64,000 nt of DNA from a virus. Location of the stretch: positions 192,001 through 256,000 of IMG/VR virus record IMGVR_UViG_3300012642_000011, one strand, 5' to 3'. Both the position numbers and the translations under genes were made by a program. The notes below the pieces were generated by a model. The model did not search any database. It worked only from the letters and a program-made list of their open reading frames with translations, and had not been told where the DNA came from. Positions 1-64,000 of the stretch are shown in pieces; positions within the stretch are counted from its first letter, which is position 1, and the number at the start of each line of letters is the position of its first letter.

Positions 1-64
1 GGCTATGGCCTTACTCTGATTGTTTTTGTTAAAATAATGCTGAAACAGAGGAGAATGATAACTT

Positions 65-1057
65 ATGGCACCAAATTTGATTATACCAGATGATTATAGC
101 CCCGTGATTTCTTTAGATGAAGAGGGAATCCACGTGATTGACGAGAAAATTGCGGAGAAGTTGAACAAGAAGTCACTCTCTCCTTCTGCAGTCACGGCCC
201 TCTTGGGATGTCCTGCCAAGTTCCTCTTCTCAAGCTTTGTTGAGAGAGATGTCTTTGATGATAGTGGCAGCATGGCTGCAAAGAAAGGCTCCCTATTCCA
301 CAAAGTCATGGAAGATTTCTTTGCCCTGCCAAATCAAGAGAGAACACCTGAGAGAGTAAAAGAATTTGTCAACAGCACACTTCTGTCAAAAGAATTTTCC
401 TCTATGGCATCAGATGTAGAAGTGATTGCATGGCTTAGAGATGCTGTCAATGGCTACTATTCCATGGGGGCAAAACCTGAAAACGTTGAGATCGCTATGG
501 TTGACCTCGATCACAGAGGAAAACCAAAACCAGGATTGGAAGTCTTCATCAAAGGGCGAATTGGGGAAGCATCAAGAGATACTCTAGGTTTTATTGATAG
601 GCTTACGGTAGATAAGAAAAGCGATGGTAAATCAGTCATTGTCGAAGACTGGAAAACTGGCGAGAAAGCAAAAAGATATACTGTAGGAAGTAAAGATGAA
701 ATGGGTCTCGGAGAAGCAAGACAACAGGTGATATACAAGATCCTTCTAGAGCAAAAAGGAATCTCTGTATCCAAAGCAAGGCTGATTTTTCCTGTTGCCA
801 GAGATATCGTCAACGTTGACGTACACGATGAAAAATTCATCCAGAAAACTGTTAATGACGTAGAAGAAGCAGATAAGGTGCTTTCCAACTCTATTAAGAA
901 CAACACTTTTGAGTATGGCCCTAGTTTTCTGTGCGCATGGTGCCCATTAGTGAAGATTTGCCCTGCTGCAAACACCTCGCAGTTCAGAGGCGGTAAGCCA
1001 TTAAAAGCATTTGAATCCCAGCCGCCTGTAGAAGATCTTCAAAGAATTATTGCTTGA
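65..1057 (+). CDS. Cas4/RecB-family PD-(D/E)XK nuclease with 4-Cys Fe-S cluster
   Basis: Motifs VIVEDWKTG (RecB motif III, ExK), QQVIY (QxxxY), N-terminal Cys plus C-terminal CAWCPLVKIC (CX2CX5C) as in Cas4/AddB nuclease domains; RBS-spaced ATG. Confidence 0.6.
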   Translation: MAPNLIIPDDYSPVISLDEEGIHVIDEKIAEKLNKKSLSPSAVTALLGCPAKFLFSSFVERDVFDDSGSMAAKKGSLFHKVMEDFFALPNQERTPERVKEFVNSTLLSKEFSSMASDVEVIAWLRDAVNGYYSMGAKPENVEIAMVDLDHRGKPKPGLEVFIKGRIGEASRDTLGFIDRLTVDKKSDGKSVIVEDWKTGEKAKRYTVGSKDEMGLGEARQQVIYKILLEQKGISVSKARLIFPVARDIVNVDVHDEKFIQKTVNDVEEADKVLSNSIKNNTFEYGPSFLCAWCPLVKICPAANTSQFRGGKPLKAFESQPPVEDLQRIIA

Positions 1058-1105
1058 TGAGAGATATTCTTAATAATAAAAGTTCAATCATTCAAGGAGT
1101 AAGAT

Positions 1106-1366
1106 ATGAGCGTTGAAGTAGATCCCGCGTCAGGCAAGAGAATTGTTTACGTCAAAGAAAAAAGTCCCATACTGAAGATGGTCATTATCTGCGTAGTGTC
1201 TATGCTCTCTCTATGTTTCCTCGTTGTTCTTGCTGGCTTCATCATGGGACTCAATGGCATGTCAAAAGTACAAATGGACCCGCAAATAATCAATGACGCA
1301 ATTACATGGGCACAAGGAAAGGAACCTGAGCCACTTCCAGATGAATTAACTAAGGTTGATAAATGA
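1106..1366 (+). CDS. small membrane protein (one TM), unknown function
   Basis: ORF with RBS aaggag upstream; hydrophobic core VIICVVSMLSLCFLVVLAGFIMGL. Confidence 0.35.
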   Translation: MSVEVDPASGKRIVYVKEKSPILKMVIICVVSMLSLCFLVVLAGFIMGLNGMSKVQMDPQIINDAITWAQGKEPEPLPDELTKVDK

Positions 1367-1956
1367 CACTCATTAACAGGCAAAGAAAAACAGTAGAAAT
1401 TCCTCAAGACAGACCTCTTAAAGAAAAAGAGTACCAAAGGATTAAAAAATACGCTTACAATACTACGTTATGGTATGCACAGCGTTATCCCTCTGGGAAA
1501 TCAAAACTCATTGATAGACTCATCCGAAAAGGGTATCCTGTTGATGGTGTGATGGTTGAATCAGAAGATGGAGAAGAAGTTAACAAAGATGTCATTGCTG
1601 AAGTCATGCAATCTCTTCAAAGTGATAATGACGAATTGATGAATGAGCATAATATTGCTGAGAATGTGATTAATTCCTACCTTAGATCTGGCAAAAACGT
1701 TAAAAATGCATGGTTTAAATGTATGCAGAAGGGCGTGTCGAGGACAGTTTTTGATGAAGTTGTAGAAAAATATGTCACACAAGAAGATATAAATGATGCT
1801 CTTGACATAGCAGGTCGAAAAATTTTGAGATCGAGCACATACAAGAAGAAGGAAAAAGAGTTTGACAAGAGGAATACATTCTTGAAATCAATGATGACAA
1901 AGGGATTTGATTTCTCAGACGCATCGCAATGGTACGAAGATAACAAAGATGAATGA
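1363..1956 (+). CDS. hypothetical protein
   Basis: 197-aa ORF overlapping the previous stop (operon-like); no recognisable motifs. Confidence 0.4.
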   Translation: MTLINRQRKTVEIPQDRPLKEKEYQRIKKYAYNTTLWYAQRYPSGKSKLIDRLIRKGYPVDGVMVESEDGEEVNKDVIAEVMQSLQSDNDELMNEHNIAENVINSYLRSGKNVKNAWFKCMQKGVSRTVFDEVVEKYVTQEDINDALDIAGRKILRSSTYKKKEKEFDKRNTFLKSMMTKGFDFSDASQWYEDNKDE

Positions 1957-1974
1957 CACAAAGGTGATAGATAC

Positions 1975-2427
1975 ATGGATCTTGATACAGGAAGATTTTC
2001 AGTAAGAAAGGATTTCTTCAACAAAGTTATGATGGGTAAAAATGTCACACCCATCACCGCGTCAGAACAATTGATCCTGAAACAAACCAATAAACTAAAA
2101 GAGATACAAAGGTATCATGATCTCAATTTGTCATCTTTTGTGTTCGATGATCTCGCAAACTGTGTTTTTCCTGATGATGCCATCAAGTTCCTTGTAGAAT
2201 CATACAAGAAAGGGTTAGATGGGTATGCGATTGATATCATGGAAGCATGCCAACGACACAAGAGGAAGTTGTCATTTGATGATCTCATGGAGTCTTTGAC
2301 GATTGTTGCAACAGGTATGAGAACACCTATGATTACTGTAGAATTGTTGGGCGAAGAGGTAGTGGATAAGAACACAAAAAGATATGCTCAAAAGCAATCA
2401 ATTAACTTGGGAAATCTCCATATCTAA
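1975..2427 (+). CDS. hypothetical protein
   Basis: 150-aa ORF in same-strand operon. Confidence 0.35.
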   Translation: MDLDTGRFSVRKDFFNKVMMGKNVTPITASEQLILKQTNKLKEIQRYHDLNLSSFVFDDLANCVFPDDAIKFLVESYKKGLDGYAIDIMEACQRHKRKLSFDDLMESLTIVATGMRTPMITVELLGEEVVDKNTKRYAQKQSINLGNLHI

Positions 2428-2539
2428 TACTACTCAAAAAATTAAATCAACATGTGCCCATCAGAGGCACGAAATATGAGACTGTACGAACCTCTTCTTG
2501 ATAAAATAAGCGTAATGCTAAAGTACAAGGAGAAAATAG

Positions 2540-5299
2540 ATGTCGGATTCACTTTTTGACGCCTTTGATGGCTTTGATGAAAAAACAGACGAGAATAATG
2601 AAGTAGCACAGGATAAGACAACCTCTGTAGAGGACAACCAGAAGAGCGATCAGACCTCATTAGAAGGCATCAGGAAGGCCGCTAGAGACGCTGATGAGAG
2701 GTACACAGAGGAAAGCGACACAGGCAACACTGTAGCCCGTTATACGGCCACTGGTGAGATCCTGACATCAGAGGGAGAGATCATTGACCCCATTACTATT
2801 CCTGATGATAGTGATGAAGAGATGGATGAAGATCCTGACGAAACAGATTTCGCCAAAGAAGTCATCAAAAAGGATGGATCAATCTGGCTTCCTGAAGAGT
2901 ATGAACCTTACACCAAAATGGTTTTGACAGATCGTGCCTTTGCTGATTCTGACGGTCAGAAGCCTGTTAACAGAAGAATCCTTTGGAGCATGTACCAGAC
3001 CAAGGCTACAAGTCAGGATAAGCACGTTAAGGCCGCTAAGATTGTCGGTAACACTATGGGTTCCTATCACCCCCACGGTGATGCAGCAATCTCTGATGCC
3101 CTTGCACGTATGGCGCAGTCCTTTGTTAACAGAGTTCCCCTTGTTGACCCTGAAGGAACAGTTGGAAAGGTAGCAGGAGATGAGGCTGCTGCACCACGTT
3201 ATTGGGAAGCAAGACTCACACCTGCCGCAATGGAACTTCTTTCTGAAGTAAACCAAGGTGCTGCCGTCATGATTGACAGTTATGACGGAGAGAATCAAAT
3301 CCCCGCTATTCTACCATCTCGTTGGCCTGCACTTATTGTCAATGGAACAAGTGGTATTGGTGTTGGGTATGCGTCCAACGTCCCACCTCACAACCCTTCT
3401 GAAGTGATGGATGCTGTAATTGCTTACATCCGAAACCCAGAGATCAGTGTAGATGAAATCCTCAAAATCTCTAAGGGTCCAGACTTCCCTGACGGCGGTG
3501 TAGTTGAAGGTATCGACGGAATCAAGAACTACTATGAAACAGGTAGAGGAACCTTTTATATTAAGGCTCATTATGAGATTGAATATCCTAAGAAGGGGCT
3601 TGCGAAGATTATATTCACAGACATTCCTTATGGTGTGTCAGCAGAGGCTATCAAGAAGAAGGTTCAATCCCTTATTGATCCTAAGCCTACTTCAAAAAAT
3701 AAAAAACCTAAGCCAAATGAGATTCTTGCCAAAGGTCTTTCTTCAATAGAAGATCTCAGTGATAAAGAGACCAACGGAATCCTTATCGAATGCACTGTCA
3801 ACGTAGGGCACAACCCTAAAGATATTGCACGAGAACTGATGGACAAAACGCCATTGAAAACGTCATTCTCTGTCAACAGTAACATTCTTGTTGATGGAAA
3901 AGTTGAGCAAGCATCCATCTTCGACATGATTAGGATCTTTGTTGACTCACGCAGAATCTCAACTGTAAGAAGGCTTGATACAAGGATTGAGAAGATCAGT
4001 GACAAGGTTCATCAACTTGAAGGAATCTTGCTTGCCCTTGTTGACCTTGACAAAGTGATCAAGATTATCCGAGGATCAGAGTCTCAAGCAGAAGCCAAGG
4101 CTGAATTGGTCAAGGAAATGAAACTTTCTGATTCTCAGGCTGATTATATTCTTGCAATGCAGTTGAGAAGGTTGACAAAATCTGATGCTCACGCTATCGA
4201 GAGCGAAAAGAAAGAACTTGATGCAGAAGTCGAGGAGATCAATCGTATTCTTTCAACACCTGAATTGCTTGATGAAAACATCATTGAGGAACTCTTGAAG
4301 ACAAAGAAAGTCATTGATTCTGAAAGAAGAACAACAATTCTTGATGTCACAACAAAAGATGTTGCTGAAAGAAAGAAGAAGGCGCTTCAGATGAGCAGGA
4401 ACGTGTCTAAGAACATTGATTGCTACATTACGAGATTTGCCAATGGACACTTCTTGAAAACCTATGAACCCTTTACCTATGATGACGAGAAGTACAAAAG
4501 AACTCTTGATCACACCCCTGCAATAGAGCAGATCAAGACGAAAACTCAGGAAACTATTGTCATTGTCACCAGTGAGGGAAATGGTCACAGAATCCCTGTT
4601 TCTTACATTCCTGATGACGTTGCTCTTGGTATTCATGCTTTTGGATTGGAGGAGGTCAACCCTGATGAGATAGTTGTAGGAATCTCAAAGGACAAGGTAG
4701 CGCCCAGGGCTAAAGATGTTGGTCTTGCTATCGCTACATCCAATGGTGGAATTAAGATCACCAAGGCAGGAGACTACCCCACAAAGGATACTTTCCCTGT
4801 CATCTCTCTTGCAGAGGGAGAAAAGGTTGTTGGATGCAGATGGATCAGCACACAGGATGACTTGTTGTTCTCTATGGTTTCATCAGATGGAAACATTATT
4901 CTCTTTGAATCATCCAGTGTCAGACCAGCGGGACATAAGGCTGGTTCTGTTAAGGGAATGAAATTGAAGAATGATGATTCTCAGGTGATCTATTTCAATA
5001 CTGTCAACCCTGAAGCAGAAATGAATGTTGTGATCACGCTCTCTGACAAGACCATCAAGCAAACTGGACTGCATGAGATCACAATTAAAGGTCGCGGTGG
5101 AATGGGTGTAGCAACACAGGGATTCCGAAAAGGTGAAGGAAAACTCATTGATGCTTTCGTTGGAAGCAAACCAGTGATTTCTACAGCATCTGATACACAC
5201 GGAAGAATGCTTCTTCCTCAGTTGAAGGCAAGGTCTGTATCAGGAGACCCATTTGAGATGAAAGTTCTTCTTGGGGAAACATCTCCTGAGATAGTGTGA
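2540..5299 (+). CDS. type IIA topoisomerase subunit A (GyrA/ParC-like) with about 140-aa acidic N-terminal extension
   Basis: GyrA/ParC signature block VNRRILWSMYQ...GNTMGSYHPHGDAAISDALARMAQSF..RVPLVDPEGTVG; active-site Tyr in AAAPRYWEARL (Tyr221, nt 3200-3202); C-terminal repeated blades resembling the GyrA beta-pinwheel; no GyrB-like ORF in window. Confidence 0.75.
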   Translation: MSDSLFDAFDGFDEKTDENNEVAQDKTTSVEDNQKSDQTSLEGIRKAARDADERYTEESDTGNTVARYTATGEILTSEGEIIDPITIPDDSDEEMDEDPDETDFAKEVIKKDGSIWLPEEYEPYTKMVLTDRAFADSDGQKPVNRRILWSMYQTKATSQDKHVKAAKIVGNTMGSYHPHGDAAISDALARMAQSFVNRVPLVDPEGTVGKVAGDEAAAPRYWEARLTPAAMELLSEVNQGAAVMIDSYDGENQIPAILPSRWPALIVNGTSGIGVGYASNVPPHNPSEVMDAVIAYIRNPEISVDEILKISKGPDFPDGGVVEGIDGIKNYYETGRGTFYIKAHYEIEYPKKGLAKIIFTDIPYGVSAEAIKKKVQSLIDPKPTSKNKKPKPNEILAKGLSSIEDLSDKETNGILIECTVNVGHNPKDIARELMDKTPLKTSFSVNSNILVDGKVEQASIFDMIRIFVDSRRISTVRRLDTRIEKISDKVHQLEGILLALVDLDKVIKIIRGSESQAEAKAELVKEMKLSDSQADYILAMQLRRLTKSDAHAIESEKKELDAEVEEINRILSTPELLDENIIEELLKTKKVIDSERRTTILDVTTKDVAERKKKALQMSRNVSKNIDCYITRFANGHFLKTYEPFTYDDEKYKRTLDHTPAIEQIKTKTQETIVIVTSEGNGHRIPVSYIPDDVALGIHAFGLEEVNPDEIVVGISKDKVAPRAKDVGLAIATSNGGIKITKAGDYPTKDTFPVISLAEGEKVVGCRWISTQDDLLFSMVSSDGNIILFESSSVRPAGHKAGSVKGMKLKNDDSQVIYFNTVNPEAEMNVVITLSDKTIKQTGLHEITIKGRGGMGVATQGFRKGEGKLIDAFVGSKPVISTASDTHGRMLLPQLKARSVSGDPFEMKVLLGETSPEIV

Positions 5300-5345
5300 C
5301 ATTCCGATATTTCCTTTAAATTGCTAAAGAAAAGGAAATATCTAT

Positions 5346-6296
5346 ATGTCTTTACAGAAGAGTATGACCCATGATTGTGATGAAGAATGCTTCGGGCACA
5401 AAATAGTTCATAGGATAGTCCACAAAGACAGAGATTCTGGCTTCATGGGTTATACTCATGCGCTTAGCGCGTTGGCTGTAGTTACTTTGTCATTAGGCAT
5501 TATCGGATTGGCTTTTGGCGACTTGAAGAATTTTCTTGAATCCACTATTGGCAGTTCTGTGTTCCCTGTTATTATTCTTTCAATCAACGCTGTCTTGGGT
5601 TCAGTTATGTTAAATGACCTTGACAACACATCATCAAGGGCAAGAAACGATCTTGGACTCTTTGGCGTTGCTATCAGTGGTCTCTTCAGGGGAACTTCCC
5701 TTGTCGTCCAGAACACAGTGAGAACAAAGCGTGACCCCGCCGAACCCAACCCACACAGAGGGTTCTATCACACGCTTCCTGGCGCAGCATTGATTTCCTT
5801 GCTCGTATTGCTTGGAACAAGACTTGATCACGAGATATCTTTAAGCATGATCCCTAATCAACCTGTAGTCACTCTAGGTTGGCTGATCGGCATGGTCACT
5901 GTGTTCATTCTCACACACCTTGCTCTGTCAACTCTTGCTAAAGAATACATGGACAAAGTAAGAAAATCAGCCCTCATGGGAGAAGTGATTGCTTTTGGTA
6001 TCTCAGCAGTCATCTCCATTGCATTACTTCTTTCTGTCCCCCAAGGAATCGACTTCTGGTGGCTCTCTGTTGCCATCTTCATCGGTATGACAATTCACGT
6101 CATGGGAGACATTTTCACCACAGCAGGCGCCCCAATCTGGTTCCCCATCCCTATCAACGGAAAAATGTGGTGGAACGTCAGATTGAGTACAATCAAAGCA
6201 GGCGGTGACTTTGAGAACAAAATCCTCGTCAAACTCCTTACAGTATTGTCCGTGATAGGAATTATTTTGACCACTATTGCGTTGATCAAAATGTGA
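5346..6296 (+). CDS. polytopic membrane protein, DUF457/YdjM-like membrane-bound metal-dependent hydrolase (tentative)
   Basis: N-terminal GYTHALSALAV motif followed by multiple TM segments. Confidence 0.35.
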   Translation: MSLQKSMTHDCDEECFGHKIVHRIVHKDRDSGFMGYTHALSALAVVTLSLGIIGLAFGDLKNFLESTIGSSVFPVIILSINAVLGSVMLNDLDNTSSRARNDLGLFGVAISGLFRGTSLVVQNTVRTKRDPAEPNPHRGFYHTLPGAALISLLVLLGTRLDHEISLSMIPNQPVVTLGWLIGMVTVFILTHLALSTLAKEYMDKVRKSALMGEVIAFGISAVISIALLLSVPQGIDFWWLSVAIFIGMTIHVMGDIFTTAGAPIWFPIPINGKMWWNVRLSTIKAGGDFENKILVKLLTVLSVIGIILTTIALIKM

Positions 6297-6374
6297 ACAA
6301 TTTATAAAAGTAAATTAAATTCTTTACCATTGTTTAGATAAACAATAAACTTATTTCTCATGGGAAGGTAAATC

Positions 6375-6929
6375 GTGAAATTCCACATCAACAATAATAA
6401 CGAAGCCAAAAGATGTAGAGCAAAAACCGATGCTTCCTGCCGTTTTGCTTCTAACGATGAAAACCAACACTTCTCTACCCAGAAAGAAGCAGAGCAAGAA
6501 ATCGAAAGAAGAAATAAAACAAGGGAAAAAGCATCCCAAGAACAAAAGACCTTTAATGCTAGGAAAAACAGGATTGCAACAGCACTGGAATCTTTTGGCG
6601 GCATCGATAAGAAGAATCTCGCCCCTGTAAAGAATGAAAAAGAAATGATCAATAAATGGTTCAATGAAGACAAAGAAACTTTTAACCAGTTCATCACCCA
6701 CGTCAACAATGACAAAATAAGTGATCAAACCAAGAAATTCATTGGAACCATGACCATCAAAGGGTTGAACATCGATACCGAAAGCAAAGCCACAGACATC
6801 TCCATGGATAAGTCATGGGATACTGATAGTAACATCAGTCACCTCACTTTCATCGAAGAAGATGATGACAAGGAAACACTTGACAGCATTCTATCAGGAA
6901 AAGAGAAAGCATTCAGTTTCTCCCACTGA
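6375..6929 (+). CDS. hypothetical K/E-rich protein
   Basis: 184-aa ORF; start uncertain. Confidence 0.3.
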   Translation: MKFHINNNNEAKRCRAKTDASCRFASNDENQHFSTQKEAEQEIERRNKTREKASQEQKTFNARKNRIATALESFGGIDKKNLAPVKNEKEMINKWFNEDKETFNQFITHVNNDKISDQTKKFIGTMTIKGLNIDTESKATDISMDKSWDTDSNISHLTFIEEDDDKETLDSILSGKEKAFSFSH

Positions 6930-7008
6930 CCTTATAGTATTTAAAACCAATCGACCATACACGAATTCACCTTATAATTGCTTTCGTCTCACTTTGGTAT
7001 AATCAATC

Positions 7009-8412
7009 ATGGCTAAAAGAGATATAAAAACATACGTACATATTTGCGGTTATGAAAAGAGATCCGCAAACAGACCATCAGGACTCTGCCCGCAATGTGG
7101 AACATACATCACCGATGAGTCCATCAGGGTTGTATCTGATGCGCCTGAAGGAGAAAAGATCTCTACAGGTCTTAAAACGCGATCCACAGGAAGCATTGAA
7201 ACCAGAGCATCCAGCATCAACGAAATCAAAGGGACAGTTCTTGAAAGATTCCAAACAGGTATCGAAGAACTGGATAGAGTTCTGGGTGGTGGCTTTGTCA
7301 CAGGAGAAGTTGTCCTTCTTTCTGGTTTCCCCGGATCAGGAAAGTCCACGCTCAGTTTAAGGATCGCTGAAGAGTTCGCTAAGAGGTCAGGAACAGTTCT
7401 CTACTCATCAGGTGAGGAATCCGTACAGCAGATCGGTATGAGGGCTATGAGAATGAATGTTGACAATGATAACATCAAAGTCATCAATGAAACGAACCTT
7501 TCTACCTTGCATGCTCATATTATGGAAGAAAAACCAAAGTTCATTGTAGTTGACTCCCTACAGACTATTGCATCTGATGATGTCAATTCATCCATTGGTT
7601 CTATTGCACAATCTAAAGAAGCCGCACACTTCCTTACAGCACTTGCAAAGAAGCACGACATCACAATGGTTCTGATTTCACAGGTATCAAAGTCAGGAGA
7701 TTTCTCAGGATCAGAAGCAATTCAGCACATCGTTGACTGTACTCTCATGCTTGAATCTGACAGCAACAGCCCATTGAAGTTCCTCCGAGCAAAGAAGAAC
7801 AGATTTGGAGATACATCTGAAGTCGGAATCTTCCAGCATTCAGATGAAGGACTTACTGAAGTCTCAGACCCCAGTGGAATCTTAATTGATGAAGATGAAG
7901 ATGCCATTCAAGGCGTATCAAGAACTTTCATCAGCGAAGGTGTAAGGCAGATTCCCGTGGAGATACACTCACTGGTCACATCAGAAGCATTCTTCACCAA
8001 TCCGAGGATCACATTTGAAGGCGCAGACTACGGCAGAGGACAAATGATCATTGCAGCAATGAATAAGTACTGCAACCTCAGACTCCAAGATCACGATGTA
8101 TTCGTTGGAACAGTCTCAGGACTCAAAGTACATGATCCCATGTCTGACCTTGCTATTGCTGCAGCTATCATGTCCTCCTTAAAAGACATCAAGAGTAAGA
8201 ACAGAACTGCCTATGTGGGTGAAGTCACACTAACGGGTCAAATACGAGGATCATTCATGATGGAGCAAAAGATCAAAGAAGCAGAAAGACTTGGATTTGA
8301 TCGTATTATTATTCCAGACACCTCCTACAAAAGCATTGACCTCAAGAAGTTCCAGAAAATCAAAATCATTGGAATAAAAAACATTTACGAACTAAAATCA
8401 AAGATTGTATGA
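7009..8412 (+). CDS. radA: DNA repair protein RadA/Sms
   Basis: N-terminal C4 zinc finger (CGYEKRSANRPSGLCPQCGTY), Walker A GFPGSGKST, bacterial RadA KNRFG motif (AKKNRFGDTSE), C-terminal Lon-protease-like domain. Confidence 0.85.
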   Translation: MAKRDIKTYVHICGYEKRSANRPSGLCPQCGTYITDESIRVVSDAPEGEKISTGLKTRSTGSIETRASSINEIKGTVLERFQTGIEELDRVLGGGFVTGEVVLLSGFPGSGKSTLSLRIAEEFAKRSGTVLYSSGEESVQQIGMRAMRMNVDNDNIKVINETNLSTLHAHIMEEKPKFIVVDSLQTIASDDVNSSIGSIAQSKEAAHFLTALAKKHDITMVLISQVSKSGDFSGSEAIQHIVDCTLMLESDSNSPLKFLRAKKNRFGDTSEVGIFQHSDEGLTEVSDPSGILIDEDEDAIQGVSRTFISEGVRQIPVEIHSLVTSEAFFTNPRITFEGADYGRGQMIIAAMNKYCNLRLQDHDVFVGTVSGLKVHDPMSDLAIAAAIMSSLKDIKSKNRTAYVGEVTLTGQIRGSFMMEQKIKEAERLGFDRIIIPDTSYKSIDLKKFQKIKIIGIKNIYELKSKIV

Positions 8413-8475
8413 TGATTTTTCTACCTTTCCTTGATATAAATTCTGAGTAACTTTAAAACAAGACAGCCAGAAAAG

Positions 8476-8913
8476 GTGATTAAATTTATGACTTCGAATA
8501 ACCATTTCAACGATGATGACTGGGATGATCTTCCAGATGAAGAAGAGGACACAGAGCACAGTGATGACGTGTGGGTAACTGACCCTAAAACGGGAAAAAG
8601 ATATAAGAAAATTCACGGTGTAGAATCAGACAAAATAAAGAACTTTATCAAAAGCAAAGGGAATCTTAGCCTTCAACAGATGAAATCTATGATTAAAGAG
8701 GATGACGATGTGAACGGATTCTTCGATCTTGAAGAATCTGCAAAGATATTTCTACCCCATTTGCAAGTGCCACCCACAAAGAAAGAACTCAGCGAACTCA
8801 GAAGAGAAAAACGCGAAAACCAGAAGAAGCAACTTGAAGAGTATAAGAAAGAACAGTTGAGTATCAAGAACAGTAATAGTAAAAAGAATAATTCACCTGA
8901 TGACGACGAATAA
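8476..8913 (+). CDS. acidic hypothetical protein
   Basis: 145-aa ORF, D/E-rich N-terminus, K/E-rich C-terminus. Confidence 0.4.
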   Translation: MIKFMTSNNHFNDDDWDDLPDEEEDTEHSDDVWVTDPKTGKRYKKIHGVESDKIKNFIKSKGNLSLQQMKSMIKEDDDVNGFFDLEESAKIFLPHLQVPPTKKELSELRREKRENQKKQLEEYKKEQLSIKNSNSKKNNSPDDDE

Positions 8914-8971
8914 TTTATCCATATTTTAGAAAATAGTTCATCATCAAATTTAGTACTCAGGAGTATCTTAC

Positions 8972-9172
8972 ATGTCTAAAGCAGTTGAACAAACCAAAGG
9001 AGCATTTAAAGCAATGTTCTTCTTTGCCTTTATTGCAGTCTTCATTATAATGGTGCTGGCAGCATTCAACTATGATCTTGAAGTACTGGTCATGTGGGTT
9101 GCAAACAAGATAGTGGCAATTGGAGAATGGTTCTCAAATCTCGAATTCATCAGGAACTTCTTCCAAGCCTGA
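8972..9172 (+). CDS. small hydrophobic protein (possible Flp-type pilin or membrane peptide)
   Basis: 66 aa, strong SD caggagtatcttacATG, single long hydrophobic helix. Confidence 0.3.
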   Translation: MSKAVEQTKGAFKAMFFFAFIAVFIIMVLAAFNYDLEVLVMWVANKIVAIGEWFSNLEFIRNFFQA

Positions 9173-9304
9173 CTCCTTAACAAAAATATTAAATATCTTT
9201 CTCTGACCTCTCTGATATCATGTGTATCAGAGAGGTCATCTTGTTATAATAACGGTGTAACAAGCTCGATACAAGTTTAAGTCCGAAAAAGGAGAGCAAA
9301 TAAA

Positions 9305-10285
9305 ATGAGCGAGAACACAGCCACATACATGGAACGACCATTCATCTCTTACGACGCACCAGATAATGATGGTGTAAGAGAAGAAATCAAGGTTACTAAG
9401 GGAACAGCCGTCGTTGATAACAGGCAAGAGATCGCTAAAATGGTCAAATACCATTTCATTGCAGACAACCTTAAAAAGCATAATGGATTTCCAGCATCCA
9501 TCTCCAAAGATGATAAAGAAATCATTAGAATTCTTGACGAATCACTTGAAAACGGTACACCTGTCTACGTCCGAAAGGAAACCGTCAGGGATCGTAAGAA
9601 GCATACTGATCGCTCTGTCCCCATCGAAGACATCAAGGACAATGAGAAATTTGCTAGAGTTGCAGCAGTGAAGGATGAAAACGGAGAGTACATTTTCGCC
9701 TCCAACAACATGGCTTTAACCAATCCTAAGGAAGATCCCGTCACTGGACCCAAGTCAGCATTGGACATGGAAATCCCTGATGAGATTCCTGTAAACAACG
9801 CCAAACAGTCTTTCTCAAGTCGCAACACCCATGCTGTCGAACTTCCCGCATGGGAGAAGGAGAACAGAGATGGTGCATCTAATCCCGGATCATTTGTAAC
9901 ACAAGCCAATGTATCAGCATACTTCTTTGCTGTAGAAAAACTCAAGGCTGCTGGACTCAGCACCGATCATGAAGATGTTCTCCCTGTTGCAGAAGAGATC
10001 CTTCGTGCTGCCGACATTCTTCAGTTGCTTGTTTACAAGAAAACAGAAGGCAGAGAAGATGTCCTTGACAGTGCAGACAGGTCAATCAACTCTCACTCCC
10101 GCGCACGACATATCATTTTCGAGATGATCAACAATCTTCACCCCATCACTGAAGATGCTGTTGAGGCTATCAAGAACAAGGAGAAGGCAACAGTACCAAC
10201 CCCTTGGATGAAGGAAATCATTAGTGCTTCCAAGGTTATTTTCTTCTGGTCAAATGGATATGACGAGAGTGGCACTGCCTTCTGA
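9305..10285 (+). CDS. hypothetical protein
   Basis: 326-aa ORF with RBS; followed by intrinsic terminator. Confidence 0.45.
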   Translation: MSENTATYMERPFISYDAPDNDGVREEIKVTKGTAVVDNRQEIAKMVKYHFIADNLKKHNGFPASISKDDKEIIRILDESLENGTPVYVRKETVRDRKKHTDRSVPIEDIKDNEKFARVAAVKDENGEYIFASNNMALTNPKEDPVTGPKSALDMEIPDEIPVNNAKQSFSSRNTHAVELPAWEKENRDGASNPGSFVTQANVSAYFFAVEKLKAAGLSTDHEDVLPVAEEILRAADILQLLVYKKTEGREDVLDSADRSINSHSRARHIIFEMINNLHPITEDAVEAIKNKEKATVPTPWMKEIISASKVIFFWSNGYDESGTAF

Positions 10286-10295
10286 TATCGCACAC

Positions 10296-10336
10296 CTATA
10301 GAAAAACCCCCAATTATTTGGGGGTTTTTCTTTGCT
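10296..10336 (+). terminator. rho-independent terminator
   Basis: aaaaacccccaattatttgggggttttt hairpin with T-tract. Confidence 0.7.
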
Positions 10337-10411
10337 CTAAAGTATAATTCTTTAATTATTTATTTCTGATATTTTTGATTGTAACTTTACAATAAAGTTA
10401 TAACTGTTTCC

Positions 10412-10750
10412 ATGGAACTACTAACAGGAATTGATAACATGAAGAATTTCTTTAACAACATTGAGTCTGTTATCGCTGCATCCAAGGCTCAGGAAGAGCA
10501 GGATCGCGCAGACCTCGTACAGACAATCATCATCATCGCCGGATTCGCAATTGCTGCAATCGCAGTTGTTGGTTGGATCTCAACCGCTCTCTTCGGAATC
10601 GGTGCTGACACTGCTAGGTGCATCACTGGTGTACAGACATATGGCGGATCAGCTGCTACAACACAGGAGAACTGTGAGGCTCAGGGTAACGCTGCGAAAG
10701 CTGATGGTCAAATCACTAATGACGCAGCATACAAAGGCCGCTTTGGCTGA
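10412..10750 (+). CDS. small membrane protein, possible pilin-like subunit
   Basis: TM helix IIIIAGFAIAAIAVVGWISTALF followed by G/A/T-rich tail; start may be the internal Met at 10439. Confidence 0.3.
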   Translation: MELLTGIDNMKNFFNNIESVIAASKAQEEQDRADLVQTIIIIAGFAIAAIAVVGWISTALFGIGADTARCITGVQTYGGSAATTQENCEAQGNAAKADGQITNDAAYKGRFG

Positions 10751-10794
10751 TACCAATAAAGGTCAGGGACTGGTTCATCTGATCTGAAGTTTCA

Positions 10795-10850
10795 GAGACT
10801 CATCTGAAATAAATAAGAGAATCCCACTCTATACGGGTGGGATTCTTTTA
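10795..10850 (+). terminator. rho-independent terminator
   Basis: gaatcccactctatacgggtgggattc hairpin followed by tttta. Confidence 0.6.
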
Positions 10851-10996
10851 TGCCCAATTACCATTGAATTAATTTCTCACAAGAAAACTCTGATCAGAAA
10901 AATAGAAAGAAAACCAGAACGAATCTCTTAGTAAATAAAAGGATATGTTGATATTTCACAACATCAGGATAAGACAAGACAAAAGGACAAAAGACT

Positions 10997-11902
10997 ATGG
11001 ACTACCCTCTCATCATTGGCATACTCGTTGCTCTGATTTTTATCATCATAATGTATGAACTGCTTGTCCCCAAGTCAACTAGAGGACTAGTCTTCCATGA
11101 TGAGAATGCCTTCAATAAGAACCCCATTATGAAAGGATTTGCTGCGTTCGGAAACGAACTCTACACAGCATTACCTGAAGGTGTTCAAGTGGGCAACAAA
11201 GAGCGATACCCTCTCATCGAAGAATTAATTGTCAAATCAGGCAACCCATGGAACATCAACGCAAGAGAATACAAGATGATGCAAATCGTCCTTGCCGTCG
11301 TCGGTGCCATTGTCGGCGTTGCACTCTGGGCATCATTATACTTTGCACAAGGATTAACATGGTTACCATGGTGGGCATGTATTCTCGCCGGTACTGGATT
11401 GGGTTACATCACACCACACTCCAAGTATAAAGAACAAGCCAACCTCAGAGACCTTGAATTCAGAAGGCAACTACCAGAAGCCCTAGACCTTCTCATTATC
11501 ACTGTTGCATCAGGAGCCACAGTAGTCAACGGAATGAAGAACATTCTCCCTGACCTTCAGCCTGGCGTGGTTAAAGAAGAGTTCAAAAACATTGTCACCC
11601 ACGTTGAATCAGGTGGATCATTTGATGCTGCACTAGAAAACCTTGCTCTCAGAGCACCCAATGATGGTGTGGAAACATTCGTCAGGGCGCTTCAGGAAGC
11701 CAACAAGAGAGGATCAGACACTGTGGAGATCCTTGAATCCAGAGCAGAAGAATCCCGAAAAGATTTCTTCACGCTTCTAGAAAAGAAAGTTGCTACACTT
11801 TCCAGTAGGGTATTTATGATCCTCACGCCTACACTTATGCCCGCAGTTATGATTATTGCTATTGCACCATCTGCTGCATCACTTGCCGAGTCCCTTGGAT
11901 GA
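10997..11902 (+). CDS. TadB/TadC-like type II secretion F-domain membrane protein
   Basis: N-terminal TM, central cytoplasmic domain, C-terminal TM pair; position immediately upstream of CpaF-like ATPase. Confidence 0.5.
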   Translation: MDYPLIIGILVALIFIIIMYELLVPKSTRGLVFHDENAFNKNPIMKGFAAFGNELYTALPEGVQVGNKERYPLIEELIVKSGNPWNINAREYKMMQIVLAVVGAIVGVALWASLYFAQGLTWLPWWACILAGTGLGYITPHSKYKEQANLRDLEFRRQLPEALDLLIITVASGATVVNGMKNILPDLQPGVVKEEFKNIVTHVESGGSFDAALENLALRAPNDGVETFVRALQEANKRGSDTVEILESRAEESRKDFFTLLEKKVATLSSRVFMILTPTLMPAVMIIAIAPSAASLAESLG

Positions 11903-14625
11903 TTGGAGAAGAAATGAAGAAATCTATTTTTGACCGTAAGAACAATGAAAACGATAGGGACAGAGGAACCATTGGATCACACCATGATGACCCTATGAGC
12001 GAAACCACAGATGCCCCACGACGCACCACTGGACTGCCTACCAACATCAGCAAGGACTTTGTTGAAATGCTCAATGATGATGCCAGTATGAAAGAGGCAT
12101 CAGAGAAAAGAAAGCAAAGAATTCTTTCATCGCATGATAACGATCCTGTAGCAAAGGCCATTCTTGAACAAGAAGGAAGATTAAAAGAGAAGTATGCTAT
12201 GGGAGGCGCAAGAGCAAAAAGAATACTCACTACAGACATCCTCATTGATGCTCCTAAAGATTATTTCACCAAGTACTATGACTTCGTAGCGAAAGCCGTC
12301 AGTGAGGCCAGAGAAGCCATCACGGCTAGAGGATTCTCCGATCACCTTGCTGATGCACTTGACAACCCCGCTGACGAGAAAATACAAGAAGAAACATACA
12401 GGAAGATTGAAGGAATCATTTCTGAGAAAATAGAAAATTCTCCCTTCACATCTACTATTGATACTCTCATCATTAGAACACTTGCCATTAACGATATCAT
12501 GGGATTCGGAATCATTGACCCATTATGGAGAGATAAAGAAGTATCCGAAATCATCATCAATGGACCTTACGATGTGCAAATTGAAAGACACGGAAAACTT
12601 TCTCGTGTGCCAGGTGCTCAATTCATTGACACTGCGCACCTCTATGACCTTATAGAAAAAATCTATAGGACGACAGGTAAAATGCCTTCTGCAACTTCTC
12701 CTCTCGTCAAAGGAAACCTCCCCGACAAGTCACGTGTCTTTGCTGTGGACACTTCAATTGCACCTGCTGGACCCAACCTCAGCATCAGAAAGCACCCTGA
12801 AAGATACTGGACTCCTGAAGATATGGTGAAACTTGGGTCTGCCAGCGAAGAACTCATGACTTACATAGGAAACCTTATTTACAAGGGCGCATCAGTTCTG
12901 GTTGTAGGCGGAACACACTCAGGAAAAGCACTGACACTTGACACTTTGATCAACACCCCACAAGGTCAAATCTCCATGAATGACATCAAAGAAGGAGATC
13001 AGGTCATTGATCATAATGGCATCATCGGAACTGTGCAAGCAAAGTATCCACAGCCTGCACGTCAAGTGTATGCTGTTGTCTTCTCCAATAAGGAAGTCGC
13101 ATTCTGTGATCTTGAGCACAATTGGTATGTCTATGATACTGATGGTCAATCACATGTAATGACCACAGAAGAAATCATTAACAGCGGAATCAGCAACGGT
13201 GAAGGAGAATACAAATTCAGTATACCATCATTGTCTACCCCTGTAGAATATGAATCAGGAATGACTCCTGATGAATTCGCACATCATCCCTACAAGATAG
13301 GCATTTCAGTTGGAAGAAAATGCGCTCTTCCTGACTACTTAAATGACATTGATTCCCCAAACAATAACAAGTACAGGGCAAACCTCGTCCAGCATGGTAT
13401 TATTGAACGCACTGAAAGCATCGAGAAAATAAAGATCAATGCTGACAGGTATGTTGGCCCACACCACATTGAAGACCAATACAAATTCTCCTCTGTGGAA
13501 TCAAGAAGGCACCTTCTTGCAGGATTAATTGACAGCATTGGATACAGCGGCAACTCCACAGGAACATGGAACCTTAAAGTTACCTCTGAAACACTGGCAT
13601 CTGACATTCAATTCATTGCGTCCTCTCTTGGATACATTGTAGAAATCTGCACTGCAAAGAAAGAAAGTTACGTTCAAGAGGGTACACGAGTTGAAGATGT
13701 AGAACTCTGGGAAGTTAAGATCAATTCCTCAGAAACTCTTGGATACAGCCATATATGGGAAACAATGATCGAAGAGATGGACATTGAGCATCAAGCAACC
13801 AATGTCAACATTGTTTCTATTCAACCCGTTGAGGGAAGAGTTGAGGAAATGGCATGCATCACTGTGGACACACCAGAAAACACCTATACTATAGGCAATG
13901 GGTTTACCACTACTCACAACACTACTCTCCTCAATGCATTCACAGGGTTCTATAAGAACACAGTAAGAATTGTCACCATTGAAGATAACATCGAAATGAA
14001 GCCCAACCCCAAGAAAATGTTGGCTCAAGCCATGGAGACAAAACCTGCATCAAGGAGTTCAAGTTCTACACCTGTAGAGATGACAGACTTGGTAAGGGCA
14101 TCTACACAGATGAGACCTGACGTAATCATTGTTGGTGAGGTTACTGACCAAAGCGCCCTTGACCTCATGGAAGTCATGAATACAGGTCACGCCGGAGCAT
14201 CCACTGTCCACGCTAACACTGCAGGCACATCCGTCAACAGAATGATTTCTCTGGCAAAGAAATCACAATTGGTTGACTACCAGGCAGCACTGGATATGTT
14301 TGCACAGGCATTTGACATCATTGTTGTCACACAATATTCCACTGTTGACCATTCAAGAAGGATTGTGAATGTCTCAGAAGTGGGACATAGACCTACAATC
14401 ATTGATGGTATCCCTACAGTTGAAACCTACCCACTATGGAAGTTCGTCAGCAGTGGAAGAGATGCCAATGGAAAGATTCAAGGAGATTGGGTAAAAGTAC
14501 AAGATATATCTGAAAGAAAGAAAGAAGACAAGAACTTGAACATGGAAGAAGATCTCACATGGGAACAATTGAAAGAAATCAGTAGCATCCCAGAAGAGAT
14601 GCAGCCAAAAATCGAAGATGACTGA
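11899..14625 (+). CDS. CpaF/TadA/VirB11-family secretion ATPase interrupted by an intein
   Basis: Walker A VVGGTHSGK then, after 331 inserted aa, TTLLNAFTGF (canonical GxGKTTLLNAL split); downstream His-box/Asp-box region typical of the VirB11/CpaF fold. Confidence 0.8.
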   Translation: MIGEEMKKSIFDRKNNENDRDRGTIGSHHDDPMSETTDAPRRTTGLPTNISKDFVEMLNDDASMKEASEKRKQRILSSHDNDPVAKAILEQEGRLKEKYAMGGARAKRILTTDILIDAPKDYFTKYYDFVAKAVSEAREAITARGFSDHLADALDNPADEKIQEETYRKIEGIISEKIENSPFTSTIDTLIIRTLAINDIMGFGIIDPLWRDKEVSEIIINGPYDVQIERHGKLSRVPGAQFIDTAHLYDLIEKIYRTTGKMPSATSPLVKGNLPDKSRVFAVDTSIAPAGPNLSIRKHPERYWTPEDMVKLGSASEELMTYIGNLIYKGASVLVVGGTHSGKALTLDTLINTPQGQISMNDIKEGDQVIDHNGIIGTVQAKYPQPARQVYAVVFSNKEVAFCDLEHNWYVYDTDGQSHVMTTEEIINSGISNGEGEYKFSIPSLSTPVEYESGMTPDEFAHHPYKIGISVGRKCALPDYLNDIDSPNNNKYRANLVQHGIIERTESIEKIKINADRYVGPHHIEDQYKFSSVESRRHLLAGLIDSIGYSGNSTGTWNLKVTSETLASDIQFIASSLGYIVEICTAKKESYVQEGTRVEDVELWEVKINSSETLGYSHIWETMIEEMDIEHQATNVNIVSIQPVEGRVEEMACITVDTPENTYTIGNGFTTTHNTTLLNAFTGFYKNTVRIVTIEDNIEMKPNPKKMLAQAMETKPASRSSSSTPVEMTDLVRASTQMRPDVIIVGEVTDQSALDLMEVMNTGHAGASTVHANTAGTSVNRMISLAKKSQLVDYQAALDMFAQAFDIIVVTQYSTVDHSRRIVNVSEVGHRPTIIDGIPTVETYPLWKFVSSGRDANGKIQGDWVKVQDISERKKEDKNLNMEEDLTWEQLKEISSIPEEMQPKIEDD
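12928..13920 (+). mobile_element. intein (331 aa) with LAGLIDADG homing-endonuclease domain, Ala1 (KlbA/class-3-like)
   Basis: Inserted between GK and TTLLNAF of the P-loop; begins ALTLDTLI (block A with Ala1), block B-like DLEHNW, LAGLIDADG motif LLAGLIDSIG (nt 13513-13542), block F MACITVD, ends TTTHN followed by Thr+1. Confidence 0.7.
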
Positions 14626-14640
14626 TGAGAACCAAAGGCA

Positions 14641-14680
14641 GGTTGTCAGCACTAATCGCTGGCAACCTGCCTTTTCGTTG
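14641..14680 (+). terminator. rho-independent terminator
   Basis: ggcaggttgtcagcactaatcgctggcaacctgcc hairpin followed by ttttcg. Confidence 0.65.
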
Positions 14681-14748
14681 ATATATAAAATGAGTTGATT
14701 TCATCTTGAAATCCCCCAATACGAAAACGAGAAAAGGTTGACAAAGAC

Positions 14749-15711
14749 ATGACATTAGATCAACTATTACCCTACATCATCGCAATTCTTTCAGGATTAC
14801 TGGTGGTCGTAGTAGCCTATGCTGTTCAGAAGTATCTTAGACAAAATTCCCTTGATGAGAACTTTCAAGCACAATTTGAAGCAATCACAAGAGATCCTGT
14901 TGACGCTGCCGATGAAGAACTTCTTCAAAAGGAAAAAGGACTGTCCATATTGGACAGATGGAACAGAGGATGGGACAGGAGTTTTAAAGCAGCAGGATTC
15001 AAGAGGTATGCTGAAGACCCCAATAGAGCTGGAACAGATATGCTCATTCTTTCCCTCATACTCATGGTTGCAGCATCAATCTTTGCCAAGAACATTCTTG
15101 CTGGTGTCTTTGGTGTCGTCATTGGAATGTCCATTGTCGGAATGATGGCAAGAAGCGCAGCCAATAAGAAAATTGCTAGAATTGATGAACAACTCAATGG
15201 ATTCCTTTTCTCATTCAAAGCCAACATTCAATCAGGAATGTCAAATGAAATCTCCTTTATCAACATTGTAGACAAGACAAAAGATCCACTTAAAAGCGAA
15301 CTCATACCTGCTAAAAATGATATCTTGTCCAGCAAAGGATTCGTGACATCCCTCATGAACCTCAGAGCGCACACCCCATCAAAAGATCTTCAGTTCCTTT
15401 GCTCATGTCTTATTCAGGGAACACAAAGCGGATCTGGATTAGAAAACCAGATCGACAAAATCCAAGATGTCATGAAATCAAGACGAGATATCAATAATAA
15501 GATTGAAGTTGCCATGAAGGAACCCCAACCAGCCATCTGGTTGTCCAGCTTCATCCTCCCTGCCCTCTTCATCTACTCCTATACTACAAGCCCACCCGGA
15601 TTTTGGTTCGTCAACCCTTGGTCATGGTTAGCATTGGCAGGCGTTGCAATTCTTTACTTCATTGGCATCTTTGTCATGAGAAAGATGGTGGATAAGATCA
15701 AAAACTTGTGA
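14749..15711 (+). CDS. TadC-like polytopic membrane protein
   Basis: 320 aa, N-terminal TM, central soluble region, C-terminal TMs; synteny with Tad components. Confidence 0.4.
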   Translation: MTLDQLLPYIIAILSGLLVVVVAYAVQKYLRQNSLDENFQAQFEAITRDPVDAADEELLQKEKGLSILDRWNRGWDRSFKAAGFKRYAEDPNRAGTDMLILSLILMVAASIFAKNILAGVFGVVIGMSIVGMMARSAANKKIARIDEQLNGFLFSFKANIQSGMSNEISFINIVDKTKDPLKSELIPAKNDILSSKGFVTSLMNLRAHTPSKDLQFLCSCLIQGTQSGSGLENQIDKIQDVMKSRRDINNKIEVAMKEPQPAIWLSSFILPALFIYSYTTSPPGFWFVNPWSWLALAGVAILYFIGIFVMRKMVDKIKNL

Positions 15712-15758
15712 ATAAAACAGTTGATCATAAACGCCAAAAATCAAAGAAAGAGTAAACA

Positions 15759-16316
15759 ATGAAAACAAAAGAATTCCTTTTCACCATCCCAGCAAAGAAA
15801 ATCATCAACTCAAACCAATCTATTCACTTGATGGTCAAATCACAAAGAAGCGCATACCTGAGAAAGATCTCTCAGGATGCCGGTGCTTACGAGCACACTC
15901 AAAAAGAAGAAGCACAACAGTACTTAGATCGTAACAGGGGATTGCAAGAAAGAAGCAATAAAAAGGGATCAGTTACAAAGAAGATGAAGAAAGCAAACTG
16001 CACACCAGAAGAAATTGCAGAAGCAATGGAAGACATTGATAGGACGTTCCCTATTGTTGATACTCCCTCTGGACTTGAATATGAATTCAAAGGAAGATTT
16101 GAAGCAACCTGTATCATACATACTCCCACCAAAAGACACATAGACCCACCAAACCTATGGCCTACAGTAAAACCCCTCCTTGACGGGCTGACAGACAGTG
16201 GGTGGTGGGAAGACGATGATTCTACCAGATTGGTCAGAACCTCTTTTGAAAGAGGGGAGAACTCAACTTCTAAAGGGGACTACCAAATCACCATTATCAT
16301 CAAAGAAATTTCTTGA
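15759..16316 (+). CDS. hypothetical protein
   Basis: 185-aa ORF with RBS. Confidence 0.35.
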   Translation: MKTKEFLFTIPAKKIINSNQSIHLMVKSQRSAYLRKISQDAGAYEHTQKEEAQQYLDRNRGLQERSNKKGSVTKKMKKANCTPEEIAEAMEDIDRTFPIVDTPSGLEYEFKGRFEATCIIHTPTKRHIDPPNLWPTVKPLLDGLTDSGWWEDDDSTRLVRTSFERGENSTSKGDYQITIIIKEIS

Positions 16317-16376
16317 TGATATCAATGAAAAGATACTTAACTAAGACGTAAACAAAGAAGCGGAGAGAATGCCACC

Positions 16377-16847
16377 ATGGAAAAGAACTATATTACGGTC
16401 CAAATGTTCACCGATTTCTTCAACAGGAAGAGATCGATGTATGCAATTGGTGACGTTCGCCTTCCTGCACCCATCCCATTGGCATTCATGGGATGGTTCG
16501 TAGGTGGCTTAATAATTTACTCTATACCTCTGTTCCTTTTCATTGGCATAGAGAACATGTCCCTCATCAACCTTGCTATAATTCTTGGCCCACCCATTCT
16601 TTTTGCATCCATTTCGAGCAAACCTATTTTTGGAGGAAGAAGTTTCCTCGGTTTTCTCAAGTATGCTTTCTCTTACATCACATCACCTAAAGGATGGATT
16701 GACACAGAAGGATATTACAGTAAAGAGGAAGGCAATTATGTAGTCAATTCATACATCTGGATCAGCCGAAGAAGAGAATTCTATCGACTTGCCGAACTTG
16801 AAGATGAGGAAAAAAGAGCTAAAAAGAAAGATCAATCTAATTCATAA
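16377..16847 (+). CDS. membrane protein, unknown function
   Basis: 156 aa, two to three TM helices. Confidence 0.35.
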   Translation: MEKNYITVQMFTDFFNRKRSMYAIGDVRLPAPIPLAFMGWFVGGLIIYSIPLFLFIGIENMSLINLAIILGPPILFASISSKPIFGGRSFLGFLKYAFSYITSPKGWIDTEGYYSKEEGNYVVNSYIWISRRREFYRLAELEDEEKRAKKKDQSNS

Positions 16848-16914
16848 TACACTGAATCATAAATAAAAATTCTATTAAATAAAATTATTTTTCCCCAGTT
16901 AAGGAGAGATTATC

Positions 16915-18111
16915 ATGACAGTAAAATCTACCAGCCTACTCATAGGACAGACAAGCAGAGGCGTAAGGAACCCCGTCCCCTTTGACTTACACACCCCCAT
17001 AAGGAACAATCAACCACCGGGATGTGTCATCACCGGAAAACCAGGATCGGGAAAGACATACCTCCTACAATTGCTCACAACCATGTCAGCGCTGCTTGGT
17101 AAAACAACTATCGTTATTGACCTTAAAGGCGACTTCCTCAACCTGAAGCCTATTGCTGACGAAATCGGAGTAGATGCAAGATTCATTGACATTGCGAAAA
17201 AGAAAGGCGCTCTAGACCCCTTCTACATCGGAGAAAACCCAGGAGACAAACTCAGCCTTATTCTTCAAGTCATTGATACACTTGTTGGTGGCATCACACG
17301 AGATGAATCCACACTGCTCACACCAGAAATCCGAGACCTCATCCAAGCCAGTGAAAATAAAAGAAACCAGATATCACTAACCAATGTTGTCAGCAACCTC
17401 CTAAGATCCACACATAAGGATCTTGTGAACATTGGATCAGAATTAGAATCCATCAGCACACTACCCTATGCTAATCTTCTCTTTGCACCAGGTGGCGGAG
17501 CAAAAAGCAAAATTAATTACTATAAAGGTCTAACCATCTTCCCACTTATAGGACTCAAACTTCCTAACGAAGAGGACTTTGATGAAAATAATTCAAGGAG
17601 ATCAGGCGCTTCAACAAACATCAACGAAAACCTCTCATCAGCAATCATGCTCATGCTCACAGAAGTTGTTTCAAGACTCATGATGAGAGAAACGCCAGAA
17701 CCAAAGACACTGGTCATCGATGAGGCATGGGTATTGGCATCAAACAAATCAGGACAGGAATGTATTAAGAAAATCGCACTTCTAGGAAGAAGCAAGAATA
17801 TTGCTCTCGTCATGGGATCACAGAAGAACTCCCACTACAGTAATTTCGACATTGATGTGACAATCTCCACGAGATTCTGCTTCAAAACAAGTATCAAAGA
17901 AGCAGAAATGCTTGTTAAAGAAATGCAACTACCTGAAGAAGAAGGTTTTGAAAACAACCTCACAGAACTCCAAACAGGAGAATGTCTCATGATGGACTGG
18001 AAAGGAAACTACTCCACAGTACAAATCAAAACCATTAAATCATCATGGCATTACTACTTCAGAAGCGACCCACAAAAGGACGCCGCAATAAGAAGATCCA
18101 AAGGAAAATAA
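16915..18111 (+). CDS. VirB4/TrbE/HerA-like (DUF87-type) secretion/translocation ATPase, short form
   Basis: Walker A GKPGSGKT followed by VIDLKGDF, Walker B LVIDEAW, trailing LLGRSKNIALVMGSQ block typical of VirB4/TraC-type ATPase domains. Confidence 0.5.
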   Translation: MTVKSTSLLIGQTSRGVRNPVPFDLHTPIRNNQPPGCVITGKPGSGKTYLLQLLTTMSALLGKTTIVIDLKGDFLNLKPIADEIGVDARFIDIAKKKGALDPFYIGENPGDKLSLILQVIDTLVGGITRDESTLLTPEIRDLIQASENKRNQISLTNVVSNLLRSTHKDLVNIGSELESISTLPYANLLFAPGGGAKSKINYYKGLTIFPLIGLKLPNEEDFDENNSRRSGASTNINENLSSAIMLMLTEVVSRLMMRETPEPKTLVIDEAWVLASNKSGQECIKKIALLGRSKNIALVMGSQKNSHYSNFDIDVTISTRFCFKTSIKEAEMLVKEMQLPEEEGFENNLTELQTGECLMMDWKGNYSTVQIKTIKSSWHYYFRSDPQKDAAIRRSKGK

Positions 18112-18164
18112 TATGATATTGATTTCATAATGTCTGCTTCACAATACATTCAAAAGGATAAAAA

Positions 18165-19139
18165 ATGAAAAATAAACTCGGCACGAAAAGCGCCAACACA
18201 AACCTCATTATATGGATCGTCGTCCTTCTCATTGCGCTGGCAATCATGTTCCTCGTCGCACTTGTCATGAGGAACGCCACAGAAACAGACCAGTTCTACG
18301 TACTGAACACACCAGTGGCAGCAAAGAGTCAGATCACACCAGAAATGCTTGAACCAATGAACGCAGTCAAAGACCAAGCACCACCTAATGCTCTCGACAT
18401 TGGTGACATTCAAGCAGGTGGAATCTACGCTCAATACCCACTGAACAAGGGTGACATTGTCTCAGGATCAAACGTATCAGGATTCACAGATATCTCAACA
18501 GGAATCCCAGATAACTGGGTTGTCACCAACTTCGCAGTAAGCCCAGACAACGCTGTTGGCGGTAGAATCACCCGAGGCACATACTTCGACATCATGGCAT
18601 ACGATAAAGACAAGGGAGCATACTACCCCTTCGTCAACGTACTTGCACTTGACACCACTGTATCCACCAACAGCCTCTCCAGCGCACAAGCAATTGACAG
18701 CCCAGAGGCACAAGACGGACAGACACAACAATACTACGTTGGCATGTCACCTCAAGATGCAGGAAAACTTCAAGCACTCATGTCATCAGGAGACCAGATC
18801 AAACTTGTCCTCTCCCCACGACAGAATGAGTACCAGAACCCTGACCTCAACGCTTACAAGGGATTCTTCAAGTACGAGAATGACAAGGGTGAAGCCATCT
18901 GGCCAGGTAAGTCTGCAGGAGGAGAAATCACAGACTACACCTTCTCAAAGGTCGAAAGAGATGAATTCGGAAGGCCCCTACAAGGACCAGACGCTGGTAG
19001 CATAGGAAACGCTGGAATCCCAGCAAACGGAAACTCAACCGCGCCAACAGAGGACGCTCCTGAGGAATCCGCAAGCCCATCAGCATCTGAATCCACACCT
19101 ACTGAAAGCGCAAGCCCATCAGCAAGCCCCACAAGTTGA
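18165..19139 (+). CDS. CpaB/RcpC-like pilus assembly protein (SAF domain) with low-complexity Ser/Pro/Ala tail
   Basis: N-terminal TM, FYVLNTPVAAKSQITPEML SAF-like region; C-terminal ESASPSASESTPTESASPSASPTS. Confidence 0.45.
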   Translation: MKNKLGTKSANTNLIIWIVVLLIALAIMFLVALVMRNATETDQFYVLNTPVAAKSQITPEMLEPMNAVKDQAPPNALDIGDIQAGGIYAQYPLNKGDIVSGSNVSGFTDISTGIPDNWVVTNFAVSPDNAVGGRITRGTYFDIMAYDKDKGAYYPFVNVLALDTTVSTNSLSSAQAIDSPEAQDGQTQQYYVGMSPQDAGKLQALMSSGDQIKLVLSPRQNEYQNPDLNAYKGFFKYENDKGEAIWPGKSAGGEITDYTFSKVERDEFGRPLQGPDAGSIGNAGIPANGNSTAPTEDAPEESASPSASESTPTESASPSASPTS

Positions 19140-19149
19140 TAGGGAATAA

Positions 19150-19190
19150 GTAAAATAGGCGGGATGCTCATGTCCCGCCTATTTTGTTGC
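19150..19190 (+). terminator. rho-independent terminator
   Basis: aataggcgggatgctcatgtcccgcctatttt. Confidence 0.7.
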
Positions 19191-19398
19191 TTCTAAACTG
19201 AACGAATATGCTAAAATCATCATAATACAACTCTTGATATGAATCATTGGATAGCAAATAAAAACACACATAAATTAAGAACAAGACATTTAAAATAAAT
19301 ACAGTCAAGGATTCAAGCAAGAAATCACTGGACTCAAAAGAAAGAACAGATATTCACTTATAGTAAAACTGTTCGATGTAAAGACGAGAGGGAGAGGC

Positions 19399-20775
19399 AT
19401 GGTTAACAAGCCCAAAGCAGTATATATAGGACCACCTAAGATCGGTGCTGCAATTATGAAAAGAGTGACAGAATGGTCATTCGTTTACGCAGACTCCACC
19501 ATACAAGGGTTCACAGACAAACTGGACAATGATGAGATCGACAACGACATACAATGTATTCTCATCCACGATTCCCTCTACGTGCCCACAGCAGACAACT
19601 CTCCACAGCCATTCAACGTGTTTGCAGCACAGTACTCACCCTACTGCTTCTTCGGCATTCTAGAGTACCATGAGAACTACACACCAAGGATCAAGGAAGG
19701 CGTCTCATCCATCCTCAGCAACATGACAGGAGAAGATGAAACAGACCTTTACTTCATCTCAAAAGAAAACTTCAAACCAAGGCTCATCTCCAAAGTAGAA
19801 AGCTACATCTCCAAGCACGATAATGAAGTTGCCGCAATACTTGCAGGAAGAGAACCACAAAACATTGTTGACGAAGAAATCGAAACACGAAAAAGAGAAA
19901 TCGAAGACAACAATCACAGGATCGAAGAAGCCAAGTCCAAGTACCAATCAGGAGACCGTGACGGAAAAATCATTGCCTGCACCTCATCCAAGGGAGGATC
20001 AGGAAAATCAACCATCACACTTCTACTTGCAACCTACCTTGCTCATTCATCCATCCAATCTGTCAAAGACGGAGCAGAAAAAGAACCTCTCAAAATCTGC
20101 GTACTCGACCTTGACACCAAGGACGGGCAAATAGGATTCATCACAGGTGCTGTCAAGCCAACCATTACACATCTACAACGACATGGCATCACCAAAGAGA
20201 CAGTTGAACAAACTGCCATCTTCAACGACAGGCTCAAGGTTGACCTCTTCCTTGCTCCACAACGACTGCAAACAGCATTAGAGATCGAAGCAGGATTCTA
20301 CCAAGAACTCATAGCATTCCTGAGAACACAGTATGATTACGTCATCCTCGACACCTCAGTGAACTACTACGACCCCCTCCTTGGACAAGTCGCCTACCCC
20401 ATGGCAGACTTCATCATTTTCGTCACAGACATCGTGATCAACTCCATCTTCTCCATGAGCAGATGGATCACCAACGTCACCATGCCCATTGAGCGAAAAG
20501 GACTCGGAATCCCCAAAAGGAAAATCGGTATCATCATCAACAAAGCATCTACTGGTGTAAACATGCCACCAGAAAGAATCAGCAGCTTTGCAAATGGTGT
20601 CAGAATCATCACCGCAATCCCATCACAAGCCAAACTAATGGCAAACGCAGCCAACACTCAATCAATGGACCAAGCACTCAGAGACCCAACCATTAGAAAA
20701 CGAATAAGGAAGATCGCACAAGGCGTAGCAGGAAGAAACTACAAACTTGCCGAAAACTTCGCCATTGGTAGATAA
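19399..20775 (+). CDS. ParA/MinD-family ATPase with N-terminal extra domain (CpaE/TadZ-like)
   Basis: Deviant Walker A SSKGGSGKSTIT, LDLDTKDG, about 190-aa N-terminal domain as in CpaE. Confidence 0.5.
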   Translation: MVNKPKAVYIGPPKIGAAIMKRVTEWSFVYADSTIQGFTDKLDNDEIDNDIQCILIHDSLYVPTADNSPQPFNVFAAQYSPYCFFGILEYHENYTPRIKEGVSSILSNMTGEDETDLYFISKENFKPRLISKVESYISKHDNEVAAILAGREPQNIVDEEIETRKREIEDNNHRIEEAKSKYQSGDRDGKIIACTSSKGGSGKSTITLLLATYLAHSSIQSVKDGAEKEPLKICVLDLDTKDGQIGFITGAVKPTITHLQRHGITKETVEQTAIFNDRLKVDLFLAPQRLQTALEIEAGFYQELIAFLRTQYDYVILDTSVNYYDPLLGQVAYPMADFIIFVTDIVINSIFSMSRWITNVTMPIERKGLGIPKRKIGIIINKASTGVNMPPERISSFANGVRIITAIPSQAKLMANAANTQSMDQALRDPTIRKRIRKIAQGVAGRNYKLAENFAIGR

Positions 20776-20786
20776 CAATTAAATAC

Positions 20787-20836
20787 ACGACACGCAGAGG
20801 GGCCACTGATAACACTTGCTATCAGTGGCCCCTCTG
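20787..20836. terminator. bidirectional terminator between convergent genes
   Basis: cagaggggccactgataacacttgctatcagtggcccctctg 15-bp stem. Confidence 0.7.
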
Positions 20837-20868
20837 CTATGAACTCAACCATCAGGAAAATCTCAAGA

Positions 20869-22416
20869 TCAAGACTCACCACGCATGATCTTATTGAACA
20901 ATTCCAAATTGGGAGCATAAGAAGCCGCAACCTCCAAAGTACAATCATTCTTCCTCACAGCATTAGCTAAAGCATGCTCCATCGTCAACCCATTCCTAAT
21001 CATATATTGTTTAATAGACCACGTATCACCCTTCAAGATCATGGGCCTGATCTCATCAACAACAGGAAGAGCACAAGATACACTAATCAAGTTACCATTC
21101 TTCTTAGAAGGAACCAATACCTGATTCACCACCCCAATCAACTGCTCATTCAAAGAAGTCAACACCGTCTGCCTCTCCTCACCAGAATACTGAGCAATAA
21201 TTCTCGTAATAGCAGTCTCAGGACTATCAACGTGCATAGTAGACATAGAAAAGTGACCAGACTCAGCAGCCCTCAAAAACTCATCGACCTCAGACCTATC
21301 CCTAATCTCACCCACCATAATCATCTGAGGATGCTGACGCAAAGCACCCTTGATACCATCAGCAAAAGTCCTCAAATCAGTACCCAACTCCCTCTGAACA
21401 ATAAGACCTGCAGAATCATCAAAAACATACTCAATAGGATTCTCCAACGACACAATCTTCTTCGGATCTCTTCTCAAAACCTCATTCACAATAGAAGCAA
21501 ACGTCGTTGACTTACCGGAACCAGTAGCACCACACACCAAAACCATACCAGACGCCCTCTTCACCCACTCCAAAAGATAAGGATGAACACCAATCGCTTC
21601 AGGAGTAGGAATCTTAGAATTAATAATACGGAACGTCATATCCGGCGAATCACTAGTATGAGCAATATTCAACCTCGTCCTCACACCCCTATGCCTACCA
21701 GAATTAATCACATAAGCAGTATCAGCACCACGATTCTGAGCAAACTCACGCCTCTTCACATTACTGACAATCTCCGTCAAAAACCTTTCCACAACAGACA
21801 CAGGAATAACCCCGAAATCATTATAAGAACTCACTTTCTTATTAATCGTCAACCACACAGGAGCATCAGGCTTAATATGCACATCAGAGGCACCCTTATC
21901 AATCCCAAAAGCAAGAATCTCATCAATCTTTATATGAGCATAAGGATCATCTTCTTCATCATCGTCATCCTCATCAAAATAACCCTCAGAAGGATCAAGA
22001 GAGGCACGAGAGAGAATAGCATCCAGATCTGAATCAACTACACCACCACCTGATGAAACCCTCTCAGAATCGCTCTCAGGCTGTTCTACAACACCACCAT
22101 CCCTCAGAGCCAAAATGCTCTCAAAGTCATCCTCATCATCATCGTCATCATCCTCAACGATCTCTACAACCTCTTCCTCAACATCAATATTAGTATCCAT
22201 ATAGACATCAGCAGGAGAACGAGAAAGATCAACAGGAGTATCATCATCAGGCAAATCATCATCCTCATCAGAATCAAACGTAGAATTAATGATTTCCGTC
22301 TTATCCAAAAGACTCTGCTCCCTCAAAGCAAAAAAATCATCATCAGAAAACTCATCATTCTCATCTGGAAGATCATCATTCTCATCAGGCAAATCATCAT
22401 CAAAAGAAAAACTCAT
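20869..22416 (-). CDS. PilT/PilB/GspE-family secretion ATPase with about 160-aa D/E-repeat N-terminus
   Basis: Walker A CGATGSGKSTT, LENPIEY, Asp box VGEIRD, His box GHFSMSTMH; N-terminus DDDLPDENDDLPDENDEFSDDD repeats. Confidence 0.75.
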   Translation of the reverse strand: MSFSFDDDLPDENDDLPDENDEFSDDDFFALREQSLLDKTEIINSTFDSDEDDDLPDDDTPVDLSRSPADVYMDTNIDVEEEVVEIVEDDDDDDEDDFESILALRDGGVVEQPESDSERVSSGGGVVDSDLDAILSRASLDPSEGYFDEDDDDEEDDPYAHIKIDEILAFGIDKGASDVHIKPDAPVWLTINKKVSSYNDFGVIPVSVVERFLTEIVSNVKRREFAQNRGADTAYVINSGRHRGVRTRLNIAHTSDSPDMTFRIINSKIPTPEAIGVHPYLLEWVKRASGMVLVCGATGSGKSTTFASIVNEVLRRDPKKIVSLENPIEYVFDDSAGLIVQRELGTDLRTFADGIKGALRQHPQMIMVGEIRDRSEVDEFLRAAESGHFSMSTMHVDSPETAITRIIAQYSGEERQTVLTSLNEQLIGVVNQVLVPSKKNGNLISVSCALPVVDEIRPMILKGDTWSIKQYMIRNGLTMEHALANAVRKNDCTLEVAASYAPNLELFNKIMRGES

Positions 22417-22488
22417 CCCAACACCACCTCATATATACAATAAAGACAAAAACTTCTCATCATCTATTATCAACCACAAAAAGACAAA

Positions 22489-24540
22489 TCAAATCTTCCA
22501 CAAATCATTCCCCTTGAAAACACCATCCTCAGTAATCACAGGAACAATAGAAATCTTCCTCTTCTGAAAAAGATTAATCGTAGCCTTCTTAGCAATAGAC
22601 TCAAGCTTCATAGCAGCACCACGTGAATGACACACCCACACAACCTTACTATAAATCCTCTCATCATCAGCATAAGCCCTCAACGTTCGCTCATAACTAG
22701 CAGCATCCTTATTAGCAATCTCCACCTCAACAGCAATAGAACGCGGAGAACCATCAGCAGCACGAGGACGTGCAATCACAAGATCAGGAACATGATAAGA
22801 AGAACGCGTCGCCCTCTGCCTAGGCAACAAAGTCCACATAAACTCATTACCCGGCATCATCTCAGGAGAAGGAATTCTAGCACGATCAGAATGAGACAAC
22901 CACGTTTTAAAATCCGCATCCATCCTATTCATGATCTTCGGACGAAAATCATCAGCAACCTCAGTACCCCTCAACCTCGTCAAAGAAGACTGAATCTGCA
23001 ACTCCGAAACCAAATTCTCACCAGAAACACGATTACCACTCACATCAATCCTGTTATCAGAAGGAAAATCATTCAAATACAACACATTCAAACCACCACT
23101 CCACAAATGAGCAGCAACATGATTCGTAGTAAACGTATGATTAAACATAGAATACGTCACACCACTCTTCAACGTCCTCTTCACATCAAGACCAGTCAAC
23201 AACATACCAGCCTCAGTCAAATACCACACACTACCAACATGATAAATCTTCTGCCTCGTCACCAAACCCTGCTTCAACAATTTACCCATTCTCAAATTAG
23301 TCTGATTCTGCTTCGTATTCACCAAAATAGAAATATTCCTCGTCGTAGCATACTTAAACATAGCCAAAAATCTCAAAACCTCAAGATCCTTCGCATTCAC
23401 ACCAGGCAACATCCTACCCTTCTTAAAAGCATCCTCACCCTCAACAATCTGCTCCAACACCCGCACAGCCCGCACACCAGAACCATCCCTCTCCAAAGCC
23501 TTCTGAGCAAACCCCCTCACATCAGGATCATTACGCAACTTATTCACAGAAGAATTCAACCTCTTAAAAAAGTCCACCTCCTGCTCAGCCAACCTCATTC
23601 TAGAACCATCAGAACGCTTCCTACGCACCCTCTTCTGAGCACCAAAAATAATCTCCGTCTCACCATCACCAGAACCAGAATCATCCTCAACAACCATCTC
23701 AAAAGCATCCCTCGACCTAAACTCAGTCTGAGAATCCTGCACGCCAACCTTCTTATGATCATCCGACACAACAACATTAGACTCTAAGAAATCATCCCGA
23801 CGAGCACTCTTCCTACTACTCTTCTTCCTCTTCTCAGTAGCAGACCTCCTAAACTCATCCAACTCCTCACGATGCACCCTAGCCTGAGGAGTCTCAGGAA
23901 CATCCTCCGACAACACATCAGCCAACACATCACGATCCACACCAATAGCAGAATCACCACTAGGATCAGAAACAGCATCAACACCAGAAACAGAAGCATC
24001 AGAAGAAATCACATCAGTAAACTCTTCATCATCCTCATCCTCAAGGAAAAAATCAGACTCCCCATCATCAGAATCATCCTCATCCTCAACAACCAAATCA
24101 GAAGACCCACCAACAACATCATCAACACTTCCCTGACCAGAAGAAACACCCACTGAATCATCAACGCCAACCAAAGCAGACCCCATAGGCAAAGAAGGCA
24201 ACGCATCACCAGAATCAGAAGAAATCACATCAGTAAACTCTTCATCATCCTCATCCTCAAGAAAGAAATCAGACTCCACATCATCAGAATCGGAAATCAA
24301 ATCACCCTCAAAATCAAAATCATCCTCATCAAAATCCTCCCCCAAAGATTCACGCATACGAGCAATCTCCTGACGCATCAAAGCATCCTGCTGCATACGA
24401 TTCTTCTCCATCTCAGCCCTCAACTGATCAGGAGTCAACACAACCTCATCATCCTCAAAAAAGAAATCAGACTCCCCATCCACAGAATCATAATCCGAAT
24501 CACCAAAAGAAGACATACCCCTAGGAATCATCACAATCAC
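22489..24540 (-). CDS. 683-aa acidic-repeat protein with predicted winged-helix and possible C-terminal PD-(D/E)xK-like motif; candidate replication/initiator-type protein
   Basis: Tandem duplicated block GESDFFLEDEDDEEFTDVISSD; wHTH-like segment LEVLRFLAMFKYATTRNISIL; PDLVIARP...SIAVEVEIANK; adjacent to ori-like region. Confidence 0.3.
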   Translation of the reverse strand: MIVMIPRGMSSFGDSDYDSVDGESDFFFEDDEVVLTPDQLRAEMEKNRMQQDALMRQEIARMRESLGEDFDEDDFDFEGDLISDSDDVESDFFLEDEDDEEFTDVISSDSGDALPSLPMGSALVGVDDSVGVSSGQGSVDDVVGGSSDLVVEDEDDSDDGESDFFLEDEDDEEFTDVISSDASVSGVDAVSDPSGDSAIGVDRDVLADVLSEDVPETPQARVHREELDEFRRSATEKRKKSSRKSARRDDFLESNVVVSDDHKKVGVQDSQTEFRSRDAFEMVVEDDSGSGDGETEIIFGAQKRVRRKRSDGSRMRLAEQEVDFFKRLNSSVNKLRNDPDVRGFAQKALERDGSGVRAVRVLEQIVEGEDAFKKGRMLPGVNAKDLEVLRFLAMFKYATTRNISILVNTKQNQTNLRMGKLLKQGLVTRQKIYHVGSVWYLTEAGMLLTGLDVKRTLKSGVTYSMFNHTFTTNHVAAHLWSGGLNVLYLNDFPSDNRIDVSGNRVSGENLVSELQIQSSLTRLRGTEVADDFRPKIMNRMDADFKTWLSHSDRARIPSPEMMPGNEFMWTLLPRQRATRSSYHVPDLVIARPRAADGSPRSIAVEVEIANKDAASYERTLRAYADDERIYSKVVWVCHSRGAAMKLESIAKKATINLFQKRKISIVPVITEDGVFKGNDLWKI

Positions 24541-24544
24541 ACCT

Positions 24545-26050
24545 CACACTAGAATCCCATATACATATAAGATCACAACAATCAACCCTGAACAAAAACA
24601 ATCCCAACAGAAAAATCCAAGATCACGTAATTGAACAGATCAATGTATTGTAACAAAAATAAACCTACCACAACGCAAAAATATACAGCGCAAACTCCAC
24701 ACCACCAACCAAAACAACACCCTCACACAACCACACCACAATACCCAAAACAGACCATCCTATACTTTAAAATAAATAAATAAAAACAGCCAACAACGCA
24801 CACTCAAGCCAACAAACCCACAACCAACATCCAAAGCACCACAATAGACAAACACCACCTACTACACCAAACCATTAAAACAATCAGTACTAAGAACACC
24901 CACACAACAATAAACTTCATAAGCACACCACAACAACCAACAACACTCAAAGACACAAGAACACAAGCACACAAGACAACCAAGCACACAAAAGAAATAC
25001 ACCAGCAGCGCACATAACCTGAGCATAGACATCAAAGCCAAACCACGATTACAAAAACACAAATCAACCCAAAGCCACGCACACACAAAACAAAAATGTA
25101 TAAATTAAAACCTAAAATCAAACATTCAAAACACCAAAACAACGCACACCAAGACTACAAAGAACACAAACAAGCGCCCAAAACCGCCAGTATAAAATCC
25201 CACAACACACAACGTGCTATACAAACCAACCCAACACAAGCACACAAAACAAACTCTTCTACACTATAAAACTACACAACCCAACCTCAATCACGCAACA
25301 CAGTCATCACAATCAAAGCCCAAAAACAAACCTCAAAGACTCCACAGCCCAACCTAAAAACCATATAACCTAAACCAAAAACAACACAACTGAACCTAAA
25401 ACTTTACAACAAGACACTACACAGACAGAAAAATAACTCATTAAAACCTTAAAACCAATCACCACAAATTTTAAACCCAAGCATCACAAACTCCAAAATG
25501 ATGCAACACAAACCTTAAACCAAGTATTAAAAACCGCATGGCACAAAATACAAACTTTAAAATCATGCCTCACAAACTTTAAAATCGCGCCTTACAAAAC
25601 CGCACCACACATATTACAAACTTTAAAACCACGCAACAGAAGACAAAACAACCACGATACAAATACATACTACAGAACACAAACACAGTCAAACCAACAC
25701 TGCAAACACACCCAAACCAATACTTTCAAACATTCAAATCAACTTCGCCAAACACCTAAACTAACACCGCCAAACAATCAACACCAATACCCAAACAACA
25801 CCCTAAAACAAAAAACAAACACTCCAAAATAAAAATCAACAATGAAAACACTACTACACCAACAATGAAAACGCTACTACTACAACCAGAAATAAATCAA
25901 AATTATCAACACCCTGTGCAAAACATGATTCCCAACCCAAAAACCCCAATAACAACACTAAAAAATAGGAAAAAATAGAAACCATTCGAAAACGAATATA
26001 AAAATAGAAACCAGGGTACAAACCAGGTTTTACTGTCAAAAGATTTCAGA
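24545..26050. repeat. about 1.5 kb C+A-rich, G/T-depleted strand-skewed low-complexity non-coding region with short direct repeats
   Basis: Top strand almost devoid of G; repeats such as acaaactttaaaa(t/c)c at least 3 times around 25.5 kb; no credible ORF on either strand. Confidence 0.6.
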
Positions 26051-26126
26051 AGCTTCTGAAATCCTTTGTATCAAAAATCATAATTATCAACAATCCCGCT
26101 CCCGCCACACCCAGAACTACTTCTTC

Positions 26127-26178
26127 TGTGGATAACTAAACAACGAATGTGGATAAGAATACTTCTACATGTGGACAA
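26127..26178 (+). promoter_or_regulatory. cluster of three DnaA boxes (TTATCCACA x2, TTGTCCACA x1 on the minus strand) spaced 21-22 bp
   Basis: tgtggataa at 26127 and 26148, tgtggacaa at 26170, all in the same orientation. Confidence 0.5.
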
Positions 26179-26426
26179 GATGTTAACACTACAACTACAA
26201 CAAACATATATACAAATACAACGACAACAAACACACCTACCACAACTACGAATACCACCACCACGAACACGATCACAGTTAACACGATGAAGACCCTCAC
26301 AGCCTTCATCACAACCAGTACACACGCTCACGCGAACACCCCCACGCGCTCAGTACACGATCTCACGATCATCACCAACCAGCACACGCTCAAGGAACAG
26401 TGACCTGTACATGCTGACATGGGAAG

Positions 26427-26779
26427 GGGTGTGCGCATACTCTTGAGAGGCATGATCACCATGGCATCGAACAGCACCCATGGGAGGGAAGGGGTGTGCG
26501 CACATGGTTGCAAGGTCAGCGTAAGAGGACAATGGTCACGTTGATCTCATGGGGTAACGGGTGTGCGCATATAGTTGGTCTGATGGCAGGGGTCACCACG
26601 TAGGTAAAGAACTCGTGAGAGGTATAAGTCAATGCGTGGTGTTGCTCGTGAGAGAGGTACTGAGTGATGACGCGTGAGCGTGGGGATGGGTGTGCGCATA
26701 CAGTTGATGGGGAGAGTTGATCGGAGAATCTCACCTCGTGGGTAAAGTAATCATGAGGAGGAGAGAACGGGTGTGCGCA
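26427..26779 (+). repeat. five direct 13-bp iterons GGGTGTGCGCA(T/C)A with extended flanking similarity (CATGGG..A.GGGTGTGCGCAYA)
   Basis: Copies at about 26427, 26492, 26559, 26688, 26767; interspersed conserved ctcgtgagagg and gacgcgtgagcg repeats. Confidence 0.65.
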
Positions 26780-26899
26780 CACTGTTGTGAGCAGTAGGTC
26801 AGAGAAATAAAGTGGGACTATGATGAGGTAGGTTCCTCGTGAGAGGTCATCATCTGAAGAAGGGGAATCATGAGGGGGATAGTTTCCGTAGAGAACCTA

Positions 26900-27450
26900 A
26901 AGGGAACTCATGACGCGTGAGCGTTGATCATCACGTTGGTACAGGGGAGCAGAGCGGGTACTCATGAGGGGAACTGGGTACTCACGATGGTTGACTGTTG
27001 GAGGGTACTGATGGTTGCGGGGAGAGATCATGGAGCAGGAGAGATCATCATGAGGCAGGGAGATCACGGTGGAACAGGGAGATCACATGGTGGGCGGAGA
27101 GCGTGGAGATCAGAGCGGGGGAACTCATGGGTCAGTTGGTGGTTGGGGAGCGAGGGGAACTCATGGTATGGGAGGCTACTGTTGAGAGCGAGGGAGGTCA
27201 TGGTGGGAGCAGGAGAGGTCATGGTGGTTGCTGTTGGGAGCGGGAGCAGGGGAGGAGAGTGTGATGGGGAGATGATGATGGCTGAGGGGGAGGTGAGGAG
27301 AGGGTACTGTTGGGAGCAGGGGTGAGGGCGAGGAAGAGCATGATGGCTAGGTGAGGAGGCTGTGTGAGGTTGGGGAGGAGAGGGTGCTGGGGAGAGCGCG
27401 TGAGCGTGTGACGGGGGAGGTTGTTGGTGACGGCGCTGCGCGGGCGGTGT
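26900..27450 (+). repeat. G/A-rich degenerate tandem repeats (GGGAGATCAT / GGGAACTCATGG / GGAGGTCATGGTGG units)
   Basis: Visible periodic repeats; the ORFs called here are low-complexity artefacts. Confidence 0.45.
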
Positions 27451-27831
27451 CGTAGGTTTTTATTTTTTTGAGGGGGCTGCGCTCGCGGTGGGGGAGGTTT
27501 TTTAGGGACACAGTTTGGGGAGAGGAAATAATTTCATGGGGAGAGTAATAATTCTGGTCATGGTAGTGTATGCTGGTGTGGTGTTTTATTTCTTAGGGTG
27601 TGCTGTCGCCGTGGTCAGGTTGGAGTGTGCTGTGGGTTTGTGTTGTGTCGGCGGGGTAGTGAATTCGTGAGTTGACTTTTATTGTTCTCTGTGTGAGCAT
27701 GTTCTCTGTGTGAGCGTGGGAGATATAATTCGGTTGTTGTTGCAGTGTAGTGTTTGTAATGTGGTGCGACCCGCTGTTCTCCCGTGTGGGGTACTGGGCG
27801 GGCCGCTTGTGATCGTGGGGTCAGGCGTCCA

Positions 27832-27933
27832 TGTCGTCCATCTGGTCGGCAACGTAGCCGGAGCTCTTCGTGAGGAGGAAGAGGAAGATGGCGAAGTAGA
27901 GGATGATGAAGATGATTTCCATGATGTTCTCCT
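27832..27933 (-). CDS. 34-aa hydrophobic peptide (MEIIFIILYFAIFLFLLTKSSGYVADQMDDMDA)
   Basis: SD plus ATG preceded by conserved leader (catgatgttctccttgtggagtgtggggg); below the ORF-track size cutoff, translated by hand. Confidence 0.35.
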
Positions 27934-28164
27934 TGTGGAGTGTGGGGGTTTGGTCTCTTCCCTTGCCCTGTTGATGGTTTAATCATAGCATGGGGGACGC
28001 TCCATGCGCAAGGTGGTGTGGGAATTAATTTGTCGTGAAGTGGCCCGCTGTTTTCTCGTGTGAGGTACTAGGACGGGCCGCTTGCTGCCGTGGGACGGAC
28101 ATTTGTGTGCTGCTGGTTGGGTGCAGCAGTGTGTTTCCTTGTGGTTGGTGGTGTTGCCTTTGGT

Positions 28165-28311
28165 GTCAGCCGAGGTTGTTCCAGTGGGTATCGGGGGTGT
28201 GTCGGGGCTGGGTCTTGTCGTATCGCACGGTCTGGGCCTTGGGGGTGGGGTTGAGGGCGAAGAAGGATGCGATCACGAGGGTGGCGATGACGATGAGCAG
28301 GGCGGTCATGG
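28165..28311 (-). CDS. about 48-aa membrane peptide (MTALLIVIATLVIASFFALNP...)
   Basis: SD aaggagaacacc-ATG; hand translated. Confidence 0.35.
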
Positions 28312-28578
28312 TGTTCTCCTTAGGTGTCGTTGTTGGTTTAATCGTATCATGTGGTTTGGGTGTTGTCTATGTGTGCTGGTGTTCGTGTGTGGTTTTATTT
28401 AGGGACACAGGTTTGCGTAGTGGTGGTTTTCGGTTTAATTGTTCATGTTGAGTGTGTGCAAGTGTCCTCTCCGTGCGCAAGTGTCTTCTCCATGCTACCA
28501 CACGCACGCTTGCATATGCAGGAACGCTTGCACACGCCTCCCTGTGCAAGCGTTGTGTGGAGTGTTCTTGTGGGTGTG

Positions 28579-28899
28579 TTAGCCCATGAGGTAGTTGCTG
28601 TATGCGTTGGAGCATCGTGGGGAGCATACGCTGTCGTTTCCGGCGTCTTCTACGGAGAAGGTGTCACCGCAGTTGAGGCATTTGGCCCAGTGTTCTCCGA
28701 GGATAAGGATGCGGAGGTTGATGGCTGCGATTTCTCTGTGTTCTGGGTAATCACTGTTGAGGTTTTCTAGGGTGCTGGTGATGTGTTCTCGTTTGGGGTC
28801 GTTGGGGTCGAGGTTGTTCACGTATTCATTGATGGCGTGGTCTGTGAGGTTGGGGTGGGAGAGGAGGATGTTTACTTTGAGGTTGTTGATGCTTGTCAT
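28579..28899 (-). CDS. 106-aa protein with C-terminal CxxC...CxxxC zinc-ribbon-like motif
   Basis: ORF with SD; CLNCGDTFSV...CSPRC. Confidence 0.45.
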   Translation of the reverse strand: MTSINNLKVNILLSHPNLTDHAINEYVNNLDPNDPKREHITSTLENLNSDYPEHREIAAINLRILILGEHWAKCLNCGDTFSVEDAGNDSVCSPRCSNAYSNYLMG

Positions 28900-29124
28900 T
28901 GTGTTCTTCTTTCTCTTTGTATTGATGTGATGCCGTTTTTTGTTGTGAACGTGGGTAGTGTTGTTGTTTTATCGATTTCTTCTAGTTTCTTTGTCCATTC
29001 TTGTATCTGTTGCTGGTGTTGGTTTTGGTTGGTGTGATGGTGTTCTCCCTGTTGGTGGTTTTGTTTATTGTGTCGTTTGTGTTTTCTTTTCATGTTTTAC
29101 CTAGGGGCTGTATGATTTGTGCTT

Positions 29125-29383
29125 TTAATATGCGTGTTTTATTGGGAGTGTTCCTTTTCGCATGAGTGTGGTGAAGGTCCAGATGCAGGCTAGTGTGGAT
29201 GCCAGCGGCCAGAGTGGGGCGATGATGGCGATGAGGGCACCGATTTTGCGCATGTGTAGTGAGCGGTTTGTGACGTAGTTGGTAGTGTTGCTTCCTACGC
29301 AACCAGCTACGATCCAGAGGGCTACGGTGACAATCGACCATACGGTGAGGATTGTGATGTATAGAGTGTCTGGGTTGTTCATG
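29125..29383 (-). CDS. small 2-TM membrane protein
   Basis: Start at MNNPDTLYITIL; hydrophobic helices. Confidence 0.4.
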
Positions 29384-29384
29384 G

Positions 29385-29846
29385 TTAGTTCTTCCTTACC
29401 TTCCATGTTCCGATGATGACTTTTTCTCGGGCGATGCATTTTCTGATTTCAGAGTCGGATGTCCATATTCCATACCAGTATCCACCTATACCGAGTACGG
29501 CTTTCTGGGTGCGCCATGTTTTTCCGCATACTACGGCTTCGATAAAGTTACGGTTATCTGCGGGGATGATGACTGTTTTTCGTGTCTGGAAGATGGTGTC
29601 AGGCTGTTTCTCGCGTCGGATTGTGAGCGTGATGCCGTCTCCTTCGCCGTAGGTGATCCATCTGCCGTCTTCGCTTCGGCACATACCATAAGCATCTCTG
29701 TGGTGGAAGATTCCTTCGCGGCGTTCGATGACGGTCATCCCGTTCACTTTTCTTTTCCACACCCATGTGAGGTGGTCTCCCAAGATGGCGTCGTTGGCTC
29801 GTGCGTTCTCGATGATCTGCATGTTCGTGTGATCTTGTGTAGTCAT
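29385..29846 (-). CDS. paralog family A member 1 (unknown function)
   Basis: Shares N-terminal M..Q.IENA...D.L.GDH.TW and C-terminal ITIRR..K...T..IIPA motifs with the 30000..30467 and 31186..31638 genes. Confidence 0.55.
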   Translation of the reverse strand: MTTQDHTNMQIIENARANDAILGDHLTWVWKRKVNGMTVIERREGIFHHRDAYGMCRSEDGRWITYGEGDGITLTIRREKQPDTIFQTRKTVIIPADNRNFIEAVVCGKTWRTQKAVLGIGGYWYGIWTSDSEIRKCIAREKVIIGTWKVRKN

Positions 29847-29847
29847 T

Positions 29848-29997
29848 TCGTTTCCTTGACGTCGATGTGGTATGCGGCCATGATGGCTGTGATGAATGCG
29901 CAGTAGGCGGAGATTGTGTATAACTCTTGCGCTCCTGTCTTCAGGCCGATGACGACGAGGGCGAGGAGAATGAAGGTGGCTGCGATGTATTTCATGG
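29848..29997 (-). CDS. about 49-aa membrane peptide (MKYIAATFILLALVVIGLKTG...)
   Basis: Hand-translated small ORF between the two family-A genes. Confidence 0.3.
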
Positions 29998-29999
29998 TT

Positions 30000-30467
30000 C
30001 TACTTTACATGTACCGTTGATGATGTTTTCTGGGGCGACCGAGGTGTGCAGTTTATAGGATATGTCCAATTTCTTATCTGATGTGAGGATAACTTTAAAC
30101 TCTCGCCATGCTGCTTGCCATTGTCCATTGTGGTCAAGGACGGCTTCACGTGCTCTGTACTTTTTCCTTCTACCACGGCTTGGATGCGTTCATGCCCGTC
30201 AGCGGGGATGATGGCTGTCATTGGTTTTGTGGGGAGGGTTGTTTGTAGGGTTCTGTGGATGGTGAGTTCGCTTTCGCCTGCTGTGATCCATGCACCTTCT
30301 TTGTTTTTCCAGTCGCCGTTTGCGTCTTGGTGGTAGGCGGTTCCTTCGCGTTGTTGTGTGACGGTGATCATGCCATCATGGCGGGTCCGTGTCCAGATGA
30401 GGTAGTCACCGGGGAGTACGTCTTTGCATTTGGCGTTCTCGATGGTCTGTATGTTATGATTGCTCAT
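30000..30467 (-). CDS. paralog family A member 2
   Basis: MSNHNIQTIENAKCKDVLPGDYLIWT... homologous to family A members 1 and 3. Confidence 0.55.
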   Translation of the reverse strand: MSNHNIQTIENAKCKDVLPGDYLIWTRTRHDGMITVTQQREGTAYHQDANGDWKNKEGAWITAGESELTIHRTLQTTLPTKPMTAIIPADGHERIQAVVEGKSTEHVKPSLTTMDNGKQHGESLKLSSHQIRNWTYPINCTPRSPQKTSSTVHVK

Positions 30468-30690
30468 TGTGCTCCTGATTATGGGAATATTTACACTACT
30501 GATCTATCCACTGTAGCATATGTGTGTCTCGTTTTCAACCCTATTGGGGATGTTTTCTTTAGGTTGCTGTGAAGTGTTCGTGACTTTGGGGTTAGGTTGC
30601 TGTGGGGACACAATGTTGGGTGTAATAATCTTGTGTTTTCGTCATGGTGTTTTATCTGTTCTGTGTACTTTGTCATCTGTGTGCTTTGTT

Positions 30691-30748
30691 CAATCACTAA
30701 CGGCCCGCTGTCCTCCCGTGTGGGGTTCTAGCGGGCCGTTAGTGATTG
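30691..30748. terminator. long hairpin (18-bp stem) with conserved loop TGTCCTCCCGTGTGGGGTTCTA (type-1 hairpin family)
   Basis: caatcactaacggcccgc[loop]gcgggccgttagtgattg; same loop recurs at about 27756, 28044, 32670, 33540, 34418, 35157. Confidence 0.6.
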
Positions 30749-30787
30749 CTTCTGATGTGCTGACAGGAGTGAGCAGCGTGGGGGCGT

Positions 30788-31191
30788 TCAGTCGTGCGTC
30801 TTGGGGCGTCGAATCGTGATGCCGGTGATTTCTCTCTTGCCATCGCCCCAGTAGTCATCCTTGAGCATGACAGTTCCCCACGTCACATGATCTCCGACTC
30901 GGATGTGCTTGCCGGTATCGTCGTGGATGATTTCCATGTTGTCGTTGATCTGTTGTGCCGTGTTGTTGGGGGTGGCTTTACGGTTCTGCAGGTCGTTGAA
31001 GAAGTACACTCCCCAGATGCAGAGGAAGGGGAGAATCATGAGGCAGATCATGAAGTAGACGGCAGCGGTTGCATCGGTCAGCACGGGGGTGATGTCTGCG
31101 ACCATCCATGCGAGCAGGTTGTTGAAGGGGTGAGAGGCGTGCGCGTAGTTGAGCGTTTCGATGAACGTCTCGATCAGCGTTTCAATCATGA
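30788..31191 (-). CDS. family A-related protein with N-terminal TM extension
   Basis: Start MIETLIETF after SD ggagagagcatc; C-terminal GDHVTWGTVM...ITGITIRRP aligns with family A. Confidence 0.45.
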
Positions 31192-31638
31192 TGCTCTCTC
31201 CTTCGTCTTCCATGTGTCTGGGGTGATGTAGCTGGCGTACATTTCATAGGTCGAGTGGTCGTTCTCGCCCCGCCAGACACCCACCCAGACACCTTCTGTT
31301 GCGTCGTAGGTGGCATGGCGCGTCGTGTAGGTCACCTCGTCCCACACGGCCTCGATAACTCCGTGGGCAGGGATGATCTGTGTGCCGTCCTCCGTGGGGA
31401 GGCTCTTGACGGGGCGGCGGATCGTGATGGCGCTGCCATTGCCGTCGCCACCCGCGATCCACATGCCGTCCTCGGCGCACCAGTCGTCGTCCTCGTTGCG
31501 GTGGTGGGCGATCCCCTCACGGATTTCGGTGCAGGTCACGCCGCGCGCCGCCCAGGTTTTTTTCCAGGTGATGTGGTCGCCGGGGAGCACGTCGTCAGGG
31601 GTCGCGTTCTCGATGGTCTGTACGTTCTGCTCGCTCAT
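31186..31638 (-). CDS. paralog family A member 3
   Basis: MSEQNVQTIENATPDDVLPGDHITWKKTW...ITIRRPVK. Confidence 0.55.
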   Translation of the reverse strand: MSEQNVQTIENATPDDVLPGDHITWKKTWAARGVTCTEIREGIAHHRNEDDDWCAEDGMWIAGGDGNGSAITIRRPVKSLPTEDGTQIIPAHGVIEAVWDEVTYTTRHATYDATEGVWVGVWRGENDHSTYEMYASYITPDTWKTKERAS

Positions 31639-31743
31639 TCTGTTCTCTCCTTCAGAAGAAATTGGTAGGGAGTGCTTTGCTCTGTGTTGTCCTCCCTGTT
31701 AACGTGATTATTTTACCAAGCGAGGGGACGCTCTGCTGTTTAC

Positions 31744-32496
31744 TCAATCGGTGGATCGAATTACAGCGTTGTTCTTCAGCCACGTTTCACCAGACACCAG
31801 CGCATCACCGAATACATCTGCTCGCTCGGATACCCACGCGTTATCACACACGTGTGCATTGCCGGACACATTTGCCATACCGAAAATCATCGCATTACCG
31901 GACACCAACGCATTTCCAGACACGCGTGCGTTACCAAATACCCATGCTGTGCCGATCACTCGTGCATTGCCGTCCACGCCTGCATTGCCAGACACGCATA
32001 CGTTGCCAGATACGTAGGCGTTATCAGTCAGCATGGCCTTACCAACCACCAGTACATAACCGGAAACTCGTGCGTTGCCAGTTACTCGCGCGTTGCCGGT
32101 CACCCACACGTCGTCAGTCACTCGCGCTTCGTACTCCACTGTCGAGTTGCCTTCTACGCGTGCGTTGCCGGACACTTCTGCGTTCTCGAAAACCTCTGCG
32201 TTACCGTACACCCACGCGTTGTCGGTTACTCGCGCGTTATCGTACACCTCCGCTTCACCGGACACTCGCGCGTTGTCGGTTACTCGTGCGTTACCGTAGA
32301 CTACTGCGTAGTCGAATACTCGTGCATCATCGGCTACCCAAGCGTTTCCTGAAAGGTTACCCAGATGTTCCACATATCCGCCGAGATCACCGGCCTTCAC
32401 GTCATGAGTAGGCAGGTCTCGTGTGGCTCGGATACGGTGGAGCGTGCGACCTTCATAGTGAATTGTTTCATCTGTTAATTCGAAGTGAGCGCTCAT
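31744..32496 (-). CDS. hexapeptide-repeat (left-handed beta-helix type) protein, about 29 consecutive [GD]-N-A-x-V-x repeats
   Basis: Strict 6-residue period GNARVT/DNARVS/GNAEVF... after about 60-aa N-terminal domain; SD aaggagag plus ATG; the opposite-strand R/H-rich ORF 31662..32411 is its shadow. Confidence 0.6.
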   Translation of the reverse strand: MSAHFELTDETIHYEGRTLHRIRATRDLPTHDVKAGDLGGYVEHLGNLSGNAWVADDARVFDYAVVYGNARVTDNARVSGEAEVYDNARVTDNAWVYGNAEVFENAEVSGNARVEGNSTVEYEARVTDDVWVTGNARVTGNARVSGYVLVVGKAMLTDNAYVSGNVCVSGNAGVDGNARVIGTAWVFGNARVSGNALVSGNAMIFGMANVSGNAHVCDNAWVSERADVFGDALVSGETWLKNNAVIRSTD

Positions 32497-32723
32497 GTTT
32501 TCTCTCCTTAAGTAAGGTTAACTCTGGTTTGTCATTCTCATTGGTGATCGTATATTACCACAAGAATACGACATAAACAAGACGTGTATAAAACTTATGG
32601 TGCGTATTTGCGCTTGTTATCGTTGTGGACTGTCGTTGTCGATAGGGACACAATCCAGTAATCCGTGAAAGAAGAATGCCCGCTATCCTCCCATGTGAAG
32701 GTCAAGCGGGCATCCGTAGTTCG

Positions 32724-32975
32724 TCAGGGCTGAAGAAGTTCATTCATGTAGTCGTGAGCATCCTTGGCGTTGTCGAACGTGGCGAGGGTCTCGCACGTCT
32801 GATCGTCCCAGATGCTCACGGTAGCGTTCTTATGCGCGAGGTAGAACAGGTTAGAACTCACGTAAATGTTTGCTTCAGTCTGGACATCTCCGAACATGAT
32901 GGATGCGCGAACCACCTCGGGCTTGCTAAGGGAAGTAGTCTCCATCTTGGTCAGTTCATTCAGGACGGTCTCCAT
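32724..32975 (-). CDS. hypothetical 83-aa protein
   Basis: Conserved leader catgatgatctctccttg upstream. Confidence 0.45.
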   Translation of the reverse strand: METVLNELTKMETTSLSKPEVVRASIMFGDVQTEANIYVSSNLFYLAHKNATVSIWDDQTCETLATFDNAKDAHDYMNELLQP

Positions 32976-33077
32976 GATGATCTCTCCTTGTGAATGGTAG
33001 GTGTTCGCCTAAGTTGCTTTTCTTATTGTTGGAATCAATCTATCACGGGGGACGTGACGCGCGCAACTCTTAGGTTT

Positions 33078-33371
33078 TCAGATCAGCACACGCATCATGT
33101 CTGTGTCATCAATGGGGGCAAGCACACCGGCTCTCATCAAGTCGTGAGCAAACGCTGTACCGTACTTGCTTAGCGTCACCACGTTCTCGTGAGCGTGACG
33201 AGGATCGCGGATACCGATGACTTCACCCTCATCAGCAGTCCACGCGAGAAAGCGAAGCAGCAGGGTGCCATCGGTCTTCCAGACGGCGACAGCCTCATTG
33301 AAGTGGTTTCCGATGAAGGGGATCTTGAAGGGTGCAGTGGTAATGGCGGTGGTCTTGAAGATGCTTGCCAT
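33078..33371 (-). CDS. hypothetical 97-aa protein
   Basis: SD aggagaacatcATG. Confidence 0.45.
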   Translation of the reverse strand: MASIFKTTAITTAPFKIPFIGNHFNEAVAVWKTDGTLLLRFLAWTADEGEVIGIRDPRHAHENVVTLSKYGTAFAHDLMRAGVLAPIDDTDMMRVLI

Positions 33372-33615
33372 GATGTTCTCCTATGTTTGTACGGTGAGTA
33401 TCAAGGCAATCGTATCAGGCTATCAGCCTATTGTCTACATCATGTTTCGAGATCATTATGGCTATGTGGGGACACAGTAATAGGCTGCAGGATTGGACTT
33501 TTCCTATACCCGATTGTGTGATTGTTTTCGGATGCTGCGACACAATAGCCCGCCGTTCCATCGTGTGAGGTACTAGGCGGGCCATTGCTTATCTACTGTC
33601 TGCGATCAGCGCGGA

Positions 33616-33825
33616 TCACTCGGAGACGACGTACACGGTTCCGGTGGCAGGCTCGTAGTCTTCGGGGCAATTGTCGCACTGCCACGGGCCTTCCATCTTG
33701 GTGGTGCCGCGAATCTGCTCTTCAGTGTAGAAGTCGATGTGCTTGTTGCAGACCGCGTAGACTTCGTGGCCCTTGTTCGAGAATGCGAACAGGTCAACGA
33801 AAGGTGCGTTCGCGTTCTTCATCAT
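33616..33825 (-). CDS. 70-aa protein with CxxC (CDNC) motif
   Basis: Start MMKNANAPF directly after SD ggagagagcatc; upstream part of the tracked ORF lies before the SD. Confidence 0.45.
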   Translation of the reverse strand: MMKNANAPFVDLFAFSNKGHEVYAVCNKHIDFYTEEQIRGTTKMEGPWQCDNCPEDYEPATGTVYVVSE

Positions 33826-33937
33826 GATGCTCTCTCCTTGAGAGTAGTAGGGATCACTCTGTGTTACTCTCCCTGTTGATGACTCAACTCTACCATGGGG
33901 GACGTGACAAGTGCAACTCGTGCAACACGTTTTATTT

Positions 33938-34315
33938 TCAGTCAATGAAACCGTCCTCGATGATCCTTTCGATCATGTTGGCAGCCATGTTCAGAATGAT
34001 GTATGAATTGTCGTTTGCAAGGTCTGCAGCGTTTCGGAGCACTTCTAGTGCTTGCACGCTTTCCATCTCTGTAGGGGGTACTGTGTCCTCTCCTCCTGTA
34101 CCAGCGATGACAGCCCATGTGGAAATGGTCTGCTCTGCGTTCATGGTGTTGATGACCGTATCCGACCTTGAAAGCAACCAGCGGTAACGGATCTGGCTAA
34201 GGATGATGGCGGCGTTAGTAAGGATGGGGTGTTGCCCACGGATGAGGACGAGTTGACCTTGATCGTCTCTGCCCCATTGTGAGATGTTGATGTGTCGCTC
34301 ATGATTAATGCCCAT
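33938..34315 (-). CDS. hypothetical about 125-aa protein
   Basis: Start MGINHERH after SD ggagacaatc. Confidence 0.4.
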   Translation of the reverse strand: MGINHERHINISQWGRDDQGQLVLIRGQHPILTNAAIILSQIRYRWLLSRSDTVINTMNAEQTISTWAVIAGTGGEDTVPPTEMESVQALEVLRNAADLANDNSYIILNMAANMIERIIEDGFID

Positions 34316-34471
34316 GATTGTCTCCATGTCGATGATTGTTTTATCGAATGATAGCATATGGTTCTTTTGGTAGCAAGGTGGGGGCATGGGGACACGGAAT
34401 TATCACTAGGAAAGAACAACGGCCCGCTGTCCTCCCGTGTGTGGGATTCTAGCGGGCCGTTGCGGTTGGGG

Positions 34472-34885
34472 TCAGTCGCCCTCGCCATCGGCGCTAGTCT
34501 TCACGTCAATGTCCGGCACGACGTTCTCCGGCTTGAAGATGACACGATGATGGTACTCGCTGACATCAGCAGAATCAATCTGCTCCGCAATATAAGTAAC
34601 GTTGTCAGACAGGCCAAGGAAATGCTTCTTGTACTCGTTGGGGCCAATCTTGCATGTTACCTCAAGCTGACCATCTGCATCGACAATAGAGCATCGACCC
34701 TCTACCGTAAGCATGTACTTATCCGTGATTCCATTGTAGAAAACCACACGGCGATTGATTTCAAAGTTGTCTGCAGCAGTCGAAAGATTGTCACTAGCCC
34801 TTGACGCGCCAGACTGACAGCCGGTAAGCCCAAGGACAAGAGCACATGCGGCACCAACAAAAGCAAGGTTCTTCTTCTTATTCAT
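34472..34885 (-). CDS. secreted lipoprotein
   Basis: Signal peptide MNKKKNLAFVGAACALVLGLTGC with lipobox LTGC. Confidence 0.55.
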   Translation of the reverse strand: MNKKKNLAFVGAACALVLGLTGCQSGASRASDNLSTAADNFEINRRVVFYNGITDKYMLTVEGRCSIVDADGQLEVTCKIGPNEYKKHFLGLSDNVTYIAEQIDSADVSEYHHRVIFKPENVVPDIDVKTSADGEGD

Positions 34886-35200
34886 TACTCTCCTAATAGA
34901 TGTTTAAAGATGTGAACGTGGTTGATTCATTCGAGGTGATGGGCGGGTGTTTGTTCACGACATGTTATCTCCTTGAAAGCATTGGTCTTATGTTGTTCTC
35001 TTGATCTGATGCTCTCAATGTACAATAGGAACTCTTCACAGTCAAGTCAAGTCGAAGAAATTGTCGTGACGTGTGTAGGTTTTACGAAGACAAGTGTACG
35101 CTTCACCTTTAGCGGGAGGTTAAGGGACACAATTTAAACATCCCGTTATGAAGACAACGGCCCGCTGTCCTCCCGTGTGGGATTCTAGCGTGCCGCTGGT

Positions 35201-35566
35201 TCAGTAGTACAGGGCGATCCACCCGATGGTTTCCCCGTCATCGTCCTGCACAGTGGTCGTGTAGAAGTGAATCAGATCGGTTTCGGGGTTGTCGTTGAAC
35301 GCTCGTGCGATCATGCCTGCACTGAACACCTCGGAAGTGTGCATGATTGCGCCGTCGTAGCCGTGCTGGTTGCTGGAACCGTGGAGGGTTTTGAGGCCGT
35401 GGGGGATCGTGAGTTCCAACGCGCCATCGTGCTTGTCGTAGGTCTCCACCGTCTCGGGGAAGTCATGCTCAAGGATGGTCTGGTACTCACCGTTGGCACG
35501 GACGAGGACGGCGGCGTACTCGCTGTCGTTGATGGCTTGGGCTGCGTCGTTGTAGATGCTGGACAT
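35201..35566 (-). CDS. hypothetical 122-aa protein
   Basis: Start MSSIYND after conserved leader catgatgttctccttgtggagtgtgggg. Confidence 0.45.
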   Translation of the reverse strand: MSSIYNDAAQAINDSEYAAVLVRANGEYQTILEHDFPETVETYDKHDGALELTIPHGLKTLHGSSNQHGYDGAIMHTSEVFSAGMIARAFNDNPETDLIHFYTTTVQDDDGETIGWIALYY

Positions 35567-35703
35567 GATGTTCTCCTTGTGGAGTGTGGGGCTGATTACT
35601 GATGTAAGCATACCATGTTGACAGGGTGTTGTCTATAGATGGTTTTAATCTGGTCAACCTTTTATTTGGGGACACAGGATTGATCTCTTGCCCCGACGTT
35701 TAG

Positions 35704-35800
35704 GCTGAAGTCACATATCTGTGATTGTTATGTCTCAGTTATGTGACTTCAGCGTGCAACGTAGTCCAGTTATGTGACTTCACCGTGCAGCGTAGGCCGC
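35704..35800. promoter_or_regulatory. 14-bp perfect inverted repeat (GCTGAAGTCACATA / TATGTGACTTCAGC, 22-nt spacer) followed by a tandem 30-bp direct repeat CAGTTATGTGACTTCA(G/C)CGTGCA(A/G)CGTAG
   Basis: Read directly; overlaps the 3' end of the 35780..36043 ORF; terminator and/or operator. Confidence 0.4.
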
Positions 35801-36043
35801 TCGACGCTGTTCCTCATGGGCGGTCACAACGTCCTTGATGATGCGATGATCCAGCAGGATTCCCGTAGCGTCGAAGAGGTCATCCTTCATGGTTTCAAGG
35901 ACGTGGACGCGGGCGCGCTGACGCTGTTCAGCGGCTGTGATGATGGTGCTGCCCCGTCGCTTGCACAGGGTGTTCTTCATCTCCTTGCGATGCGTCTTGT
36001 AGCAGTTGTAGATGCGCTGGGAGATGTCAGGGGTGATGGTCAT
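35780..36043 (-). CDS. hypothetical 87-aa basic protein
   Basis: ORF only; weak SD. Confidence 0.3.
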   Translation of the reverse strand: MTITPDISQRIYNCYKTHRKEMKNTLCKRRGSTIITAAEQRQRARVHVLETMKDDLFDATGILLDHRIIKDVVTAHEEQRRAAYAAR

Positions 36044-36230
36044 GGTGATCGTCTTTTCTGTGCGGTCTATGTTCCCACGGTTGTGGTGTCTTCACACTCT
36101 ACAGTGCGTGGTTCCTGATGTCAACACGGGGGACGGACAATCTGGTTGCTTGTGTTCCTTTCTTGTGGTATGCTTCCATGAGAACACCACGAAGGGGTTC
36201 GCGCAATTACACTTCTCAAGGAGAACAGGC

Positions 36231-36608
36231 ATGACCAAGACCGCTTACCAGACCAACACTGGATCAATCCGAGGAGATGTGGCTCTGCTCAAGGAGACCA
36301 TGGATCGTGAGTTCGCGGTGCTGGTGAATCCGTCGCTGAAGAATCTCGACAAGGCAACAGACACTGCACGCAAGTCGGCAGTGGTGCGTCTGGCGAACTA
36401 CACCGCCAAGATGGAGCTGTGTGACCTCCTTACGCTTCTGGTTCATGAGGATGCTGACGATGACACCATCGTGCGCAATGCTCGCAAGCACATCTACGAT
36501 ACCCTGATCTGCAACCACAACTCGCTGTCCGATCTTCAGGCGGCGCGCCGAGATATGATGGAGAACATGGCGTTTGAATTCAGGTGGATGAGCATTCGCC
36601 CGGAGTGA
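36231..36608 (+). CDS. hypothetical 125-aa protein
   Basis: Start MTKTAYQTN after aaggagaacaggc; terminator hairpin 36615-36656 (aaggccacggtagtc...gactaccgtggcctt). Confidence 0.5.
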   Translation: MTKTAYQTNTGSIRGDVALLKETMDREFAVLVNPSLKNLDKATDTARKSAVVRLANYTAKMELCDLLTLLVHEDADDDTIVRNARKHIYDTLICNHNSLSDLQAARRDMMENMAFEFRWMSIRPE

Positions 36609-36801
36609 GAATCGCTGCAAGGCCACGGTAGTCATTCGAGACTACCGTGGCCTTGTTGTATCTGCATGTACTTTGGTACTTCAACAGGGGACACAGAAAA
36701 CAATAGCCAATGGAGCCACAGTCATCATGACTCCATTGGCTGCTTTTGCGGTCAGATCTTCAACCTCTCTATGATCTACCCTCCTGTCTTGTGTAGGGTG
36801 A

Positions 36802-37077
36802 TCAGTCGAGGGTGATGGTCTCGCGCACCAGATCCATGGAACGGTCCCACGTGTTCTTCTCGACCTCGTTATCGCTGAGGCGGCGGGCGTTCTTGATGCG
36901 ATCCTCCATCACGGCCACAGCCTCAGCCTTGGTCATCTCAGGGGTAAGGTGGTCCGTGAACATGTCAGACGTGTTCCACACGTCCGCCTCGTGGTAAGAC
37001 TCCTCGGTACCCATGTCCGTGGCGATCTTCCAGTTCTGATGGAAAGCGTCCGAGAGGGTCTTTGCGATGGTAGCCAT
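36802..37077 (-). CDS. hypothetical 91-aa protein
   Basis: Conserved leader with GGACGCTCC promoter core upstream. Confidence 0.5.
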   Translation of the reverse strand: MATIAKTLSDAFHQNWKIATDMGTEESYHEADVWNTSDMFTDHLTPEMTKAEAVAVMEDRIKNARRLSDNEVEKNTWDRSMDLVRETITLD

Positions 37078-37180
37078 GGTCTTCTCCTTCTGGATTCGTG
37101 GTGCTTGGCTTTCCTCACACCGTTGATGTTTTCAGTCTACTACGCTGGACGCTCCATGAGCAAGACCAGCGTCGAGTGGA

Positions 37181-37369
37181 TCAGACAGTCTCGATGCGGA
37201 TGATCTGGAAGTTCATGTCATCGACAGTGTCCAGCGCGGTCGCTTGGGAGAAGATCGCCATCGCCTCTGCCATGTCCTTGGCCTCCACCGTCATGGTGGC
37301 GTTCTCGGCAACCGTGTCCTCCAGGTCGGGAGCAAGGATGCGAGCGATGTAACGGAACGTGCGGTTCAT
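37181..37369 (-). CDS. hypothetical 62-aa protein
   Basis: SD aagaggacacc plus ATG. Confidence 0.4.
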   Translation of the reverse strand: MNRTFRYIARILAPDLEDTVAENATMTVEAKDMAEAMAIFSQATALDTVDDMNFQIIRIETV

Positions 37370-37699
37370 GGTGTCCTCTTTCAGTCTAGGATGGTGGTGG
37401 CAGTGTTGCCAATGTCTTCAGGCTACACGGACGACATGGGCGCTGTCAAGTACTCATCTGGAATCAGGTGGGCACGGGTATCCCTTGTCTGTCAGGGGTG
37501 AATTGACAACAAGACGCTCCATCGATGGAATCAATCCATACTACTTTGACAGGACTGCACATTTGTGGAAGGATACTTACAAAGGCAACCATGCCTGGAC
37601 AGGCAACCATCACCTGAAGGAGTAGATGATGAACAACATCACCACCCGCGAGCAGATGCACAATCTGGTGCCTCTGATGAACGCTCTGAACCGTCACCC

Positions 37700-39250
37700 G
37701 CAGTCGCTGATTTTGTTACAATAATCACAATCCTAACAATTTTTACATAAGAGGATTTTCACGATAGTTCTTGATATAATCAAGCATGAGAAAAACACAC
37801 GCACCATTTAGACTTACGCATTATGAGATCCACGAAGGAAAAGCCACCAAAAAGGCAATCCTTCAAGAACTCACACGTATGAGCACATGGATGCGCGCAG
37901 AACAAGAACACTACTTCAAAAGCGACATGAACCGCATCATCCAAGAATTTCACAAAGGTGAAATCTTTACCGGTTCCCTTAACTCCCTCGGACGAACCCT
38001 CAACATACAACCATACAAGAACTACCCACACAATGCCTACAACATGAGCGAAATGCTCAGAACTTCCGTCCTCGCCCGCACCGCCGGACAAATACAAGAT
38101 GCCGCAATCTGCGAAATCATCAACAAAGACAATCAAAATGATACAAAAAAGATCATCCAAGACTTCAAGAATACTTATCCACACCTCAAAAAACCCACAG
38201 AAGCACACACCACAGCAGTAGCCAAAAGGCTCATCGAGAAGGGGGTCATTGCTGGAGAACCTGCTCCTGATGGGATCATTAACCTCTCCGCCACAGATAC
38301 TCACTATTGCAAAATCACAAGAGATAATCGCAATCTTTATTTAACTATTCGCTCCCTTGGAGAGTTAGGGCGAGTTGTGCTGAAGTTCAGAATCCCCAAA
38401 AGCGATAGGTTTAGCGGGGGTAAAATAACACGACCCAATATTGCTATCAAAAATGGGGAACCTGTTTTCTACTTCACTGTTCAACATGAGATTGAAACCT
38501 TACCCTACAACTCCCGCGTTCTCGGAGTAGATCTCGGCAAGATTGAAGAATATGTTGCTACCATTGTTGATGGTAACGAGATGAGCTATAGCGCTCCTTA
38601 TTATGCTCGAAAGAAAGTGAAAAGCATCACTGAACAGATGGATAAACTATGGAGACAGTATAATTCTAATAAATACAAGAAAGAAATGAATGAGAAGTTT
38701 GGTCATTTAAATCGCGCAAGCATTCATAAGACGGAATGCCAGAGAATCAGGTCAAGAATCACTCGGTTGAAGAATGAGAGAGCACTCACTATTGCTGCTC
38801 ATTTGGTAGAGGTTGCTGAGCGCAATGGCGTTAGCCTGATTTCTGTTGAGCAGTTATCATGGTTAGGGTCTAAAGGTGGCAAGTGGGAGCATTCTGCTAT
38901 TCAGAATGCTATGGAGAATCGTGGGAGACGTTCTGGCATCGGGGTGCGTAAAGTGAGTGCTAGGGGGACTTCCACTCATTGTTCTAAGTGTAATAAGGAG
39001 GCTCGTCAGTCTGGGCGTTTTGTGATTTGTGATTCTTGTGGTTTAAAGTTGAATCGTGATGTGTCTGCTTCTCGTAAGGTAGGCGTGAGGGCTATTCCTA
39101 ACGCTACTAAACAGTTTAACCATTATAAGCAGGTTTTATCGGTGATGACGCGATCATCGAGGCGGGTTACTATGGTTCCCTCTCCTTACCTCCAGAGTGT
39201 TACGATTGATTCTCAGGAATCTAAGAATTGTAACAACCTAGAGTAGCGTC
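37700..39250 (+). mobile_element. low-GC IS200/IS605-family IS1341-like element carrying tnpB only (no tnpA)
   Basis: Abrupt AT-rich island in GC-rich context whose boundaries coincide with the tnpB ORF. Confidence 0.55.
37786..39246 (+). CDS. tnpB: TnpB-like RuvC-fold RNA-guided endonuclease
   Basis: RuvC-I LGVDLGK, RuvC-II ISVEQLSW, zinc finger CSKCNKE...CDSCG, RuvC-III NRDVSASRKV. Confidence 0.75.
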   Translation: MRKTHAPFRLTHYEIHEGKATKKAILQELTRMSTWMRAEQEHYFKSDMNRIIQEFHKGEIFTGSLNSLGRTLNIQPYKNYPHNAYNMSEMLRTSVLARTAGQIQDAAICEIINKDNQNDTKKIIQDFKNTYPHLKKPTEAHTTAVAKRLIEKGVIAGEPAPDGIINLSATDTHYCKITRDNRNLYLTIRSLGELGRVVLKFRIPKSDRFSGGKITRPNIAIKNGEPVFYFTVQHEIETLPYNSRVLGVDLGKIEEYVATIVDGNEMSYSAPYYARKKVKSITEQMDKLWRQYNSNKYKKEMNEKFGHLNRASIHKTECQRIRSRITRLKNERALTIAAHLVEVAERNGVSLISVEQLSWLGSKGGKWEHSAIQNAMENRGRRSGIGVRKVSARGTSTHCSKCNKEARQSGRFVICDSCGLKLNRDVSASRKVGVRAIPNATKQFNHYKQVLSVMTRSSRRVTMVPSPYLQSVTIDSQESKNCNNLE

Positions 39251-39255
39251 CGCTG

Positions 39256-39645
39256 TTGAACCATGACATCGAGAACACATGGGGGCTGCATGTTGTCGCT
39301 GTCAGCGTTGATAACCCGAACCTGCTCATCACCACAGACATGATGGGGGAGAGTTCCAAGGTGCTGGTCATCGACGGCGACATTGACTTGCGCGACATGG
39401 ATGACCCTGATTCCTATGATGAGGATGGGTCCATTGCCTCCGATATGGTCTTCAACATCGTGGATGAGGTGATGGGGGTGATGGAGACCAACATCCTCAC
39501 GGACTTCTATCGCCTCTTCCTTGACAAGAACACCAAGGTCGAACTTAACCCCATGCTCATCACAAGCCTGTCGAAGTCGGGGGTGCGGTTGTATGTCGCC
39601 TCTGGTTACGAACTCAAGGTCATGAAGATCGCCCGTCTCGCCTGA
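39256..39645 (+). CDS. hypothetical acidic 129-aa protein (TTG start per ORF track)
   Basis: GC-rich ORF immediately after tnpB, followed by terminator caagaaccccagtcagacataactggggttcttg (39652-39690). Confidence 0.4.
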   Translation: MNHDIENTWGLHVVAVSVDNPNLLITTDMMGESSKVLVIDGDIDLRDMDDPDSYDEDGSIASDMVFNIVDEVMGVMETNILTDFYRLFLDKNTKVELNPMLITSLSKSGVRLYVASGYELKVMKIARLA

Positions 39646-39863
39646 TCTCAAGCAAGAACCCCAGTCAGACATAACTGGGGTTCTTGCTTGGCTCTCAATC
39701 AGGGGACACAATAAGTGACTTCTTCCAACTCGTAACCTTGAACTCTCCTCGCGCTTTCATCTTCTGTAGAAGTCATGTGTCCTTGGACAGCACGCAACCC
39801 CGACTCTACCATGTGTGAAACAAGGTCGGATCGGGGTTGCGTCGTCTATGCGCAGATGAGGCA

Positions 39864-40166
39864 TCAGCAATCGTCAGAGGAGTAGTAACTATACGTGTAA
39901 TCGTAACAGAAAGAGGCGATTTCCGCATAATCCACATAGTACTTTCCGACCTTCGCAACGCGCTTCGGGCTTTCGGTTGCAACGCGAGTGTTGCTGTTGA
40001 TGGCGGTGGCAATCCTCTCAACGGTATCCTTCGCCTCTTGCGCGCTTATCATGTGCGCTTTGATCACATGCCCTGAAGTGAGAACCACAGTGACATAGTG
40101 ATACAGTTTGTAGTTCTCATCAGTCTCGGCTTCAAGGTTGCTGACGTTCTTCATGACCCTTCTCAT
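39864..40166 (-). CDS. hypothetical 100-aa protein
   Basis: SD aaggagg upstream. Confidence 0.45.
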   Translation of the reverse strand: MRRVMKNVSNLEAETDENYKLYHYVTVVLTSGHVIKAHMISAQEAKDTVERIATAINSNTRVATESPKRVAKVGKYYVDYAEIASFCYDYTYSYYSSDDC

Positions 40167-40462
40167 TCCTCCTTGTGTAGTGTGGCGGTTGCAGGATCTT
40201 CCTTGTCCTGTTGCTGATGTGAGTATAACATGCAGTATGCTTCTTGTACAGTGTCGATTCTAAGACTGATCTCTTCACAAGTTCTTGATCGCTTGCGGTG
40301 AAGCAGCAACAGTAGGGGCGCGAGATGGAAGCACTGGGGGACACAGATTGTATTGAATCCTGCATAGTTCTTTGTGTCGCTCACGGCCGTCATAGGACGG
40401 AAGAGCGACAAGAATATCTCCCTGCAAGAGGGGGTGGGGATTATGCCCCACCCCTCACCTTG

Positions 40463-40777
40463 TCAAGCGACGATTTCGAGGATTTCCTCGCGGTGCGGGT
40501 GAATTCTCACCGTGACCCCATGGAAGTCAAGATCAAAGAACCGCTCGCCCTCGAACGCGTCACGACCCACCCCCACCACGGTGGCGACTCGCGGAGCATA
40601 GGCCCCGAGGTAGGCACCGGCGAAATCGGGATTAATCTTCAGCATCCATCCCACGCACTCGATATGATCGGGGTTGTCTTTCGACTTGATGACGCCGTTG
40701 TGCGACTTGACCAGAGCCAGCACGTCGCCTACCTTGATGGCGGACTGAAAGACGGGAGTGGTGTTGTAGTCCTTCAT
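40463..40777 (-). CDS. hypothetical 104-aa protein
   Basis: Start MKDYNTT after conserved module A. Confidence 0.5.
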   Translation of the reverse strand: MKDYNTTPVFQSAIKVGDVLALVKSHNGVIKSKDNPDHIECVGWMLKINPDFAGAYLGAYAPRVATVVGVGRDAFEGERFFDLDFHGVTVRIHPHREEILEIVA

Positions 40778-40860
40778 GTTCTCTCCTTGAGAGTGATGGT
40801 CTTGGGTTGTTCCCTTGACCTGATGAATCAATAGTACCACGAGGGACGCTCCATGTTCAA
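40778..40860 (-). promoter_or_regulatory. conserved promoter-leader module (copy A): -35 TTGAAC, 18-nt spacer containing GGAGCGTCC, -10 TACTAT, leader stem-loop GGTCAAGGGAACAACCCAAGACC, SD AAGGAGAG
   Basis: Near-identical modules at 44490-44573, 45776-45860, 46231-46320, 51853-51930, 52454-52537, 52948-53035, 53523-53607, 55109-55200, 56213-56296, 57233-57300, 61043-61127 and degenerate copies elsewhere. Confidence 0.65.
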
Positions 40861-40934
40861 GTACCCTATGGAGTAATTTTTACGGCACGCTCGGCAGCAC
40901 AATCGCTGCGTCATTACCGTCTTGTAATGCTTGA

Positions 40935-41016
40935 TTGACGAGATTGCGTTTATGGTGTAGGCTGGTTTCAGAACAACAGATCAGGGCGACTCGCCCCTCA
41001 CAGAAACGAGAACATC
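40935..41016 (+). promoter_or_regulatory. plus-strand promoter-leader family copy 1: TTGACG-17-TAGGCT, leader ..TCAGAACAACAGATCAGGGCGACTCGCCCCTCACAGAAACGAGAACATC-ATG
   Basis: About 50-nt leader 90% identical to 41635-41683, including hairpin GGGCGACTCGCCC. Confidence 0.55.
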
Positions 41017-41481
41017 ATGAGCACGAACTTCTACCTTGTCCCCGCCGTTGCCGTGCAGTCGGGAATGGATCTGTCGTGGCTGACGAAGGTTCATCTGGGC
41101 AAGCGCTCCAATGGTCGGGTCATGCTTCAGGCGCTTGTGGGCGAGTGGGACAACGATAACACTGATGTCCTCAAGAAGCAGTCGGATTACGTGAGGATGG
41201 GTGCACCGCAGTTCTCCTTCATGGACGCTCCGGTGATCGACACGTGGGCTGTGATGCGCTCCATGCTGGTTTCCGGCGAGTTCGACGTGGTTGATGAGTA
41301 TGGACGGAGCGGGCTGATGATGGAGTTCATTAAGAGCGTGGAGGTTGACCCCTCTGGCGCTCACAGGGAGATGATGGACTACTTCGATTCGCTGAATCCC
41401 GGACACTACAGCCTGCCTTATCGTGAGCACCACTTCATGGACGATCAGGGATTCTCCTTCTCCGTCTCGGATTTCTCCTGA
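41017..41481 (+). CDS. hypothetical 154-aa protein
   Basis: ORF after conserved plus-strand leader. Confidence 0.5.
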   Translation: MSTNFYLVPAVAVQSGMDLSWLTKVHLGKRSNGRVMLQALVGEWDNDNTDVLKKQSDYVRMGAPQFSFMDAPVIDTWAVMRSMLVSGEFDVVDEYGRSGLMMEFIKSVEVDPSGAHREMMDYFDSLNPGHYSLPYREHHFMDDQGFSFSVSDFS

Positions 41482-41604
41482 TCGTTTCACGTCGGGCGGG
41501 GCTGGCTACGGCTGGCCCCGTTTGATGTTTGGTCAGATCGGGGGACACAGAATCACGCACTACCCACCCCATCGACTCGGTGACAGATTGAAAGAATGAG
41601 CGGT

Positions 41605-41683
41605 TTGTCATCATTGCCATCATGGTGTAATCTGTTCTCAGAACAACCGATCAGGGCGACTCGCCCCTCACAGAAACGAGAAC
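41605..41683 (+). promoter_or_regulatory. plus-strand promoter-leader family copy 2: TTGTCA-17-TAATCT plus the same conserved leader
   Basis: See 40935-41016. Confidence 0.55.
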
Positions 41684-42175
41684 ATGATGACCCTCACTGA
41701 CAAGGATTACAACACCACCACCGTGGTTGACATGGCGGGAGAGAGCCTCTCGCTGATCGAGTTCTTCGGCGACAATGCCAAGCACGGCTCCGTGGAGTTC
41801 TCTGAGGACGGTGATCGCGCCGATGTGATCATCGTGGAGGATCTGGAGTGGCACCAGAAGCGCGATCCCGAGCTGATGGAGAAGCTGACCGATGAGGAGG
41901 GTTGGCTCACCGAGGGCACCCGTGAAATCATCGCGCGTAACCTGTCCAAGATCGTGGGCGGCTCCGTCGAGATCGAGCTGAGCGAGATGGACGCTCACCC
42001 TGACAGCCCCTCCGTTGCCTTCGTCGCCAGCTACCATGTGAACCCTGAGACCACGCTGGGGACGCTCCACGAGATGTCCTACGGGTTCTACGCTGATGTG
42101 ATCAATGTGACTGATCCCGGCACCTTCGACTCCCCCTACGTGTTCGGCACACTGGCGAACCCCAGCTACTCCTGA
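41684..42175 (+). CDS. hypothetical acidic 163-aa protein
   Basis: ORF after conserved leader; followed by hairpin gatcgacccgc...gcgggtcgatc. Confidence 0.5.
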   Translation: MMTLTDKDYNTTTVVDMAGESLSLIEFFGDNAKHGSVEFSEDGDRADVIIVEDLEWHQKRDPELMEKLTDEEGWLTEGTREIIARNLSKIVGGSVEIELSEMDAHPDSPSVAFVASYHVNPETTLGTLHEMSYGFYADVINVTDPGTFDSPYVFGTLANPSYS

Positions 42176-42424
42176 ACGCACGGATCGACCCGCTCTACTC
42201 CTCATAGGGTGGGCGGGTCGATCTTTTGCGCAGGAGCAGGGGACACAGAATGTGAGCATTGACTGCATCTGCACCTGCTTCCCGTGGTGGTGCCACAAAG
42301 CCCCCACTGCTTCCGGGCGCACCACACAGCGCCACACGGTTCTGACTTGCACTCGGCTCATCATGCTGGTAACCTGATTCCTGTCAGCAACCGCTGGCAC
42401 TGCACTCTGAACAAGGAGACCATC

Positions 42425-42844
42425 ATGAGCGTCATCACCTACCGCTACGACCTGTCCGACCGCGACAACGTCATCGCCACCTCTGCGGAGGTCATGCTGT
42501 GGCAGGCAGGCGAGATGATGGATGAGAACGGCGAGATGCTCGCGCAGAAGTGGGAGGATCACTTCGATGAGTCCAACCTGACCGATGAGGCGCGTGAGCG
42601 CATCGTGGAGGACTTCGCCGCGTTCGTGGGCAACGTGAGCGACGGCGACCTGCTGGCCTACGAGGCGGCTGGTGAGACCTCGGCGCAGATGATCCATGAC
42701 TACTGGCTCACGCGCAACAGGCACGGTGCTGGCTTCTGGGATCGTGGTCTGGGGGAGCTGGGGGATCGCCTGACCGAACTGGCGCAGTCGGACGGCACCT
42801 ACAACCTCTTCGAGACCAACGACGGCGAGTGGGACTACATGTGA
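42425..42844 (+). CDS. highly acidic 139-aa protein (candidate DNA-mimic / anti-restriction-like)
   Basis: Start MSVITYRYDL after aaggagaccatc; about 30% D/E; motif RNRHGAGFWDRG. Confidence 0.45.
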   Translation: MSVITYRYDLSDRDNVIATSAEVMLWQAGEMMDENGEMLAQKWEDHFDESNLTDEARERIVEDFAAFVGNVSDGDLLAYEAAGETSAQMIHDYWLTRNRHGAGFWDRGLGELGDRLTELAQSDGTYNLFETNDGEWDYM

Positions 42845-43062
42845 TCCAGTGAGGACGCTCCGCGTGCTACCCGTGACACCACAGGAAGCACGCGGAGCGG
42901 TCGCCGTGAAGGGCTGGCAGGGCGGGAGGCTTCACGGTCTCCCGCTTTTTGTGTCAAGGGCAAGGGGACACAGTTCTCACTGAATCATGCATGCCCTCGT
43001 GTGGCATCCACGGCGGTGATGGTGTAGGATGGGGGAGTCCCACACGGCAAGGAGCGATGACG

Positions 43063-43260
43063 ATGGCGACCATGACCACCGATGTCACCACGGTTCGCAT
43101 TGAGCACATGGTGCGCGTGACCACGTTCGGTCGCAACCACGCCTTCAGCACGCCTCCCATGCTCGCCTCCAAGGGGCGACAGTGGGCGGAGATGGAGTCG
43201 GGTGAGCCGGACACGGTGAAGGTGGTTGTGGAGTGCGATGCCTACTGCTGGTGCCAGTGA
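43063..43260 (+). CDS. small 65-aa protein with C-terminal CDAYCWC
   Basis: SD aaggagcg; start choice between two close ATGs is uncertain. Confidence 0.35.
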   Translation: MATMTTDVTTVRIEHMVRVTTFGRNHAFSTPPMLASKGRQWAEMESGEPDTVKVVVECDAYCWCQ

Positions 43261-43453
43261 GGTGTGTAGGCGGGCGTGAGGGTGAGGGTGGGCAACAGGG
43301 GACACAGAATGTGTTCTTATGCTCGCGCTGTCGCCCTGACGACTGAAACAATGGGAGAGCGCCCTGTTTGACTTCAGTGTGAATGTGTGGCAGACTGTTC
43401 TTCAGTAGGTCGGGGGAGCCGCCCCTGACCATCTACTCTCAAGGGGAGAAAAC

Positions 43454-43906
43454 ATGTCGAAGACCGACTGGACTGCTTTCGTGGATGCCGCCGACTCCAT
43501 CCGCACGCGTGGCGACGAGCAGACGCACCTGATCTACCCGGACGGCACCTTCGAGGTGTTCGAGCGCTACAGCACCGACGCTCCCGACACCCCCGAGGAC
43601 GCGCTTCAGTGGGAGGGCAAGGACGACGAGGAGCGCGACGTGATCACGGGCGCGCAGGGGTGGAGCATCGCCGAGGGAATGAGCGGGGCGTTCCGCTACG
43701 ACGGCCCTCTGATGCACGAGTCGGAGTTCTTCTCCCCCGGCATCCTCTCCTGCCTGATGTGGGACCGGGACGCTCCCCTGCTGGTCGCCACGGCGCATGT
43801 GGCTGACTACTCCCCCGAGGCGTACGACGAGGGCGAGGAGGACTCTCAGGTGGGCGAGGTGTTCTCGTGGGTGACCCTCTACCGCGAGCCGGAGACCGAC
43901 GACTGA
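43454..43906 (+). CDS. hypothetical acidic 150-aa protein
   Basis: SD aaggggagaaaac-ATG; terminator hairpin ccccgcctgactcccacgaggatgatggcgggg downstream. Confidence 0.5.
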   Translation: MSKTDWTAFVDAADSIRTRGDEQTHLIYPDGTFEVFERYSTDAPDTPEDALQWEGKDDEERDVITGAQGWSIAEGMSGAFRYDGPLMHESEFFSPGILSCLMWDRDAPLLVATAHVADYSPEAYDEGEEDSQVGEVFSWVTLYREPETDD

Positions 43907-44108
43907 CCGACACTACCAACGCCCCGCCTGACTCCCACGAGGATGATGGCGGGGCGTTGTGTTGTGGGGGGAATCGGGAACAGGGGACACAATATGTGTC
44001 ATCAACGACAACGGGTTACCACGGCGAACAGGGTGACGCTGTGTGGACATGCGAACGCCCCGCCCGTGCTCCTTGGTCCAAGGGTTCAGGCGGGGCTGTC
44101 GTGCTGGT

Positions 44109-44489
44109 TCAGTTCTCCCAGTAACGCGGGTTGGTCACCTCTTCGCCGTCGTAGTCGAGAGCAAGGATGACGCGGCCGATCTGATCGGCGTAGATGTTGG
44201 AAGCGGTGTAGTGAGTGACGATCTCGCTTGCGCGCTTGTAGGTCACAGTGACCGTATAGGTGTCGGAGAACGTGCAGACGATCTTCACATCCATGATACG
44301 CGCGCAGCCGGAGCGCTTGCCGGTCTTAGTGAAGGGGAGAATGTTTGCATGGAAGGAGAGGCTCCCGCGCTCTTCCGAACCGTAGAGGAAGTCACGCGCA
44401 CCCACGGCGGCGAAGTTCCAGAAGCCGATCTGCTGACGGATGGTATCGGCGACCTGCTTGTACTGGGTATCCTTGATGGTCTGCGACAT
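44109..44489 (-). CDS. hypothetical 126-aa protein
   Basis: Module B upstream; shares its first 6 codons (MSQTIK) with the unrelated 53148..53522 gene. Confidence 0.5.
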   Translation of the reverse strand: MSQTIKDTQYKQVADTIRQQIGFWNFAAVGARDFLYGSEERGSLSFHANILPFTKTGKRSGCARIMDVKIVCTFSDTYTVTVTYKRASEIVTHYTASNIYADQIGRVILALDYDGEEVTNPRYWEN

Positions 44490-44842
44490 GTTCTCTCCTT
44501 GAGAGTTGTGGTCTTGGGTGGCTCCCTCGACCTGATGACTCTTACTCTACAGCACAGGACGCTCCACGGTCAAGTCCCCTATGGAATAATTTTTACGGCA
44601 TGCTCGGTAGGGTAACGCTTAGGGGACACAATGCGCATGGGGCAACCAAGCGCAATGGCGACTGTGAATTCAGGATTGAACCGTAAGTTAAAATCGACAT
44701 TTTGACATAAAATAGCGAGAAAATGCTATAAATGAATGGCGATTTTAACTTCTTTTGCGCAGCCATGGGCGGCATCACGCTTGTCGTGATGCCCCGCCGT
44801 CCTCCCTTGTCGAGAGCGAAGGCGGGGCGCGTGCTCACATGA

Positions 44843-45226
44843 TCACTCGGCGGGAGCGAGGAACGCGGCGACCTCATCATCGGTCAGGGACTCGTAGTGC
44901 GAGTAGCCTTCCTCATCCACGCTCTCACGCACCACCAGCACGGGACCGAACGGGTAAGCCCCCTGCATGATGCCCAGACGGTCGATGACGTGCTTGTGCG
45001 GGTTGGGGCGACCGAACTTGTAGATCCCCTCATCGTCCGCCATGACCTCGATGCCGTCGCCGTAAGCATCGCGCGGCATGTAGGTGATGGTGCCCAGACC
45101 GGCGACCTCACGGAAGGCGGGGAAGTTGTAAGCCTCGGGGTCGGCGTTGATGGTCACCTCGATGGCGCGCGGGGTGGAGTCCAGATCGCCGGGGACGAGA
45201 ACAGCCTTGATGTTCTTCGTGGTCAT
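44843..45226 (-). CDS. paralog family B member 1 (127 aa)
   Basis: MTTKNIKAVLVPGDLDSTPRAIEV... about 65% identical to the 53148..53522 product; real start at Met30 of the tracked ORF after SD ggagagagacc. Confidence 0.5.
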   Translation of the reverse strand: MTTKNIKAVLVPGDLDSTPRAIEVTINADPEAYNFPAFREVAGLGTITYMPRDAYGDGIEVMADDEGIYKFGRPNPHKHVIDRLGIMQGAYPFGPVLVVRESVDEEGYSHYESLTDDEVAAFLAPAE

Positions 45227-45436
45227 GGTCTCTCTCCTTGAGAGTCGTGAGGCTTGCCGGTTGCTTACCCCTTGATGAATCCCACTATACACGACAGTAC
45301 GCGCAGCCGTCAAGCGTATTATCGCCCCTCCAGCAGAGCAATCACTGTATGCTGTGAGGGGACACAGAATTCGAGTTGACGGTTTGAAAAAACCGCCCCA
45401 GTGCTCATAATCAGCACTGGGGCGGCGGGGCGCTTG

Positions 45437-45775
45437 TCAGCGTTCGAGACCAGCCTCGAACGCGGCGATCACGAGGTGTGACACAGTTGAGTAGACATCC
45501 TCGATCCCGCTGTAGCCGGAGCTGTGACCCTCACCATAGGAGTAGTTAAACACTCGATCAGCGATGTGGTCGGGAATGTCGTCGGTCAGGTAGTCATCGC
45601 GGAACTGCTTAGCGTGGCGCTCCCGTTCCTCGCGCTCGATTCGGTAGCGCTCCTCACGCTCGATGCGACGCGCCTCCTGCTTGGCGCGCTCCTCTTCCGC
45701 CTGGGCTTCAGCGAGAGCCTGCTTGGCGGCGTCGAGGGCGGCTTCGGCTGCGATCACTTCTGGGGACTTCTGCAT
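45437..45775 (-). CDS. hypothetical coiled-coil 112-aa protein (AEAQAEEERAKQEARRIEREERYRIEREERER)
   Basis: Conserved module upstream. Confidence 0.5.
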   Translation of the reverse strand: MQKSPEVIAAEAALDAAKQALAEAQAEEERAKQEARRIEREERYRIEREERERHAKQFRDDYLTDDIPDHIADRVFNYSYGEGHSSGYSGIEDVYSTVSHLVIAAFEAGLER

Positions 45776-45999
45776 AATACTCTCCTTGTGGAGTCGTGGT
45801 CTTGGGCTGCTCCCTTGACCTGATGAATCAATAGTACCACGGGGGACGCTCCGCCGTCAAATCTATCAATCGTGGTAGTGCTATAACATCTCGGATTGGT
45901 CGAGGCGCTGGATGACTTAGGTATCAGGGGACACAAGAATTGCGACAACGAGGATAAGAACACGCCCCCATCCTCGCGGTAAGGATGGGGGTGTGTGAG

Positions 46000-46230
46000 T
46001 CAGAATCGGGCGGAACCGGCGAGGATAGCCATGGTGTCAGCCATGGTCTCGCTGTAGCGCATCTTGATCTTCGCGCGCAGGTGCTTCATTCGCAGGATGC
46101 GGCGGATGTGATGCTCGTCCAGTTCAGTCTCACCGGCGAGGGTGTCCAAGTAGATGCCGGAGTACTCGTTGTCGATCTCTTCGGTGATAGCGTCGATGCG
46201 GGCGGCGTCGTCGGCGGTCATCTGCTTCAT
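46000..46230 (-). CDS. hypothetical 76-aa protein
   Basis: Conserved module upstream. Confidence 0.5.
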   Translation of the reverse strand: MKQMTADDAARIDAITEEIDNEYSGIYLDTLAGETELDEHHIRRILRMKHLRAKIKMRYSETMADTMAILAGSARF

Positions 46231-46450
46231 GATTGTCTCTCCTTGAGAGTCGTGGTCTTAGGTTCTTCCCTCGACCTGATGAAAGAAATCTATCACAGAC
46301 ATGGAGCAGGCGTCAAGTCGAGCGGTCAAGATTATTTCATCATCTTCCAGAGGGGACACGGAATATGGTATATGCCACACTTCTTGCATCCATCAGTGTG
46401 AACAGGGCGATGCATGATCACACTGATGGATGCTCACACCTTGCACACTG

Positions 46451-46846
46451 TCAGGAGCGGACTTCCACCATCTCTCCTCGTGAGTTGCACTCCACGGTCT
46501 TACCACTGTAGGTGCCGGAGTCGTGCGTGTAACGGATCAGGCGCTCAGGCAAGTAAGTCCTGCCGTTCGCGCACCAGTATTCGCCGTCATAGACCATCTT
46601 GCTGTAGTGTCCGTCGCCCCATTCGTAGTCCTCCCGCATGGTGACGCTCGTGATCGTGTCACCGATCTCGGACGGGTGCGGGTAAGTGCGCTCTTCCTCC
46701 ACGGTCAGAGCGGCGGTCAGGATTGCGCGCATCCTCTCGACATCATGGTGATCCCACTCATCGAGTTCCCTATGCCCCCATGACGACACGCTGGCGTTCA
46801 GCGCGCGTTCGAGCATGTTATCATCGACTTCGATCATTGTGCTCAT
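46451..46846 (-). CDS. hypothetical 131-aa protein
   Basis: SD aggagagaccATG. Confidence 0.5.
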   Translation of the reverse strand: MSTMIEVDDNMLERALNASVSSWGHRELDEWDHHDVERMRAILTAALTVEEERTYPHPSEIGDTITSVTMREDYEWGDGHYSKMVYDGEYWCANGRTYLPERLIRYTHDSGTYSGKTVECNSRGEMVEVRS

Positions 46847-47219
46847 GGTCTCTCCTTCGAGTTGTGCCCAGCCGTGTGCTGTGCTCTCGTGAGCAATGCT
46901 ACCAGATAATTAACCCGTGGTCAAAGTTGTCTGTCGAGAAGATCAAGGGGACACAATAATGTCCTTGATACCCACACCCGCAGATAACACCACAAGACTG
47001 GGGAACAGCAAGCGGGAACCTTTGCGCAACACGTAGATGGCACACCATATGTGGAGTACAGGTGAGGTGTGCAGGTACTCAAGGGGACACAGTAATTGTA
47101 CTCGGACTGCAGCGTAATCCGCAGAATCACGCTGCTGAACACGCATTGGCGACTTGACCACATCGGTGCTCTGCGGCTACAGTGGAGATAGATCAACACC
47201 CATTTCCAAGGAGAACACC

Positions 47220-47798
47220 ATGACCACCTTGAACAGCCTCCCCATCCGCCATTTCACCAACCACTTCTTCGACATGCACGACAGCGACAGTGTCGAGGTC
47301 GATGGTGAGATCATCACCCAGATCCCCGAGGTGATGGGAACGATGGGGCATGACATCATCAACAAAACCATCTACATCGGTGCAGAGCGCGATGGCAAGG
47401 TCGCTGTGGATGCCTCATGGACGATCACGCTTGACCGCGCTCACCTTGATCGCCTGAAGTCCGAGGGACGTGACAACGCGGTGCTCAACTCGGAGGCGTT
47501 CGAGACCGGCGAGGATTCGTGGTTGGAGGTACACCGTGAGCATATGAAGAGCATCACGGATCACATCAAGTCCGCTGTGCCGTCTGCGCTGGACGTGAGC
47601 GAAGATGAGGGGGAGCATGACCGCTGGGTTGAGGACGTGCCGTTCTCCGTGTTTGCCACCTTCACCGTGAATCCCGATGCCACTATCGGTGACGTGGAGG
47701 AGACGGTGCGCCCGTTCTTCGAGTTCATGGAGAAGGTGACCGCGCCGGACGCGCCGGATGAGGACTACATCTTCGGTCGTGCTGTGCTGGGCAAGTGA
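47220..47798 (+). CDS. hypothetical 192-aa protein
   Basis: Start MTTLNSLPIRHF after caaggagaacacc; an internal segment is duplicated as a fragment at about 49493-49640. Confidence 0.5.
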   Translation: MTTLNSLPIRHFTNHFFDMHDSDSVEVDGEIITQIPEVMGTMGHDIINKTIYIGAERDGKVAVDASWTITLDRAHLDRLKSEGRDNAVLNSEAFETGEDSWLEVHREHMKSITDHIKSAVPSALDVSEDEGEHDRWVEDVPFSVFATFTVNPDATIGDVEETVRPFFEFMEKVTAPDAPDEDYIFGRAVLGK

Positions 47799-48128
47799 GT
47801 ATCGGGGCGACGTGGTGTATAACTGCACCACGTCGCCCCGTAGGTGCCCCTGATGCCTATGTGAGCACATGGATGGCACTAAGGTCTTCAGGCGTCCTCA
47901 TAGGGGTACAGAACGCCGTGTGTGTCGTCGTCTCTGATTCGTGAGGAGATAATTAAGCAGAGCGGTCGAAGGGGTAGTGGTAACGATAGGGGACACGGAA
48001 TCGGATGTAGTAGGCACGAGATCCTTGAACGACTGTACTGCCAATCAAGGATCTCGTGCCTACTCAACCCACTGTACTCATTAGCAGTTGTAGGGAGACT
48101 GCTAAGGGGGACGCTCGTGCGTGGCGAT

Positions 48129-48509
48129 TCAGTTGTCCAGGTGCTTCCGGGCGTAGTCGTAGACGCGAGAGGCTACGATGTTCCCGTCCTCGTCCCTGAA
48201 CGCATCCCAGTGCGTGAACACGTTGCCGTCGTCGTCATCGCGCTCGATGTCGAAAAGGTAATCACCCGCTGAGGTCACTTCCGCGTTCTCGTCGGACTCG
48301 CTCTGAAGCACCTGACACACGCTGTAGTAGCCCTCCTCGCTCACAGAGAGGTCGATGATGGCGTCCTCGGGAATGCCGTTCTCCTGAAGGATGAAGGCGA
48401 GCATCAGACAGTTGTGGTGAGCCTGTGCCTCCTCGTACTCGGTGCGAGCATCCTCAAGACGCTGATCCTGAAGAAGCACAGCCTTTTCAAAAATGTTCTT
48501 GGTCATCAT
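48129..48509 (-). CDS. hypothetical acidic 126-aa protein
   Basis: Start MMTKNIFEK after aaaggaacc. Confidence 0.45.
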   Translation of the reverse strand: MMTKNIFEKAVLLQDQRLEDARTEYEEAQAHHNCLMLAFILQENGIPEDAIIDLSVSEEGYYSVCQVLQSESDENAEVTSAGDYLFDIERDDDDGNVFTHWDAFRDEDGNIVASRVYDYARKHLDN

Positions 48510-49030
48510 GGTTCCTTTGTTTGATCTGTTCGTCTGTCGTCTACCAGTGTAGCAGAACAAGGGGAACAGGGGTAATCCAAGTGGCACGATAGCAATGGGG
48601 ACACAATGCAAACACTCTGATGGGCAGCACGACAGGTAGTACAGCAATTGTCTCCTTGTCCATCATGTCGATCTTGCTGACGGCTTGACCTTCACGGCGG
48701 TCAGAACATGCTCTGGGGTCGCCTATGCGCCCCGTGGAGGCGTTGGGAGCTTGTGGGGGCACTCTTGGACGTTGAAACACTGTGGGTGGCTCTGAAGGGC
48801 GGCAGGGGCTTCGAGGTGTCTGCATGGGCTTGAGGGTGCCGTTTTTTGGTGGCTTGAGGGACGTGACATGGACATCGTTAGCACTCCTCGAAAAAAAATA
48901 TTGGCTCCCGACTTGTGCTCGGATTAAATGTGTGCCATGATGGTTACAACGCAAACGAATAGAGCAACGAAGGACAGGGAGCGCCAGAGAGTTCCCGAAT
49001 CTTCCTGATCACCTACAAAGGAGGTGAAAA

Positions 49031-49234
49031 ATGAAGGTTAACGTCATTCCGACTCCTGCTGAGGCTTTCCCGCGTCAGCACCGGGTCACCGTTGAGATTG
49101 ACGGCATGTGGGGCACCTACCGCAGCGATATGTGGGATCGAGAGGTCACCGCGTTCCTTGCGGAACTCCCCACAACCGAGGGTCTTTCCGACCTTTACTG
49201 CGCCCGCAACTGCTGGTGCGAGGTCGGGGAGTGA
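49031..49234 (+). CDS. hypothetical 67-aa protein
   Basis: Strong SD aaaggaggtgaaaaATG. Confidence 0.45.
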   Translation: MKVNVIPTPAEAFPRQHRVTVEIDGMWGTYRSDMWDREVTAFLAELPTTEGLSDLYCARNCWCEVGE

Positions 49235-49492
49235 TCTCCACGGTCATCAGGCAGGGCAAGTGACCCCACCTGCCGCACGGATACCCCGTGCGGGACGTTC
49301 TACTTCAGGGGCTGGGCACAATGTCCAGCCCCTTTTTCATGCGCTCGATAGGGGACACAGTTTTCACGACCACCTTAGCCCTTTCATGTGTTGACTTCAC
49401 CGAATATGGCAAGGACAGCAAGCCACATCGGAAGGACAAGAAGACGACCATTCTGGGTTGTACAAAGGACACGCTCGATACTGTCACCACGG

Positions 49493-49640
49493 AGGAGATG
49501 GACGATTACGCTTGACCGCGCTCACTTTGACCGCCTGAAGCAAGAGGGACGTGACAACGCGGTGCTCAACTCGGAGGTGTTCGACAACGGTGAGTCGCGG
49601 TTGGAAGTGCGCCGTGAGCACAAGGTTATCAAGCGGGTAG
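49493..49640 (+). pseudogene. duplicated internal fragment of the 47220..47798 gene (WTITLDRAH.DRLK.EGRDNAVLNSE.F..GE..LEV.REH)
   Basis: About 130 nt with over 85% identity to 47410-47550, no upstream start context, ends in hairpin ggttatcaagcgggtagtgtgcttgataacc. Confidence 0.5.
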
Positions 49641-49663
49641 TGTGCTTGATAACCTTGTGCTCG

Positions 49664-50119
49664 TTAGCAGTTGTAGGGGGTCTTCAAACGCTTCAGGCTC
49701 GCCTTGCTGATGGTGCTCGACTCGATGACCTCGAAGGCATCCCACGCGCACACAATGGAGATACTGCCGCAGTCCTCCCACTCGTTATAGTACCCCTGAA
49801 CATCGTAATCAATTCCCCGCCAGATATGGTCTTCATCGTCCTCGATGAAAGGGCTGATCACAGCATCGGGCTTCAGCCGCAGAGCGTGGATGTAGTTCTT
49901 AGTGTCTCCCGTGGCGAAGAGACGCTCATAAGCGGCCATGAGGGTGCCTGCATGGATGTCAAACTTGGCTTCCTTGAGATCATTCTGCCACGTATCGGCA
50001 GGAGTGGCGTGATACCAGATCATGTCCTTCATGGCTTCAGGGTTCGCCGTGATCAACTTTGCCTCATCGGTCAGGATGGGGGAGAATTGGAGGCAGTTGA
50101 TAGACTCACACTCACTCAT
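49664..50119 (-). CDS. hypothetical 151-aa protein
   Basis: ORF with ATG overlapping the upstream gene stop. Confidence 0.45.
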   Translation of the reverse strand: MSECESINCLQFSPILTDEAKLITANPEAMKDMIWYHATPADTWQNDLKEAKFDIHAGTLMAAYERLFATGDTKNYIHALRLKPDAVISPFIEDDEDHIWRGIDYDVQGYYNEWEDCGSISIVCAWDAFEVIESSTISKASLKRLKTPYNC

Positions 50120-50552
50120 TCATGACAAAAAAGAACTCCTCGATCCTCTGGCGATCATCATCGCTCAAGGGAGCCACCGCACGCTCATACAGATCAAGAG
50201 CACGCAGGTAATCGGGGTCATCTTTGTCGATCCAGATTTCCGAACGGAAGTCCCCCTCCCCGCGAACCGTGATGTCCATCATGATAGCGCCCACGACCTC
50301 ATCGTAGGGCAGCCCCAGCGTCTTCACCCGCCACTCATTAGCGGGGTCGTCAGGATCGGCAAGGTAGAAAACCTCGGCGTCTTCACCCTTGGATGCATCT
50401 CCATTGATGCAGATACGATCCTTGGAGACCTCGGGATCACCCTTTCCCGAAGGGCCGAAGACCTGAACGGTAGAGGTATCAATGATCTTGTGGGCATTCT
50501 TGACGGTGGTATCACTGATCTTAGAGTTGTTCCAGAAGTGAAAGTGTCCCAT
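50112..50552 (-). CDS. hypothetical acidic 146-aa protein
   Basis: Start MGHFHFWNN after aaaggacttttc. Confidence 0.45.
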   Translation of the reverse strand: MGHFHFWNNSKISDTTVKNAHKIIDTSTVQVFGPSGKGDPEVSKDRICINGDASKGEDAEVFYLADPDDPANEWRVKTLGLPYDEVVGAIMMDITVRGEGDFRSEIWIDKDDPDYLRALDLYERAVAPLSDDDRQRIEEFFFVMNE

Positions 50553-50693
50553 GAAAAGTCCTTTGATTGGTGGATGGTGTTGCCTCAATGCTACAGCAAG
50601 GAAGCGCTTTCGTCAAGCAATCCAAAGACAGATTTGTTTCGTTCCCTGTGTCCCCTCATGCACACGGAGAGCGGCGGATCGCCCCGCCACTGC

Positions 50694-51248
50694 TCACGCG
50701 GCACAGGTCATCTGATCCAGCGCACTGATAATGTCGCACTCAAAGCGCGCCTCCCTCTTCCCGCGCATCTCCACCGCTTCCAAGCAGTGATCCAGCACCT
50801 CGGAGAGATCCATCTCGCGACAGTCGATGATCTCTGACGGATGCAGAAGCACCTCCCAGTCGGCAGTGTGGTAGTCCCCGATGTTCTCCATGAAGTCCAT
50901 CAGAGGCACCGCGCCCTCCCAGTAAGCGTAGGCATAGGACTCATCACCGGAATCCTTCCACTGCTCATACTTGCTCACCTGATAGGCAAAGACCTCATCA
51001 CACTCCACCTCCACCTCATTGATGACGACAGTCGCGCCACCAGCCACCCCCTTGGTCCAGACCCAACGCATCAGTGCGCTCATGTCGGGAGCAGCGAAGA
51101 AGCAGTGGGAACGGGTGTGGTAACCCATAGTGCGCTGGATCGCAGGGTGACACATCTCGTCAAACTCGCGGTTGATCACGCGCACGTAGTCGTCTCGGAG
51201 GTGGAGGGGAGTCATCTCGCCCACCCTGTAGATCTTCATCGTCGTCAT
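50694..51248 (-). CDS. hypothetical 184-aa Cys/His-containing protein; shares its 5' module and first 13 codons (MTTMKIYRVGEMT) with the 61288..61539 gene
   Basis: Read directly; see finding on the duplicated 5' module. Confidence 0.5.
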   Translation of the reverse strand: MTTMKIYRVGEMTPLHLRDDYVRVINREFDEMCHPAIQRTMGYHTRSHCFFAAPDMSALMRWVWTKGVAGGATVVINEVEVECDEVFAYQVSKYEQWKDSGDESYAYAYWEGAVPLMDFMENIGDYHTADWEVLLHPSEIIDCREMDLSEVLDHCLEAVEMRGKREARFECDIISALDQMTCAA

Positions 51249-51453
51249 GGTGCCAGCCTACAGGACAAGAGGAAATAATGCAAGCCTGATGCTCTGCTTG
51301 TTTTTGCCTCATATTGTGTCCCCTTGGGCGTGCCATCATGTGCGCGCGTGGGGACACAGAATTCGAGAGTAGTCATGAACCACGATGAGCACACACGCGC
51401 CGCCCCGCCGTTCATCCTCTGGGGACTACTTGGCGGGGCGAGCGGCTTGCAGG

Positions 51454-51852
51454 TCAGGCGTCCTCGTTCTTCTTCAGGGCGTTCTTGTCAGCGTCGATTC
51501 CGAAGAGGTCGAGGTGGGTATAGAATACCGCGTAAGCCTTCATCTTTGCCATCTCCTCCACAGTGAAGCGGGGATTGAGTTCGGAGGTGAAAGCGACAAT
51601 CTCGATGACGTAGTTGGACGCGCGGTGCTTCAGGTGGGCGATCACCTTCTCCGCAGAGTAACCCTTGTCCAGAAGCTTCTGCGCGCTGTCAGCAAGAGCC
51701 TTCTGCGCGGTGTAGAACTGCATCGAGGCAGCACGGGAGCCGATGCTGGTCACGATGCCCGCGTCCAGATCGTCCTTGATGATCTGCTTCTGGTTCTCGT
51801 AGAGGGCGTTGGCGTCCTTGATGAACTTGTTGAGTTCGTTGGCGATGGTCAT
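51454..51852 (-). CDS. hypothetical 132-aa protein
   Basis: Conserved module F upstream. Confidence 0.5.
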   Translation of the reverse strand: MTIANELNKFIKDANALYENQKQIIKDDLDAGIVTSIGSRAASMQFYTAQKALADSAQKLLDKGYSAEKVIAHLKHRASNYVIEIVAFTSELNPRFTVEEMAKMKAYAVFYTHLDLFGIDADKNALKKNEDA

Positions 51853-52084
51853 GGTATCTCCTTGAAGAGTGGTGGGTCTTGCCGGTTGCTTGCCCCTTGA
51901 TGACTCCTACTCTACCAGCAAGACGCTCCATTATCCAACCCCAGAGCAATATTGTGTTCTTCAACAGTAAGCGCACACTCGGATGGACGAGTCGCTCTGG
52001 GGACACAAATTAATGCTTAAGTATCCTATACGCACGCATGCCCGCCACCCCTCTGTCGTAGAGTTCTGGCGGGCATGCTGCATG

Positions 52085-52453
52085 TCAGCGAGAGGTGTTC
52101 AGAACCGAAAAAAGGTCATTCATAAGCATGGCGGCAACACGGTTCCGTGACGCCTCATCTGCAGGCACGGGAACGTCCGACATTGCCATGTGGATGAGCC
52201 TCTTCGTCTGGTCAGACAGGAACTCCTCGGCGATCTGGGTATCGGTCGCACCGGCGTCACGCTTTCTCTTGAGGTTGCCAGCAATCATCTTACGATGGCG
52301 GGCGTCCATGAAAGCCTTGAGGTCATGAGAAGAGATCGTTTCAACAAGGTTCGATGTGCTTGCGACCTCTACAGCCGACTTGTAATCCCCCTCAGCACGA
52401 TTGATGAACTGGTCGATGATGAACGTGACGATGTCCTGCTGATCCTGCTCCAT
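52085..52453 (-). CDS. hypothetical 122-aa protein
   Basis: Conserved module G upstream. Confidence 0.5.
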   Translation of the reverse strand: MEQDQQDIVTFIIDQFINRAEGDYKSAVEVASTSNLVETISSHDLKAFMDARHRKMIAGNLKRKRDAGATDTQIAEEFLSDQTKRLIHMAMSDVPVPADEASRNRVAAMLMNDLFSVLNTSR

Positions 52454-52537
52454 GATGTTCTCCTTGAGAGTGTTGGTCTCGGGCTGTTCCCTTGACCTGA
52501 TGAAATGATCTTACCACACGGGACGCTCCACGGTCAA
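52454..52537 (-). promoter_or_regulatory. conserved promoter-leader module (copy G): -35 TTGACC, 18-nt spacer with GGAGCGTCC, -10 TAAGAT, leader hairpin, SD
   Basis: -10 at + strand 52508-52513, -35 at 52532-52537. Confidence 0.65.
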
Positions 52538-52642
52538 TCTTTCCATGAAACTTCATGCATGAATGGTTCCGCGTTCGGACCTATTCATGCATGGCCCCTC
52601 CCCTGTGGGGACACAATATGGGTGACCACTGTGCGCACGATA

Positions 52643-52686
52643 AAGCCCCGCCGTCCCTCCGTGATGGAGTTCAGGCGGGGCGTCGG
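52643..52686. terminator. type-2 hairpin: stem GCCCCGCC/GGCGGGGC with structured loop GTCCCTCCGTGATGGAGTTCAG
   Basis: Immediately 3' of the 52696 stop; identical element at 53095-53138; family also at about 43915, 44055, 44778, 51395, 56380, 56785, 60660, 61240, 63403. Confidence 0.6.
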
Positions 52687-52695
52687 GGGTCAGGA

Positions 52696-52947
52696 TCAGA
52701 GCGTGATGACCTCGATAGCGGCGATCTCCGACAGGTTGATGAACAGGTCAGCGGTGCTCTTGACGACGGCGGGGTACTTACCCTGCGCGTGGTCATCGGT
52801 CAGGATCTGGAAGCCCTCGGCGGACATGCGAGCATCCTCCAGCGGCTCGGGGGCAGTCTTGACCTGCACGCCGGACTTCAGCGTGATGACGACCTGACCC
52901 TCGCGGTGATCGAACTTGTAACCGATAAAGTTCTTGTTCTGCTCCAT
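52696..52947 (-). CDS. hypothetical 83-aa protein
   Basis: Conserved module H upstream. Confidence 0.5.
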   Translation of the reverse strand: MEQNKNFIGYKFDHREGQVVITLKSGVQVKTAPEPLEDARMSAEGFQILTDDHAQGKYPAVVKSTADLFINLSEIAAIEVITL

Positions 52948-53147
52948 GATGTTCTCCTTGAAAGTGTTGGTCTCGGGTGGCTCCCTTGACCTGATGGAAT
53001 GACCTTACCACACAGGACGCTTCTTGTGCAACCCACATTGGAGGAGAAGGGAGGGGACACAAGATGTTGCCACCAGAGCACTACGAACATGACAAAGCCC
53101 CGCCGTCCCTCCGTGATGGAGTTCAGGCGGGGCATTATCGGAGTGAG

Positions 53148-53522
53148 TCACTCCACGGGAGCGAGGATCTGGGCGAGCTCTTCATCGGTCAGCGAGTCGT
53201 AGTGGGACTCACCCTCGTCATCCACGCTCTCGCGGATCACCAGCACCGGACCGAACGGGTACGTTTCGTCCATGAGACCCAGACGATTGATGACGTGCTC
53301 GTGGGGGTTGGGAGTGTCGAACCTGTAGATGCCCTCGTCGTCGGCCACGACCTCGATACCGTCACTGTAGTTCTTACGCGGCATGTAGGTGATCAGACCC
53401 AGCCCCGCGACCTCTCGAAAGACGCGGAATGCGCCAGCACCCTCTTCGATGGTCATTTCCACGGCACGCGGGGCAGAGTCGAGGTTGGCGGGAACAAGCA
53501 CGGCCTTGATGGTCTGCGACAT
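53148..53522 (-). CDS. paralog family B member 2 (124 aa)
   Basis: MSQTIKAVLVPANLDSAPRAVEM...; module I upstream. Confidence 0.5.
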   Translation of the reverse strand: MSQTIKAVLVPANLDSAPRAVEMTIEEGAGAFRVFREVAGLGLITYMPRKNYSDGIEVVADDEGIYRFDTPNPHEHVINRLGLMDETYPFGPVLVIRESVDDEGESHYDSLTDEELAQILAPVE

Positions 53523-53607
53523 GGTATCTCTCCTTGAGAGTTTCGGTCTTGGGCGGTTCCTTCGACCTGATGAGACCATCCTACATGATAGGACGCTCCA
53601 CTGTCCA
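53523..53607 (-). promoter_or_regulatory. conserved promoter-leader module (copy I): TGGACA-18-TAGGAT
   Basis: -10 at 53578-53583, -35 at 53602-53607. Confidence 0.6.
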
Positions 53608-54151
53608 GACCGCACCCAGTCACAGTTGTCGTGGCTGCAGTTACCACTAAAGACATTTTGCTTCCTCAAGGTGTCTTTGAAGTCAATCTGTCCATGAAAG
53701 AGAACGTGATGAATACACTTTGACATTTTGACTCGAAGACTGATTGGACAAATTGATCTGGGGGTGATCCGTAGTGACCCTCCGAACGTCACCACGGCCT
53801 CGTGCATGCTGTGCGGCGCTGTAAGCCTATTTGACGCACTGACATTGCCTCAGCGTCCAAGAGTGCCCTCAGATGTCACCAGAGGCTCACAGAGGCGCTC
53901 ATAGGCTCCTGACGCACTCGGAGAGGGCCACGTGCTCTCGTGCTCTCGTAAAGTCTCCTGCACCCTCACAGGGACCATAATGACCATGTGATGCCATGTG
54001 AGCACGATGGGGCAGGCGCGCAACTGCTGCATCTATCCCTGACGGTGAGAGCGGATAGTGGGCGAGTTGCCATAGGGGACACAAAAGATGATACAAAGAG
54101 ATGACCCCGCTTTGCGATTCAGGTCAGAATCGCAAAGCAGGGTCTAACAGG

Positions 54152-54490
54152 TCACTTCTCGGGGAAGGTGTAGGTCGCCAGCAGTCGCGGAGTCTTGCGC
54201 CCCTCGACGTTCTCGAACACGCGGTACTCAGCGACGGCACCGAACTCGCCCATGCTCTCTGCAACCTTATCGAAGATGTCGAAGGGGTGATGGACGGCAA
54301 AGAGATGCTTTGTAGTCGTCTCGCCATTGCTACCCTCGAAGTAGAACTTCTTGTCGCCATGAAGGCGCACCTTGCCGAAGAACTGGAAAGGGTGGTTCGG
54401 GTTGTTGTTGATTACGCCCTTGTAGTTGACGGTCTTGGCGAACAGGCTGCTCTCCGTGGGAGTGACGTGGGTAACGATGGTCTCAGACAT
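54152..54490 (-). CDS. hypothetical 112-aa protein
   Basis: SD gaggagaaaccATG. Confidence 0.45.
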   Translation of the reverse strand: MSETIVTHVTPTESSLFAKTVNYKGVINNNPNHPFQFFGKVRLHGDKKFYFEGSNGETTTKHLFAVHHPFDIFDKVAESMGEFGAVAEYRVFENVEGRKTPRLLATYTFPEK

Positions 54491-54892
54491 GGTTTCTCCT
54501 CAGAAAATATGGCAGGGTCTTCCTGATCCAGTAATTCGATTCTACTACATCCTCTCTTGCGAGTCAACAACTCCGATGAGACGGTACTGGTGGTTGCCCT
54601 TGCCGTGCCGCTGACACCATTCGGGGACACAGTTAGCACATTGCAGCAAGAGCCACCAAGTAACCCGTAAGGGTGAAAGGTGGCGTAGTGGTCAGTGCTG
54701 ATCAGGTCGATTCCCTTGATGGTGCGCATGATGAGTGCCCTCTTCCTGTTGAGTGATCTTTGTCCATGCAGTCTATCAGGGATGGGGCGAGAGTCAAGTG
54801 GATGTAAAGGTTCCCGAGGGGACACAAGATGATCAGAAAAACACAAGACCCAGCAATTCAACTCACTGGGTCTTGTGTTTGTGCGTGTTCCC

Positions 54893-55114
54893 TCAGTCCT
54901 CGATGTCCTCTGCAACGGTGTAGTCCGCGCTCAGCGACACCCACTTTGCGCCACGGTAGTTGCCCGAGGACAGCGCGACATACTTCATACCATCGAGCTT
55001 AGCCGACTCCAGCATTTCGATCAGCTCGTCGATGCTCTCCGCTGCGTCGTCCAGCGAGTAGGCCAAGCCGCCGCCGCTGAGGATGATGGTATTCTGATCG
55101 GTGATCTCGCTCAT
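54893..55114 (-). CDS. hypothetical acidic 73-aa protein
   Basis: Module J upstream. Confidence 0.45.
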   Translation of the reverse strand: MSEITDQNTIILSGGGLAYSLDDAAESIDELIEMLESAKLDGMKYVALSSGNYRGAKWVSLSADYTVAEDIED

Positions 55115-55201
55115 GGTCTTCTCCTATGAAATGGTGGTCTTGGGGGATTCCTTGACCTGATGATGAAACTCTACACCACAGGACGCTCCATATGCAAACA
55201 A

Positions 55202-55615
55202 TCAGTTCATCGGGATCATCTTGTCCCAGTCACGGACGAACGTCATGTCCTTGAACGCTTCATGATGAGTATCGCCATAGCGGACGCGCCACTGCTGCAT
55301 CGGTACCAGCCCCTCCCCATTGCGCACCAGTCGCTCGTATCCGGTTTTCGTGTAGCACCCCGACGTGTAGAGAATCTTGCCGTCCTCGGACTCCTGGACG
55401 CGCCGGATGATCTCTTTCGCCAGCCCCTTCCCACGATACTCGGGGCGCACCTCAAGGTCGCACAGAGCCAGTCCCTTTTCCTCGCCCTCCACCACGTGAT
55501 TGTCGTCGTGGTGGAAGTAGCAAAGGTAGGCTACCGGAACACCGTCGATCAGCATGAACGTGTCGATCATGGAGTTCGCCCAGCGCTTCTCCTTGTTAAG
55601 TGTGATGGTGCTCAT
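55202..55615 (-). CDS. GNAT-family N-acetyltransferase
   Basis: Acetyl-CoA-binding motif A LEVRPEYRGKGLAKEII (R-x-x-G-x-G/A). Confidence 0.6.
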   Translation of the reverse strand: MSTITLNKEKRWANSMIDTFMLIDGVPVAYLCYFHHDDNHVVEGEEKGLALCDLEVRPEYRGKGLAKEIIRRVQESEDGKILYTSGCYTKTGYERLVRNGEGLVPMQQWRVRYGDTHHEAFKDMTFVRDWDKMIPMN

Positions 55616-56011
55616 GATGTTCTCCTATGGGGAGTGCGGGTTTATTGCTGATGAGTAGCGGGGCGGGGAGAACTACCACTCCCCGCCCCGCCGTGTATCC
55701 GTTCAGGCGCTTGTGGGCTTTCCACAGTGACCATCAACCCATTGGGGAGGATGATCCACCGCATTTGAGCTTCTTCGAGAGGCTTGAGTGGCGCTCTGTC
55801 CTGTTGTCTTGATCGTAGCACCCTTGTGCTCATGGTGTCAATGCGAGTTCTCCACGGACAAGGACGCTCCACTGGTCTTGGTCTGTCACGCGCTGTTCTG
55901 GGTCTCGCTACTGTCCATCTCGTTCTTCATAGAAGGGACACAATCCCTGCACAGCGAGAGAGGGCGGGGCTTCCACCGTCTCCGGCTTCCGCCCCGCCCT
56001 CTTGGGTGAGG

Positions 56012-56212
56012 TCAGTAGTCCTCGTCCCGCGTCTCGACCCACTCGGCGTAACTGGACGGACTCATCCATTCAATCCGCAGCGGCTGGCCGGAGGCGCTGA
56101 ACCACTGCCCGCACGAGCACTGCTGGTCGCCCTGACCACGGTAGCACTCCACGGTCTCGCCGCAGCCACACTCCCACGTGTGGGTGGGGGTCTCGAACTC
56201 GTAATCCGCCAT
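56012..56212 (-). CDS. 66-aa zinc-ribbon-like protein (WECGCGETVEC...CSCGQWF)
   Basis: Module K upstream. Confidence 0.5.
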   Translation of the reverse strand: MADYEFETPTHTWECGCGETVECYRGQGDQQCSCGQWFSASGQPLRIEWMSPSSYAEWVETRDEDY

Positions 56213-56296
56213 GCTGCTCTCCTTGAGAGTGGTGGTCTTGGGATGTTCCCTTGACCTGATGAGACCAGACTACACGATAGGACGCTCCACTGTCCA
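56213..56296 (-). promoter_or_regulatory. conserved promoter-leader module (copy K): TGGACA-18-TAGTCT
   Basis: -10 at 56267-56272, -35 at 56291-56296; leader hairpin GGTCAAGGGAACATCCCAAGACC. Confidence 0.65.
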
Positions 56297-56433
56297 GTCG
56301 AAAACCGAGAATCTTTCTCCAGAAGGCAGACGGAGCGATCAGGGGACACACATCGAGGCGCGTGTGCGAAGCAGAAACGCCCCGCCATCGTCCTCTCGGG
56401 TGAGGAGTCAGGCGGGGCGGTCTCGGAGTGCTC

Positions 56434-56601
56434 ACTTGCTCCCGAAGGCACTCTGTGCGTTGCGGATCGCGGCGCTCTCACGAACCTTCTCGTCCGCCTC
56501 ATCACGCTTGCGAAGAGTCTCGCGCACGGCACGGCCCCACCGCTTGTTCGACTCGCTGATGACGCGGATGCTGATAGTGTTCTTGCTCTCGTTCTCCATG
56601 A
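56434..56601 (-). CDS. 55-aa basic protein (MENESKNTISIRVISESNKRWGRAVRETLRKRDEADEKV...)
   Basis: Hand translated; SD aaggagagcatc. Confidence 0.35.
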
Positions 56602-56842
56602 TGCTCTCCTTGCTCGGAGTTTGATTGACATGACCATGATAGAACGCGTTTGATGTTCATGTCAAGAGGTTTTCCAGAATTCCAGAGAGCGATCTTCGTG
56701 ACGGACTCATCGAGTGAGCGTGGTGGTTGCTGTCTGGGTGAGCAGGGCAAGGGGACACAGTATTCGTGAGCGCGGTAACGCGATGACACCGCCACGCCCC
56801 GCCTGTACTCTACCACAGAGGGACGGCGGGGCGCTGTGTTAT

Positions 56843-57232
56843 TCAGTCCGCGATCAGAACACCCTGCTCAACAAGGTAGTCGATCATCTTGGAGCGCACC
56901 AGCACCCAGCGGGAGCCATCTCCCTCGAAGTCATCACCGATGGTCTCCCACAGGAACTTGGAAGCATCCTCCATGTGCTCGATGCCGTTCGTGTAGAAAG
57001 TCGGAGCGGACTCAAGCGCCTGCTCACTCATGTCCACACCCAGTGCCACCATGATGACACGATCCTCGGGGCCGTCGTAACCGTTGTCCGTGGCCTCCAT
57101 GACCTCGGGGACGGGCACGCCGCGCTCAATGTGAGCCTCGAAGACCTGACTGATGAACTCGATCTCCACCGTGAGGTCGGGGAAGTTGTCGATAGCGTCG
57201 AAGACCTGATGATCGGTGACCTGCTTCATGTA
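56843..57232 (-). CDS. hypothetical acidic 129-aa protein
   Basis: Start MKQVTDHQVF; module L upstream. Confidence 0.5.
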   Translation of the reverse strand, partial: YMKQVTDHQVFDAIDNFPDLTVEIEFISQVFEAHIERGVPVPEVMEATDNGYDGPEDRVIMVALGVDMSEQALESAPTFYTNGIEHMEDASKFLWETIGDDFEGDGSRWVLVRSKMIDYLVEQGVLIAD

Positions 57233-57403
57233 TCTCTCCTTGAGAGTCGTGGTCTTGGGGGAATCCCTTGACCTGATAAGGCCATCGTAGCGCACGTAGT
57301 CCGCTTTGTCGAATCTGCAGACGGGGTAGCCCCAGAGGCCAAAGGGGACACGGAATCAAGGACAACAGAACAGGCGGGGAGTACTATCACTCCCCGCCTA
57401 CTC

Positions 57404-57715
57404 TCAACCTGCGATGTTCTGGGCGCGCTCGAAGTCCCGTGCCAGATTCAAGTCATCCAGAGCAGTGCAGATAGCCTCGTTGTAGGCGGAGATAGCCTTG
57501 CGGGTGCTCTTGTACGACTCGTCGCTGTGCCAGAGAGCGTAGAAGATGTTCAGCGATGTGAAGACGAACGTGACCCCAGAGGTGATGTACAAAGCAACAA
57601 CCAGCGCCACTGCCTCCATCACGCCGAGCACACAGGCAAGCGCGAACACGAGACCACCGGCGATGAAGAACTTAAACGCGCGATGTGAAAAATCATTGGA
57701 CATCTTGCGGTGCAT
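57404..57715 (-). CDS. small 2-TM membrane protein
   Basis: Hydrophobic helices FFIAGGLVFALACVLGV / VALVVALYITSGVTFVF. Confidence 0.4.
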   Translation of the reverse strand: MHRKMSNDFSHRAFKFFIAGGLVFALACVLGVMEAVALVVALYITSGVTFVFTSLNIFYALWHSDESYKSTRKAISAYNEAICTALDDLNLARDFERAQNIAG

Positions 57716-57774
57716 GCGGGCGGCGGCATGGAGCCTCCGAGCACGCGAGGCATCAGGGGTTTGCGGTGTAGAAA

Positions 57775-59120
57775 ACAGATGCTTAATTACATGCTTTTTG
57801 CTATACTATAATGTAGAAACGGGAAGAAGGTGAAAAATGATACTCACAGAGAAGCATGTGATTCGCAAAAATCACATGAACTTCAATGAGTGCGATCATC
57901 TCGCTTTCTTGAGCAAGAATCTTTACAATTCTACTCTTTTTGCCGTTCGCCAGCACTACTTCAGTAATGGTGAATACCTTAACTACAATAATGCAAATAA
58001 AATCTTCACCATAGAGGGACAAAGCGACTATGTTGCCTTGCCCAGAAAAGTCAGCAAACACACAATGATGCTGGTGGATCGTTCTTTCAAATCCTTTTTC
58101 AAACTCTTGGAGAAGAAAAGAAATGGAGAATATGACAAAACCGTAAGAATCCCAAAATACTTAGACAAAACAAAAGGTCGTCAAGTTGTTCATTATGAAA
58201 AAGGGGCATTGTCCTTCAAGAAGAAGGAGGGGTACCTCTATCTTTCACAGACTAACATATATTTGAAAACCAAGGTAACTTCGGATCAAATTCAATTTGC
58301 TAGAATCGTCCCTCGGGGTGAGCATTATGTGATTGAGGTGGGATATAGGGTTCCTCAGGTAGATAATCTTCACGATAATGGGCGATACCTGTCCCTTGAT
58401 CTTGGGGTGAATAATCTTGTCACAGCAGTGAGCAATGTGACAGCCCCGATACTCTTCAATGGGCGACCATTGAAGAGTATCAATCAGTTTTACAATAAGA
58501 GATTTGCATCCCTTCAGTCTAAACTCGGAGAGGAGGTGAAAAGCAGTAAGCAGATCAAGACTTTGCATCAGAGAAGATTGAACAAAATCAATGATTATCT
58601 CCACAAAGCCTCAAGAATGTTGGTGAATCACGCAGTTGAAAACTCTATCAATACTATAGTTATTGGATACAATAAAGAGTGGAAACAAGACATCAACATT
58701 GGGCGAAGAAACAATCAGAATTTTGCCTCTATTCCTTTTGCAAGGCTTATTGAGATGATTGAATACAAGGCTTCTCTTGTTGGTATCAACACCATCAGAC
58801 AGGAAGAGTCCTATACTTCCAAGTGTTCCTTTCTTGACGATGAGCAGGTGAGGAAAGCCAATTCCTATTCAGGAAGAAGGGTGAGTCGAGGTCTTTTCAA
58901 GACTGGGCAAGGACTTCGCGTTAATGCTGATGTGAATGGTGCCTTGAATATCTTAAGAAAAGCACTGAAAGTATCATGGAATGACCAGTTGTGGTCAGAC
59001 TGTGTAGCGGCGTGCAGTGTGCCGAAGCGGGTCAATATACCAGCTTGAAATGTTAATTCATGTTTATCATGTTTTCAACTAACTGTCCATCTTCTCGTTC
59101 ATCGTAAGTATTTTTTCTCC
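57775..59120 (+). mobile_element. second low-GC IS1341-like tnpB-only element (about 1.35 kb, with about 75-nt AT-rich tail after tnpB stop)
   Basis: AT-rich island; tail ...gtaagtattttttctccttgggaatag is the likely right end / omega-RNA region. Confidence 0.55.
57837..59048 (+). CDS. tnpB: TnpB-like RuvC-fold protein (zinc-finger Cys largely lost)
   Basis: RuvC-I LSLDLGVNNLVTAV, C-terminal YTSKCSFL...NADVNGALNILRK; only one Cys where CxxC...CxxC is expected. Confidence 0.75.
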   Translation: MILTEKHVIRKNHMNFNECDHLAFLSKNLYNSTLFAVRQHYFSNGEYLNYNNANKIFTIEGQSDYVALPRKVSKHTMMLVDRSFKSFFKLLEKKRNGEYDKTVRIPKYLDKTKGRQVVHYEKGALSFKKKEGYLYLSQTNIYLKTKVTSDQIQFARIVPRGEHYVIEVGYRVPQVDNLHDNGRYLSLDLGVNNLVTAVSNVTAPILFNGRPLKSINQFYNKRFASLQSKLGEEVKSSKQIKTLHQRRLNKINDYLHKASRMLVNHAVENSINTIVIGYNKEWKQDINIGRRNNQNFASIPFARLIEMIEYKASLVGINTIRQEESYTSKCSFLDDEQVRKANSYSGRRVSRGLFKTGQGLRVNADVNGALNILRKALKVSWNDQLWSDCVAACSVPKRVNIPA

Positions 59121-59152
59121 TTGGGAATAGTGGTTTCCGAGCGTGAAGCGGT

Positions 59153-59479
59153 TCAGAGGCTCGTGATCTGGTAAGTGTAAGACTTCAGGTCACCCTTGGG
59201 CTTCGTGGAGTAATCAACTTCCACAGCGACGATGCTCCCGCTCTTGTCAAGCACCGGACGCGCCAGTTCGAACAGGGAGTAGCGAGGGTCACTCTCTTCA
59301 GCGGCGCGCAGAGCGGCAGGCTGGTGCAGTTGGAACAGGCGAGTGTTGCGCTCATCCTGTGCGGTCTGCGCACGGGGTGTGCTCCGCTTCGGCTTCACCG
59401 TGGCGGTGACCTTGTTCTCGATGATTGCGCGGGCGGTGGGAGTCATCAGGGACAGGCTGTGCCGCGTGGAAGACTTCAT
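59153..59479 (-). CDS. hypothetical 108-aa protein
   Basis: SD aaggagagcatc. Confidence 0.45.
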   Translation of the reverse strand: MKSSTRHSLSLMTPTARAIIENKVTATVKPKRSTPRAQTAQDERNTRLFQLHQPAALRAAEESDPRYSLFELARPVLDKSGSIVAVEVDYSTKPKGDLKSYTYQITSL

Positions 59480-59511
59480 GATGCTCTCCTTAGGGGAATG
59501 ACTGTGTTGTT

Positions 59512-60039
59512 TCAGTCTTCGAAGCGGATAGCAGGAATGATCTTGAAACCATTGTAGCGGGTCTTTTCAAGATAGTCAAGAAGGTCGATTACCAAGTAGC
59601 CCCACGAGGTGTCAGAGGGGATCTTCCAGCCATCCTCGCCAGCATCAAGGACGCGCCGCACGTCAGCATTGAACCTGTGATCGTCTGCCTGCCTCTTGCG
59701 GATACGAGCAGTAGTGTTCTCCACGTAGGTGAGCACTTCCAGAGCCTCGCTCTTGAACGGTTCAGGAAGAGACTGGGCGCTCTCCATCGTGACGTTCTTG
59801 GCGATTTCAAGATCATCGTCATCGAGGTATTGGTTGGAGTTGATGATCTCATCGACCTCACGATCAGCACGAGTGTCGATGAAGTCGTCGCTGCGAAGGA
59901 AGTACTTTTCGCTTGTCATTTTCACCAACTCGGCGTGACAGAATCGAGCGAACTGATCAGGGGAGTTGATGATGTAGTGGTCTCGCTCACGGGTGTCTTC
60001 ACCTGCCAGCGTGACGATGATGGGGTAGTCAATGCTCAT
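59512..60039 (-). CDS. hypothetical acidic 175-aa protein
   Basis: SD aggagaacatc. Confidence 0.5.
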   Translation of the reverse strand: MSIDYPIIVTLAGEDTRERDHYIINSPDQFARFCHAELVKMTSEKYFLRSDDFIDTRADREVDEIINSNQYLDDDDLEIAKNVTMESAQSLPEPFKSEALEVLTYVENTTARIRKRQADDHRFNADVRRVLDAGEDGWKIPSDTSWGYLVIDLLDYLEKTRYNGFKIIPAIRFED

Positions 60040-60226
60040 GATGTTCTCCTAATGAATAATTGATGAGTCTTGTTCAAGTGCAATGCTATACCGTCATATG
60101 TGTTACGTCAAGCCTCATCCGCGAGCGATCAAGGAGTTCTCACATGGGGACACAACTTGAGCGCAAGCGCACCCCTTGAACAGCAAAAAGTGGGCAGCGC
60201 CTCCACTACCCACCCTTGCTCATGAG

Positions 60227-60520
60227 TCAGGCGCTCTTGACGTTCGTCTGCACCCACTCGATTGCGTCTTCGGGGCTGGCGAACGTTCCGAGGATAACAG
60301 GCTGTGACTTGCGCAGTCGGCGCTTGTGGTCGGAGTGCTTCAGGACCGTGACGTAGCCGCCCAGATGGATCATGTAGTCCACATCGTGACCATTGACATG
60401 CATGCTCATGTTGGTGAAGTCAGTCATGAGGACGGAGAGATCATTGAGCGGGTGGTGCTCGAAGTCAACGATCTTGTTCGCGGTCTCGGTCAGGTTCTCG
60501 GTGACATCTACGGTGTTCAT
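60227..60520 (-). CDS. hypothetical 97-aa protein
   Basis: SD aaggagagaac. Confidence 0.5.
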   Translation of the reverse strand: MNTVDVTENLTETANKIVDFEHHPLNDLSVLMTDFTNMSMHVNGHDVDYMIHLGGYVTVLKHSDHKRRLRKSQPVILGTFASPEDAIEWVQTNVKSA

Positions 60521-60712
60521 GTTCTCTCCTTAGAGTGTCTGCGCGGTGTTGCGCTCTGCAATGAACTCTACCCTACGCGGTGGATCATTGTCAAAGCGCA
60601 ACGCAGTGAATGCATATGGGGACACAATACTCGCGGCAGCGCCATGAGCGCAGCAGCACAACGCCCCGCCGTTCATCCTCGGGGGACTACTGGGCGGGGC
60701 GCTGGTGGGGTC

Positions 60713-61042
60713 TTAGCGGGCGAGCAGAGTCCGCACGGACTGGATCATGCGGGTCACGTGCTTGATGCTCTCCTGCGCGTCGTCCGACTCATCGTAGTGA
60801 CGCTCGGCGGTGAAGATGTTGCGATCACCCTGATAGGCGCGGGCATTCACGCGCATGCCGGTGGGGTGGTTCAGGAACACGCTCACATAGACGCGACCGG
60901 CGGGCTCATTGCTGTCCTTGTCGAACAGGTGCTCGAACTCATCGGACAGGTCGAAGTAGGGAGCGCTGAGCGTGTAGCCGAGAGTCTTGTGCTCGTGCAG
61001 GCGGGTGATGGTCTCGTGGATATTCTTGGTCGTCGGCTCCAT
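60713..61042 (-). CDS. hypothetical 109-aa protein
   Basis: Start MEPTTKN; module M upstream. Confidence 0.5.
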   Translation of the reverse strand: MEPTTKNIHETITRLHEHKTLGYTLSAPYFDLSDEFEHLFDKDSNEPAGRVYVSVFLNHPTGMRVNARAYQGDRNIFTAERHYDESDDAQESIKHVTRMIQSVRTLLAR

Positions 61043-61127
61043 GATGGTCTCCTTGGGGAGTTGTGGGGTTCGGCTCTTCCTCATCCCTTGATGAATCCCA
61101 CTTTACCAGACAGACGCTCCGCTGTCC
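61043..61127 (-). promoter_or_regulatory. conserved promoter-leader module (copy M): TGGACA-17-TAAAGT
   Basis: -10 at 61099-61104, -35 at 61122-61127. Confidence 0.6.
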
Positions 61128-61287
61128 AGCCGGAATGAGTAGGGCGAACAACTTTTTCCTCCCTATGCGATGAGGGGGTGGGTGTAGCGTGAGGGGACAC
61201 AGATTGTATGATCACCACATCGGCAACACACACACAACGCCCCGCCGTTCATCCTCTGGGGGACTACTGGGCGGAGCGTGCGGTGGA

Positions 61288-61539
61288 TCAGGCGTTGGTC
61301 TGGTAGCGACGCTCCCACTCGTCCATGATGGAGTTCGCCACGCGGTTGAGGGTGCACGCGTTGGTGTCCATGAGGATGACTCGGTAGCCCTTCTTGCTCC
61401 CCGTGACCGCACCGTAGCGGGTCAGGGTGCGGGCACAGACATGGTTGATGATCTTGGTCACATCCATCTCGTCTGTGCCCTTGAACTGCGGCAGGGTCAG
61501 GGTCATCTCGCCCACGCGGTAGATCTTCATCGTCGTCAT
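61288..61539 (-). CDS. hypothetical 83-aa protein sharing N-terminal MTTMKIYRVGEMT with the 50694..51248 gene
   Basis: See duplicated 5' module. Confidence 0.45.
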   Translation of the reverse strand: MTTMKIYRVGEMTLTLPQFKGTDEMDVTKIINHVCARTLTRYGAVTGSKKGYRVILMDTNACTLNRVANSIMDEWERRYQTNA

Positions 61540-61704
61540 GGTGCCAACCTATAGGATGAGAGGGAATAATGTAAGTCTGATTGCCTGCATATTTTTGTCT
61601 TATATTGTGTCCCCTTGAAGCGAGTCATCATGTGCGCGCGTGCCAGTTGAATGCAAGAGGGCGGGTTTAGCCATGGTGCGCTCAACCCGCCCTCACGCAG
61701 TAGG

Positions 61705-62337
61705 TCACACCTCGAACGACTCCCACGTGATCGAGACCGGACGGCGCACGGCGCGCCACATGTGCTCACTACCCTCATCCTTGGAGTCAGCCATCCAGCC
61801 CATCACCTGTGGCAGAGACATGTCAGAGCGGTGAAGGTCTTCAGAGTTCAGGTGATTCGGCACAGAGTCTGCACGGGCGATGCCATACTGCCAGATCCGA
61901 CCGTTCAGGCGGTTGGTGCGAATCGTCTCCAAAGCGCGCACGTTGATGTCCTCATCGAAGTCAAGCGCCACGCGAGTGGGGAAGATTTCAGGACGATCTG
62001 CACCGTAGAAGATGATAGCTTCGTTGTGAAGGTTGTAGTCACCATCCTCAAGCAGAAGTACACCCTCACCATAGTGGATGATCGCCTTCATGGTGTCAGA
62101 GTCATCATCGAAGATCGAGTGATAACGGTCATCCTTGCTCACGCGAGCCTCGAACACCACGTCCTGACGCAGAGCGTCATGATCCTCCTTGTAGGAGGTC
62201 TCGAACTTCACGCCATGAGCGGAGAGAACGTCGTAGATGCCCTTGGCGTTCTGGTCGATGCAGCCGATCATCTTGGCGAAGTCGGGCACGTGAGCCTTCG
62301 GGATGGTGATGCGGTAGAGGGGGTGGATCTTAGTCAT
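61705..62337 (-). CDS. hypothetical 210-aa protein
   Basis: SD aaggagagagcacc. Confidence 0.5.
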   Translation of the reverse strand: MTKIHPLYRITIPKAHVPDFAKMIGCIDQNAKGIYDVLSAHGVKFETSYKEDHDALRQDVVFEARVSKDDRYHSIFDDDSDTMKAIIHYGEGVLLLEDGDYNLHNEAIIFYGADRPEIFPTRVALDFDEDINVRALETIRTNRLNGRIWQYGIARADSVPNHLNSEDLHRSDMSLPQVMGWMADSKDEGSEHMWRAVRRPVSITWESFEV

Positions 62338-62525
62338 GGTGCTCTCTCCTTGAGTAGCGGAATTCTTACTGATGTAGAGACTACCATCATCTTCTCCTCA
62401 ATGCAAGCCATGCGATCAATCAGCAAAATGAATGCCGGTCGGACTAAAGCGATAGTCCGACCGGCTTAGTCAGAAGCATTGCGCGCTCAAGCACCTATGG
62501 TGCTAACAAGAAGCATTCTTGACTG

Positions 62526-62876
62526 ATGTGTAGAAGCATACATGCTGATCAGGCAGAGCGCAACCGTTGTCTTCGTGAGGTGGGTCACGGTGTCCGACTG
62601 GCGAGGAACGCGGGTGAGGAGAATGACACGCTCATGACCGCGTTGGAGCGCTTCGGCTTCGAGGTGGATGCCGGTTACGAGAACCCCGATGACGTGGTGA
62701 TCACGAACTACAACGACAAGTATGGCGATGAGATCGTCGCCGCTCTGGAGGCACTTGCCCCGTTCGCTGTCGAGGGCACGGGGATGCAGTGGCAGGGCGA
62801 GGACAATTCCTTCTGGAAGATGGAGGTCAAGGGTGGCAAACTGGATGAGAAGAACGGGGATCTCACCTACTCCTGA
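62526..62876 (+). CDS. hypothetical protein (start uncertain; possibly Met at 62632)
   Basis: ORF only. Confidence 0.3.
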   Translation: MCRSIHADQAERNRCLREVGHGVRLARNAGEENDTLMTALERFGFEVDAGYENPDDVVITNYNDKYGDEIVAALEALAPFAVEGTGMQWQGEDNSFWKMEVKGGKLDEKNGDLTYS

Positions 62877-62949
62877 CCCCAGCACCTTGACGAGAATGCC
62901 CCCATGAGGTAGCATGGAGGCAACAAGCACTCACAGCAGACAGGAGAAC

Positions 62950-63225
62950 ATGATGAACAAGGTGGATGAGGTCAAGACCCACGATGACGCTGGTTTCCTC
63001 ATGGGTTACGAGTTCTACGAGGACAACGGGAAGTTCCGCTGGATCTTCACCGAGCACGGTCAGCCGGACGACGTGAGCAGTGCCCGCTTCGACAGTCTGA
63101 TCGATGCTCTGCGCGGGGCTTCGGACAACGCTGAGGACTCCTTCGGCTCTTACGAGGAAGCCAAGCGACTCACGCGCGTGATGCGCGGCAAGGCGACCCG
63201 ACTGGAGAAGAAGAACCAGTCCTGA
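62950..63225 (+). CDS. hypothetical 91-aa protein
   Basis: SD caggagaacATG; followed by terminator gccccgctggtgacaatgccagcgggcgtttt (63232-63266). Confidence 0.45.
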   Translation: MMNKVDEVKTHDDAGFLMGYEFYEDNGKFRWIFTEHGQPDDVSSARFDSLIDALRGASDNAEDSFGSYEEAKRLTRVMRGKATRLEKKNQS

Positions 63226-63452
63226 CGATGAGCGCCCCGCTGGTGACAATGCCAGCGGGCGTTTTCTATATTCACATTTCGTGTCCCCACTCGTCCCACG
63301 GCGCACCCGCAACAGCAATGAGCCCAGATGACAACATGAGAAGGGGATCAGTGGAGAGGTCGCCACAAGGGGACACAATATGACTATTTTTGAGAACACC
63401 ACCGCCCCGCCTGAACTCCGAGAGGGAGGATAAGCGGGGCGGTTGGTATAGA

Positions 63453-63950
63453 TCAGGCCGTGGCGAGCGCCGGAGCGTGGGCGGAGTGGTAGGACTTCTT
63501 CACCGTCTCCGAGACGCGGCCACGGGTGCCCACGGTGAGGCCCTGTGCGATAGCCCACTCGCGGATGCGCGAGTTGGCAGAGAGGATCACCTTCACCGGA
63601 GCGGCCTCGCCGTGAGCCTCACGGTAAGCCTTGACCACGGCGTGCGGGACGCGACCACGCTGACCCGCCTTCAGCAGCCCCTCGGCCTCGGCCCACGCGC
63701 GGATGACGGGGGCGGACTCACCGGCGAGCAGGCCCTTGTCCTCGTTGTAGGCCGCGCCGACAACCTCCCCCTTGTCGAGCAGACGCTCCGCCTTGGACTC
63801 GCGGAAGTTCTTGTCCTTCAGGGCGGCGGCGGTCTTGTCGGTCAGGGCCACGGTGACGCGCTTGCCGTTCACGCGGATGGTGTGCTCGGTCGCGCCGAAG
63901 TGGCCGGTCAGGGCGTCGCGGACGGTGGAGGTGGTCTGGGTCTTCGTCAT
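63453..63950 (-). CDS. lsr2: Lsr2-like nucleoid-associated protein with two tandem C-terminal DNA-binding domains
   Basis: Two copies of the Lsr2 DNA-binding signature: IRAWAEAEGLLKAGQRGRVPHAVVKAYREAHG and IREWAIAQGLTVGTRGRVSETVKKSYHSAHA (cf. IREWA..NG..VS.RGRIP..V..AY). Confidence 0.65.
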   Translation of the reverse strand: MTKTQTTSTVRDALTGHFGATEHTIRVNGKRVTVALTDKTAAALKDKNFRESKAERLLDKGEVVGAAYNEDKGLLAGESAPVIRAWAEAEGLLKAGQRGRVPHAVVKAYREAHGEAAPVKVILSANSRIREWAIAQGLTVGTRGRVSETVKKSYHSAHAPALATA

Positions 63951-64000
63951 GATGTTCTCCTAAGAGTTGTGGAGCCGTGGTGACTCCGTTATGTGGGCTT

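What the first reader, a model, noticed from the sequence alone, without database searches (positions are those of the whole stretch)
27500..64000. Hypervariable array of more than 50 self-contained small-gene cassettes resembling an accessory or anti-defence island
The right 36 kb contains almost only 50-210 aa ORFs with no recognisable housekeeping function. Each has its own promoter and terminator. Many are highly acidic (for example 42425..42844 with about 30% D/E, and 41684..42175, 43454..43906, 48129..48509, 56843..57232). There are zinc-ribbon mini-proteins, small membrane peptides, a GNAT, a lipoprotein, and paralog families in tandem (family A x3-4 at 29.4-31.6 kb; family B at 44843..45226 and 53148..53522). 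Leaders and even the first codons are exchanged between unrelated genes (MSQTIK at 44489 and 53522; MTTMKIYRVGEMT at 51248 and 61539). A gene fragment is duplicated at 49493-49640, and two foreign IS1341 tnpB elements have landed in the array. This combination of modular shuffling, acidic DNA-mimic-like proteins and paralog expansion is what is seen in plasmid leading-region or phage anti-defence islands. The function of essentially every gene is unknown.
Basis: inference. Interest (0 to 1): 0.7.

Follow-up and report, generated by a model that had tools for sequence, protein, structure and literature searches.

The report
Promoter-to-terminator small-gene cassette array
Next to the replication origin of a roughly 332-kb plasmid-like element lies a very regular array of at least 46 kb holding about 80 tiny genes of unknown function, each with its own promoter, hairpin and a strand-specific boundary motif, which most likely helps the element establish itself in a new host, though no known anti-defence gene was found.

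Summary
Window 27.8-64 kb holds 62 small genes (median 112 aa). They have GC3 of 0.6-0.9, ATG starts and AAGGAG ribosome sites, and 51 lie on the minus strand. The array runs at least 10 kb past the window.

It sits 1.3 kb from an origin with iterons and DnaA boxes, on a 332-kb plasmid-like contig. The backbone is 40-44% GC; the array is 51-63%.

Sixteen genes share an 88-nt promoter-plus-leader module. About 35 are followed by GC-rich hairpins without a T tail. A new feature is the 9-mer GGGGACACA. It occurs 34 times (0.55 expected), always between genes, and 41 of 44 copies lie on one strand whatever the gene orientation.

Related metagenomic arrays share this layout but carry different neighbouring cassettes. 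Within this lineage, copies from at least eight samples are 99.9-100% identical, so it is not hypervariable.

No known anti-defence, defence or DNA-mimic family was detected. The flagship acidic protein has a confident model with no known fold. No single-strand promoters or oriT were found.

Best reading (about 0.45): a co-regulated battery of establishment or host-takeover genes that evolves by cassette exchange. This is a new variant of a known kind.

The parts
27500..64000 (.). The cassette array within the window. It holds 62 small ORFs (51 on the minus strand, 11 on the plus strand) plus two TnpB elements. GC is 0.51-0.63. It continues at least 10 kb beyond the window end.
   Evidence: composition, periodicity, gene list. 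(independent gene calls). (continuation in L013 1-10000 with the same modules and motif).
52451..52537 (-). Reference copy of the 88-nt promoter + 5'UTR module. In order: TTGACC, spacer with GGAGCGTCC, TGnTAAGAT extended -10, about 55-nt leader, AAGGAGA, ATG of gene 52085-52453.
   Evidence: nhmmer E=9e-25. Alignments. Other copies with E<1e-5, minus strand: 56210-56296, 40775-40860, 45773-45860, 44487-44573, 52945-53031, 53520-53607, 46228-46316, 57227-57310, 55112-55197, 34962-35045, 27920-28011, 61040-61128, 45225-45313, 33823-33916. Plus strand: 43384-43456. None in 1-27 kb and none in relatives L021/L022.
52475..52497 (-). Conserved hairpin in the 5' leader (GGUCAAGGGAACAGCCCGAGACC), followed by a small CUCU/GGAG stem that overlaps the Shine-Dalgarno sequence.
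   Evidence: RNAalifold on 20 copies: 10 pairs, 3 of them with compensatory double changes in 3 copies. No Rfam family matches.
30604..63377 (+). Span of the polar boundary motif aGGGGACACArwAT. There are 34 exact 9-mers. Plus strand: 30604, 33468, 35668, 36687, 39702, 40337, 41541, 42239, 42964, 43298, 43983, 44622, 45358, 45927, 46947, 47083, 48597, 49351, 51350, 51999, 52607, 53053, 54075, 54623, 54818, 56342, 56751, 60146, 60618, 61193, 63369. Minus strand: 50647, 51315, 61606.
   Evidence: 34 found against 0.55 +/- 0.63 expected. (33 lie between called genes and one inside a doubtful ORF; orientation independent of gene strand). (consensus). (10 more copies, same orientation, in the next 10 kb; it is the most frequent 9-mer of the array; absent from the left arm and from L021/L022). 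(41/44 on one strand, p=1.6e-9; present in 34/47 spacers that contain a gene 3' end against 2/7 divergent spacers).
30699..30743 (-). Example of the conserved GC-rich hairpin without a T tail, downstream of gene 30788-31189 (family D7, 8 copies).
   Evidence: D7, and D15 at 51401-51440, 60662-60701, 61238-61277. (about 35/62 genes have a hairpin of -17 kcal/mol or stronger within about 70 nt of the stop, mostly without a U tract).
29385..31638 (-). Paralog family A: 29385-29846, 30000-30467, 31186-31638. A partial relative lies at 30788-31189. Small membrane ORFs are interleaved.
   Evidence: blastp 36-45% identity. Alignment. AF2 model with only three sequences in the alignment: pLDDT 62.6, all-beta N-domain, not used for a fold search. 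dN/dS 0.50.
44843..45226 (-). Family B copy 1. Its paralog is at 53148-53522.
   Evidence: 68% aa identity. Cassette-wide alignment from hairpin to promoter. dN/dS 0.27. No relatives outside its own 50% cluster.
53148..53522 (-). Family B copy 2. It shares the MSQTIK start and the leader with the unrelated gene 44109-44489.
42425..42844 (+). Acidic 139-aa protein (22% D/E, pI 4.05). It belongs to a large phage family (phrog_1915) with the invariant motif HD.WLTRNRHGAGFWDRGLG.
   Evidence: 1029 homologs. (pLDDT 95.3). (no PDB fold match). (only uncharacterised phage proteins). (this cassette sits among different neighbours in L034).
41017..43906 (+). Block of five plus-strand cassettes in which the boundary motif nevertheless stays on the plus strand.
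31744..32496 (-). 250-aa beta-solenoid repeat protein (YdcK-type repeats; phrog_7964/5070). More copies lie beyond the window.
34472..34885 (-). Lipoprotein with an LTGC lipobox (Pfam Phage_VG64, phrog_478).
55202..55615 (-). GNAT acetyltransferase with a long 5'UTR that contains a sub-threshold abiF-RNA-like hairpin (55755-55791).
56012..56212 (-). 66-aa zinc-ribbon protein (Pfam Phage_gp86, phrog_3207).
63453..63950 (-). 165-aa protein with two Lsr2-type DNA-binding domains. A second Lsr2-domain gene lies beyond the window.
37786..39246 (+). TnpB gene 1 (486 aa, Cas12f1-like TNB domain), in a low-GC segment.
57770..59083 (+). TnpB element 2 (1314 bp; tnpB at 57837-59048). It is inserted between gene 57404-57715 and its promoter/leader.
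   Evidence: OrfB_IS605 + TNB. (empty site in related contig L068)..
49498..49594 (+). Orphan fragment copied from inside gene 47220-47798 (47417-47513).
   Evidence: D17, 90% identity.
51211..51326 (-). Leader plus first 13 codons (MTTMKIYRVGEMT), duplicated at 61502-61617.
   Evidence: D14, 86% identity..
24541..27500 (.). Context: an ORF-free origin region. DnaA boxes at 26127-26135, 26148-26156 and 26170-26178. Five GGGTGTGCGCA iterons between 26427 and 26779. Extreme strand skew that switches sign here.
   Evidence: D16; the iteron is conserved in relative L022.
22489..24540 (-). Context: 683-aa Rep-like protein of the Replication-relaxation family with a winged helix.
   Evidence: 9 of 12 family members hit PF13814.

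Best explanation
The right arm is one co-regulated battery of small 'entry / establishment' (host-takeover, probably counter-defence) genes. It belongs to a giant plasmid-like replicon of about 332 kb and starts 1.3 kb from the replicon's iteron/DnaA-box origin.

Each unit is an insulated transcription unit with these parts, in order:
- A host sigma-A/sigma-70-type promoter (TTGACN, 17-18 nt, often TGnTAnnnT). In at least 16 units it carries a near-palindromic GGAGCGTCC in the spacer.
- A conserved leader of about 55 nt with a 5' hairpin.
- A strong AAGGAGAG ribosome site.
- One small ORF, occasionally 2-4.
- A GC-rich hairpin.
- The polar motif aGGGGACACArwAT.

Proposed mechanism. On arrival in a naive cell the host RNA polymerase fires all units at once. 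The GC3-rich coding and uniform leaders give fast, high translation. An element-encoded DNA-binding protein later shuts the regulon down, through the spacer operator and/or the boundary motif acting as a stoperator-like insulator. The products act on host systems. Recognisable ones are Lsr2-type nucleoid binders, a GNAT, a KptA/Tpt1 RNA 2'-phosphotransferase, a lipoprotein and beta-solenoid proteins. The rest are orphans. The array evolves by cassette duplication, replacement and IS insertion, with breakpoints in the conserved boundary and leader sequences.

Shown here: the genes are coding; the promoter and leader are conserved; the hairpins exist; the motif statistics; the mosaicism; the genomic context.

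Inferred: co-regulation, timing of expression, the identity of the repressor, and the anti-host function.
For: - Real genes under purifying but relaxed selection: periodicity and RBS; dN/dS 0.27-0.67.
- Shared regulatory layout: 16 module copies in the window and at least 9 more beyond it. GGAGCGTCC occurs 15 times against 0.37 expected, 10 of them in promoter spacers. The leader hairpin shows compensatory changes. Promoter-like sites are three times the shuffle expectation, 17 of 20 on the minus strand.
- Insulation: hairpins after about 35/62 genes, and one polar motif per boundary.
- Context: the array adjoins a Rep (Replic_Relax) gene, iterons conserved in a relative, DnaA boxes, and a T2SSE/T2SSF/TcpE/AAA_10/FtsK-like transfer cluster. 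Relatives keep the order 'Rep, ORF-free origin, small genes'.
- One relative has Gad2 near the origin.
- 82% of genes are on one strand. The array is GC-rich against its backbone, as reported for leading regions (PMC13478746; orientation bias in PMC11541004).
- Cassette exchange: L034 shares only 42361-42973 and has different flanks. L067 shares one cassette of five. L068 has the empty site of the TnpB element.
- Orphan-rich content: 9 of 62 have PHROG families; 5 of 10 surveyed have no relatives outside their own cluster.
- Known precedents for such regulons: p576 Reg576 (PMC6294495), IncN CUP/ArdK (PMC6289460), the SPO1 host-takeover module (PMC6873191).
Against: - No known anti-defence, anti-restriction, anti-CRISPR or SOS-inhibitor family was detected in any of the 62 proteins.
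- No relaxase or oriT was identified in the roughly 95 kb that could be inspected. The adjacent origin looks like oriV.
- The promoters do not form Frpo-like single-strand structures.
- No repressor candidate was identified.
- Most genes are head-on to a fork leaving the adjacent origin, which is unusual for highly expressed genes.
- The boundary motif does not flip with gene orientation, unlike L5-type stoperators (PMC9283540).
- Relatives L021/L022 have small-gene arms of ordinary GC (0.40), opposite orientation and no shared genes or motifs. The special layout is therefore lineage-specific.
- Host and expression data are lacking.
Confidence: 0.45

Rival explanations
1. Carrier-state cargo. 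The cassettes are 'moron-like' genes expressed constitutively from strong host-type promoters while the element is resident. They would benefit the host or exclude competitors (superinfection exclusion, defence, surface or nucleoid modulation) rather than act at entry.
For: - Ordinary double-strand sigma-A-type promoters.
- A lipoprotein, membrane peptides, Lsr2-type proteins and a GNAT are typical of prophage-expressed accessory genes.
- The array is perfectly stable across at least 8 samples.
Against: - No PADLOC defence family was found.
- A shared operator-like element in promoter spacers and a boundary motif argue for switchable rather than constitutive expression.
- About 80 strong constitutive promoters, mostly head-on to replication, would be costly.
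Confidence: 0.2
2. Foreign block. The array is the early or accessory arm of a different, high-GC actinobacterial phage or plasmid that became joined to a low-GC megaplasmid. It keeps its own regulatory layout and is not functionally integrated with the backbone.
For: - A 15-20 point GC jump, and GC3 0.6-0.9 against 0.37-0.50.
- The few recognisable families are actinophage-type: Lsr2-like, Phage_VG64, Phage_gp86, with homologs in Microbacterium, Mycobacterium and Gordonia phages.
- Hairpins without a T tail and extended -10 promoters are typical of Actinobacteria (established knowledge).
- The module and motif are absent from the backbone and from relatives L021/L022.
Against: - No integrase, structural or replication genes of a second element appear in at least 46 kb.
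- ORFs are intact, with dN/dS below 1.
- The junction is spanned identically by independent assemblies from several samples.
- The strand skew passes smoothly from the origin into the first 3-4 kb of the array.
- This reading explains origin, not function, and is compatible with the best explanation.
Confidence: 0.15
3. Integron-like cassette platform. GGGGACACA is the core of a site-specific (possibly single-strand) recombination site. An unidentified recombinase would insert, excise and shuffle promoter-ORF-terminator cassettes there, which would explain the uniform site orientation whatever the ORF orientation.
For: - One motif per boundary, 41/44 co-oriented, independent of gene strand.
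- Homology between the window and L034 ends exactly at the 3' edge of the motif.
- Cassette replacement in L067 has its breakpoint about 30 nt from the motif.
- Some copies extend to a GACAC-N5-GTGTC palindrome.
Against: - No integrase or recombinase was found in the window or in 10 kb on either side.
- There are no attC-like imperfect palindromes with paired core sites.
- The conserved part is only about 10-15 nt.
- The other L034 breakpoint lies in a promoter, not at a motif.
- Paralogous cassettes do not share motif-delimited ends.
Confidence: 0.12
4. Classical conjugative leading region. The region would be transcribed from the entering single strand (Frpo/ssi type), with the plus strand as the T-strand and oriT inside 24.5-27.5 kb.
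For: - The geometry fits. Minus-strand genes would be templated by a plus strand entering 5' first from about 26 kb (inference).
- Strand bias of 82%.
- The first 4 kb of the plus strand is poor in C and rich in G+T.
- A transfer-like gene cluster lies on the other side.
Against: - Folding the template strand of 10 promoter regions shows no consistent hairpin that makes the -35/-10 elements double-stranded.
- No relaxase, SSB, PsiB or ArdA was found.
- The skew is symmetric around an iteron/DnaA-box oriV.
- The FtsK-like and Tcp-type genes would also allow double-strand or non-canonical transfer.
Confidence: 0.08

Closest known systems
Repressor-controlled establishment-gene regulons of conjugative plasmids: p576 Reg576 in Bacillus (PMC6294495) and the IncN pKM101 CUP/ArdK regulon (Delver & Belogurov 1997, as cited in PMC6289460)
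   Same: Several unrelated small genes near the transfer/replication region each carry a copy of the same conserved upstream promoter/operator element. The logic is transient de-repression on entry.
   Different: Here there are tens of units (at least 25 module copies, about 80 genes) rather than 4-9. No repressor and no ardA/ardB/ardC gene was identified. There is an additional polar boundary motif and a conserved leader hairpin. The GC shift against the backbone is very large.
Plasmid leading-region anti-defence islands (PMC11541004), which are GC-rich and codon-adapted (PMC13478746)
   Same: Clusters of small, mostly uncharacterised genes with one dominant orientation. The cluster is GC-richer than the rest of the plasmid and lies beside the transfer functions.
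   Different: No oriT or relaxase, no known anti-defence genes and no Frpo-like single-strand promoters. The promoters are ordinary double-strand ones.
Stoperators of Cluster A mycobacteriophages (L5 gp71; PMC9283540)
   Same: A short asymmetric site, exactly conserved, in more than 20 copies, lying in short intergenic spaces of an actinobacterial-type mobile element.
   Different: The orientation of GGGGACACA does not follow the direction of transcription: it stays on one strand in the plus-strand gene block. No gp71-like repressor was found. The site lies beyond terminator hairpins.
Phage SPO1 host-takeover module (26 genes in 12.4 kb; PMC6873191) and similar early-gene clusters
   Same: Small genes, many transcription units with strong promoters and strong ribosome sites, and products that target host processes. 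Some of the SPO1 products are acidic DNA mimics (PMC8208478).
   Different: This array is four times longer, sits on a plasmid-like replicon with no phage structural genes seen, shares no proteins with SPO1, and has boundary motifs.
Integron cassette arrays (sedentary chromosomal integrons)
   Same: A long array of small orphan ORFs, a recombination-site-like element of uniform orientation at every boundary, and cassette-level presence/absence between relatives.
   Different: No IntI, attI or attC. Cassettes carry their own promoters and terminators. The ORFs point both ways.

Membership tests
Plasmid leading-region anti-defence island | Lies immediately downstream of oriT on the first-transferred side | tested here: inconclusive
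   No relaxase or oriT was recognised in the window or in 10 kb on either side. The adjacent non-coding region carries iterons and DnaA boxes, so it looks like oriV. The rest of the 332-kb contig could not be read.
Plasmid leading-region anti-defence island | Genes encoded uniformly on the T-strand | tested here: inconclusive
   51 of 62 genes are on one strand, but the T-strand is unknown.
Plasmid leading-region anti-defence island | Contains known anti-defence, SSB, PsiB or methyltransferase genes | tested here: not met
   Pfam at E<=0.5, PHROGs, PADLOC and PDB sequence searches of all 62 proteins found none. In the control the concatenated query recovered the GNAT only weakly (E=0.0056) and not the Lsr2 domains, so PDB sensitivity was limited.
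Plasmid leading-region anti-defence island | Frpo/ssi-type single-strand promoters | tested here: not met
   DNA folding of the template strand of 10 promoter regions shows no conserved hairpin pairing the -35/-10 elements; z-scores run from -3.3 to +1.2.
Plasmid leading-region anti-defence island | GC-rich and codon-adapted relative to the rest of the plasmid | tested here: met
   Array GC 0.51-0.63 and GC3 0.6-0.9, against backbone GC 0.40-0.44 and GC3 0.37-0.50. Adaptation to the host could not be tested because the host is unknown.
DNA-mimic anti-restriction proteins (ArdA / Ocr type) | Sequence or fold similarity to ArdA or Ocr, with an elongated, negatively charged, DNA-like surface | tested here: not met
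Repressor-controlled establishment regulon (Reg576 / ArdK-CUP type) | Several promoters share a conserved operator-bearing upstream element | tested here: met
   16 module copies in the window and at least 9 beyond it. GGAGCGTCC lies in the promoter spacers.
Repressor-controlled establishment regulon (Reg576 / ArdK-CUP type) | A cognate repressor encoded in or near the regulon that binds the operator | not testable with these tools
   No HTH or RHH repressor was recognised among the 62 ORFs. Binding cannot be tested in silico.
Cluster A stoperator system | An asymmetric site of about 13 bp in more than 20 intergenic copies | tested here: met
   34 + 10 copies, all intergenic bar one inside a doubtful ORF, with an asymmetric consensus of about 10-15 nt.
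Cluster A stoperator system | Site orientation follows the direction of transcription | tested here: not met
   The motif stays on the plus strand in the plus-strand gene block 41-44 kb and in convergent spacers.
Integron | IntI tyrosine recombinase with attI and Pc at one end | tested here: not met
   None at the origin-proximal end or anywhere in the window or the 10 kb on either side. The far end of the array was not reached.
Integron | attC imperfect palindromes with R''/R' cores at each cassette 3' end, and promoterless cassettes | tested here: not met
   The boundary hairpins are diverse terminator-like stems that go with the gene, not with the motif. The cassettes have their own promoters.
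IS200/IS605-family TnpB elements (the two 'IS1341' insertions) | TnpB with OrfB_IS605 and/or Cas12f-like TNB domains, and a discrete insertion with an empty site in a relative | tested here: met
   (domains). (empty site for element 2 in L068). The nearest TnpB relatives are only 57% identical, in Lachnospiraceae MAGs.

The most novel reading that the evidence does not exclude
The array is a new kind of gene-cassette system. It would be a library of about 80 or more independently transcribed, GC3-rich small effector genes on a giant AT-rich replicon. Every cassette would be delimited by a strand-specific 10-15-nt site (aGGGGACACArwAT). That site would be either the core of an unknown, possibly single-strand and replication-oriented, cassette-exchange mechanism, or a polar protein roadblock. 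The orphan proteins would be a largely unexplored arsenal of anti-defence or host-takeover factors for high-GC Gram-positive hosts.
Probability: 0.2. Interest if true: 0.9.

Novelty: new variant of a known kind. Interest (0 to 1): 0.72.

Why it matters
- If the regulon reading is right, this one locus supplies about 60-80 compact candidate inhibitors of host systems. Each comes with a native promoter, leader and terminator. Most have no relatives outside their own lineage, and the gene pool is actinobacterial-type, where few anti-defence proteins are known.
- The shared promoter/leader, and the boundary motif that keeps one strand whatever the gene direction, are directly testable handles. They could be used to find the regulator or recombinase and to recognise similar arrays elsewhere.
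- The locus is also a striking case of two codon-usage regimes on one replicon. It may therefore help the emerging idea that entry regions of plasmids are tuned for rapid translation.
- The surrounding element is itself an undescribed type of giant extrachromosomal element. It is about 332 kb, carries its own Pol III, clamp loader, GyrA, RadA-like protein and Tcp/T4P-like transfer genes, and has an origin with extreme, locally decaying strand skew.

Tried and rejected
Hypotheses rejected:
- Halophile-type acidity. The acidity is moderate and there is no archaeal signal. DnaA boxes and strong SD sites point to bacteria.
- 'Inocle' giant elements. Their GC is 24-32%, which does not match.
- Known phage. 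Megablast of both halves against 50,697 phage records found nothing. IMG/VR holds no relative of the T2SSE ATPase and no array with the leader sequence.
- Assembly chimera at the GC jump. The junction is spanned identically by independent assemblies from several samples.
- Frpo-like single-strand promoters.
- DNA mimicry for 42425-42844.
- Known defence systems.
- Known RNA families for the leader. Only a sub-threshold abiF hit elsewhere in the array.

Inconclusive or unproductive:
- Host assignment through TnpB. The best relatives are only 57% identical, in Lachnospiraceae MAGs.
- A concatenated query to the search for homologous proteins returned nothing, not even the proteins themselves.
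The far end of the array was therefore not reached.
- The afdb50 library was unavailable.
- The motif pattern was too degenerate for a collection scan.
- The family A model was too poor (pLDDT 62.6) to justify a fold search.
- The skin-metagenome paper I wanted for sample context is not held.

Weak leads, not tested:
- The resemblance of GGGGACACA-RWAT-G to SP6/K11-type single-subunit RNA polymerase promoters is recalled from memory only. No such polymerase was seen in the accessible 95 kb.
- A Chi-, KOPS- or TRS-like role fits the polarity, but not the strictly intergenic, one-per-boundary placement.

Full report
WHERE THE WINDOW COMES FROM. The window is 100% identical to the reverse strand of a 332,269-bp metagenomic contig, ENA ERZ27289831 k141_11150, at contig position = 187744 - window position. 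The same sequence, 99.9-100% identical, occurs on contigs from at least eight other samples and four assembly pipelines. One backbone fragment from another sample is 99.2% identical (L033). Nothing similar is in the INPHARED phage collection. IMG/VR holds no relative of the element's T2SSE ATPase.

THE ELEMENT AROUND THE ARRAY. The left 24.5 kb and the 10 kb beyond it have GC 0.40-0.44 and GC3 0.37-0.50. They encode:
- a split Pol III alpha and a clamp loader;
- a PD-(D/E)XK nuclease, a GyrA-like protein and a RadA/Sms-like protein;
- T2SSF proteins and T2SSE ATPases, one of them with an intein;
- TcpE, an AAA_10 (VirB4-like) ATPase, an FtsK-like protein and a ParA/CpaE-like ATPase.

The 683-aa protein at 22489-24540 belongs to a family in which 9 of 12 members hit Pfam Replication-relaxation and carry a winged helix. 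Its homologs, at 41-49% identity, sit on contigs of 345-347 kb.

Between this gene and the array lie 3 kb without ORFs. They contain three DnaA boxes (26127-26178) and five GGGTGTGCGCA iterons (26427-26779). The same iteron recurs beside the Rep gene of relative L022, so this is an oriV. Strand composition is extreme here. The plus strand has about 6% G at 24.5-26 kb and 50% G at 27.0-27.5 kb. The skew switches sign at about 26.2 kb and decays over 6-8 kb on both sides. No phage structural genes were seen in the roughly 95 kb I could inspect. I therefore call the element plasmid-like. A jumbo phage or a phage-plasmid is not excluded.

CHECK OF THE OBSERVATION. From 27.8 to 64 kb there are 62 plausible ORFs of 33-250 aa (median 112). 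The chosen frames have GC3 0.6-0.9 and GC2 0.3-0.45. Nearly all start with ATG, 5-8 nt after AAGGAG(A/G). Independent gene calls on the public contigs give the same genes. Fifty-one are on the minus strand. Coding density is only 58-63% and the median spacer is 218 nt.

- Family A has three members at 36-45% identity and family B has two at 68%.
- The starts MSQTIK and MTTMKIYRVGEMT are shared.
- The fragment 49498-49594 is copied from 47417-47513 at 90% identity.
- There is a GNAT, a lipoprotein, a zinc-ribbon protein, membrane peptides and two TnpB genes of lower GC.

Corrections:
- The most acidic proteins have 20-24% D/E, not 30%. Median pI is 4.98 against 5.8 in the backbone.
- About half to two thirds of the genes, not all, have a recognisable promoter and hairpin of their own. 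Nine spacers are under 40 nt.
- Within this lineage the array is invariant, not hypervariable.

The array does not end at 64000. The next 10 kb have the same GC, 17 more small genes, further Lsr2-domain and beta-solenoid genes and a KptA/Tpt1-type gene. Its far end was not reached.

A SHARED PROMOTER AND LEADER. Repeat analysis and an HMM built from ten copies find an 88-nt module in front of 16 genes in the window. Fifteen are on the minus strand, one on the plus strand, and all lie between 27.9 and 61.1 kb. At least nine more lie in the next 10 kb. There are none in the left arm or in relatives L021/L022.

The module reads, in order:
- TTGACN, then N4-5, then GGAGCGTCC, then N2-3;
- a (T)GnTAnnnT extended -10;
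- a leader, (N6)TTCATCAGGTCRAGGGAACANCCCAAGACCANNACTCTCAAGGAGAG, then N3-5 and ATG.

GGAGCGTCC occurs 15 times against 0.37 expected, ten of them in promoter spacers. The leader folds into a hairpin. Three of its pairs show compensatory double changes in the three most divergent copies. A small stem overlaps the ribosome site. No Rfam family matches it.

Looser variants of the promoter, and the same AAGGAGA-N-ATG region, precede many other genes. Consensus promoter-like sites are three times more frequent than in shuffles, and 17 of 20 are on the minus strand.

HAIRPINS AND A POLAR BOUNDARY MOTIF. About 35 of 62 genes are followed within 70 nt by a GC-rich hairpin of -17 to -38 kcal/mol. Some hairpin families have conserved loops (D7, D15). 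Most lack a U tract, which is why the T-tail scan finds no excess.

Just outside these hairpins lies the most frequent 9-mer of the array, GGGGACACA:
- It occurs 34 times exactly in the window against 0.55 expected. All copies lie between 30.6 and 63.4 kb, and all are intergenic except one inside a doubtful ORF.
- Thirty-one are on the plus strand. The ten further copies in the next 10 kb have the same orientation, giving 41 of 44 (p = 1.6e-9).
- The consensus is aGGGGACACA-R-W-A-T-k-n-g, with unconserved flanks.
- Allowing one mismatch, 34 of 47 spacers that contain a gene 3' end carry it, against 2 of 7 divergent spacers.
- It lies 65-90 nt beyond the stop codon of minus-strand genes and 40-120 nt beyond that of plus-strand genes.
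- It does not flip in the plus-strand block 41-44 kb or in convergent spacers.

It therefore marks unit boundaries in a replicon-fixed orientation rather than a gene-fixed one.

RELATED ARRAYS AND CASSETTE EXCHANGE. Homolog searches turned up short contigs from other samples with the same layout (GC 0.56-0.62, same leader, same motif in the same relative position).
- L035 is 97.8% identical to 42166-43239 and has the same neighbours.
- L034 is 87% identical only over 42361-42973, that is promoter, ORF, hairpin and motif. Its flanks are unrelated and its neighbouring genes are different. The right breakpoint falls exactly at the 3' edge of GGGGACACA.
- L067 shares one cassette (81% identity to 56795-57357) and then has four cassettes absent from the window.
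- L068 keeps the upstream neighbour and shows the empty site of the second TnpB element. That delimits the element to 57770-59083. It has separated gene 57404-57715 from its promoter and leader.

dN/dS between diverged copies and between paralogs is 0.27-0.67, so the genes are coding and constrained but evolve fast.

By contrast, two distant relatives of the element keep the order 'transfer genes, T2SSE, Rep, ORF-free skewed origin, small genes'. Their Rep proteins are 44% (L021) and 42% (L022) identical to this one. Their small-gene arms have GC 0.40, point away from Rep and share no proteins, modules or motifs with this array. One of them carries a Gad2 (anti-Gabija) gene about 2 kb from Rep.

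WHAT THE PROTEINS ARE. Only 9 of 62 match a PHROG family:
- a beta-solenoid protein;
- a VG64-type lipoprotein;
- the acidic 42425-42844 (phrog_1915);
- 41684-42175 and 45437-45775;
- a gp86-type zinc ribbon;
- 62634-62876;
- the GNAT;
- the Lsr2-like protein.

Pfam adds nothing at E<=0.5. PADLOC finds no defence protein. PDB sequence searches find nothing; in the control the concatenated query recovered the GNAT, though only weakly.

tblastn of 19 proteins against phages gives hits for two only, mainly in Microbacterium, Mycobacterium and Gordonia phages. In a 1.84-billion-protein representative library, five of ten module-driven ORFs have no relative outside their own 50% cluster, four have small families and one has a large family.

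HOW IT MOST LIKELY WORKS. Four features point to a single regulon of insulated transcription units read by the host RNA polymerase: the uniform promoter with an operator-like spacer, the uniform leader and ribosome site, the hairpins, and the boundary sites. Three further features parallel known systems: the position beside Rep/oriV and the transfer genes, the dominant strand, and the GC-rich coding.
- In establishment regulons of conjugative plasmids, repeated operator-bearing promoters are de-repressed on entry (p576 Reg576, PMC6294495; IncN CUP/ArdK, PMC6289460).
- Leading regions are GC-rich, codon-adapted and strand-biased (PMC13478746, PMC11541004).
- In host-takeover modules, small early genes have strong promoters and ribosome sites (SPO1, PMC6873191).

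I therefore favour, at about 0.45, an entry/establishment battery whose members act on host systems.

This is an inference. No known anti-defence gene is present. The promoters are ordinary double-strand promoters. No oriT, relaxase or repressor was found. Neither the host nor the expression pattern is known.

The boundary motif remains unexplained:
- It resembles stoperators in number, asymmetry and placement, but not in its orientation rule (PMC9283540).
- It resembles an integron's co-oriented recombination sites, but there is no integrase or attC structure.
- A polar signal for a translocase or a replication fork would fit the strand bias, but not the strict one-per-boundary placement.

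RIVALS. These partly overlap with the best explanation:
- constitutive carrier-state cargo (0.2);
- a foreign high-GC phage or plasmid arm joined to a low-GC megaplasmid (0.15; this concerns origin rather than function);
- an integron-like cassette platform (0.12);
- a classical single-strand-transcribed leading region (0.08).

VERDICT. The anti-defence interpretation is plausible by architecture and context, but every direct homology or structure test available here came back negative or uninformative. The locus is a new variant of the known class of accessory or early gene islands of mobile elements. Two features have no described counterpart that I could find: the replicon-oriented boundary motif, and the 15-20 point GC jump within one replicon.

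Noticed in passing
window 24541-27500 (also L021 about 5950-9900, L022 about 7250-10000): A 3-kb ORF-free origin region with extreme strand asymmetry. The plus strand has about 6% G at 24.5-26 kb and about 50% G at 27.0-27.5 kb. GC and AT skews switch sign at about 26.2 kb and decay over 6-8 kb on both sides. It holds three DnaA boxes and five GGGTGTGCGCA iterons, and the iteron is conserved in relative L022. The G-rich non-template strands on both sides suggest R-loop-prone or strand-displacement initiation.
   Followed up: partly
window 11899-14625 (+): The 908-aa T2SSE-type secretion ATPase contains a homing-endonuclease (intein) insertion at about residues 532-596.
   Followed up: no
L032 1-10000 (left of the window) and window 1-24540: The element carries its own replication and repair set (split Pol III alpha, clamp loader, GyrA-like, RadA-like, PD-(D/E)XK nuclease, NERD). 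It also carries a Tcp/T4P-like transfer cluster (T2SSE x2, T2SSF x2, TcpE, AAA_10, FtsK-like, ParA-like). Relatives are 345-347 kb. This looks like an undescribed family of giant plasmid-like elements, and it is not the Inocle family (GC 24-32%).
   Followed up: partly
L022 14293-15906: A relative of the element carries a 537-aa gene hitting Pfam Gad2 (anti-Gabija) between the T2SSE and ParA-like genes, about 2 kb from Rep. L021 has a NAD-dependent DNA ligase at the equivalent place.
   Followed up: no
window 57770-59083; L068 112-114: The second TnpB element is a 1314-bp insertion with an empty site in related contig L068. It separates gene 57404-57715 from its promoter and leader (remnant at 59084-59128). 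Its closest TnpB relatives are only 57% identical, in Lachnospiraceae MAGs.
   Followed up: partly
window 55755-55791 (-): A match to the Rfam abiF RNA motif just below threshold (36.3 bits against a gathering score of 37; E=0.004). It lies inside the unusually long (about 190 nt) 5'UTR of the GNAT gene 55202-55615.
   Followed up: no
window 42425-42844 (+): A large phage protein family (phrog_1915, more than 1000 homologs across phages of several phyla). It has an invariant HD.WLTRNRHGAGFWDRGLG motif and a confident predicted fold with no solved relative. Against the 97.8%-identical copy L035 all four coding differences are non-synonymous.
   Followed up: yes
window 44680-44760: An 80-nt AT-rich insert lies between the boundary motif and the terminator hairpin of the family B cassette. 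It is absent from the paralogous cassette at 53053-53148.
   Followed up: no
window 24000-24489 (-): The N-terminal part of the Rep-like protein is built from acidic 76-nt (about 25-aa) repeats. This region is the part not conserved in homologs, which cover only 44-70% of the query.
   Followed up: no
window 27500-31000: The first 3-4 kb of the array combine the array's layout (module at 27920-28011, D7 hairpins) with the strong origin-proximal skew (plus strand rich in G+T). Genes here have lower GC3 (0.35-0.6) than further in, and the exact boundary motif is rare.
   Followed up: no

Follow-up and report, generated by a model that had tools for sequence, protein, structure and literature searches.

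A phage genome of about 332 kb has, within an array of small accessory genes, two AT-rich islands with a tnpB-like gene each, which raises the question of whether these loci are working RNA-guided modules, stranded remnants of transposons or tools of the phage itself. We examined a 64-kb stretch (hereafter the window, 64,000 nucleotides) of the source contig, a phage contig of 332,269 bp. The window encodes a topoisomerase II, a DnaB-like helicase and a terminase-like protein, and the neighbouring genes encode phage Pfam families. Both islands proved to be intact TnpB elements without their former transposase, unrelated to each other, in the genome of a giant phage.

Two intact TnpB genes of IS607 ancestry

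GC content falls to 0.37-0.47 over 37.6-39.2 kb (element 1) and to 0.36-0.45 over 57.8-59.1 kb (element 2), compared with about 0.55-0.60 in the flanks, which bears out the AT-rich islands that the original prediction had described at both ORFs. Low GC is by itself no sign that the islands are foreign to the phage, because positions 1-26 kb of the window are likewise at about 0.42. The ORFs were also correctly recognized as distinct TnpB genes; both match Pfam profiles, and the two proteins are unrelated at the BLAST level:

37786..39246, plus strand: tnpB1, 486 aa (Pfam and NCBIfam profiles, invariant columns, AlphaFold model)
57837..59048, plus strand: tnpB2, 403 aa (Pfam and NCBIfam profiles, clade alignment, profile-to-PDB alignments)

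TnpB1 matches the Pfam family Cas12f1-like_TNB (2.6e-11; 44 bits, cutoff 26.3) and reaches 71.6 bits against NCBIfam guided_TnpB, below the cutoff of 100. Its family is small, with about 25 full-length clusters at 50% identity; in it, the RuvC triad D249 (GVDLG), E355 (SVEQL) and D425 (NRDVSAS) is invariant in 20 members, as are all four cysteines of the CxxC..CxxC zinc finger (C399, C402, C415 and C418) in the family alignment. Its AlphaFold model (pLDDT 77) has its best fold matches, over the full length, in Cas12f, TnpB and Fanzor2, and its best PDB matches by both sequence and fold are Cas12f proteins. TnpB2 matches Cas12f1-like_TNB (5.2e-11), OrfB_IS605 (5.2e-21) and guided_TnpB (166.2 bits, cutoff 100), with ISDra2 TnpB as a distant profile match (1.6e-6). 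It has D188 and D365, and Gly277 occupies the canonical RuvC-II Glu position (profile-to-PDB alignments set the G of its viGyN opposite the E of MEDL), with an invariant alternative glutamate, Glu324 (EESYTSKCSF), about 47 residues downstream. A single conserved cysteine, C330, is left in the zinc-finger region, as in 18 of the 18 aligned clade members.

The zinc-finger cysteines of TnpB2 are thus mostly missing, as had been noticed at the outset, but the decay proposed on that ground does not hold: their absence and the RuvC-II glycine are traits of the whole clade, which has more than 7900 members, and an excess of synonymous over non-synonymous changes (52 and 32) against a 94% relative indicates purifying selection. 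As for the RuvC residues, whose disruption had been named as the mark of dead relics, the D-E-D triad of TnpB1 is whole, and the altered position of TnpB2 is clade-wide with Glu324 invariant. TnpBs of a 'rearranged' RuvC-II type (RIIr) and loss of the zinc finger in large branches have been described (Altae-Tran et al. 2023, PMC10691335), and therefore a C4 zinc finger is not a strict criterion for TnpB. Judged by its sequence, TnpB2 is of this rearranged type and not a decayed copy; it shares with the RIIr branches the glycine, the alternative glutamate and the lost C4 finger, as well as a variable association with serine recombinases and many members in viruses. A Glu324-type residue has been put forward as the RuvC-II substitute from structure models (PMC10691335), and the rearranged type is, on those models, proposed to be active in catalysis.

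No serine-recombinase tnpA was found in the 64-kb window, in agreement with the tnpA-less organization first reported, and no second TnpB copy or additional element end was present there. Excision or new transposition would therefore need a transposase in trans. In relatives of both TnpB1 and TnpB2, a serine-recombinase tnpA (MerR/HTH plus Resolvase) lies directly upstream of tnpB. Within the TnpB2 clade, which is common in phages and has tnpB-only copies in hundreds of phage contigs, the tnpB-only form is the rule, with an adjacent tnpA at 10 of 74 viral and 17 of 72 genomic loci. Each transposase found among the relatives was a serine recombinase, and no Y1 gene was seen. Because of this arrangement in their relatives, both elements are placed by sequence in the IS607 lineage, as tnpA-less derivatives and not complete IS607 elements, and the IS1341-like (IS605/Y1) ancestry originally assigned to them is withdrawn.

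An IS200/IS605 identity (IS1341, Y1 HUH transposase, sub-terminal hairpins, TTAC-type target) was rejected since the relatives occur only with serine recombinases; ISDra2/IS605 TnpB and IS1341 share with our elements the protein superfamily, the guide-RNA logic and the tnpB-only organization, whereas the relatives found here carry no Y1 HUH transposase. An IStron identity was rejected as well, with no group I intron detected in the window by Rfam and with short left ends of about 91 nt (element 1) and 67 nt (element 2). Among the nearest described systems are IS607 TnpB/omega-RNA elements (C. botulinum IStron, ISFba1; PMC10690162, PMC11061315), in which the serine transposase likewise lies upstream. 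Unlike the Clostridium botulinum IStron and ISFba1, both copies in the window lack tnpA and a group I intron, and, unlike in the IS607 examples, the replicon is a jumbo phage.

Element 1 splits a phage gene

The following features define the insertion of element 1:

37626..37694, plus strand: first 23 codons of the phage gene that element 1 splits, with the ribosome-binding site GAAGGAG ahead (joint ORF and whole alleles)
37695..39249, plus strand: whole element 1, an IS607-derived tnpB without tnpA, 1555 bp (restored ORF, uninterrupted alleles, aligned ends)
39250..39645, plus strand: 3' part of the interrupted phage gene (joint ORF and whole alleles)

Joining position 37694 to 39250 yields an in-frame ORF of 154 aa; the element separates codon 23 from codon 24 in a phage gene whose product is about 152 aa long. 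Gene callers report the 3' fragment as a 129-aa ORF from a TTG at 39256, and it has no family match. Eight distinct uninterrupted alleles (152/153 aa) with the junction exactly NALNR/PLLNHD occur on about 23 other contigs; one of them, P0275, shows 99% identity to the predicted joint at 98% coverage, and seven more variants have the identical junction. In the cluster of this gene, about 23 contigs carry the whole gene and about 28 the interrupted form, the latter nearly without diversity compared with the eight uninterrupted variants. Element 1 is therefore polymorphic for presence and absence, and by these sequence comparisons it is a proven insertion, in a gene that sister phages keep intact.

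The uninterrupted alleles give a clean junction without target-site duplication, and the ends of the element are ambiguous within CGTC, a tetranucleotide common to both junctions. Such a precise junction is a likeness to IS607 elements, presumed by analogy for element 2, although the junction core here is ..GT and not the usual IS607 GG. The empty site is known from proteins alone, the DNA joint pattern being absent from the JGI contigs and IMG/VR. The view of the original prediction, two distinct tnpB-only elements inserted in the array, is supported. The comparison with empty sites that it had recommended was informative for element 1, at the protein level; for element 2 no empty site was found, and the element is on every recovered contig that carries the flanking gene.

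Predicted guide-RNA modules and candidate TAMs

37691..37694, plus strand: CCGT directly beside the left end, candidate TAM of element 1 (suggested by a four-insertion comparison)
37695..37785, plus strand: left end of element 1, starting CACCCGCAGTCGCTGATTTTGTT, with a GATATAAT box ahead of the ATG (motif common with relatives)
39139..39160, plus strand: conserved hairpin with an ACGCG loop, within the likely element 1 guide-RNA scaffold (covarying stem)
39250..39269, plus strand: predicted guide of element 1, CCGCTGTTGAACCATGACAT (first bases past the family-level right end ..AGCGT)

The left-end motif of element 1, C-N5-6-WARTC-N3-RATTTTRTT, is also present upstream of tnpA in three relatives (L024, L025 and L197), and its start aligns across four independent insertions. 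The -10-like GATATAAT box was read from the sequence and was not called by a promoter scan. At the other end, DNA homology to L024 stops at 39249-39253. The left flanks of the four insertions read CCGT, CTGT, CCGT and CCGT and their right ends GCGT, GTGT, GCGT and GCGT, a pairing that appears to parallel that of the TAM TGGG with the scaffold end UCGG in an IS607 element (PMC10690162), where the scaffold end likewise resembles the left-flank motif with one position different. The stem at 39139..39160 covaries over five family members (compensatory changes in 5 of 9 pairs). This hairpin is encoded within the C-terminal tail of TnpB1 (residues 446-486), for which the model predicts disorder with pLDDT values below 50, and the DNA here is better conserved with L024 than the stretch upstream of it. 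A structured guide RNA is thus partly supported, by a single covarying hairpin and the conserved 3' terminus; the scaffold of this RNA likely covers roughly 39060-39249, with an approximate 5' limit. CCGCTGTTGAACCATGACAT opens the 3' half of the split gene, and, beside a CCGT-type motif, the predicted guide reproduces the uninterrupted allele exactly; its guide role would follow from the known workings of TnpB elements (PMC10690162, PMC10055086).

For element 2, the corresponding features are:

57766..57769, plus strand: candidate TAM, GTGT, abutting the presumed left boundary
57770..59086, plus strand: element 2, tnpB2 plus guide-RNA module (right boundary defined; left boundary presumed at ~57770)
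58967..59086, plus strand: putative omega-RNA scaffold, four helices, ending ..CUAACUGU (covariance model)
59087..59106, plus strand: predicted guide, CCATCTTCTCGTTCATCGTA (first bases past the scaffold end)

A covariance model (R2) of 20 relatives, from which the window and the 94% relative L022 were left out, gave a single, full-length match in the window at 58967-59086 (38.9 bits, E ~1e-4), and a further model, R1, matched identical coordinates. Among the relatives, compensatory changes occur in 24 of 28 pairs, and 94% of cells are paired, compared with about 40% in slid controls. On this covariation, 58967-59086 is identified as the guide-RNA scaffold of element 2; it overlaps the 3' end of tnpB2, as guide RNAs do in IS607 elements. 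The original prediction had rightly looked for an omega-RNA at this 3' end, though the interval it gave, 59049-59120, has to be replaced: the scaffold ends at 59086, and therefore the guide would start at 59087. Folding of the 3' ends, also suggested there, was not significant for single sequences (z = -1.9 and -0.9). Neither guide RNA matched an Rfam family, RAGATH-18 and IS605-orfB-II included (13.9 bits for IS605-orfB-II, whose gathering score is 88).

The clade-wide right end ..AACTRT finishes at 59086, and the bases after it are not conserved among relatives. The left boundary was placed from the change in GC and from a GT dinucleotide that the right end also has: the left flank reads GGTGT/AGAAAAC at 57769/57770, where GC falls. 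As in element 1, the candidate TAM (GTGT) and the right end (CTGT) differ at position -4. Homology to L022, whose surroundings are different, spans 57824 to 59090. With only 13 nt matched upstream of the tnpB2 ATG, element 2 may be immobile, without a functional left end. Compared with a tnpA-bearing relative, everything upstream of the ribosome-binding site has been lost, and AT-rich sequence containing a TATAAT box has taken the place of the 5' region.

We also searched the window with 18-mer probes from beyond the right ends (39253-39270 for the element 1 guide and 59091-59108, overlapping the element 2 guide). Both matched their own flanks only, so that the second matching site considered by the original prediction was not seen in the window. 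The motif GGGGACACA occurs 34 times in the window against 0.55 expected; the tie to guides or TAMs once suspected for it was not borne out, as no link was found to either guide, TAM candidate or insertion site. A TldR identity was rejected on the retained catalytic residues and the own-flank-only probe matches in the window.

Proposed retention and homing among phages

It has been reported that TnpBs of IS605 and IS607 elements cleave donor joints and thereby promote retention or homing, with a TAM that equals the transposase target and a scaffold end that resembles the TAM end (PMC10055086, PMC10690162). By analogy, we consider that both loci are tnpA-less, IS607-derived modules of tnpB plus guide RNA that most likely cut element-free alleles and so favour retention or homing (probability about 0.6). 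Each module would make a guide RNA whose scaffold overlaps the 3' end of tnpB and whose guide consists of 16-20 nt of flanking phage DNA past the right end. The TnpB-RNA complex would then recognize the element-free allele, in which the left-flank TAM is directly followed by the guide match, a combination expected nowhere but in an excised locus or in a co-infecting phage without the element. Recombinational repair of the cut from an element-bearing genome would reinstate the element, an RNA-guided analogue of phage homing endonucleases. For both modules, transcription, cleavage, TAM identity and homing are inferred from these parallels.

Element 1 looks like such an RNA-guided 'homing' element spreading among phages. 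Like the phage homing endonucleases T4 Seg/Mob and PhiPA3 gp210, it is a selfish nuclease gene that is present or absent among close phages and would target the allele without the gene; unlike theirs, its recognition would be RNA-guided and not protein-based, and, unlike intron-borne homing endonucleases, it splits its gene with no intron or intein to restore it. We tentatively suggest, at somewhat less than even odds, that it is an active RNA-guided homing drive in a natural jumbo-phage population, in which TnpB1 would, during co-infection, cut and convert element-free genomes or eliminate unrepairable ones. If so, TnpB would be an RNA-guided counterpart of T4 Seg/Mob and PhiPA3 gp210, recombination alone could suffice to carry tnpB modules without tnpA from phage to phage, and the TnpB2 clade might owe its hundreds of tnpB-only copies in viral contigs to the same process.

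Alternatively, both elements may be stranded, immobile passengers that are intact by recent descent, nearly neutral and without a role in the phage, element 1 having merely knocked out a dispensable accessory gene. The missing tnpA, the lost 5' region of element 2 and the almost invariant interrupted allele would all suit this explanation, as would the 100% identity of both element regions in most contigs from exact-protein look-ups, which fits one recent lineage. We nevertheless regard it as rather unlikely, in view of the intact ORFs of 486 and 403 codons with all family-invariant residues, the purifying selection on TnpB2, the retained guide-RNA scaffold (a model-level similarity) and the persistence of tnpB-only copies without linked tnpA in the TnpB2 clade.

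It is less probable still that one or both TnpBs have been co-opted by the phage for a non-selfish role, for example interference competition, in which they would cut competitor phages too diverged for conversion, or TldR-like, guide-directed promoter repression. TnpB-derived TldR regulators are indeed phage-encoded (PMC10705468), homing endonucleases can serve as weapons between co-infecting phages (10.1101/2023.09.30.560319), and the occurrence of element 2 on every recovered contig with its flanking gene and its new TATAAT-bearing 5' region would agree with such a use; yet the catalytic residues are not inactivated, in contrast to TldR, the guide probes match, within the window, their own flanks only, and no partner gene is consistently associated. 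Finally, the PDB matches and the low guided_TnpB score of TnpB1, together with a RuvC plus zinc-finger core and a size similar to those of Cas12f (type V-F), would suit a miniature CRISPR effector instead of a transposon nuclease, but this identity is hardly credible, given that no CRISPR-like direct-repeat array is present in 36-41.5 kb (or, around element 2, in 56.5-60.5 kb), that relatives of TnpB1 are fused to IS607 tnpA genes and that tnpB1 itself lies, in a transposon context, inside a precisely bounded insertion.

Lineage and setting of the two tnpB elements

Exact-protein look-ups traced the window to a metagenomic contig of 332,269 bp and to further contigs (64-143 kb), and the replicon carrying both elements is a jumbo phage. 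Samples that contain this phage include ERZ27289831, JGI 3300012292 and SRR1647009. A topoisomerase II, a DnaB-like helicase and a terminase-like protein are encoded in the low-GC part of the window, and the array neighbours of the elements include Pfam Phage_gp86, Phage_VG64 and Lsr2-like proteins. No close relative of this phage was found in the INPHARED collection. The window comprises two composition compartments, 1-26000 (~0.42 GC, with replication/packaging genes) and 27000-64000 (~0.55 GC, with small ORFs). Between them, 6 kb (20000-26000) spanning two long minus-strand ORFs show extreme strand skew (GC skew to -0.66, AT skew to +0.58).

Both ORFs of the original prediction are present at their positions and are TnpB-like by domain matches. 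TnpB2 matches Pfam OrfB_IS605 and Cas12f1-like_TNB and scores 166 bits against NCBIfam guided_TnpB (cutoff 100); the Pfam match of TnpB1 is the TNB domain only, and its guided_TnpB score of 71.6 bits is under the cutoff of 100. As had been proposed, the two proteins are distinct (unrelated at the BLAST level).

Features of the two elements
37695-39249 (+), element 1, splitting a phage gene into 37626..37694 and 39250..39645
37786..39246 (+), tnpB1, encoding TnpB1 (486 aa)
39139-39160, ACGCG-loop hairpin, putative part of the element 1 guide RNA
about 57770-59086 (+), element 2
57837..59048 (+), tnpB2, encoding TnpB2 (403 aa)
58967-59086 (+), guide-RNA scaffold of element 2

The AT-rich islands were borne out by fine-scale GC content (~0.37-0.47 across 37.6-39.2 kb and 57.8-59.1 kb versus ~0.55-0.60 in the flanks). 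Composition alone does not prove foreign origin, however, because GC is ~0.42 over positions 1-26000 as well. Neither a serine-recombinase tnpA, in agreement with the claim that both tnpB genes lack a transposase, nor a second copy of tnpB1 or tnpB2 or extra element ends were found in the window.

The best-supported reading is that both elements are tnpA-less, IS607-derived modules of a tnpB and a guide RNA. An IS1341-like (Y1) lineage had been proposed, but relatives of both TnpBs carry an upstream serine-recombinase tnpA. In the TnpB1 family, a MerR-HTH+Resolvase tnpA overlaps the start of the relatives at 59%, 37% and 34% identity (n=3), which places this family in the IS607 lineage too. 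Two relatives of TnpB2 at 57-58% identity (L115 and L116) have an HTH+Resolvase tnpA directly upstream, and in the locus of its 94% relative (L022), the C-terminal part of a serine-recombinase TnpA is encoded upstream of the region homologous to element 2. The TnpB2 clade is mostly tnpB-only, with an adjacent tnpA in 10/74 viral and 17/72 genomic loci. Two tnpB-only IMG/VR copies, L131 and L132, retain a tnpA 3'-end remnant (..YGKR..KELE*) ~60 nt upstream of tnpB, which shows that phage-borne IS607 elements have lost their 5' part repeatedly. L115 is a 128.7-kb ENA contig that carries the 58% relative with an intact serine-recombinase tnpA and a long same-strand run of small ORFs of unknown function. 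Its left and right ends have a common 17-nt repeat, GAATGTCATGTTATTTT, and it looks like another large phage.

Two other readings were discarded: TnpB1 as a CRISPR effector, as no CRISPR array lies nearby, and an IStron, as Rfam gave no match in the whole window at the gathering threshold.

Element 1 and its uninterrupted allele

A word-indexed search returned six TnpB1 relatives, and an exhaustive profile search gave ~25 full-length clusters at 50% identity, a count that stops where matches merge into general TnpB/Cas12f sequences. The family had no matches among deposited phages or in IMG/VR, nor was it found in JGI metagenome scans; its profile is too diverse for back-translation. D249, E355, D425 and four zinc-finger cysteines are invariant in the family alignment, and the AlphaFold model (pLDDT 77) shows full-length likeness to Cas12f, ISFba1 TnpB and Fanzor2. 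TnpB1 is predicted to be a compact, canonical-site nuclease of a small and barely sampled family. Disrupted RuvC residues, named beforehand as a sign of dead relics, were not seen in TnpB1; TnpB2 keeps D188, D365 and the putative substitute E324, with G277 at the canonical Glu position. The 451-aa TnpB1 of some contigs is not a mutant but another start call on identical DNA.

The 3' part of tnpB1 is unusually conserved as DNA in the 59% relative, and homology stops at ..GAGTAGCGT(CCG); two further relatives have the right end ..GGGAGCGT and diverge beyond it. At the left ends of four independent family insertions, C-N5-6-WARTC-N3-RATTTTRTT follows directly after a flank ending in CYGT. These homology limits and the common left-end motif delimit element 1 as 37695-39249.

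When 37626-37694 is fused to 39250-39645, the result is a continuous ORF of 154 codons preceded by a GAAGGAG ribosome-binding site. A search with the joined protein retrieved P0275, an uninterrupted allele of 152 aa (99% identity, 98% coverage) that reads ..NALNR/PLLNHD.. across the predicted joint. Its 90% cluster contains eight distinct uninterrupted 152/153-aa variants on ~23 contigs, together with a 129-aa interrupted form on ~28 contigs, among them contigs of 332 kb and 437 kb. Uninterrupted alleles have IASL where interrupted ones have ITSL; as this difference tracks the two forms, the insertion is confined to a single lineage. The target is not duplicated and both junctions contain CGTC, which fits a serine-recombinase crossover as judged from the junctions. 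At the DNA level the empty junction is reconstructed as ..CTGAACCGT/CCGCTGTTGAACC.., the uninterrupted alleles being known at the protein level. This joint was absent from JGI metagenome scans and IMG/VR, the flank proteins were not found in IMG/VR either, and all contigs retrieved by exact flank proteins carry the elements. Several short assemblies (L029, L030 and L032) start at one base within tnpB1 (window ~38855). These starts are an assembly artefact and not empty sites (L032 1-45 has a Nextera adapter at its 5' end), and short contigs seemingly without TnpB1 merely begin inside the gene.

The stems of the 39139-39160 hairpin covary in five TnpB1-family members (5/9 pairs compensatory), which is partial evidence that it belongs to the guide-RNA scaffold. 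The hairpin sits in a protein tail modelled as disordered (446-486), suggesting conservation at the RNA level. These 41 C-terminal residues (window 39121-39246) have pLDDT <50 yet include T455-R456, two positions that are invariant across the family and coincide with the ACGCG loop; judging from the model, conservation in the tail probably acts on RNA and not on protein.

The left flanks CCGT, CTGT, CCGT and CCGT differ consistently at position -4 from the right ends GCGT, GTGT, GCGT and GCGT. A published IS607 element shows the same -4 pattern between its TAM, TGGG, and its scaffold end, UCGG (PMC10690162). On the basis of this parallel, C[C/T]GT is proposed as the candidate TAM (left-flank motif) of element 1. 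In the uninterrupted allele, CCGT is directly followed by the predicted guide sequence, CCGCTGTTGAACCATGACAT.

Element 2: putative catalytic site and guide RNA

For TnpB2, full-length homologues at ~55% identity number more than 7,900, and a single one reaches 94% (P0001). Its clade is commonplace in phages, since at least 32 deposited phage genomes carry TnpB2-like genes (among them Staphylococcus, crAss-like, Lak, Nodularia, Bacillus G and Helicobacter phages), as do at least 540 IMG/VR stretches. An 18-member alignment has (near-)invariant columns at D188, G277-x-N279, W282-K283-Q284-D285, E324 (EESYTSKCSF) and D365, and C330 as the sole conserved cysteine. Profile-to-PDB alignments pair the Gly of 'viGyN' with the canonical RuvC-II Glu ('MEDL') of Cas12f. 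Altae-Tran et al. described a catalytic-site 'rearrangement' in which the RuvC-II Glu becomes Gly and its role is predicted to pass to another Glu, and reported zinc-finger loss in large TnpB branches (PMC10691335); by its aligned residues, the TnpB2 site is of this type. The loss of zinc-finger cysteines had been taken to suggest decay or domestication. That view is unsupported because the rearranged site and zinc-finger loss are both published, the Gly/alternative-Glu site and the one-Cys pattern are clade-wide, and tnpB2 differs from its 94% relative by 52 synonymous and 32 non-synonymous changes.

The tnpB2 coding sequence contains a perfect inverted repeat of 15 bp around a 4-nt loop (58448-58481, encoding PILFNGRPLKSIN). 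It is kept in L022, where both differences fall in the loop, and is missing from the corresponding position of 119 other clade members; unlike it, all other perfect palindromes of at least 12 bp in the window are intergenic.

DNA homology between element 2 and L022, whose genomic context differs, runs from 13 nt 5' of the ATG to 59090, 42 nt beyond the stop. TnpB2 relatives have a common four-helix RNA architecture with the terminus ..(G)UAACURU. Covariance models built from nine (R1) and 20 (R2) relatives, the window and L022 left out of both, gave the same single match in the whole window, either strand included, 58967-59086 (+), with 18.9 bits (R1) and 38.9 bits (R2; E ~1e-4, full length). 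In the 20-sequence alignment, 24/28 pairs show compensatory changes and 94% of cells are paired versus ~40% with partners slid, figures that favour the structure as the alignment was fitted to the model. The scaffold thus overlaps the end of the tnpB2 ORF, and the guide starts at 59087. The original prediction was right to place a guide RNA at the 3' end, but not in its interval (59049-59120); single-sequence folds were not significant at either element's 3' end. Rfam E-value searches of both 3' ends gave noise only, plus a 13.9-bit echo of IS605-orfB-II, and those on twelve relatives gave none at E <= 0.01.

The left boundary is placed tentatively at 57769/57770 (GGTGT/AGAAAAC), exactly at the GC step, from the GT in common with the right end AACTGT/. 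The predicted empty junction is ..GCGGTGT/CCATCTTCTCG.., and [A/G]TGT is the predicted TAM of element 2. The proposed comparison with empty sites succeeded for element 1 at the protein level and found none for element 2: 23/23 contigs with the downstream gene also carry it. Element 2 may act like element 1, or may be stranded, because its left end is not demonstrable.

Proposed homing between phages and the GGGGACACA motif

The proposed natural role of TnpB is a guide-RNA-directed cut of the vacated site, after which the transposon is copied back, as shown in engineered bacterial assays. Following the published logic of cutting vacated sites (PMC10055086, PMC10690162), the TnpB1-guide complex would cut the uninterrupted allele circulating in sister phages, and element 1 would be copied into the cut allele by recombination, in phage during co-infection. 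The value of the locus is a natural filled/empty polymorphism in a jumbo phage, both alleles being present among closely related phages, with a junction known to the codon and a predicted guide equal to the empty-site sequence; RNA-guided homing between phages is therefore directly testable. If true, such homing would account for the abundance of transposase-less tnpB genes in large phage genomes.

A relationship of the guides or TAM to the widespread motif GGGGACACA, suggested earlier, was not borne out: even with 2 mismatches allowed, neither the insertion sites nor the reconstructed joints contain a copy, and guide probes of both elements had no second match in the window. Promoter and terminator scans were not above shuffle expectation, and TATAAT boxes seen by eye were not called. 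The motif extends to WGGGGACACARWAWK, with 30/34 copies on the plus strand in intergenic gaps, and resembles a signal for transcription or for cassette boundaries. Its copies (30604-63377) keep this strand bias although array genes lie on both strands, and often come just after a plus-strand terminator-like hairpin.

What the first reader, a model, noticed from the sequence alone, without database searches (positions are those of the whole stretch)
40778..61127. More than 16 copies of an about 85-bp start-associated promoter plus leader module in front of unrelated small genes
Minus-strand genes at 40777, 44489, 45775, 46230, 51852, 52453, 52947, 53522, 55114, 56212, 57232 and 61042 are each preceded by a near-identical unit. 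The unit is a -35 TTGACM/TGGACA, an 17-18 nt spacer that always contains the near-palindrome GGAGCGTCC, a -10 TANNNT, a 5'UTR hairpin GGTC-AA-GGG-loop-CCC-AA-GACC with variable loop, ACTCTCAAGGAGAG, then ATG. More degenerate copies carry only the 3' half (genes at 27933, 33825, 35566, 37077). A second family on the + strand (40935-41016, 41605-41683) has its own leader with hairpin GGGCGACTCGCCC. A palindromic core fixed inside the -35/-10 spacer of so many promoters looks like a shared operator, for global repression or activation of the whole array. The conserved structured leader suggests common post-transcriptional control. It is analogous in spirit to the start-associated sequences of cluster K mycobacteriophages but different in sequence and much longer.
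Basis: seen in the sequence. Interest (0 to 1): 0.75.

Follow-up and report, generated by a model that had tools for sequence, protein, structure and literature searches.

The report
Repeated promoter-operator-leader heads before ORFan genes
In a giant uncultured actinobacterial-type mobile element, more than two dozen unrelated small genes each carry the same roughly 90-bp front end (a host-type promoter with a fixed 9-bp site in its spacer, then a structured mRNA leader), which is a phage-style way of switching many genes together and a new variant of a known arrangement, not something unprecedented.

Summary
A profile of the unit finds 18-19 copies in the window (27.9-64 kb, wider than reported). 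It finds 8-9 more in the next 10 kb of the same contig. The downstream proteins are unrelated ORFans apart from two paralogue pairs. Each gene is its own unit: GC-rich terminator, polar motif ATTnTGTGTCCCC, sigma-A/sigma-70-type promoter, leader, ORF.

The unit runs 86-94 bp from -35 to ATG. It has two separable parts:
- **Promoter with a fixed site.** GGAGCGTCC sits at about -28 to -20. The site is asymmetric, not a palindrome. All 24 sites lie on one strand, and 13 lie outside these promoters.
- **Leader.** It has a 5'-proximal hairpin H1 with a purine internal loop, supported by compensatory changes, and a weak hairpin H2 that occludes the Shine-Dalgarno sequence.

Copies are only 62-86% identical, so they are not recent duplicates.

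Best reading: these are insulated early-type expression cassettes, controlled together through a trans-acting protein at the 9-mer. Repression or roadblock is favoured; activation is not excluded. They share a common mRNA 5' structure. The closest analogues are T4-type PeSL cassettes and Cluster A operator/stoperator sites. A second giant element has an unrelated module of the same kind.

Verdict: new variant of a known kind, moderate interest.

The parts
52451..52537 (-). Representative full module (gene 52085-52453). -35 TTGACC 52532-52537; core GGAGCGTCC 52521-52529; -10 TAAGAT 52508-52513; CAUCA 52498-52502; hairpin H1 52475-52497; H2 with SD 52459-52470; ATG 52451-52453.
40775..40860 (-). 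Full module with exact core, gene 40463-40777
44487..44573 (-). Full module with exact core, gene 44109-44489
45773..45860 (-). Full module with exact core, gene 45437-45775
52945..53030 (-). Full module, core GAAGCGTCC, gene 52696-52947
53520..53607 (-). Full module with exact core (-35 TGGACA), gene 53148-53522
55112..55198 (-). Full module with exact core, gene 54893-55114
56210..56296 (-). Full module with exact core (-35 TGGACA), gene 56012-56212
46228..46316 (-). Module with promoter and canonical leader but no core in the spacer, gene 46000-46230
57227..57312 (-).
51850..51937 (-). Module with core GGAGCGTCT and variant H1 (GGG...CCC), gene 51454-51852
61040..61128 (-). Module with core GGAGCGTCT and variant H1 (GGG/CCC outer stem, GG/CC inner stem), gene 60713-61042
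45224..45313 (-). Module with degenerate core (TGCGCGTAC) and variant H1 (GGGGU/GCCUC), gene 44843-45226
37075..37163 (-). Full module with exact core and variant H1 (GGUGU/GCACC), gene 36802-37077
33823..33916 (-). Module with degenerate core (GTCACGTCC) and variant H1 (AGGGA/UCCCU), gene 33616-33825
27920..28011 (-). Full module with exact core and variant H1 (GGG/CCC), before a 33-codon ORF 27821-27922
34961..35050 (-). Decayed relic module. H1 is broken and it is followed only by ATG TCG TGA. The next gene (34472-34885) has its own SD.
35564..35608 (-). H2/SD part only, behind a different promoter, gene 35201-35566
43399..43456 (+). Plus-strand leader copy with a fully paired H1 (GGUCGGGGG/CCCCUGACC) and no core, gene 43454-43906
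63948..64000 (-). 3' part of the module of the Lsr2-like gene 63453-63950, cut by the window end. The full copy is at L027:9881-10003, with a second core 55 bp upstream.
40935..41019 (+). Second promoter-leader family, copy 1 (hairpin GGGCGACTCGCCC), gene 41017-41481
41605..41686 (+). Second promoter-leader family, copy 2, gene 41684-42175
41223..41231 (-). Stand-alone core GGAGCGTCC inside plus-strand gene 41017-41481
42060..42068 (-). Stand-alone core inside plus-strand gene 41684-42175
42853..42861 (-). Stand-alone core 9 nt after the stop of plus-strand gene 42425-42844
43768..43776 (-). Stand-alone core inside plus-strand gene 43454-43906
47747..47755 (-). Stand-alone variant GGCGCGTCC inside plus-strand gene 47220-47798
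55282..55290 (-). Stand-alone variant GGCGCGTCC inside the GNAT gene 55202-55615
55396..55404 (-). Second stand-alone variant GGCGCGTCC inside the GNAT gene 55202-55615
55862..55870 (-). Stand-alone core about 20 bp upstream of the -35 of a different promoter (55812-55841)
59256..59264 (-). Stand-alone variant GGCGCGTCC inside gene 59153-59479
59649..59657 (-). Stand-alone variant GGCGCGTCC inside gene 59512-60039
63781..63789 (-). Stand-alone GGAGCGTCT inside the Lsr2-like gene
37512..37520 (-). Stand-alone GGAGCGTCT
19052..19060 (-). Stand-alone exact core in the left arm, inside plus-strand gene 18165-19139
30604..63377 (-). Polar intergenic motif ATWYTGTGTCCCCW, lying between each terminator and the next promoter. 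There are 34 exact TGTGTCCCC: 30 on the minus strand and 4 on the plus strand (50647, 51315, 61606, plus a near-copy at 63280).
   Evidence: 0.71 expected by chance
33549..60698 (.). Family of GC-rich terminator hairpins CCCGCC-N12-32-GGCGGG closing the units. There are 11 copies (for example 52647-52679, 53099-53131, 56381-56416), mostly without a T tract.
   Evidence: 0.01 expected by chance

Best explanation
The region is the ORFan arm of a giant uncultured mobile element with actinobacterial hallmarks. Whether it is a phage or a plasmid is undecided. Contigs reach 437 kb.

Nearly every small gene is an insulated single-gene cassette: GC-rich terminator, polar motif TGTGTCCCC, promoter, leader, ORF. 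One family of cassette heads, 86-94 bp from -35 to ATG, is used by at least 26 unrelated genes.

**Step 1 (anatomy shown, function inferred).** The host housekeeping RNA polymerase starts at a -35 TTGnnn / 17-19 bp spacer (18 in most copies) / TG-TAnnnT promoter, about 7 nt after the -10, at the conserved CAUCA.

**Step 2 (site shown, binding inferred).** An asymmetric 9-mer, GG(A/C)GCGTC(C/T), is fixed at about -28 to -20. It also occurs as stand-alone copies inside genes whose promoters lack it. I infer it is the site of one trans-acting DNA-binding protein that controls the whole set together. I favour shut-off: occlusion at the promoters and an orientation-dependent roadblock elsewhere, as with mycobacteriophage Cluster A operators and stoperators.

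**Step 3 (structure supported by covariation, function inferred).** All these mRNAs begin with the same hairpin H1 about 5 nt from the 5' end. H1 has a 4-bp outer stem, a 2x2 or 3x3 purine internal loop, a 2-3 bp GC inner stem, and an A-started loop of 5-7 nt. This gives the mRNAs a common 5'-end structure. The retained internal loop suggests a common recognition site for an RNA-binding factor.

**Step 4 (weakly supported).** A pyrimidine tract CUCUC pairs with the GGAGAG of the Shine-Dalgarno sequence (H2) and may tune translation.

**Step 5 (inferred by analogy).** The shared 90 bp also gives homology for cassette gain and loss, as with T4-type PeSLs.
For: **The module is real and sits before unrelated genes**
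- Module copies. Proteins unrelated. No Pfam family in 66 of 67 small proteins scanned.
- Single-gene units with their own terminators can be read directly. The terminator family occurs 11 times against 0.01 expected.
- Promoter-like sites are enriched only in this arm: 26 against 9.0 +/- 3.4, compared with 43 against 39 in the left arm.

**The core 9-mer**
- 15 exact copies against 0.37 expected. The variant GGCGCGTCC occurs 5 times against 0.34 expected.
- It is always 2 nt after the -35 and 6-8 nt (7 in most copies) before TAnnnT.
- It carries 1.4-2.0 bits per column, while the rest of the spacer, the H1 loop and the flanks are near 0.
- All 24 sites lie on one strand. Thirteen lie outside the modules (binomial 2.4e-4). 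Five of 6 plus-strand genes carry one, against 4 of 36 minus-strand genes that lack the core in their promoter (Fisher 8e-4).

**Operator and leader occur separately**.

**Hairpin H1**
- 92.5% of cells paired. Four of 7 pairs have changes on both sides. Covariation 0.160 against 0.076 in shuffles (0 of 500 reach it) and 0.03-0.085 in slid controls.
- At least seven different outer-stem sequences keep pairing: GGUC/GACC, GGGG/CCCC, GGG/CCC, GGUGU/GCACC, AGGGA/UCCCU, GGC/GCC, GGGGU/GCCUC.
- G-U pairs occur on the sense strand only.
- Folding z-scores are -2.6 to -3.4 for canonical leaders.

**Not recent duplicates**
- Nearest-copy identity is 62-86%, with no correlation to genomic distance.

**Cassette turnover and generality**
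- A relic module precedes a 2-codon ORF.
- Another giant element has 23 copies of an unrelated promoter plus leader module before its ORFans.
Against: - No transcription start, protein binding or RNA structure has been measured.
- No DNA-binding protein could be identified among 67 neighbouring small proteins. The only exceptions are two Lsr2-like proteins, and that family is not known for specific 9-mers.
- The information-content comparison is partly circular, because copies were picked by having the core.
- The -35 hexamers of core-bearing promoters are on average weaker than those of neighbouring promoters without the core. This fits an activator as well as a repressor.
- Internal sites in plus-strand genes are antisense to those genes. 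That differs from Cluster A stoperators, whose orientation follows transcription (PMC9283540).
- The association 'internal site only where the promoter lacks the core' is not significant (0/11 against 8/42, p=0.18).
- The structural alignment was fitted to the model, which inflates pairing (caveat).
- H2 shows almost no covariation.
- The one diverged relative available (L016) has a different promoter and leader before the homologous gene.
Confidence: 0.55

Rival explanations
1. Same anatomy, but the 9-mer is an activator box, not an operator. A factor bound at about -24 would adapt or appropriate the housekeeping sigma, so that promoters with poor -35 hexamers fire only when the factor is present. 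Precedents are the PafBC -26 element in mycobacteria and the MotA box of T4 middle promoters.
For: - The core spans about -28 to -20 and contains GTC. The TTG of the -35 is kept, but the ACA is lost (0.2-0.5 bits).
- Core-bearing promoters have weaker -35 hexamers (TGGACA, TTGCAC, TTGCGC, GTAGAC) than core-less neighbours (TTGACA, TTGACT).
- PafBC promoters combine a canonical -10 with a factor-specific element at -23 to -28 centred on GTC and lack a -35 (PMC8635444).
Against: - By my recollection of the PafBC consensus (TGTCRGTG-N8-TAnnnT), the GTC here lies 8 nt from the -10, against 12 nt there, so the geometry differs. The sequence is also different.
- Several core-bearing promoters have good -35 hexamers (TTGACA three times, TTGACC, TTGACG) and would probably fire unaided.
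- Thirteen stand-alone sites inside genes or away from any -10 have no role in an activator model.
Confidence: 0.25
2. No trans-acting regulator is involved. The units are simply strong promoter plus ribosome-binding cassettes that spread and are homogenised by recombination, as PeSL-like mobile regulatory cassettes. The conserved 9-mer and the hairpin would be cis features that make a good promoter and a stable mRNA, or would be hitch-hiking sequence.
For: - T4-type PeSLs are about 100-bp composite promoter/stem-loop/SD motifs flanking ORFans, and they mediate shuffling (PMC2839356, PMC4122927).
- A relic module is present.
- A diverged relative has another head on the homologous gene.
- A second giant element has its own module family.
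Against: - Copies are only 62-86% identical, and similarity does not fall with distance. Homogenisation is therefore weak, yet the 9-mer is nearly invariant.
- The 9-mer also occurs 13 times outside modules, always on one strand.
- The purine internal loop of H1 is kept although it weakens the hairpin.
Confidence: 0.12
3. The 9-mer, like TGTGTCCCC, is a genome-level polar DNA signal that merely tolerates a position in promoter spacers. It would guide a translocase, mark replication or recombination, or define cassette boundaries. It would not be a transcriptional site.
For: - Strict single-strand orientation independent of local gene direction, 24:0. The same holds for TGTGTCCCC, 54:5.
- An FtsK/SpoIIIE-like gene and secretion or translocation ATPases are on the element.
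Against: - The position relative to -35 and -10 is fixed to within 1-2 bp in 19 promoters. This is hard to explain without a role in initiation.
- The density is uneven and tied to one promoter family.
Confidence: 0.06
4. The units are single-strand promoters of a conjugative leading region (Frpo type), or miniature transposable elements.
For: - The one-stranded array of small acidic ORFans, next to secretion-ATPase genes, resembles plasmid leading regions (PMC11541004).
Against: - Folding either DNA strand does not pair the -35 and -10 into a long hairpin. Only H1 and unrelated local hairpins form.
- There are no terminal inverted repeats and no conservation outside the -35 to ATG span (about 0 bits upstream).
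Confidence: 0.02

Closest known systems
PeSL (promoter-early stem-loop) cassettes of T4-type phages (PMC2839356, PMC4122927)
   Same: - Conserved composite intergenic unit of about 100 bp, made of a sigma-70-type promoter, a stem-loop rich in GGG...CCC, and SD plus ATG.
- Many copies, placed in front of unrelated ORFans in a plastic genome region.
- Each ORFan is transcriptionally insulated.
- Expected to serve as homology for cassette gain and loss. A relic head is seen here.
   Different: - Here the stem-loop lies in the transcribed leader after the start site. It is short, has a conserved purine internal loop, and shows RNA-type covariation.
- Termination is done by a separate upstream hairpin family.
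- The spacer carries a fixed asymmetric 9-mer.
- The host type is actinobacterial, and there is no sequence or gene homology to T4-type phages.
- Recombination could not be tested, because all available contigs are 99.8-100% identical.
Operator and stoperator sites of Cluster A mycobacteriophages, such as L5 (PMC9283540)
   Same: - A short asymmetric site in more than 20 copies, found both inside promoters and at other places in the genome.
- Strong orientation bias.
- Actinobacterial setting.
- There it allows one monomeric repressor to silence both initiation and elongation genome-wide.
   Different: - The site here is 9-11 bp and unrelated in sequence. The L5-type 13-mer, recalled from memory, is not enriched.
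- It lies in the -35/-10 spacer of many promoters rather than at one early promoter.
- Stand-alone copies lie mostly inside genes rather than in short intergenic gaps.
- In plus-strand genes they are antisense to transcription.
- No repressor gene has been identified.
Start-associated sequences (SAS/ESAS) of Cluster K mycobacteriophages (PMC3203893)
   Same: - A repeated, one-orientation motif containing AGGAG, just upstream of ATG starts of unrelated non-structural genes that have long upstream gaps.
- The function there is also unknown.
   Different: - SAS is a 13-mer at the ribosome-binding site (GGGATAGGAGCCC), which is absent here.
- ESAS inverted repeats do not support RNA pairing. Here H1 does covary, and the unit includes a complete promoter.
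PafBC -26 element and sigma adaptation (PMC8635444); T4 MotA box
   Same: A factor-specific element in the spacer region, upstream of a canonical TAnnnT -10, in Actinobacteria.
   Different: - The sequence and the distance to the -10 differ.
- A partial -35 is kept.
- Stand-alone copies exist.
Module family of another giant element (L033, JGI 3300078403 Ga0643543_0000001, 374 kb)
   Same: - 23 copies in 16 kb of a promoter plus conserved initial transcribed sequence plus SD, before tiny unrelated genes.
- The element shares the Phage_VG64-family gene at 71% identity.
   Different: - The sequence is unrelated (GGTTGACA-N17-TGCTATAnn-TAACACATAGGGCAACA).
- The spacer is variable, with no core, and there is no H1-type hairpin.
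- Some copies have an inverted repeat spanning the -10.
- Genes are tightly packed, without individual terminators.

Membership tests
T4-type PeSL | Conserved composite intergenic motif of about 100 bp with a sigma-70-like promoter, ending in SD and ATG | tested here: met
   86-94 bp from -35 to ATG in 16 or more copies; promoter matches enriched
T4-type PeSL | A stem-loop within the motif that terminates or attenuates upstream transcription | tested here: inconclusive
   H1 is 6-7 bp with an internal loop and no T tract, and lies downstream of the inferred start site. A separate terminator family lies upstream.
T4-type PeSL | Flanks ORFans in plastic regions | tested here: met
   Proteins are unrelated and without families; only 3 homologues among 5.8 billion proteins for one of them
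T4-type PeSL | Indels or mini-circles bounded by the motifs | not testable with these tools
   All contigs of the element are 99.8-100% identical. Only indirect hints exist: a relic module and a different head in relative L016.
T4-type PeSL | Resides in a T4-like myovirus | tested here: not met
   No nucleotide match in 50,697 phage records; gene content has actinobacterial hallmarks
Cluster A operator/stoperator | Asymmetric short site in more than 20 copies, both in promoters and elsewhere | tested here: met
   24 sites GG[AC]GCGTC[CT], 11 in promoters of the listed genes and 13 elsewhere
Cluster A operator/stoperator | Orientation follows the direction of transcription | tested here: not met
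   Sites in 5 of 6 plus-strand genes are antisense to the gene; orientation follows the array
Cluster A operator/stoperator | The 13-mer consensus of L5-type repressors | tested here: not met
   8 matches at 2 or fewer mismatches against 3.7 expected, none in promoters (consensus recalled from memory)
Cluster A operator/stoperator | Bound by an element-encoded monomeric repressor | not testable with these tools
   No DNA-binding family among 67 neighbouring proteins
Cluster K SAS/ESAS | 13-mer GGGATAGGAGCCC 3-7 bp before the start codon | tested here: not met
   1 match at 2 mismatches against 0.91 expected, in the left arm
PafBC-type -26 element promoters | Canonical -10, no -35, and a factor element at -23 to -28 with GTC at a fixed distance | tested here: not met
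   The core is at -28 to -20. Its GTC lies 8 nt from the -10, against 12 nt in the PafBC consensus as I recall it. TTG of the -35 is retained (PMC8635444).
Single-strand (Frpo-type) leading-region promoters | A long hairpin in one DNA strand that reconstitutes a double-stranded -35 and -10 | tested here: not met
   DNA folds of both strands of two modules
Any Rfam RNA family (for the leader) | Match to a curated covariance model | tested here: not met
   No gathering-level hit in the window. No leader hit at E<=1 in 51.8-57.4 kb.
MITE or other small transposable element | Terminal inverted repeats and target duplications around a conserved unit | tested here: not met
   Conservation stops at the -35 (about 0 bits upstream) and at the ATG

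The most novel reading that the evidence does not exclude
The array would be a polar cassette system with three element-specific layers of global control that have not been described together:
1. An asymmetric 9-mer acting both as a promoter operator and as an orientation-dependent roadblock across the array.
2. A one-stranded boundary motif (ATTnTGTGTCCCC) in every intergenic gap, serving cassette recombination or directional DNA handling.
3. A new structured 5' leader RNA, a hairpin with a tandem purine internal loop, read by a dedicated RNA-binding regulator.
Probability: 0.15. Interest if true: 0.8.

Novelty: new variant of a known kind. Interest (0 to 1): 0.5.

Why it matters
- **A regulon defined by sequence alone.** If the reading is right, one short DNA site and one RNA hairpin define the early or host-takeover regulon of a very large, widespread and so far uncultured actinobacterial element. 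More than 26 ORFans are marked as co-regulated without any homology information.
- **A handle for finding new genes.** The module can be used to pick out anti-defence or takeover genes.
- **Parts for engineering.** It offers a compact promoter, operator and leader for Actinobacteria.
- **A testable case.** It bears on how giant phages or plasmids keep many single-gene cassettes insulated yet coordinated.
- **More open questions.** The two strictly one-stranded motifs are harder to explain and may point to a directional DNA process.

Tried and rejected
- **Identity of the element.** There was no nucleotide match in INPHARED phages. The module pattern was absent from IMG/VR and from GTDB species genomes. 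Nine single pattern hits in JGI metagenomes scored only 10-17 bits with the model and are chance matches.
- **Protein searches.** GyrA-like and AAA_10 proteins gave only about 25-33% identity matches.
- **Host through the TnpB insertion.** It has no close relative in 185,579 species genomes.
- **Literature on skin or cheese jumbo phages.** This gave no link. The habitat guess is therefore dropped.
- **Regulator hunt.** Pfam and PHROGs searches on module genes, plus a Pfam scan of 67 small proteins, found no DNA- or RNA-binding family.
- **Strain comparison for cassette indels.** This was impossible, because all contigs from several studies are 99.8-100% identical.
- **Local tandem spread.** Tested and not found (Mantel 402/2000).
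- **Protein properties.** Module genes are no more acidic or smaller than their neighbours.
- **Other readings tested.** The single-strand promoter reading, Rfam membership of the leader, SAS identity and L5-type stoperator identity all came out negative.

Full report
**What is there**

Reading the minus strand upstream of the listed starts shows the unit directly. An nhmmer profile built from eight copies finds 18 hits with E<1e-5 in the window, from 27.9 kb to 61.1 kb, including one on the plus strand. A covariance model of the leader (R1) finds 18 window copies at E<1e-4. It finds eight further distinct copies in the 10 kb beyond the right end of the window. That stretch was reached through the Lsr2-like gene on contig ena:ERZ27289831:k141_11150, 332 kb. 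The array is therefore larger than the finding's coordinates.

The proteins behind the units are unrelated, except for two pairs: 45226/53522 at 68% identity and 35566/43454 at 27%. They have no Pfam family and almost no PHROG. One of them has only three homologues among 5.8 billion proteins.

**Cassette architecture**

The sequence of 51.3-57.4 kb shows that nearly every gene is its own unit.
- **Terminator.** A GC-rich hairpin of the family CCCGCC-N12-32-GGCGGG occurs 11 times against 0.01 expected. Most copies have no T tract.
- **Polar motif.** About 30-45 nt further on lies ATWYTGTGTCCCCW. There are 34 exact TGTGTCCCC against 0.71 expected. Orientation is 54 co-oriented to 5 opposite in the window plus extension.
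- **Promoter, leader and ORF** follow.

Sigma-70-like promoter matches are enriched here, 26 against 9.0 +/- 3.4, and 21 are on the minus strand. They are not enriched in the left arm, 43 against 39 +/- 6.5.

**Anatomy of the family-1 head**

The unit is 86-94 bp from -35 to ATG.
- **Promoter.** -35 TTGnnn, a spacer of 17-19 bp (18 in most copies), and -10 TAnnnT, mostly preceded by TG. The T, A and T of the -10 are invariant.
- **Core.** GGAGCGTCC begins 2 nt after the -35 and ends 6-8 nt (7 in most copies) before the -10, so it spans about -28 to -20.
- **Start region.** CAUCA lies about 7 nt after the -10 and is the inferred start.
- **Hairpin H1.** GGUC-RA-GGG-loop5-CCC-RA-GACC.
- **Linker and H2.** CUCUC-AAG-GAGAG contains the AAGGAG Shine-Dalgarno sequence, which ends 4-9 nt (4-7 in most copies) before the ATG.

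**Are the conserved parts selected, or just young copies?**

Nearest copies are only 62-86% identical over 98 nt, and similarity does not fall with distance (Spearman 0.09; Mantel 402/2000). Conservation is concentrated. The nine core columns carry 1.4-2.0 bits, TTG carries 1.0-1.7, and the -10 T, A and T carry 2.0. The rest of the spacer, the region upstream of the -35 and the H1 loop are near zero. One caveat applies: the copies were chosen for having the core.

The two halves are separable. Leaders occur without the core (46230, 57229, 43454(+), L027:2155-2242). Cores occur without the leader (for example 55862, L027:9837).

**The 9-mer**

It is not a useful palindrome, because only the outer GGA/TCC are symmetric. 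Exact copies number 15 against 0.37 expected, and all lie on the minus strand. The variant GGCGCGTCC occurs 5 times against 0.34 expected, also all on the minus strand. Control permutations of the same letters average 0.3 copies.

With GG[AC]GCGTC[CT] there are 24 sites, split 24:0 by strand. Thirteen lie outside family-1 promoters (binomial 2.4e-4). Five of six plus-strand genes of the array carry one inside or just after the gene, against 4 of 36 minus-strand genes whose promoter lacks the core (Fisher 8e-4). Genes with the core in their promoter have none inside (0/11 against 8/42), but this difference is not significant (p=0.18).

A site fixed to within 1-2 bp in 19 promoters, and also present as stand-alone oriented copies, is what a DNA-binding protein with an asymmetric site would give. 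The known precedent is the Cluster A mycobacteriophage repressor. It binds more than twenty asymmetric 13-mers in promoters and elsewhere, and it blocks initiation and, depending on orientation, elongation (PMC9283540). The difference here is that orientation follows the array rather than the local gene. I therefore file it as 'works like', not as a member.

Activation is a live alternative. In mycobacteria, PafBC reads a -26 element with a conserved GTC upstream of a canonical -10 and replaces -35 recognition (PMC8635444). The -35 hexamers of core-bearing promoters are also weaker than those of neighbouring promoters. Against activation:
- Several core-bearing promoters have good -35 hexamers.
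- Stand-alone intragenic sites have no role in that model.

**The leader RNA**

Minimum-energy folds of individual leaders give H1 and H2, with z-scores of -2.6 to -3.4 for canonical copies. On the model-guided alignment of 26 distinct copies:
- H1 is 92.5% paired.
- Four of seven pairs change on both sides (U-A to G-C five times; C-G to G-C or U-A three times).
- The covariation score is 0.160, against 0.076 +/- 0.010 in shuffles (0 of 500 reach it) and 0.03-0.085 when partners are slid.

The alignment leans towards the model. However, the variant stems can be read by eye: GGGG/CCCC, GGG/CCC, GGUGU/GCACC, AGGGA/UCCCU, GGC/GCC, GGGGU/GCCUC, and a long stem before the second Lsr2 gene. G-U pairs occur on the sense strand, which favours RNA over a DNA cruciform.

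The internal loop is always purine-rich: AA/AA, GA/AA, AA/GA, GA/GA, or 3x3 such as CGA/AAA. Keeping a destabilising loop suggests recognition by a factor rather than mere stability. The start about 5 nt from the 5' end also fits the classic protective 5' hairpin. That last point rests on my knowledge of E. coli ompA-type stabilisers and was not tested.

H2 is 84.6% paired but barely covaries. A pyrimidine tract ACUCY a few nucleotides before GGAG is common to many other leaders of the element and to the relative L016. H2 is therefore a weak claim. The leader matches no Rfam family.

**What the element is**

The left 24 kb has 40% GC. It and the adjoining flank just outside the window (L031) encode Pol III alpha, a clamp-loader subunit, a PD-(D/E)XK nuclease, a GyrA-like protein, a RadA-like protein, Tad-type secretion ATPases (one with an intein), T2SSF proteins and an AAA_10 ATPase.

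The right arm has 52-60% GC. It holds ORFans, two TnpB genes, Lsr2-like proteins, a Phage_VG64/phrog_478 protein and a Phage_gp86 hit. Homologues of the VG64-like protein are named from Micrococcales. Contigs reach 437 kb. Copies from many samples in ENA, JGI and Logan are 99.8-100% identical.

I could not decide between phage and plasmid, nor name a host.

**Comparison**

- **T4-type PeSL cassettes** are the best functional analogue. They are about 100 bp, with promoter, GGGG...CCCC stem-loop and SD, flank ORFans, and act as recombination linkers (PMC2839356, PMC4122927). A decayed head before a two-codon ORF, and a different head on the homologous gene of a relative, fit cassette turnover. 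Recombination itself could not be tested.
- **A second giant element** (L033, 374 kb) carries 23 copies in 16 kb of an unrelated promoter plus conserved-leader unit. The phenomenon is therefore general and the sequence is element-specific.
- **Cluster K SAS** is a looser analogy (PMC3203893).
- **From memory only, not verified here:** the early region of Streptomyces phage phiC31 (many conserved early promoters with repressor-binding inverted repeats and tail-less terminators) and the SPO1 host-takeover module look similar in logic.

**Verdict**

This is a new variant of a known kind of phage- or plasmid-type regulatory cassette, with a candidate new cis-regulatory RNA hairpin and two unexplained one-stranded DNA motifs. 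Interest is moderate.

Noticed in passing
window 30604-63377 (34 exact copies; list); also L027:1-9950 and L016: The motif ATWYTGTGTCCCCW sits in nearly every intergenic gap, between the terminator and the next promoter. It is 54:5 co-oriented with the array. It keeps that orientation even in the plus-strand gene block at 41-44 kb. It is conserved at equivalent places in a diverged relative. No flanking conservation and no fixed distance to a promoter were seen.
   Followed up: partly
window 24540-27800: A non-coding tract of about 1.8 kb almost free of G on the plus strand flips at about 26.4 kb to a G-rich, C-poor tract. Between them lie TGTGGATAA (twice) and TGTGGACAA, which resemble DnaA boxes, at 26120-26190. 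There are also five or more copies of GGGTGTGCGCA(T/C)A about 60-70 bp apart at 26425-26790. Genes on both sides point towards this region. GC content jumps from 40% to 52-60%.
   Followed up: no
window 55755-55791 (-): A near-threshold match to the Rfam abiF RNA motif (36.3 bits, gathering score 37). It lies in a leader of about 190 nt between a strong promoter (55812-55841) and a terminator-like hairpin (about 55650-55700), just before a GNAT acetyltransferase gene (55202-55615). This could be a cis-regulatory or antitoxin-like RNA.
   Followed up: partly
window 34961-35050 (-): A decayed family-1 module. Its only ORF is ATG TCG TGA, and it lies 60 nt upstream of the SD of the Phage_VG64/RDF-like gene.
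   Followed up: yes
window 51250-51360 and 61540-61615 (-): A third promoter family in two copies: GGGGACACAATAT...TTRCAT-N17-TAGGYT-GGCACC-ATG. It has no Shine-Dalgarno sequence, so the mRNA is probably leaderless. An inverted copy of the polar motif lies upstream. At 51315/51350 the two motif copies form an inverted pair.
   Followed up: no
window 37786-39246 (+) and 57837-59048 (+): Two TnpB (OrfB_IS605 / Cas12f1-like TNB) genes lie in low-GC islands inside the array. Several metagenome contigs end at them or at module repeats. No close relative was found in GTDB species genomes.
   Followed up: partly
window 11899-14625 (+): A T2SSE-type secretion ATPase of 908 aa is interrupted by a homing-endonuclease (intein-like) domain. 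It is flanked by two T2SSF genes, a TadZ/ParA-like gene, an RcpC-like gene and a second T2SSE ATPase.
   Followed up: no
L033:1853-2112 and L033:200-15400: Another giant element (374-kb contig) has a 13-bp tandem repeat AAAAATAGGTTTG (about 17 copies). It also has 23 copies of a promoter-leader module, GGTTGACA-N17-TGCTATAnn-TAACACATAGGGCAACA. In some copies the spacer is complementary to the leader, giving a hairpin that spans the -10.
   Followed up: partly
window 34109-64000 compared with loci L001-L006 and L019-L030: Contigs from many samples in three source collections (ENA, JGI, Logan) are 99.8-100% identical over up to 20 kb. The element is clonal and widespread.
   Followed up: partly
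window 52560-52600 (-): A strong 16-17 bp inverted repeat (CCATGCATGAATAGG...CCATTCATGCATG) lies just upstream of the 52453 module, in addition to the usual terminator.
   Followed up: no
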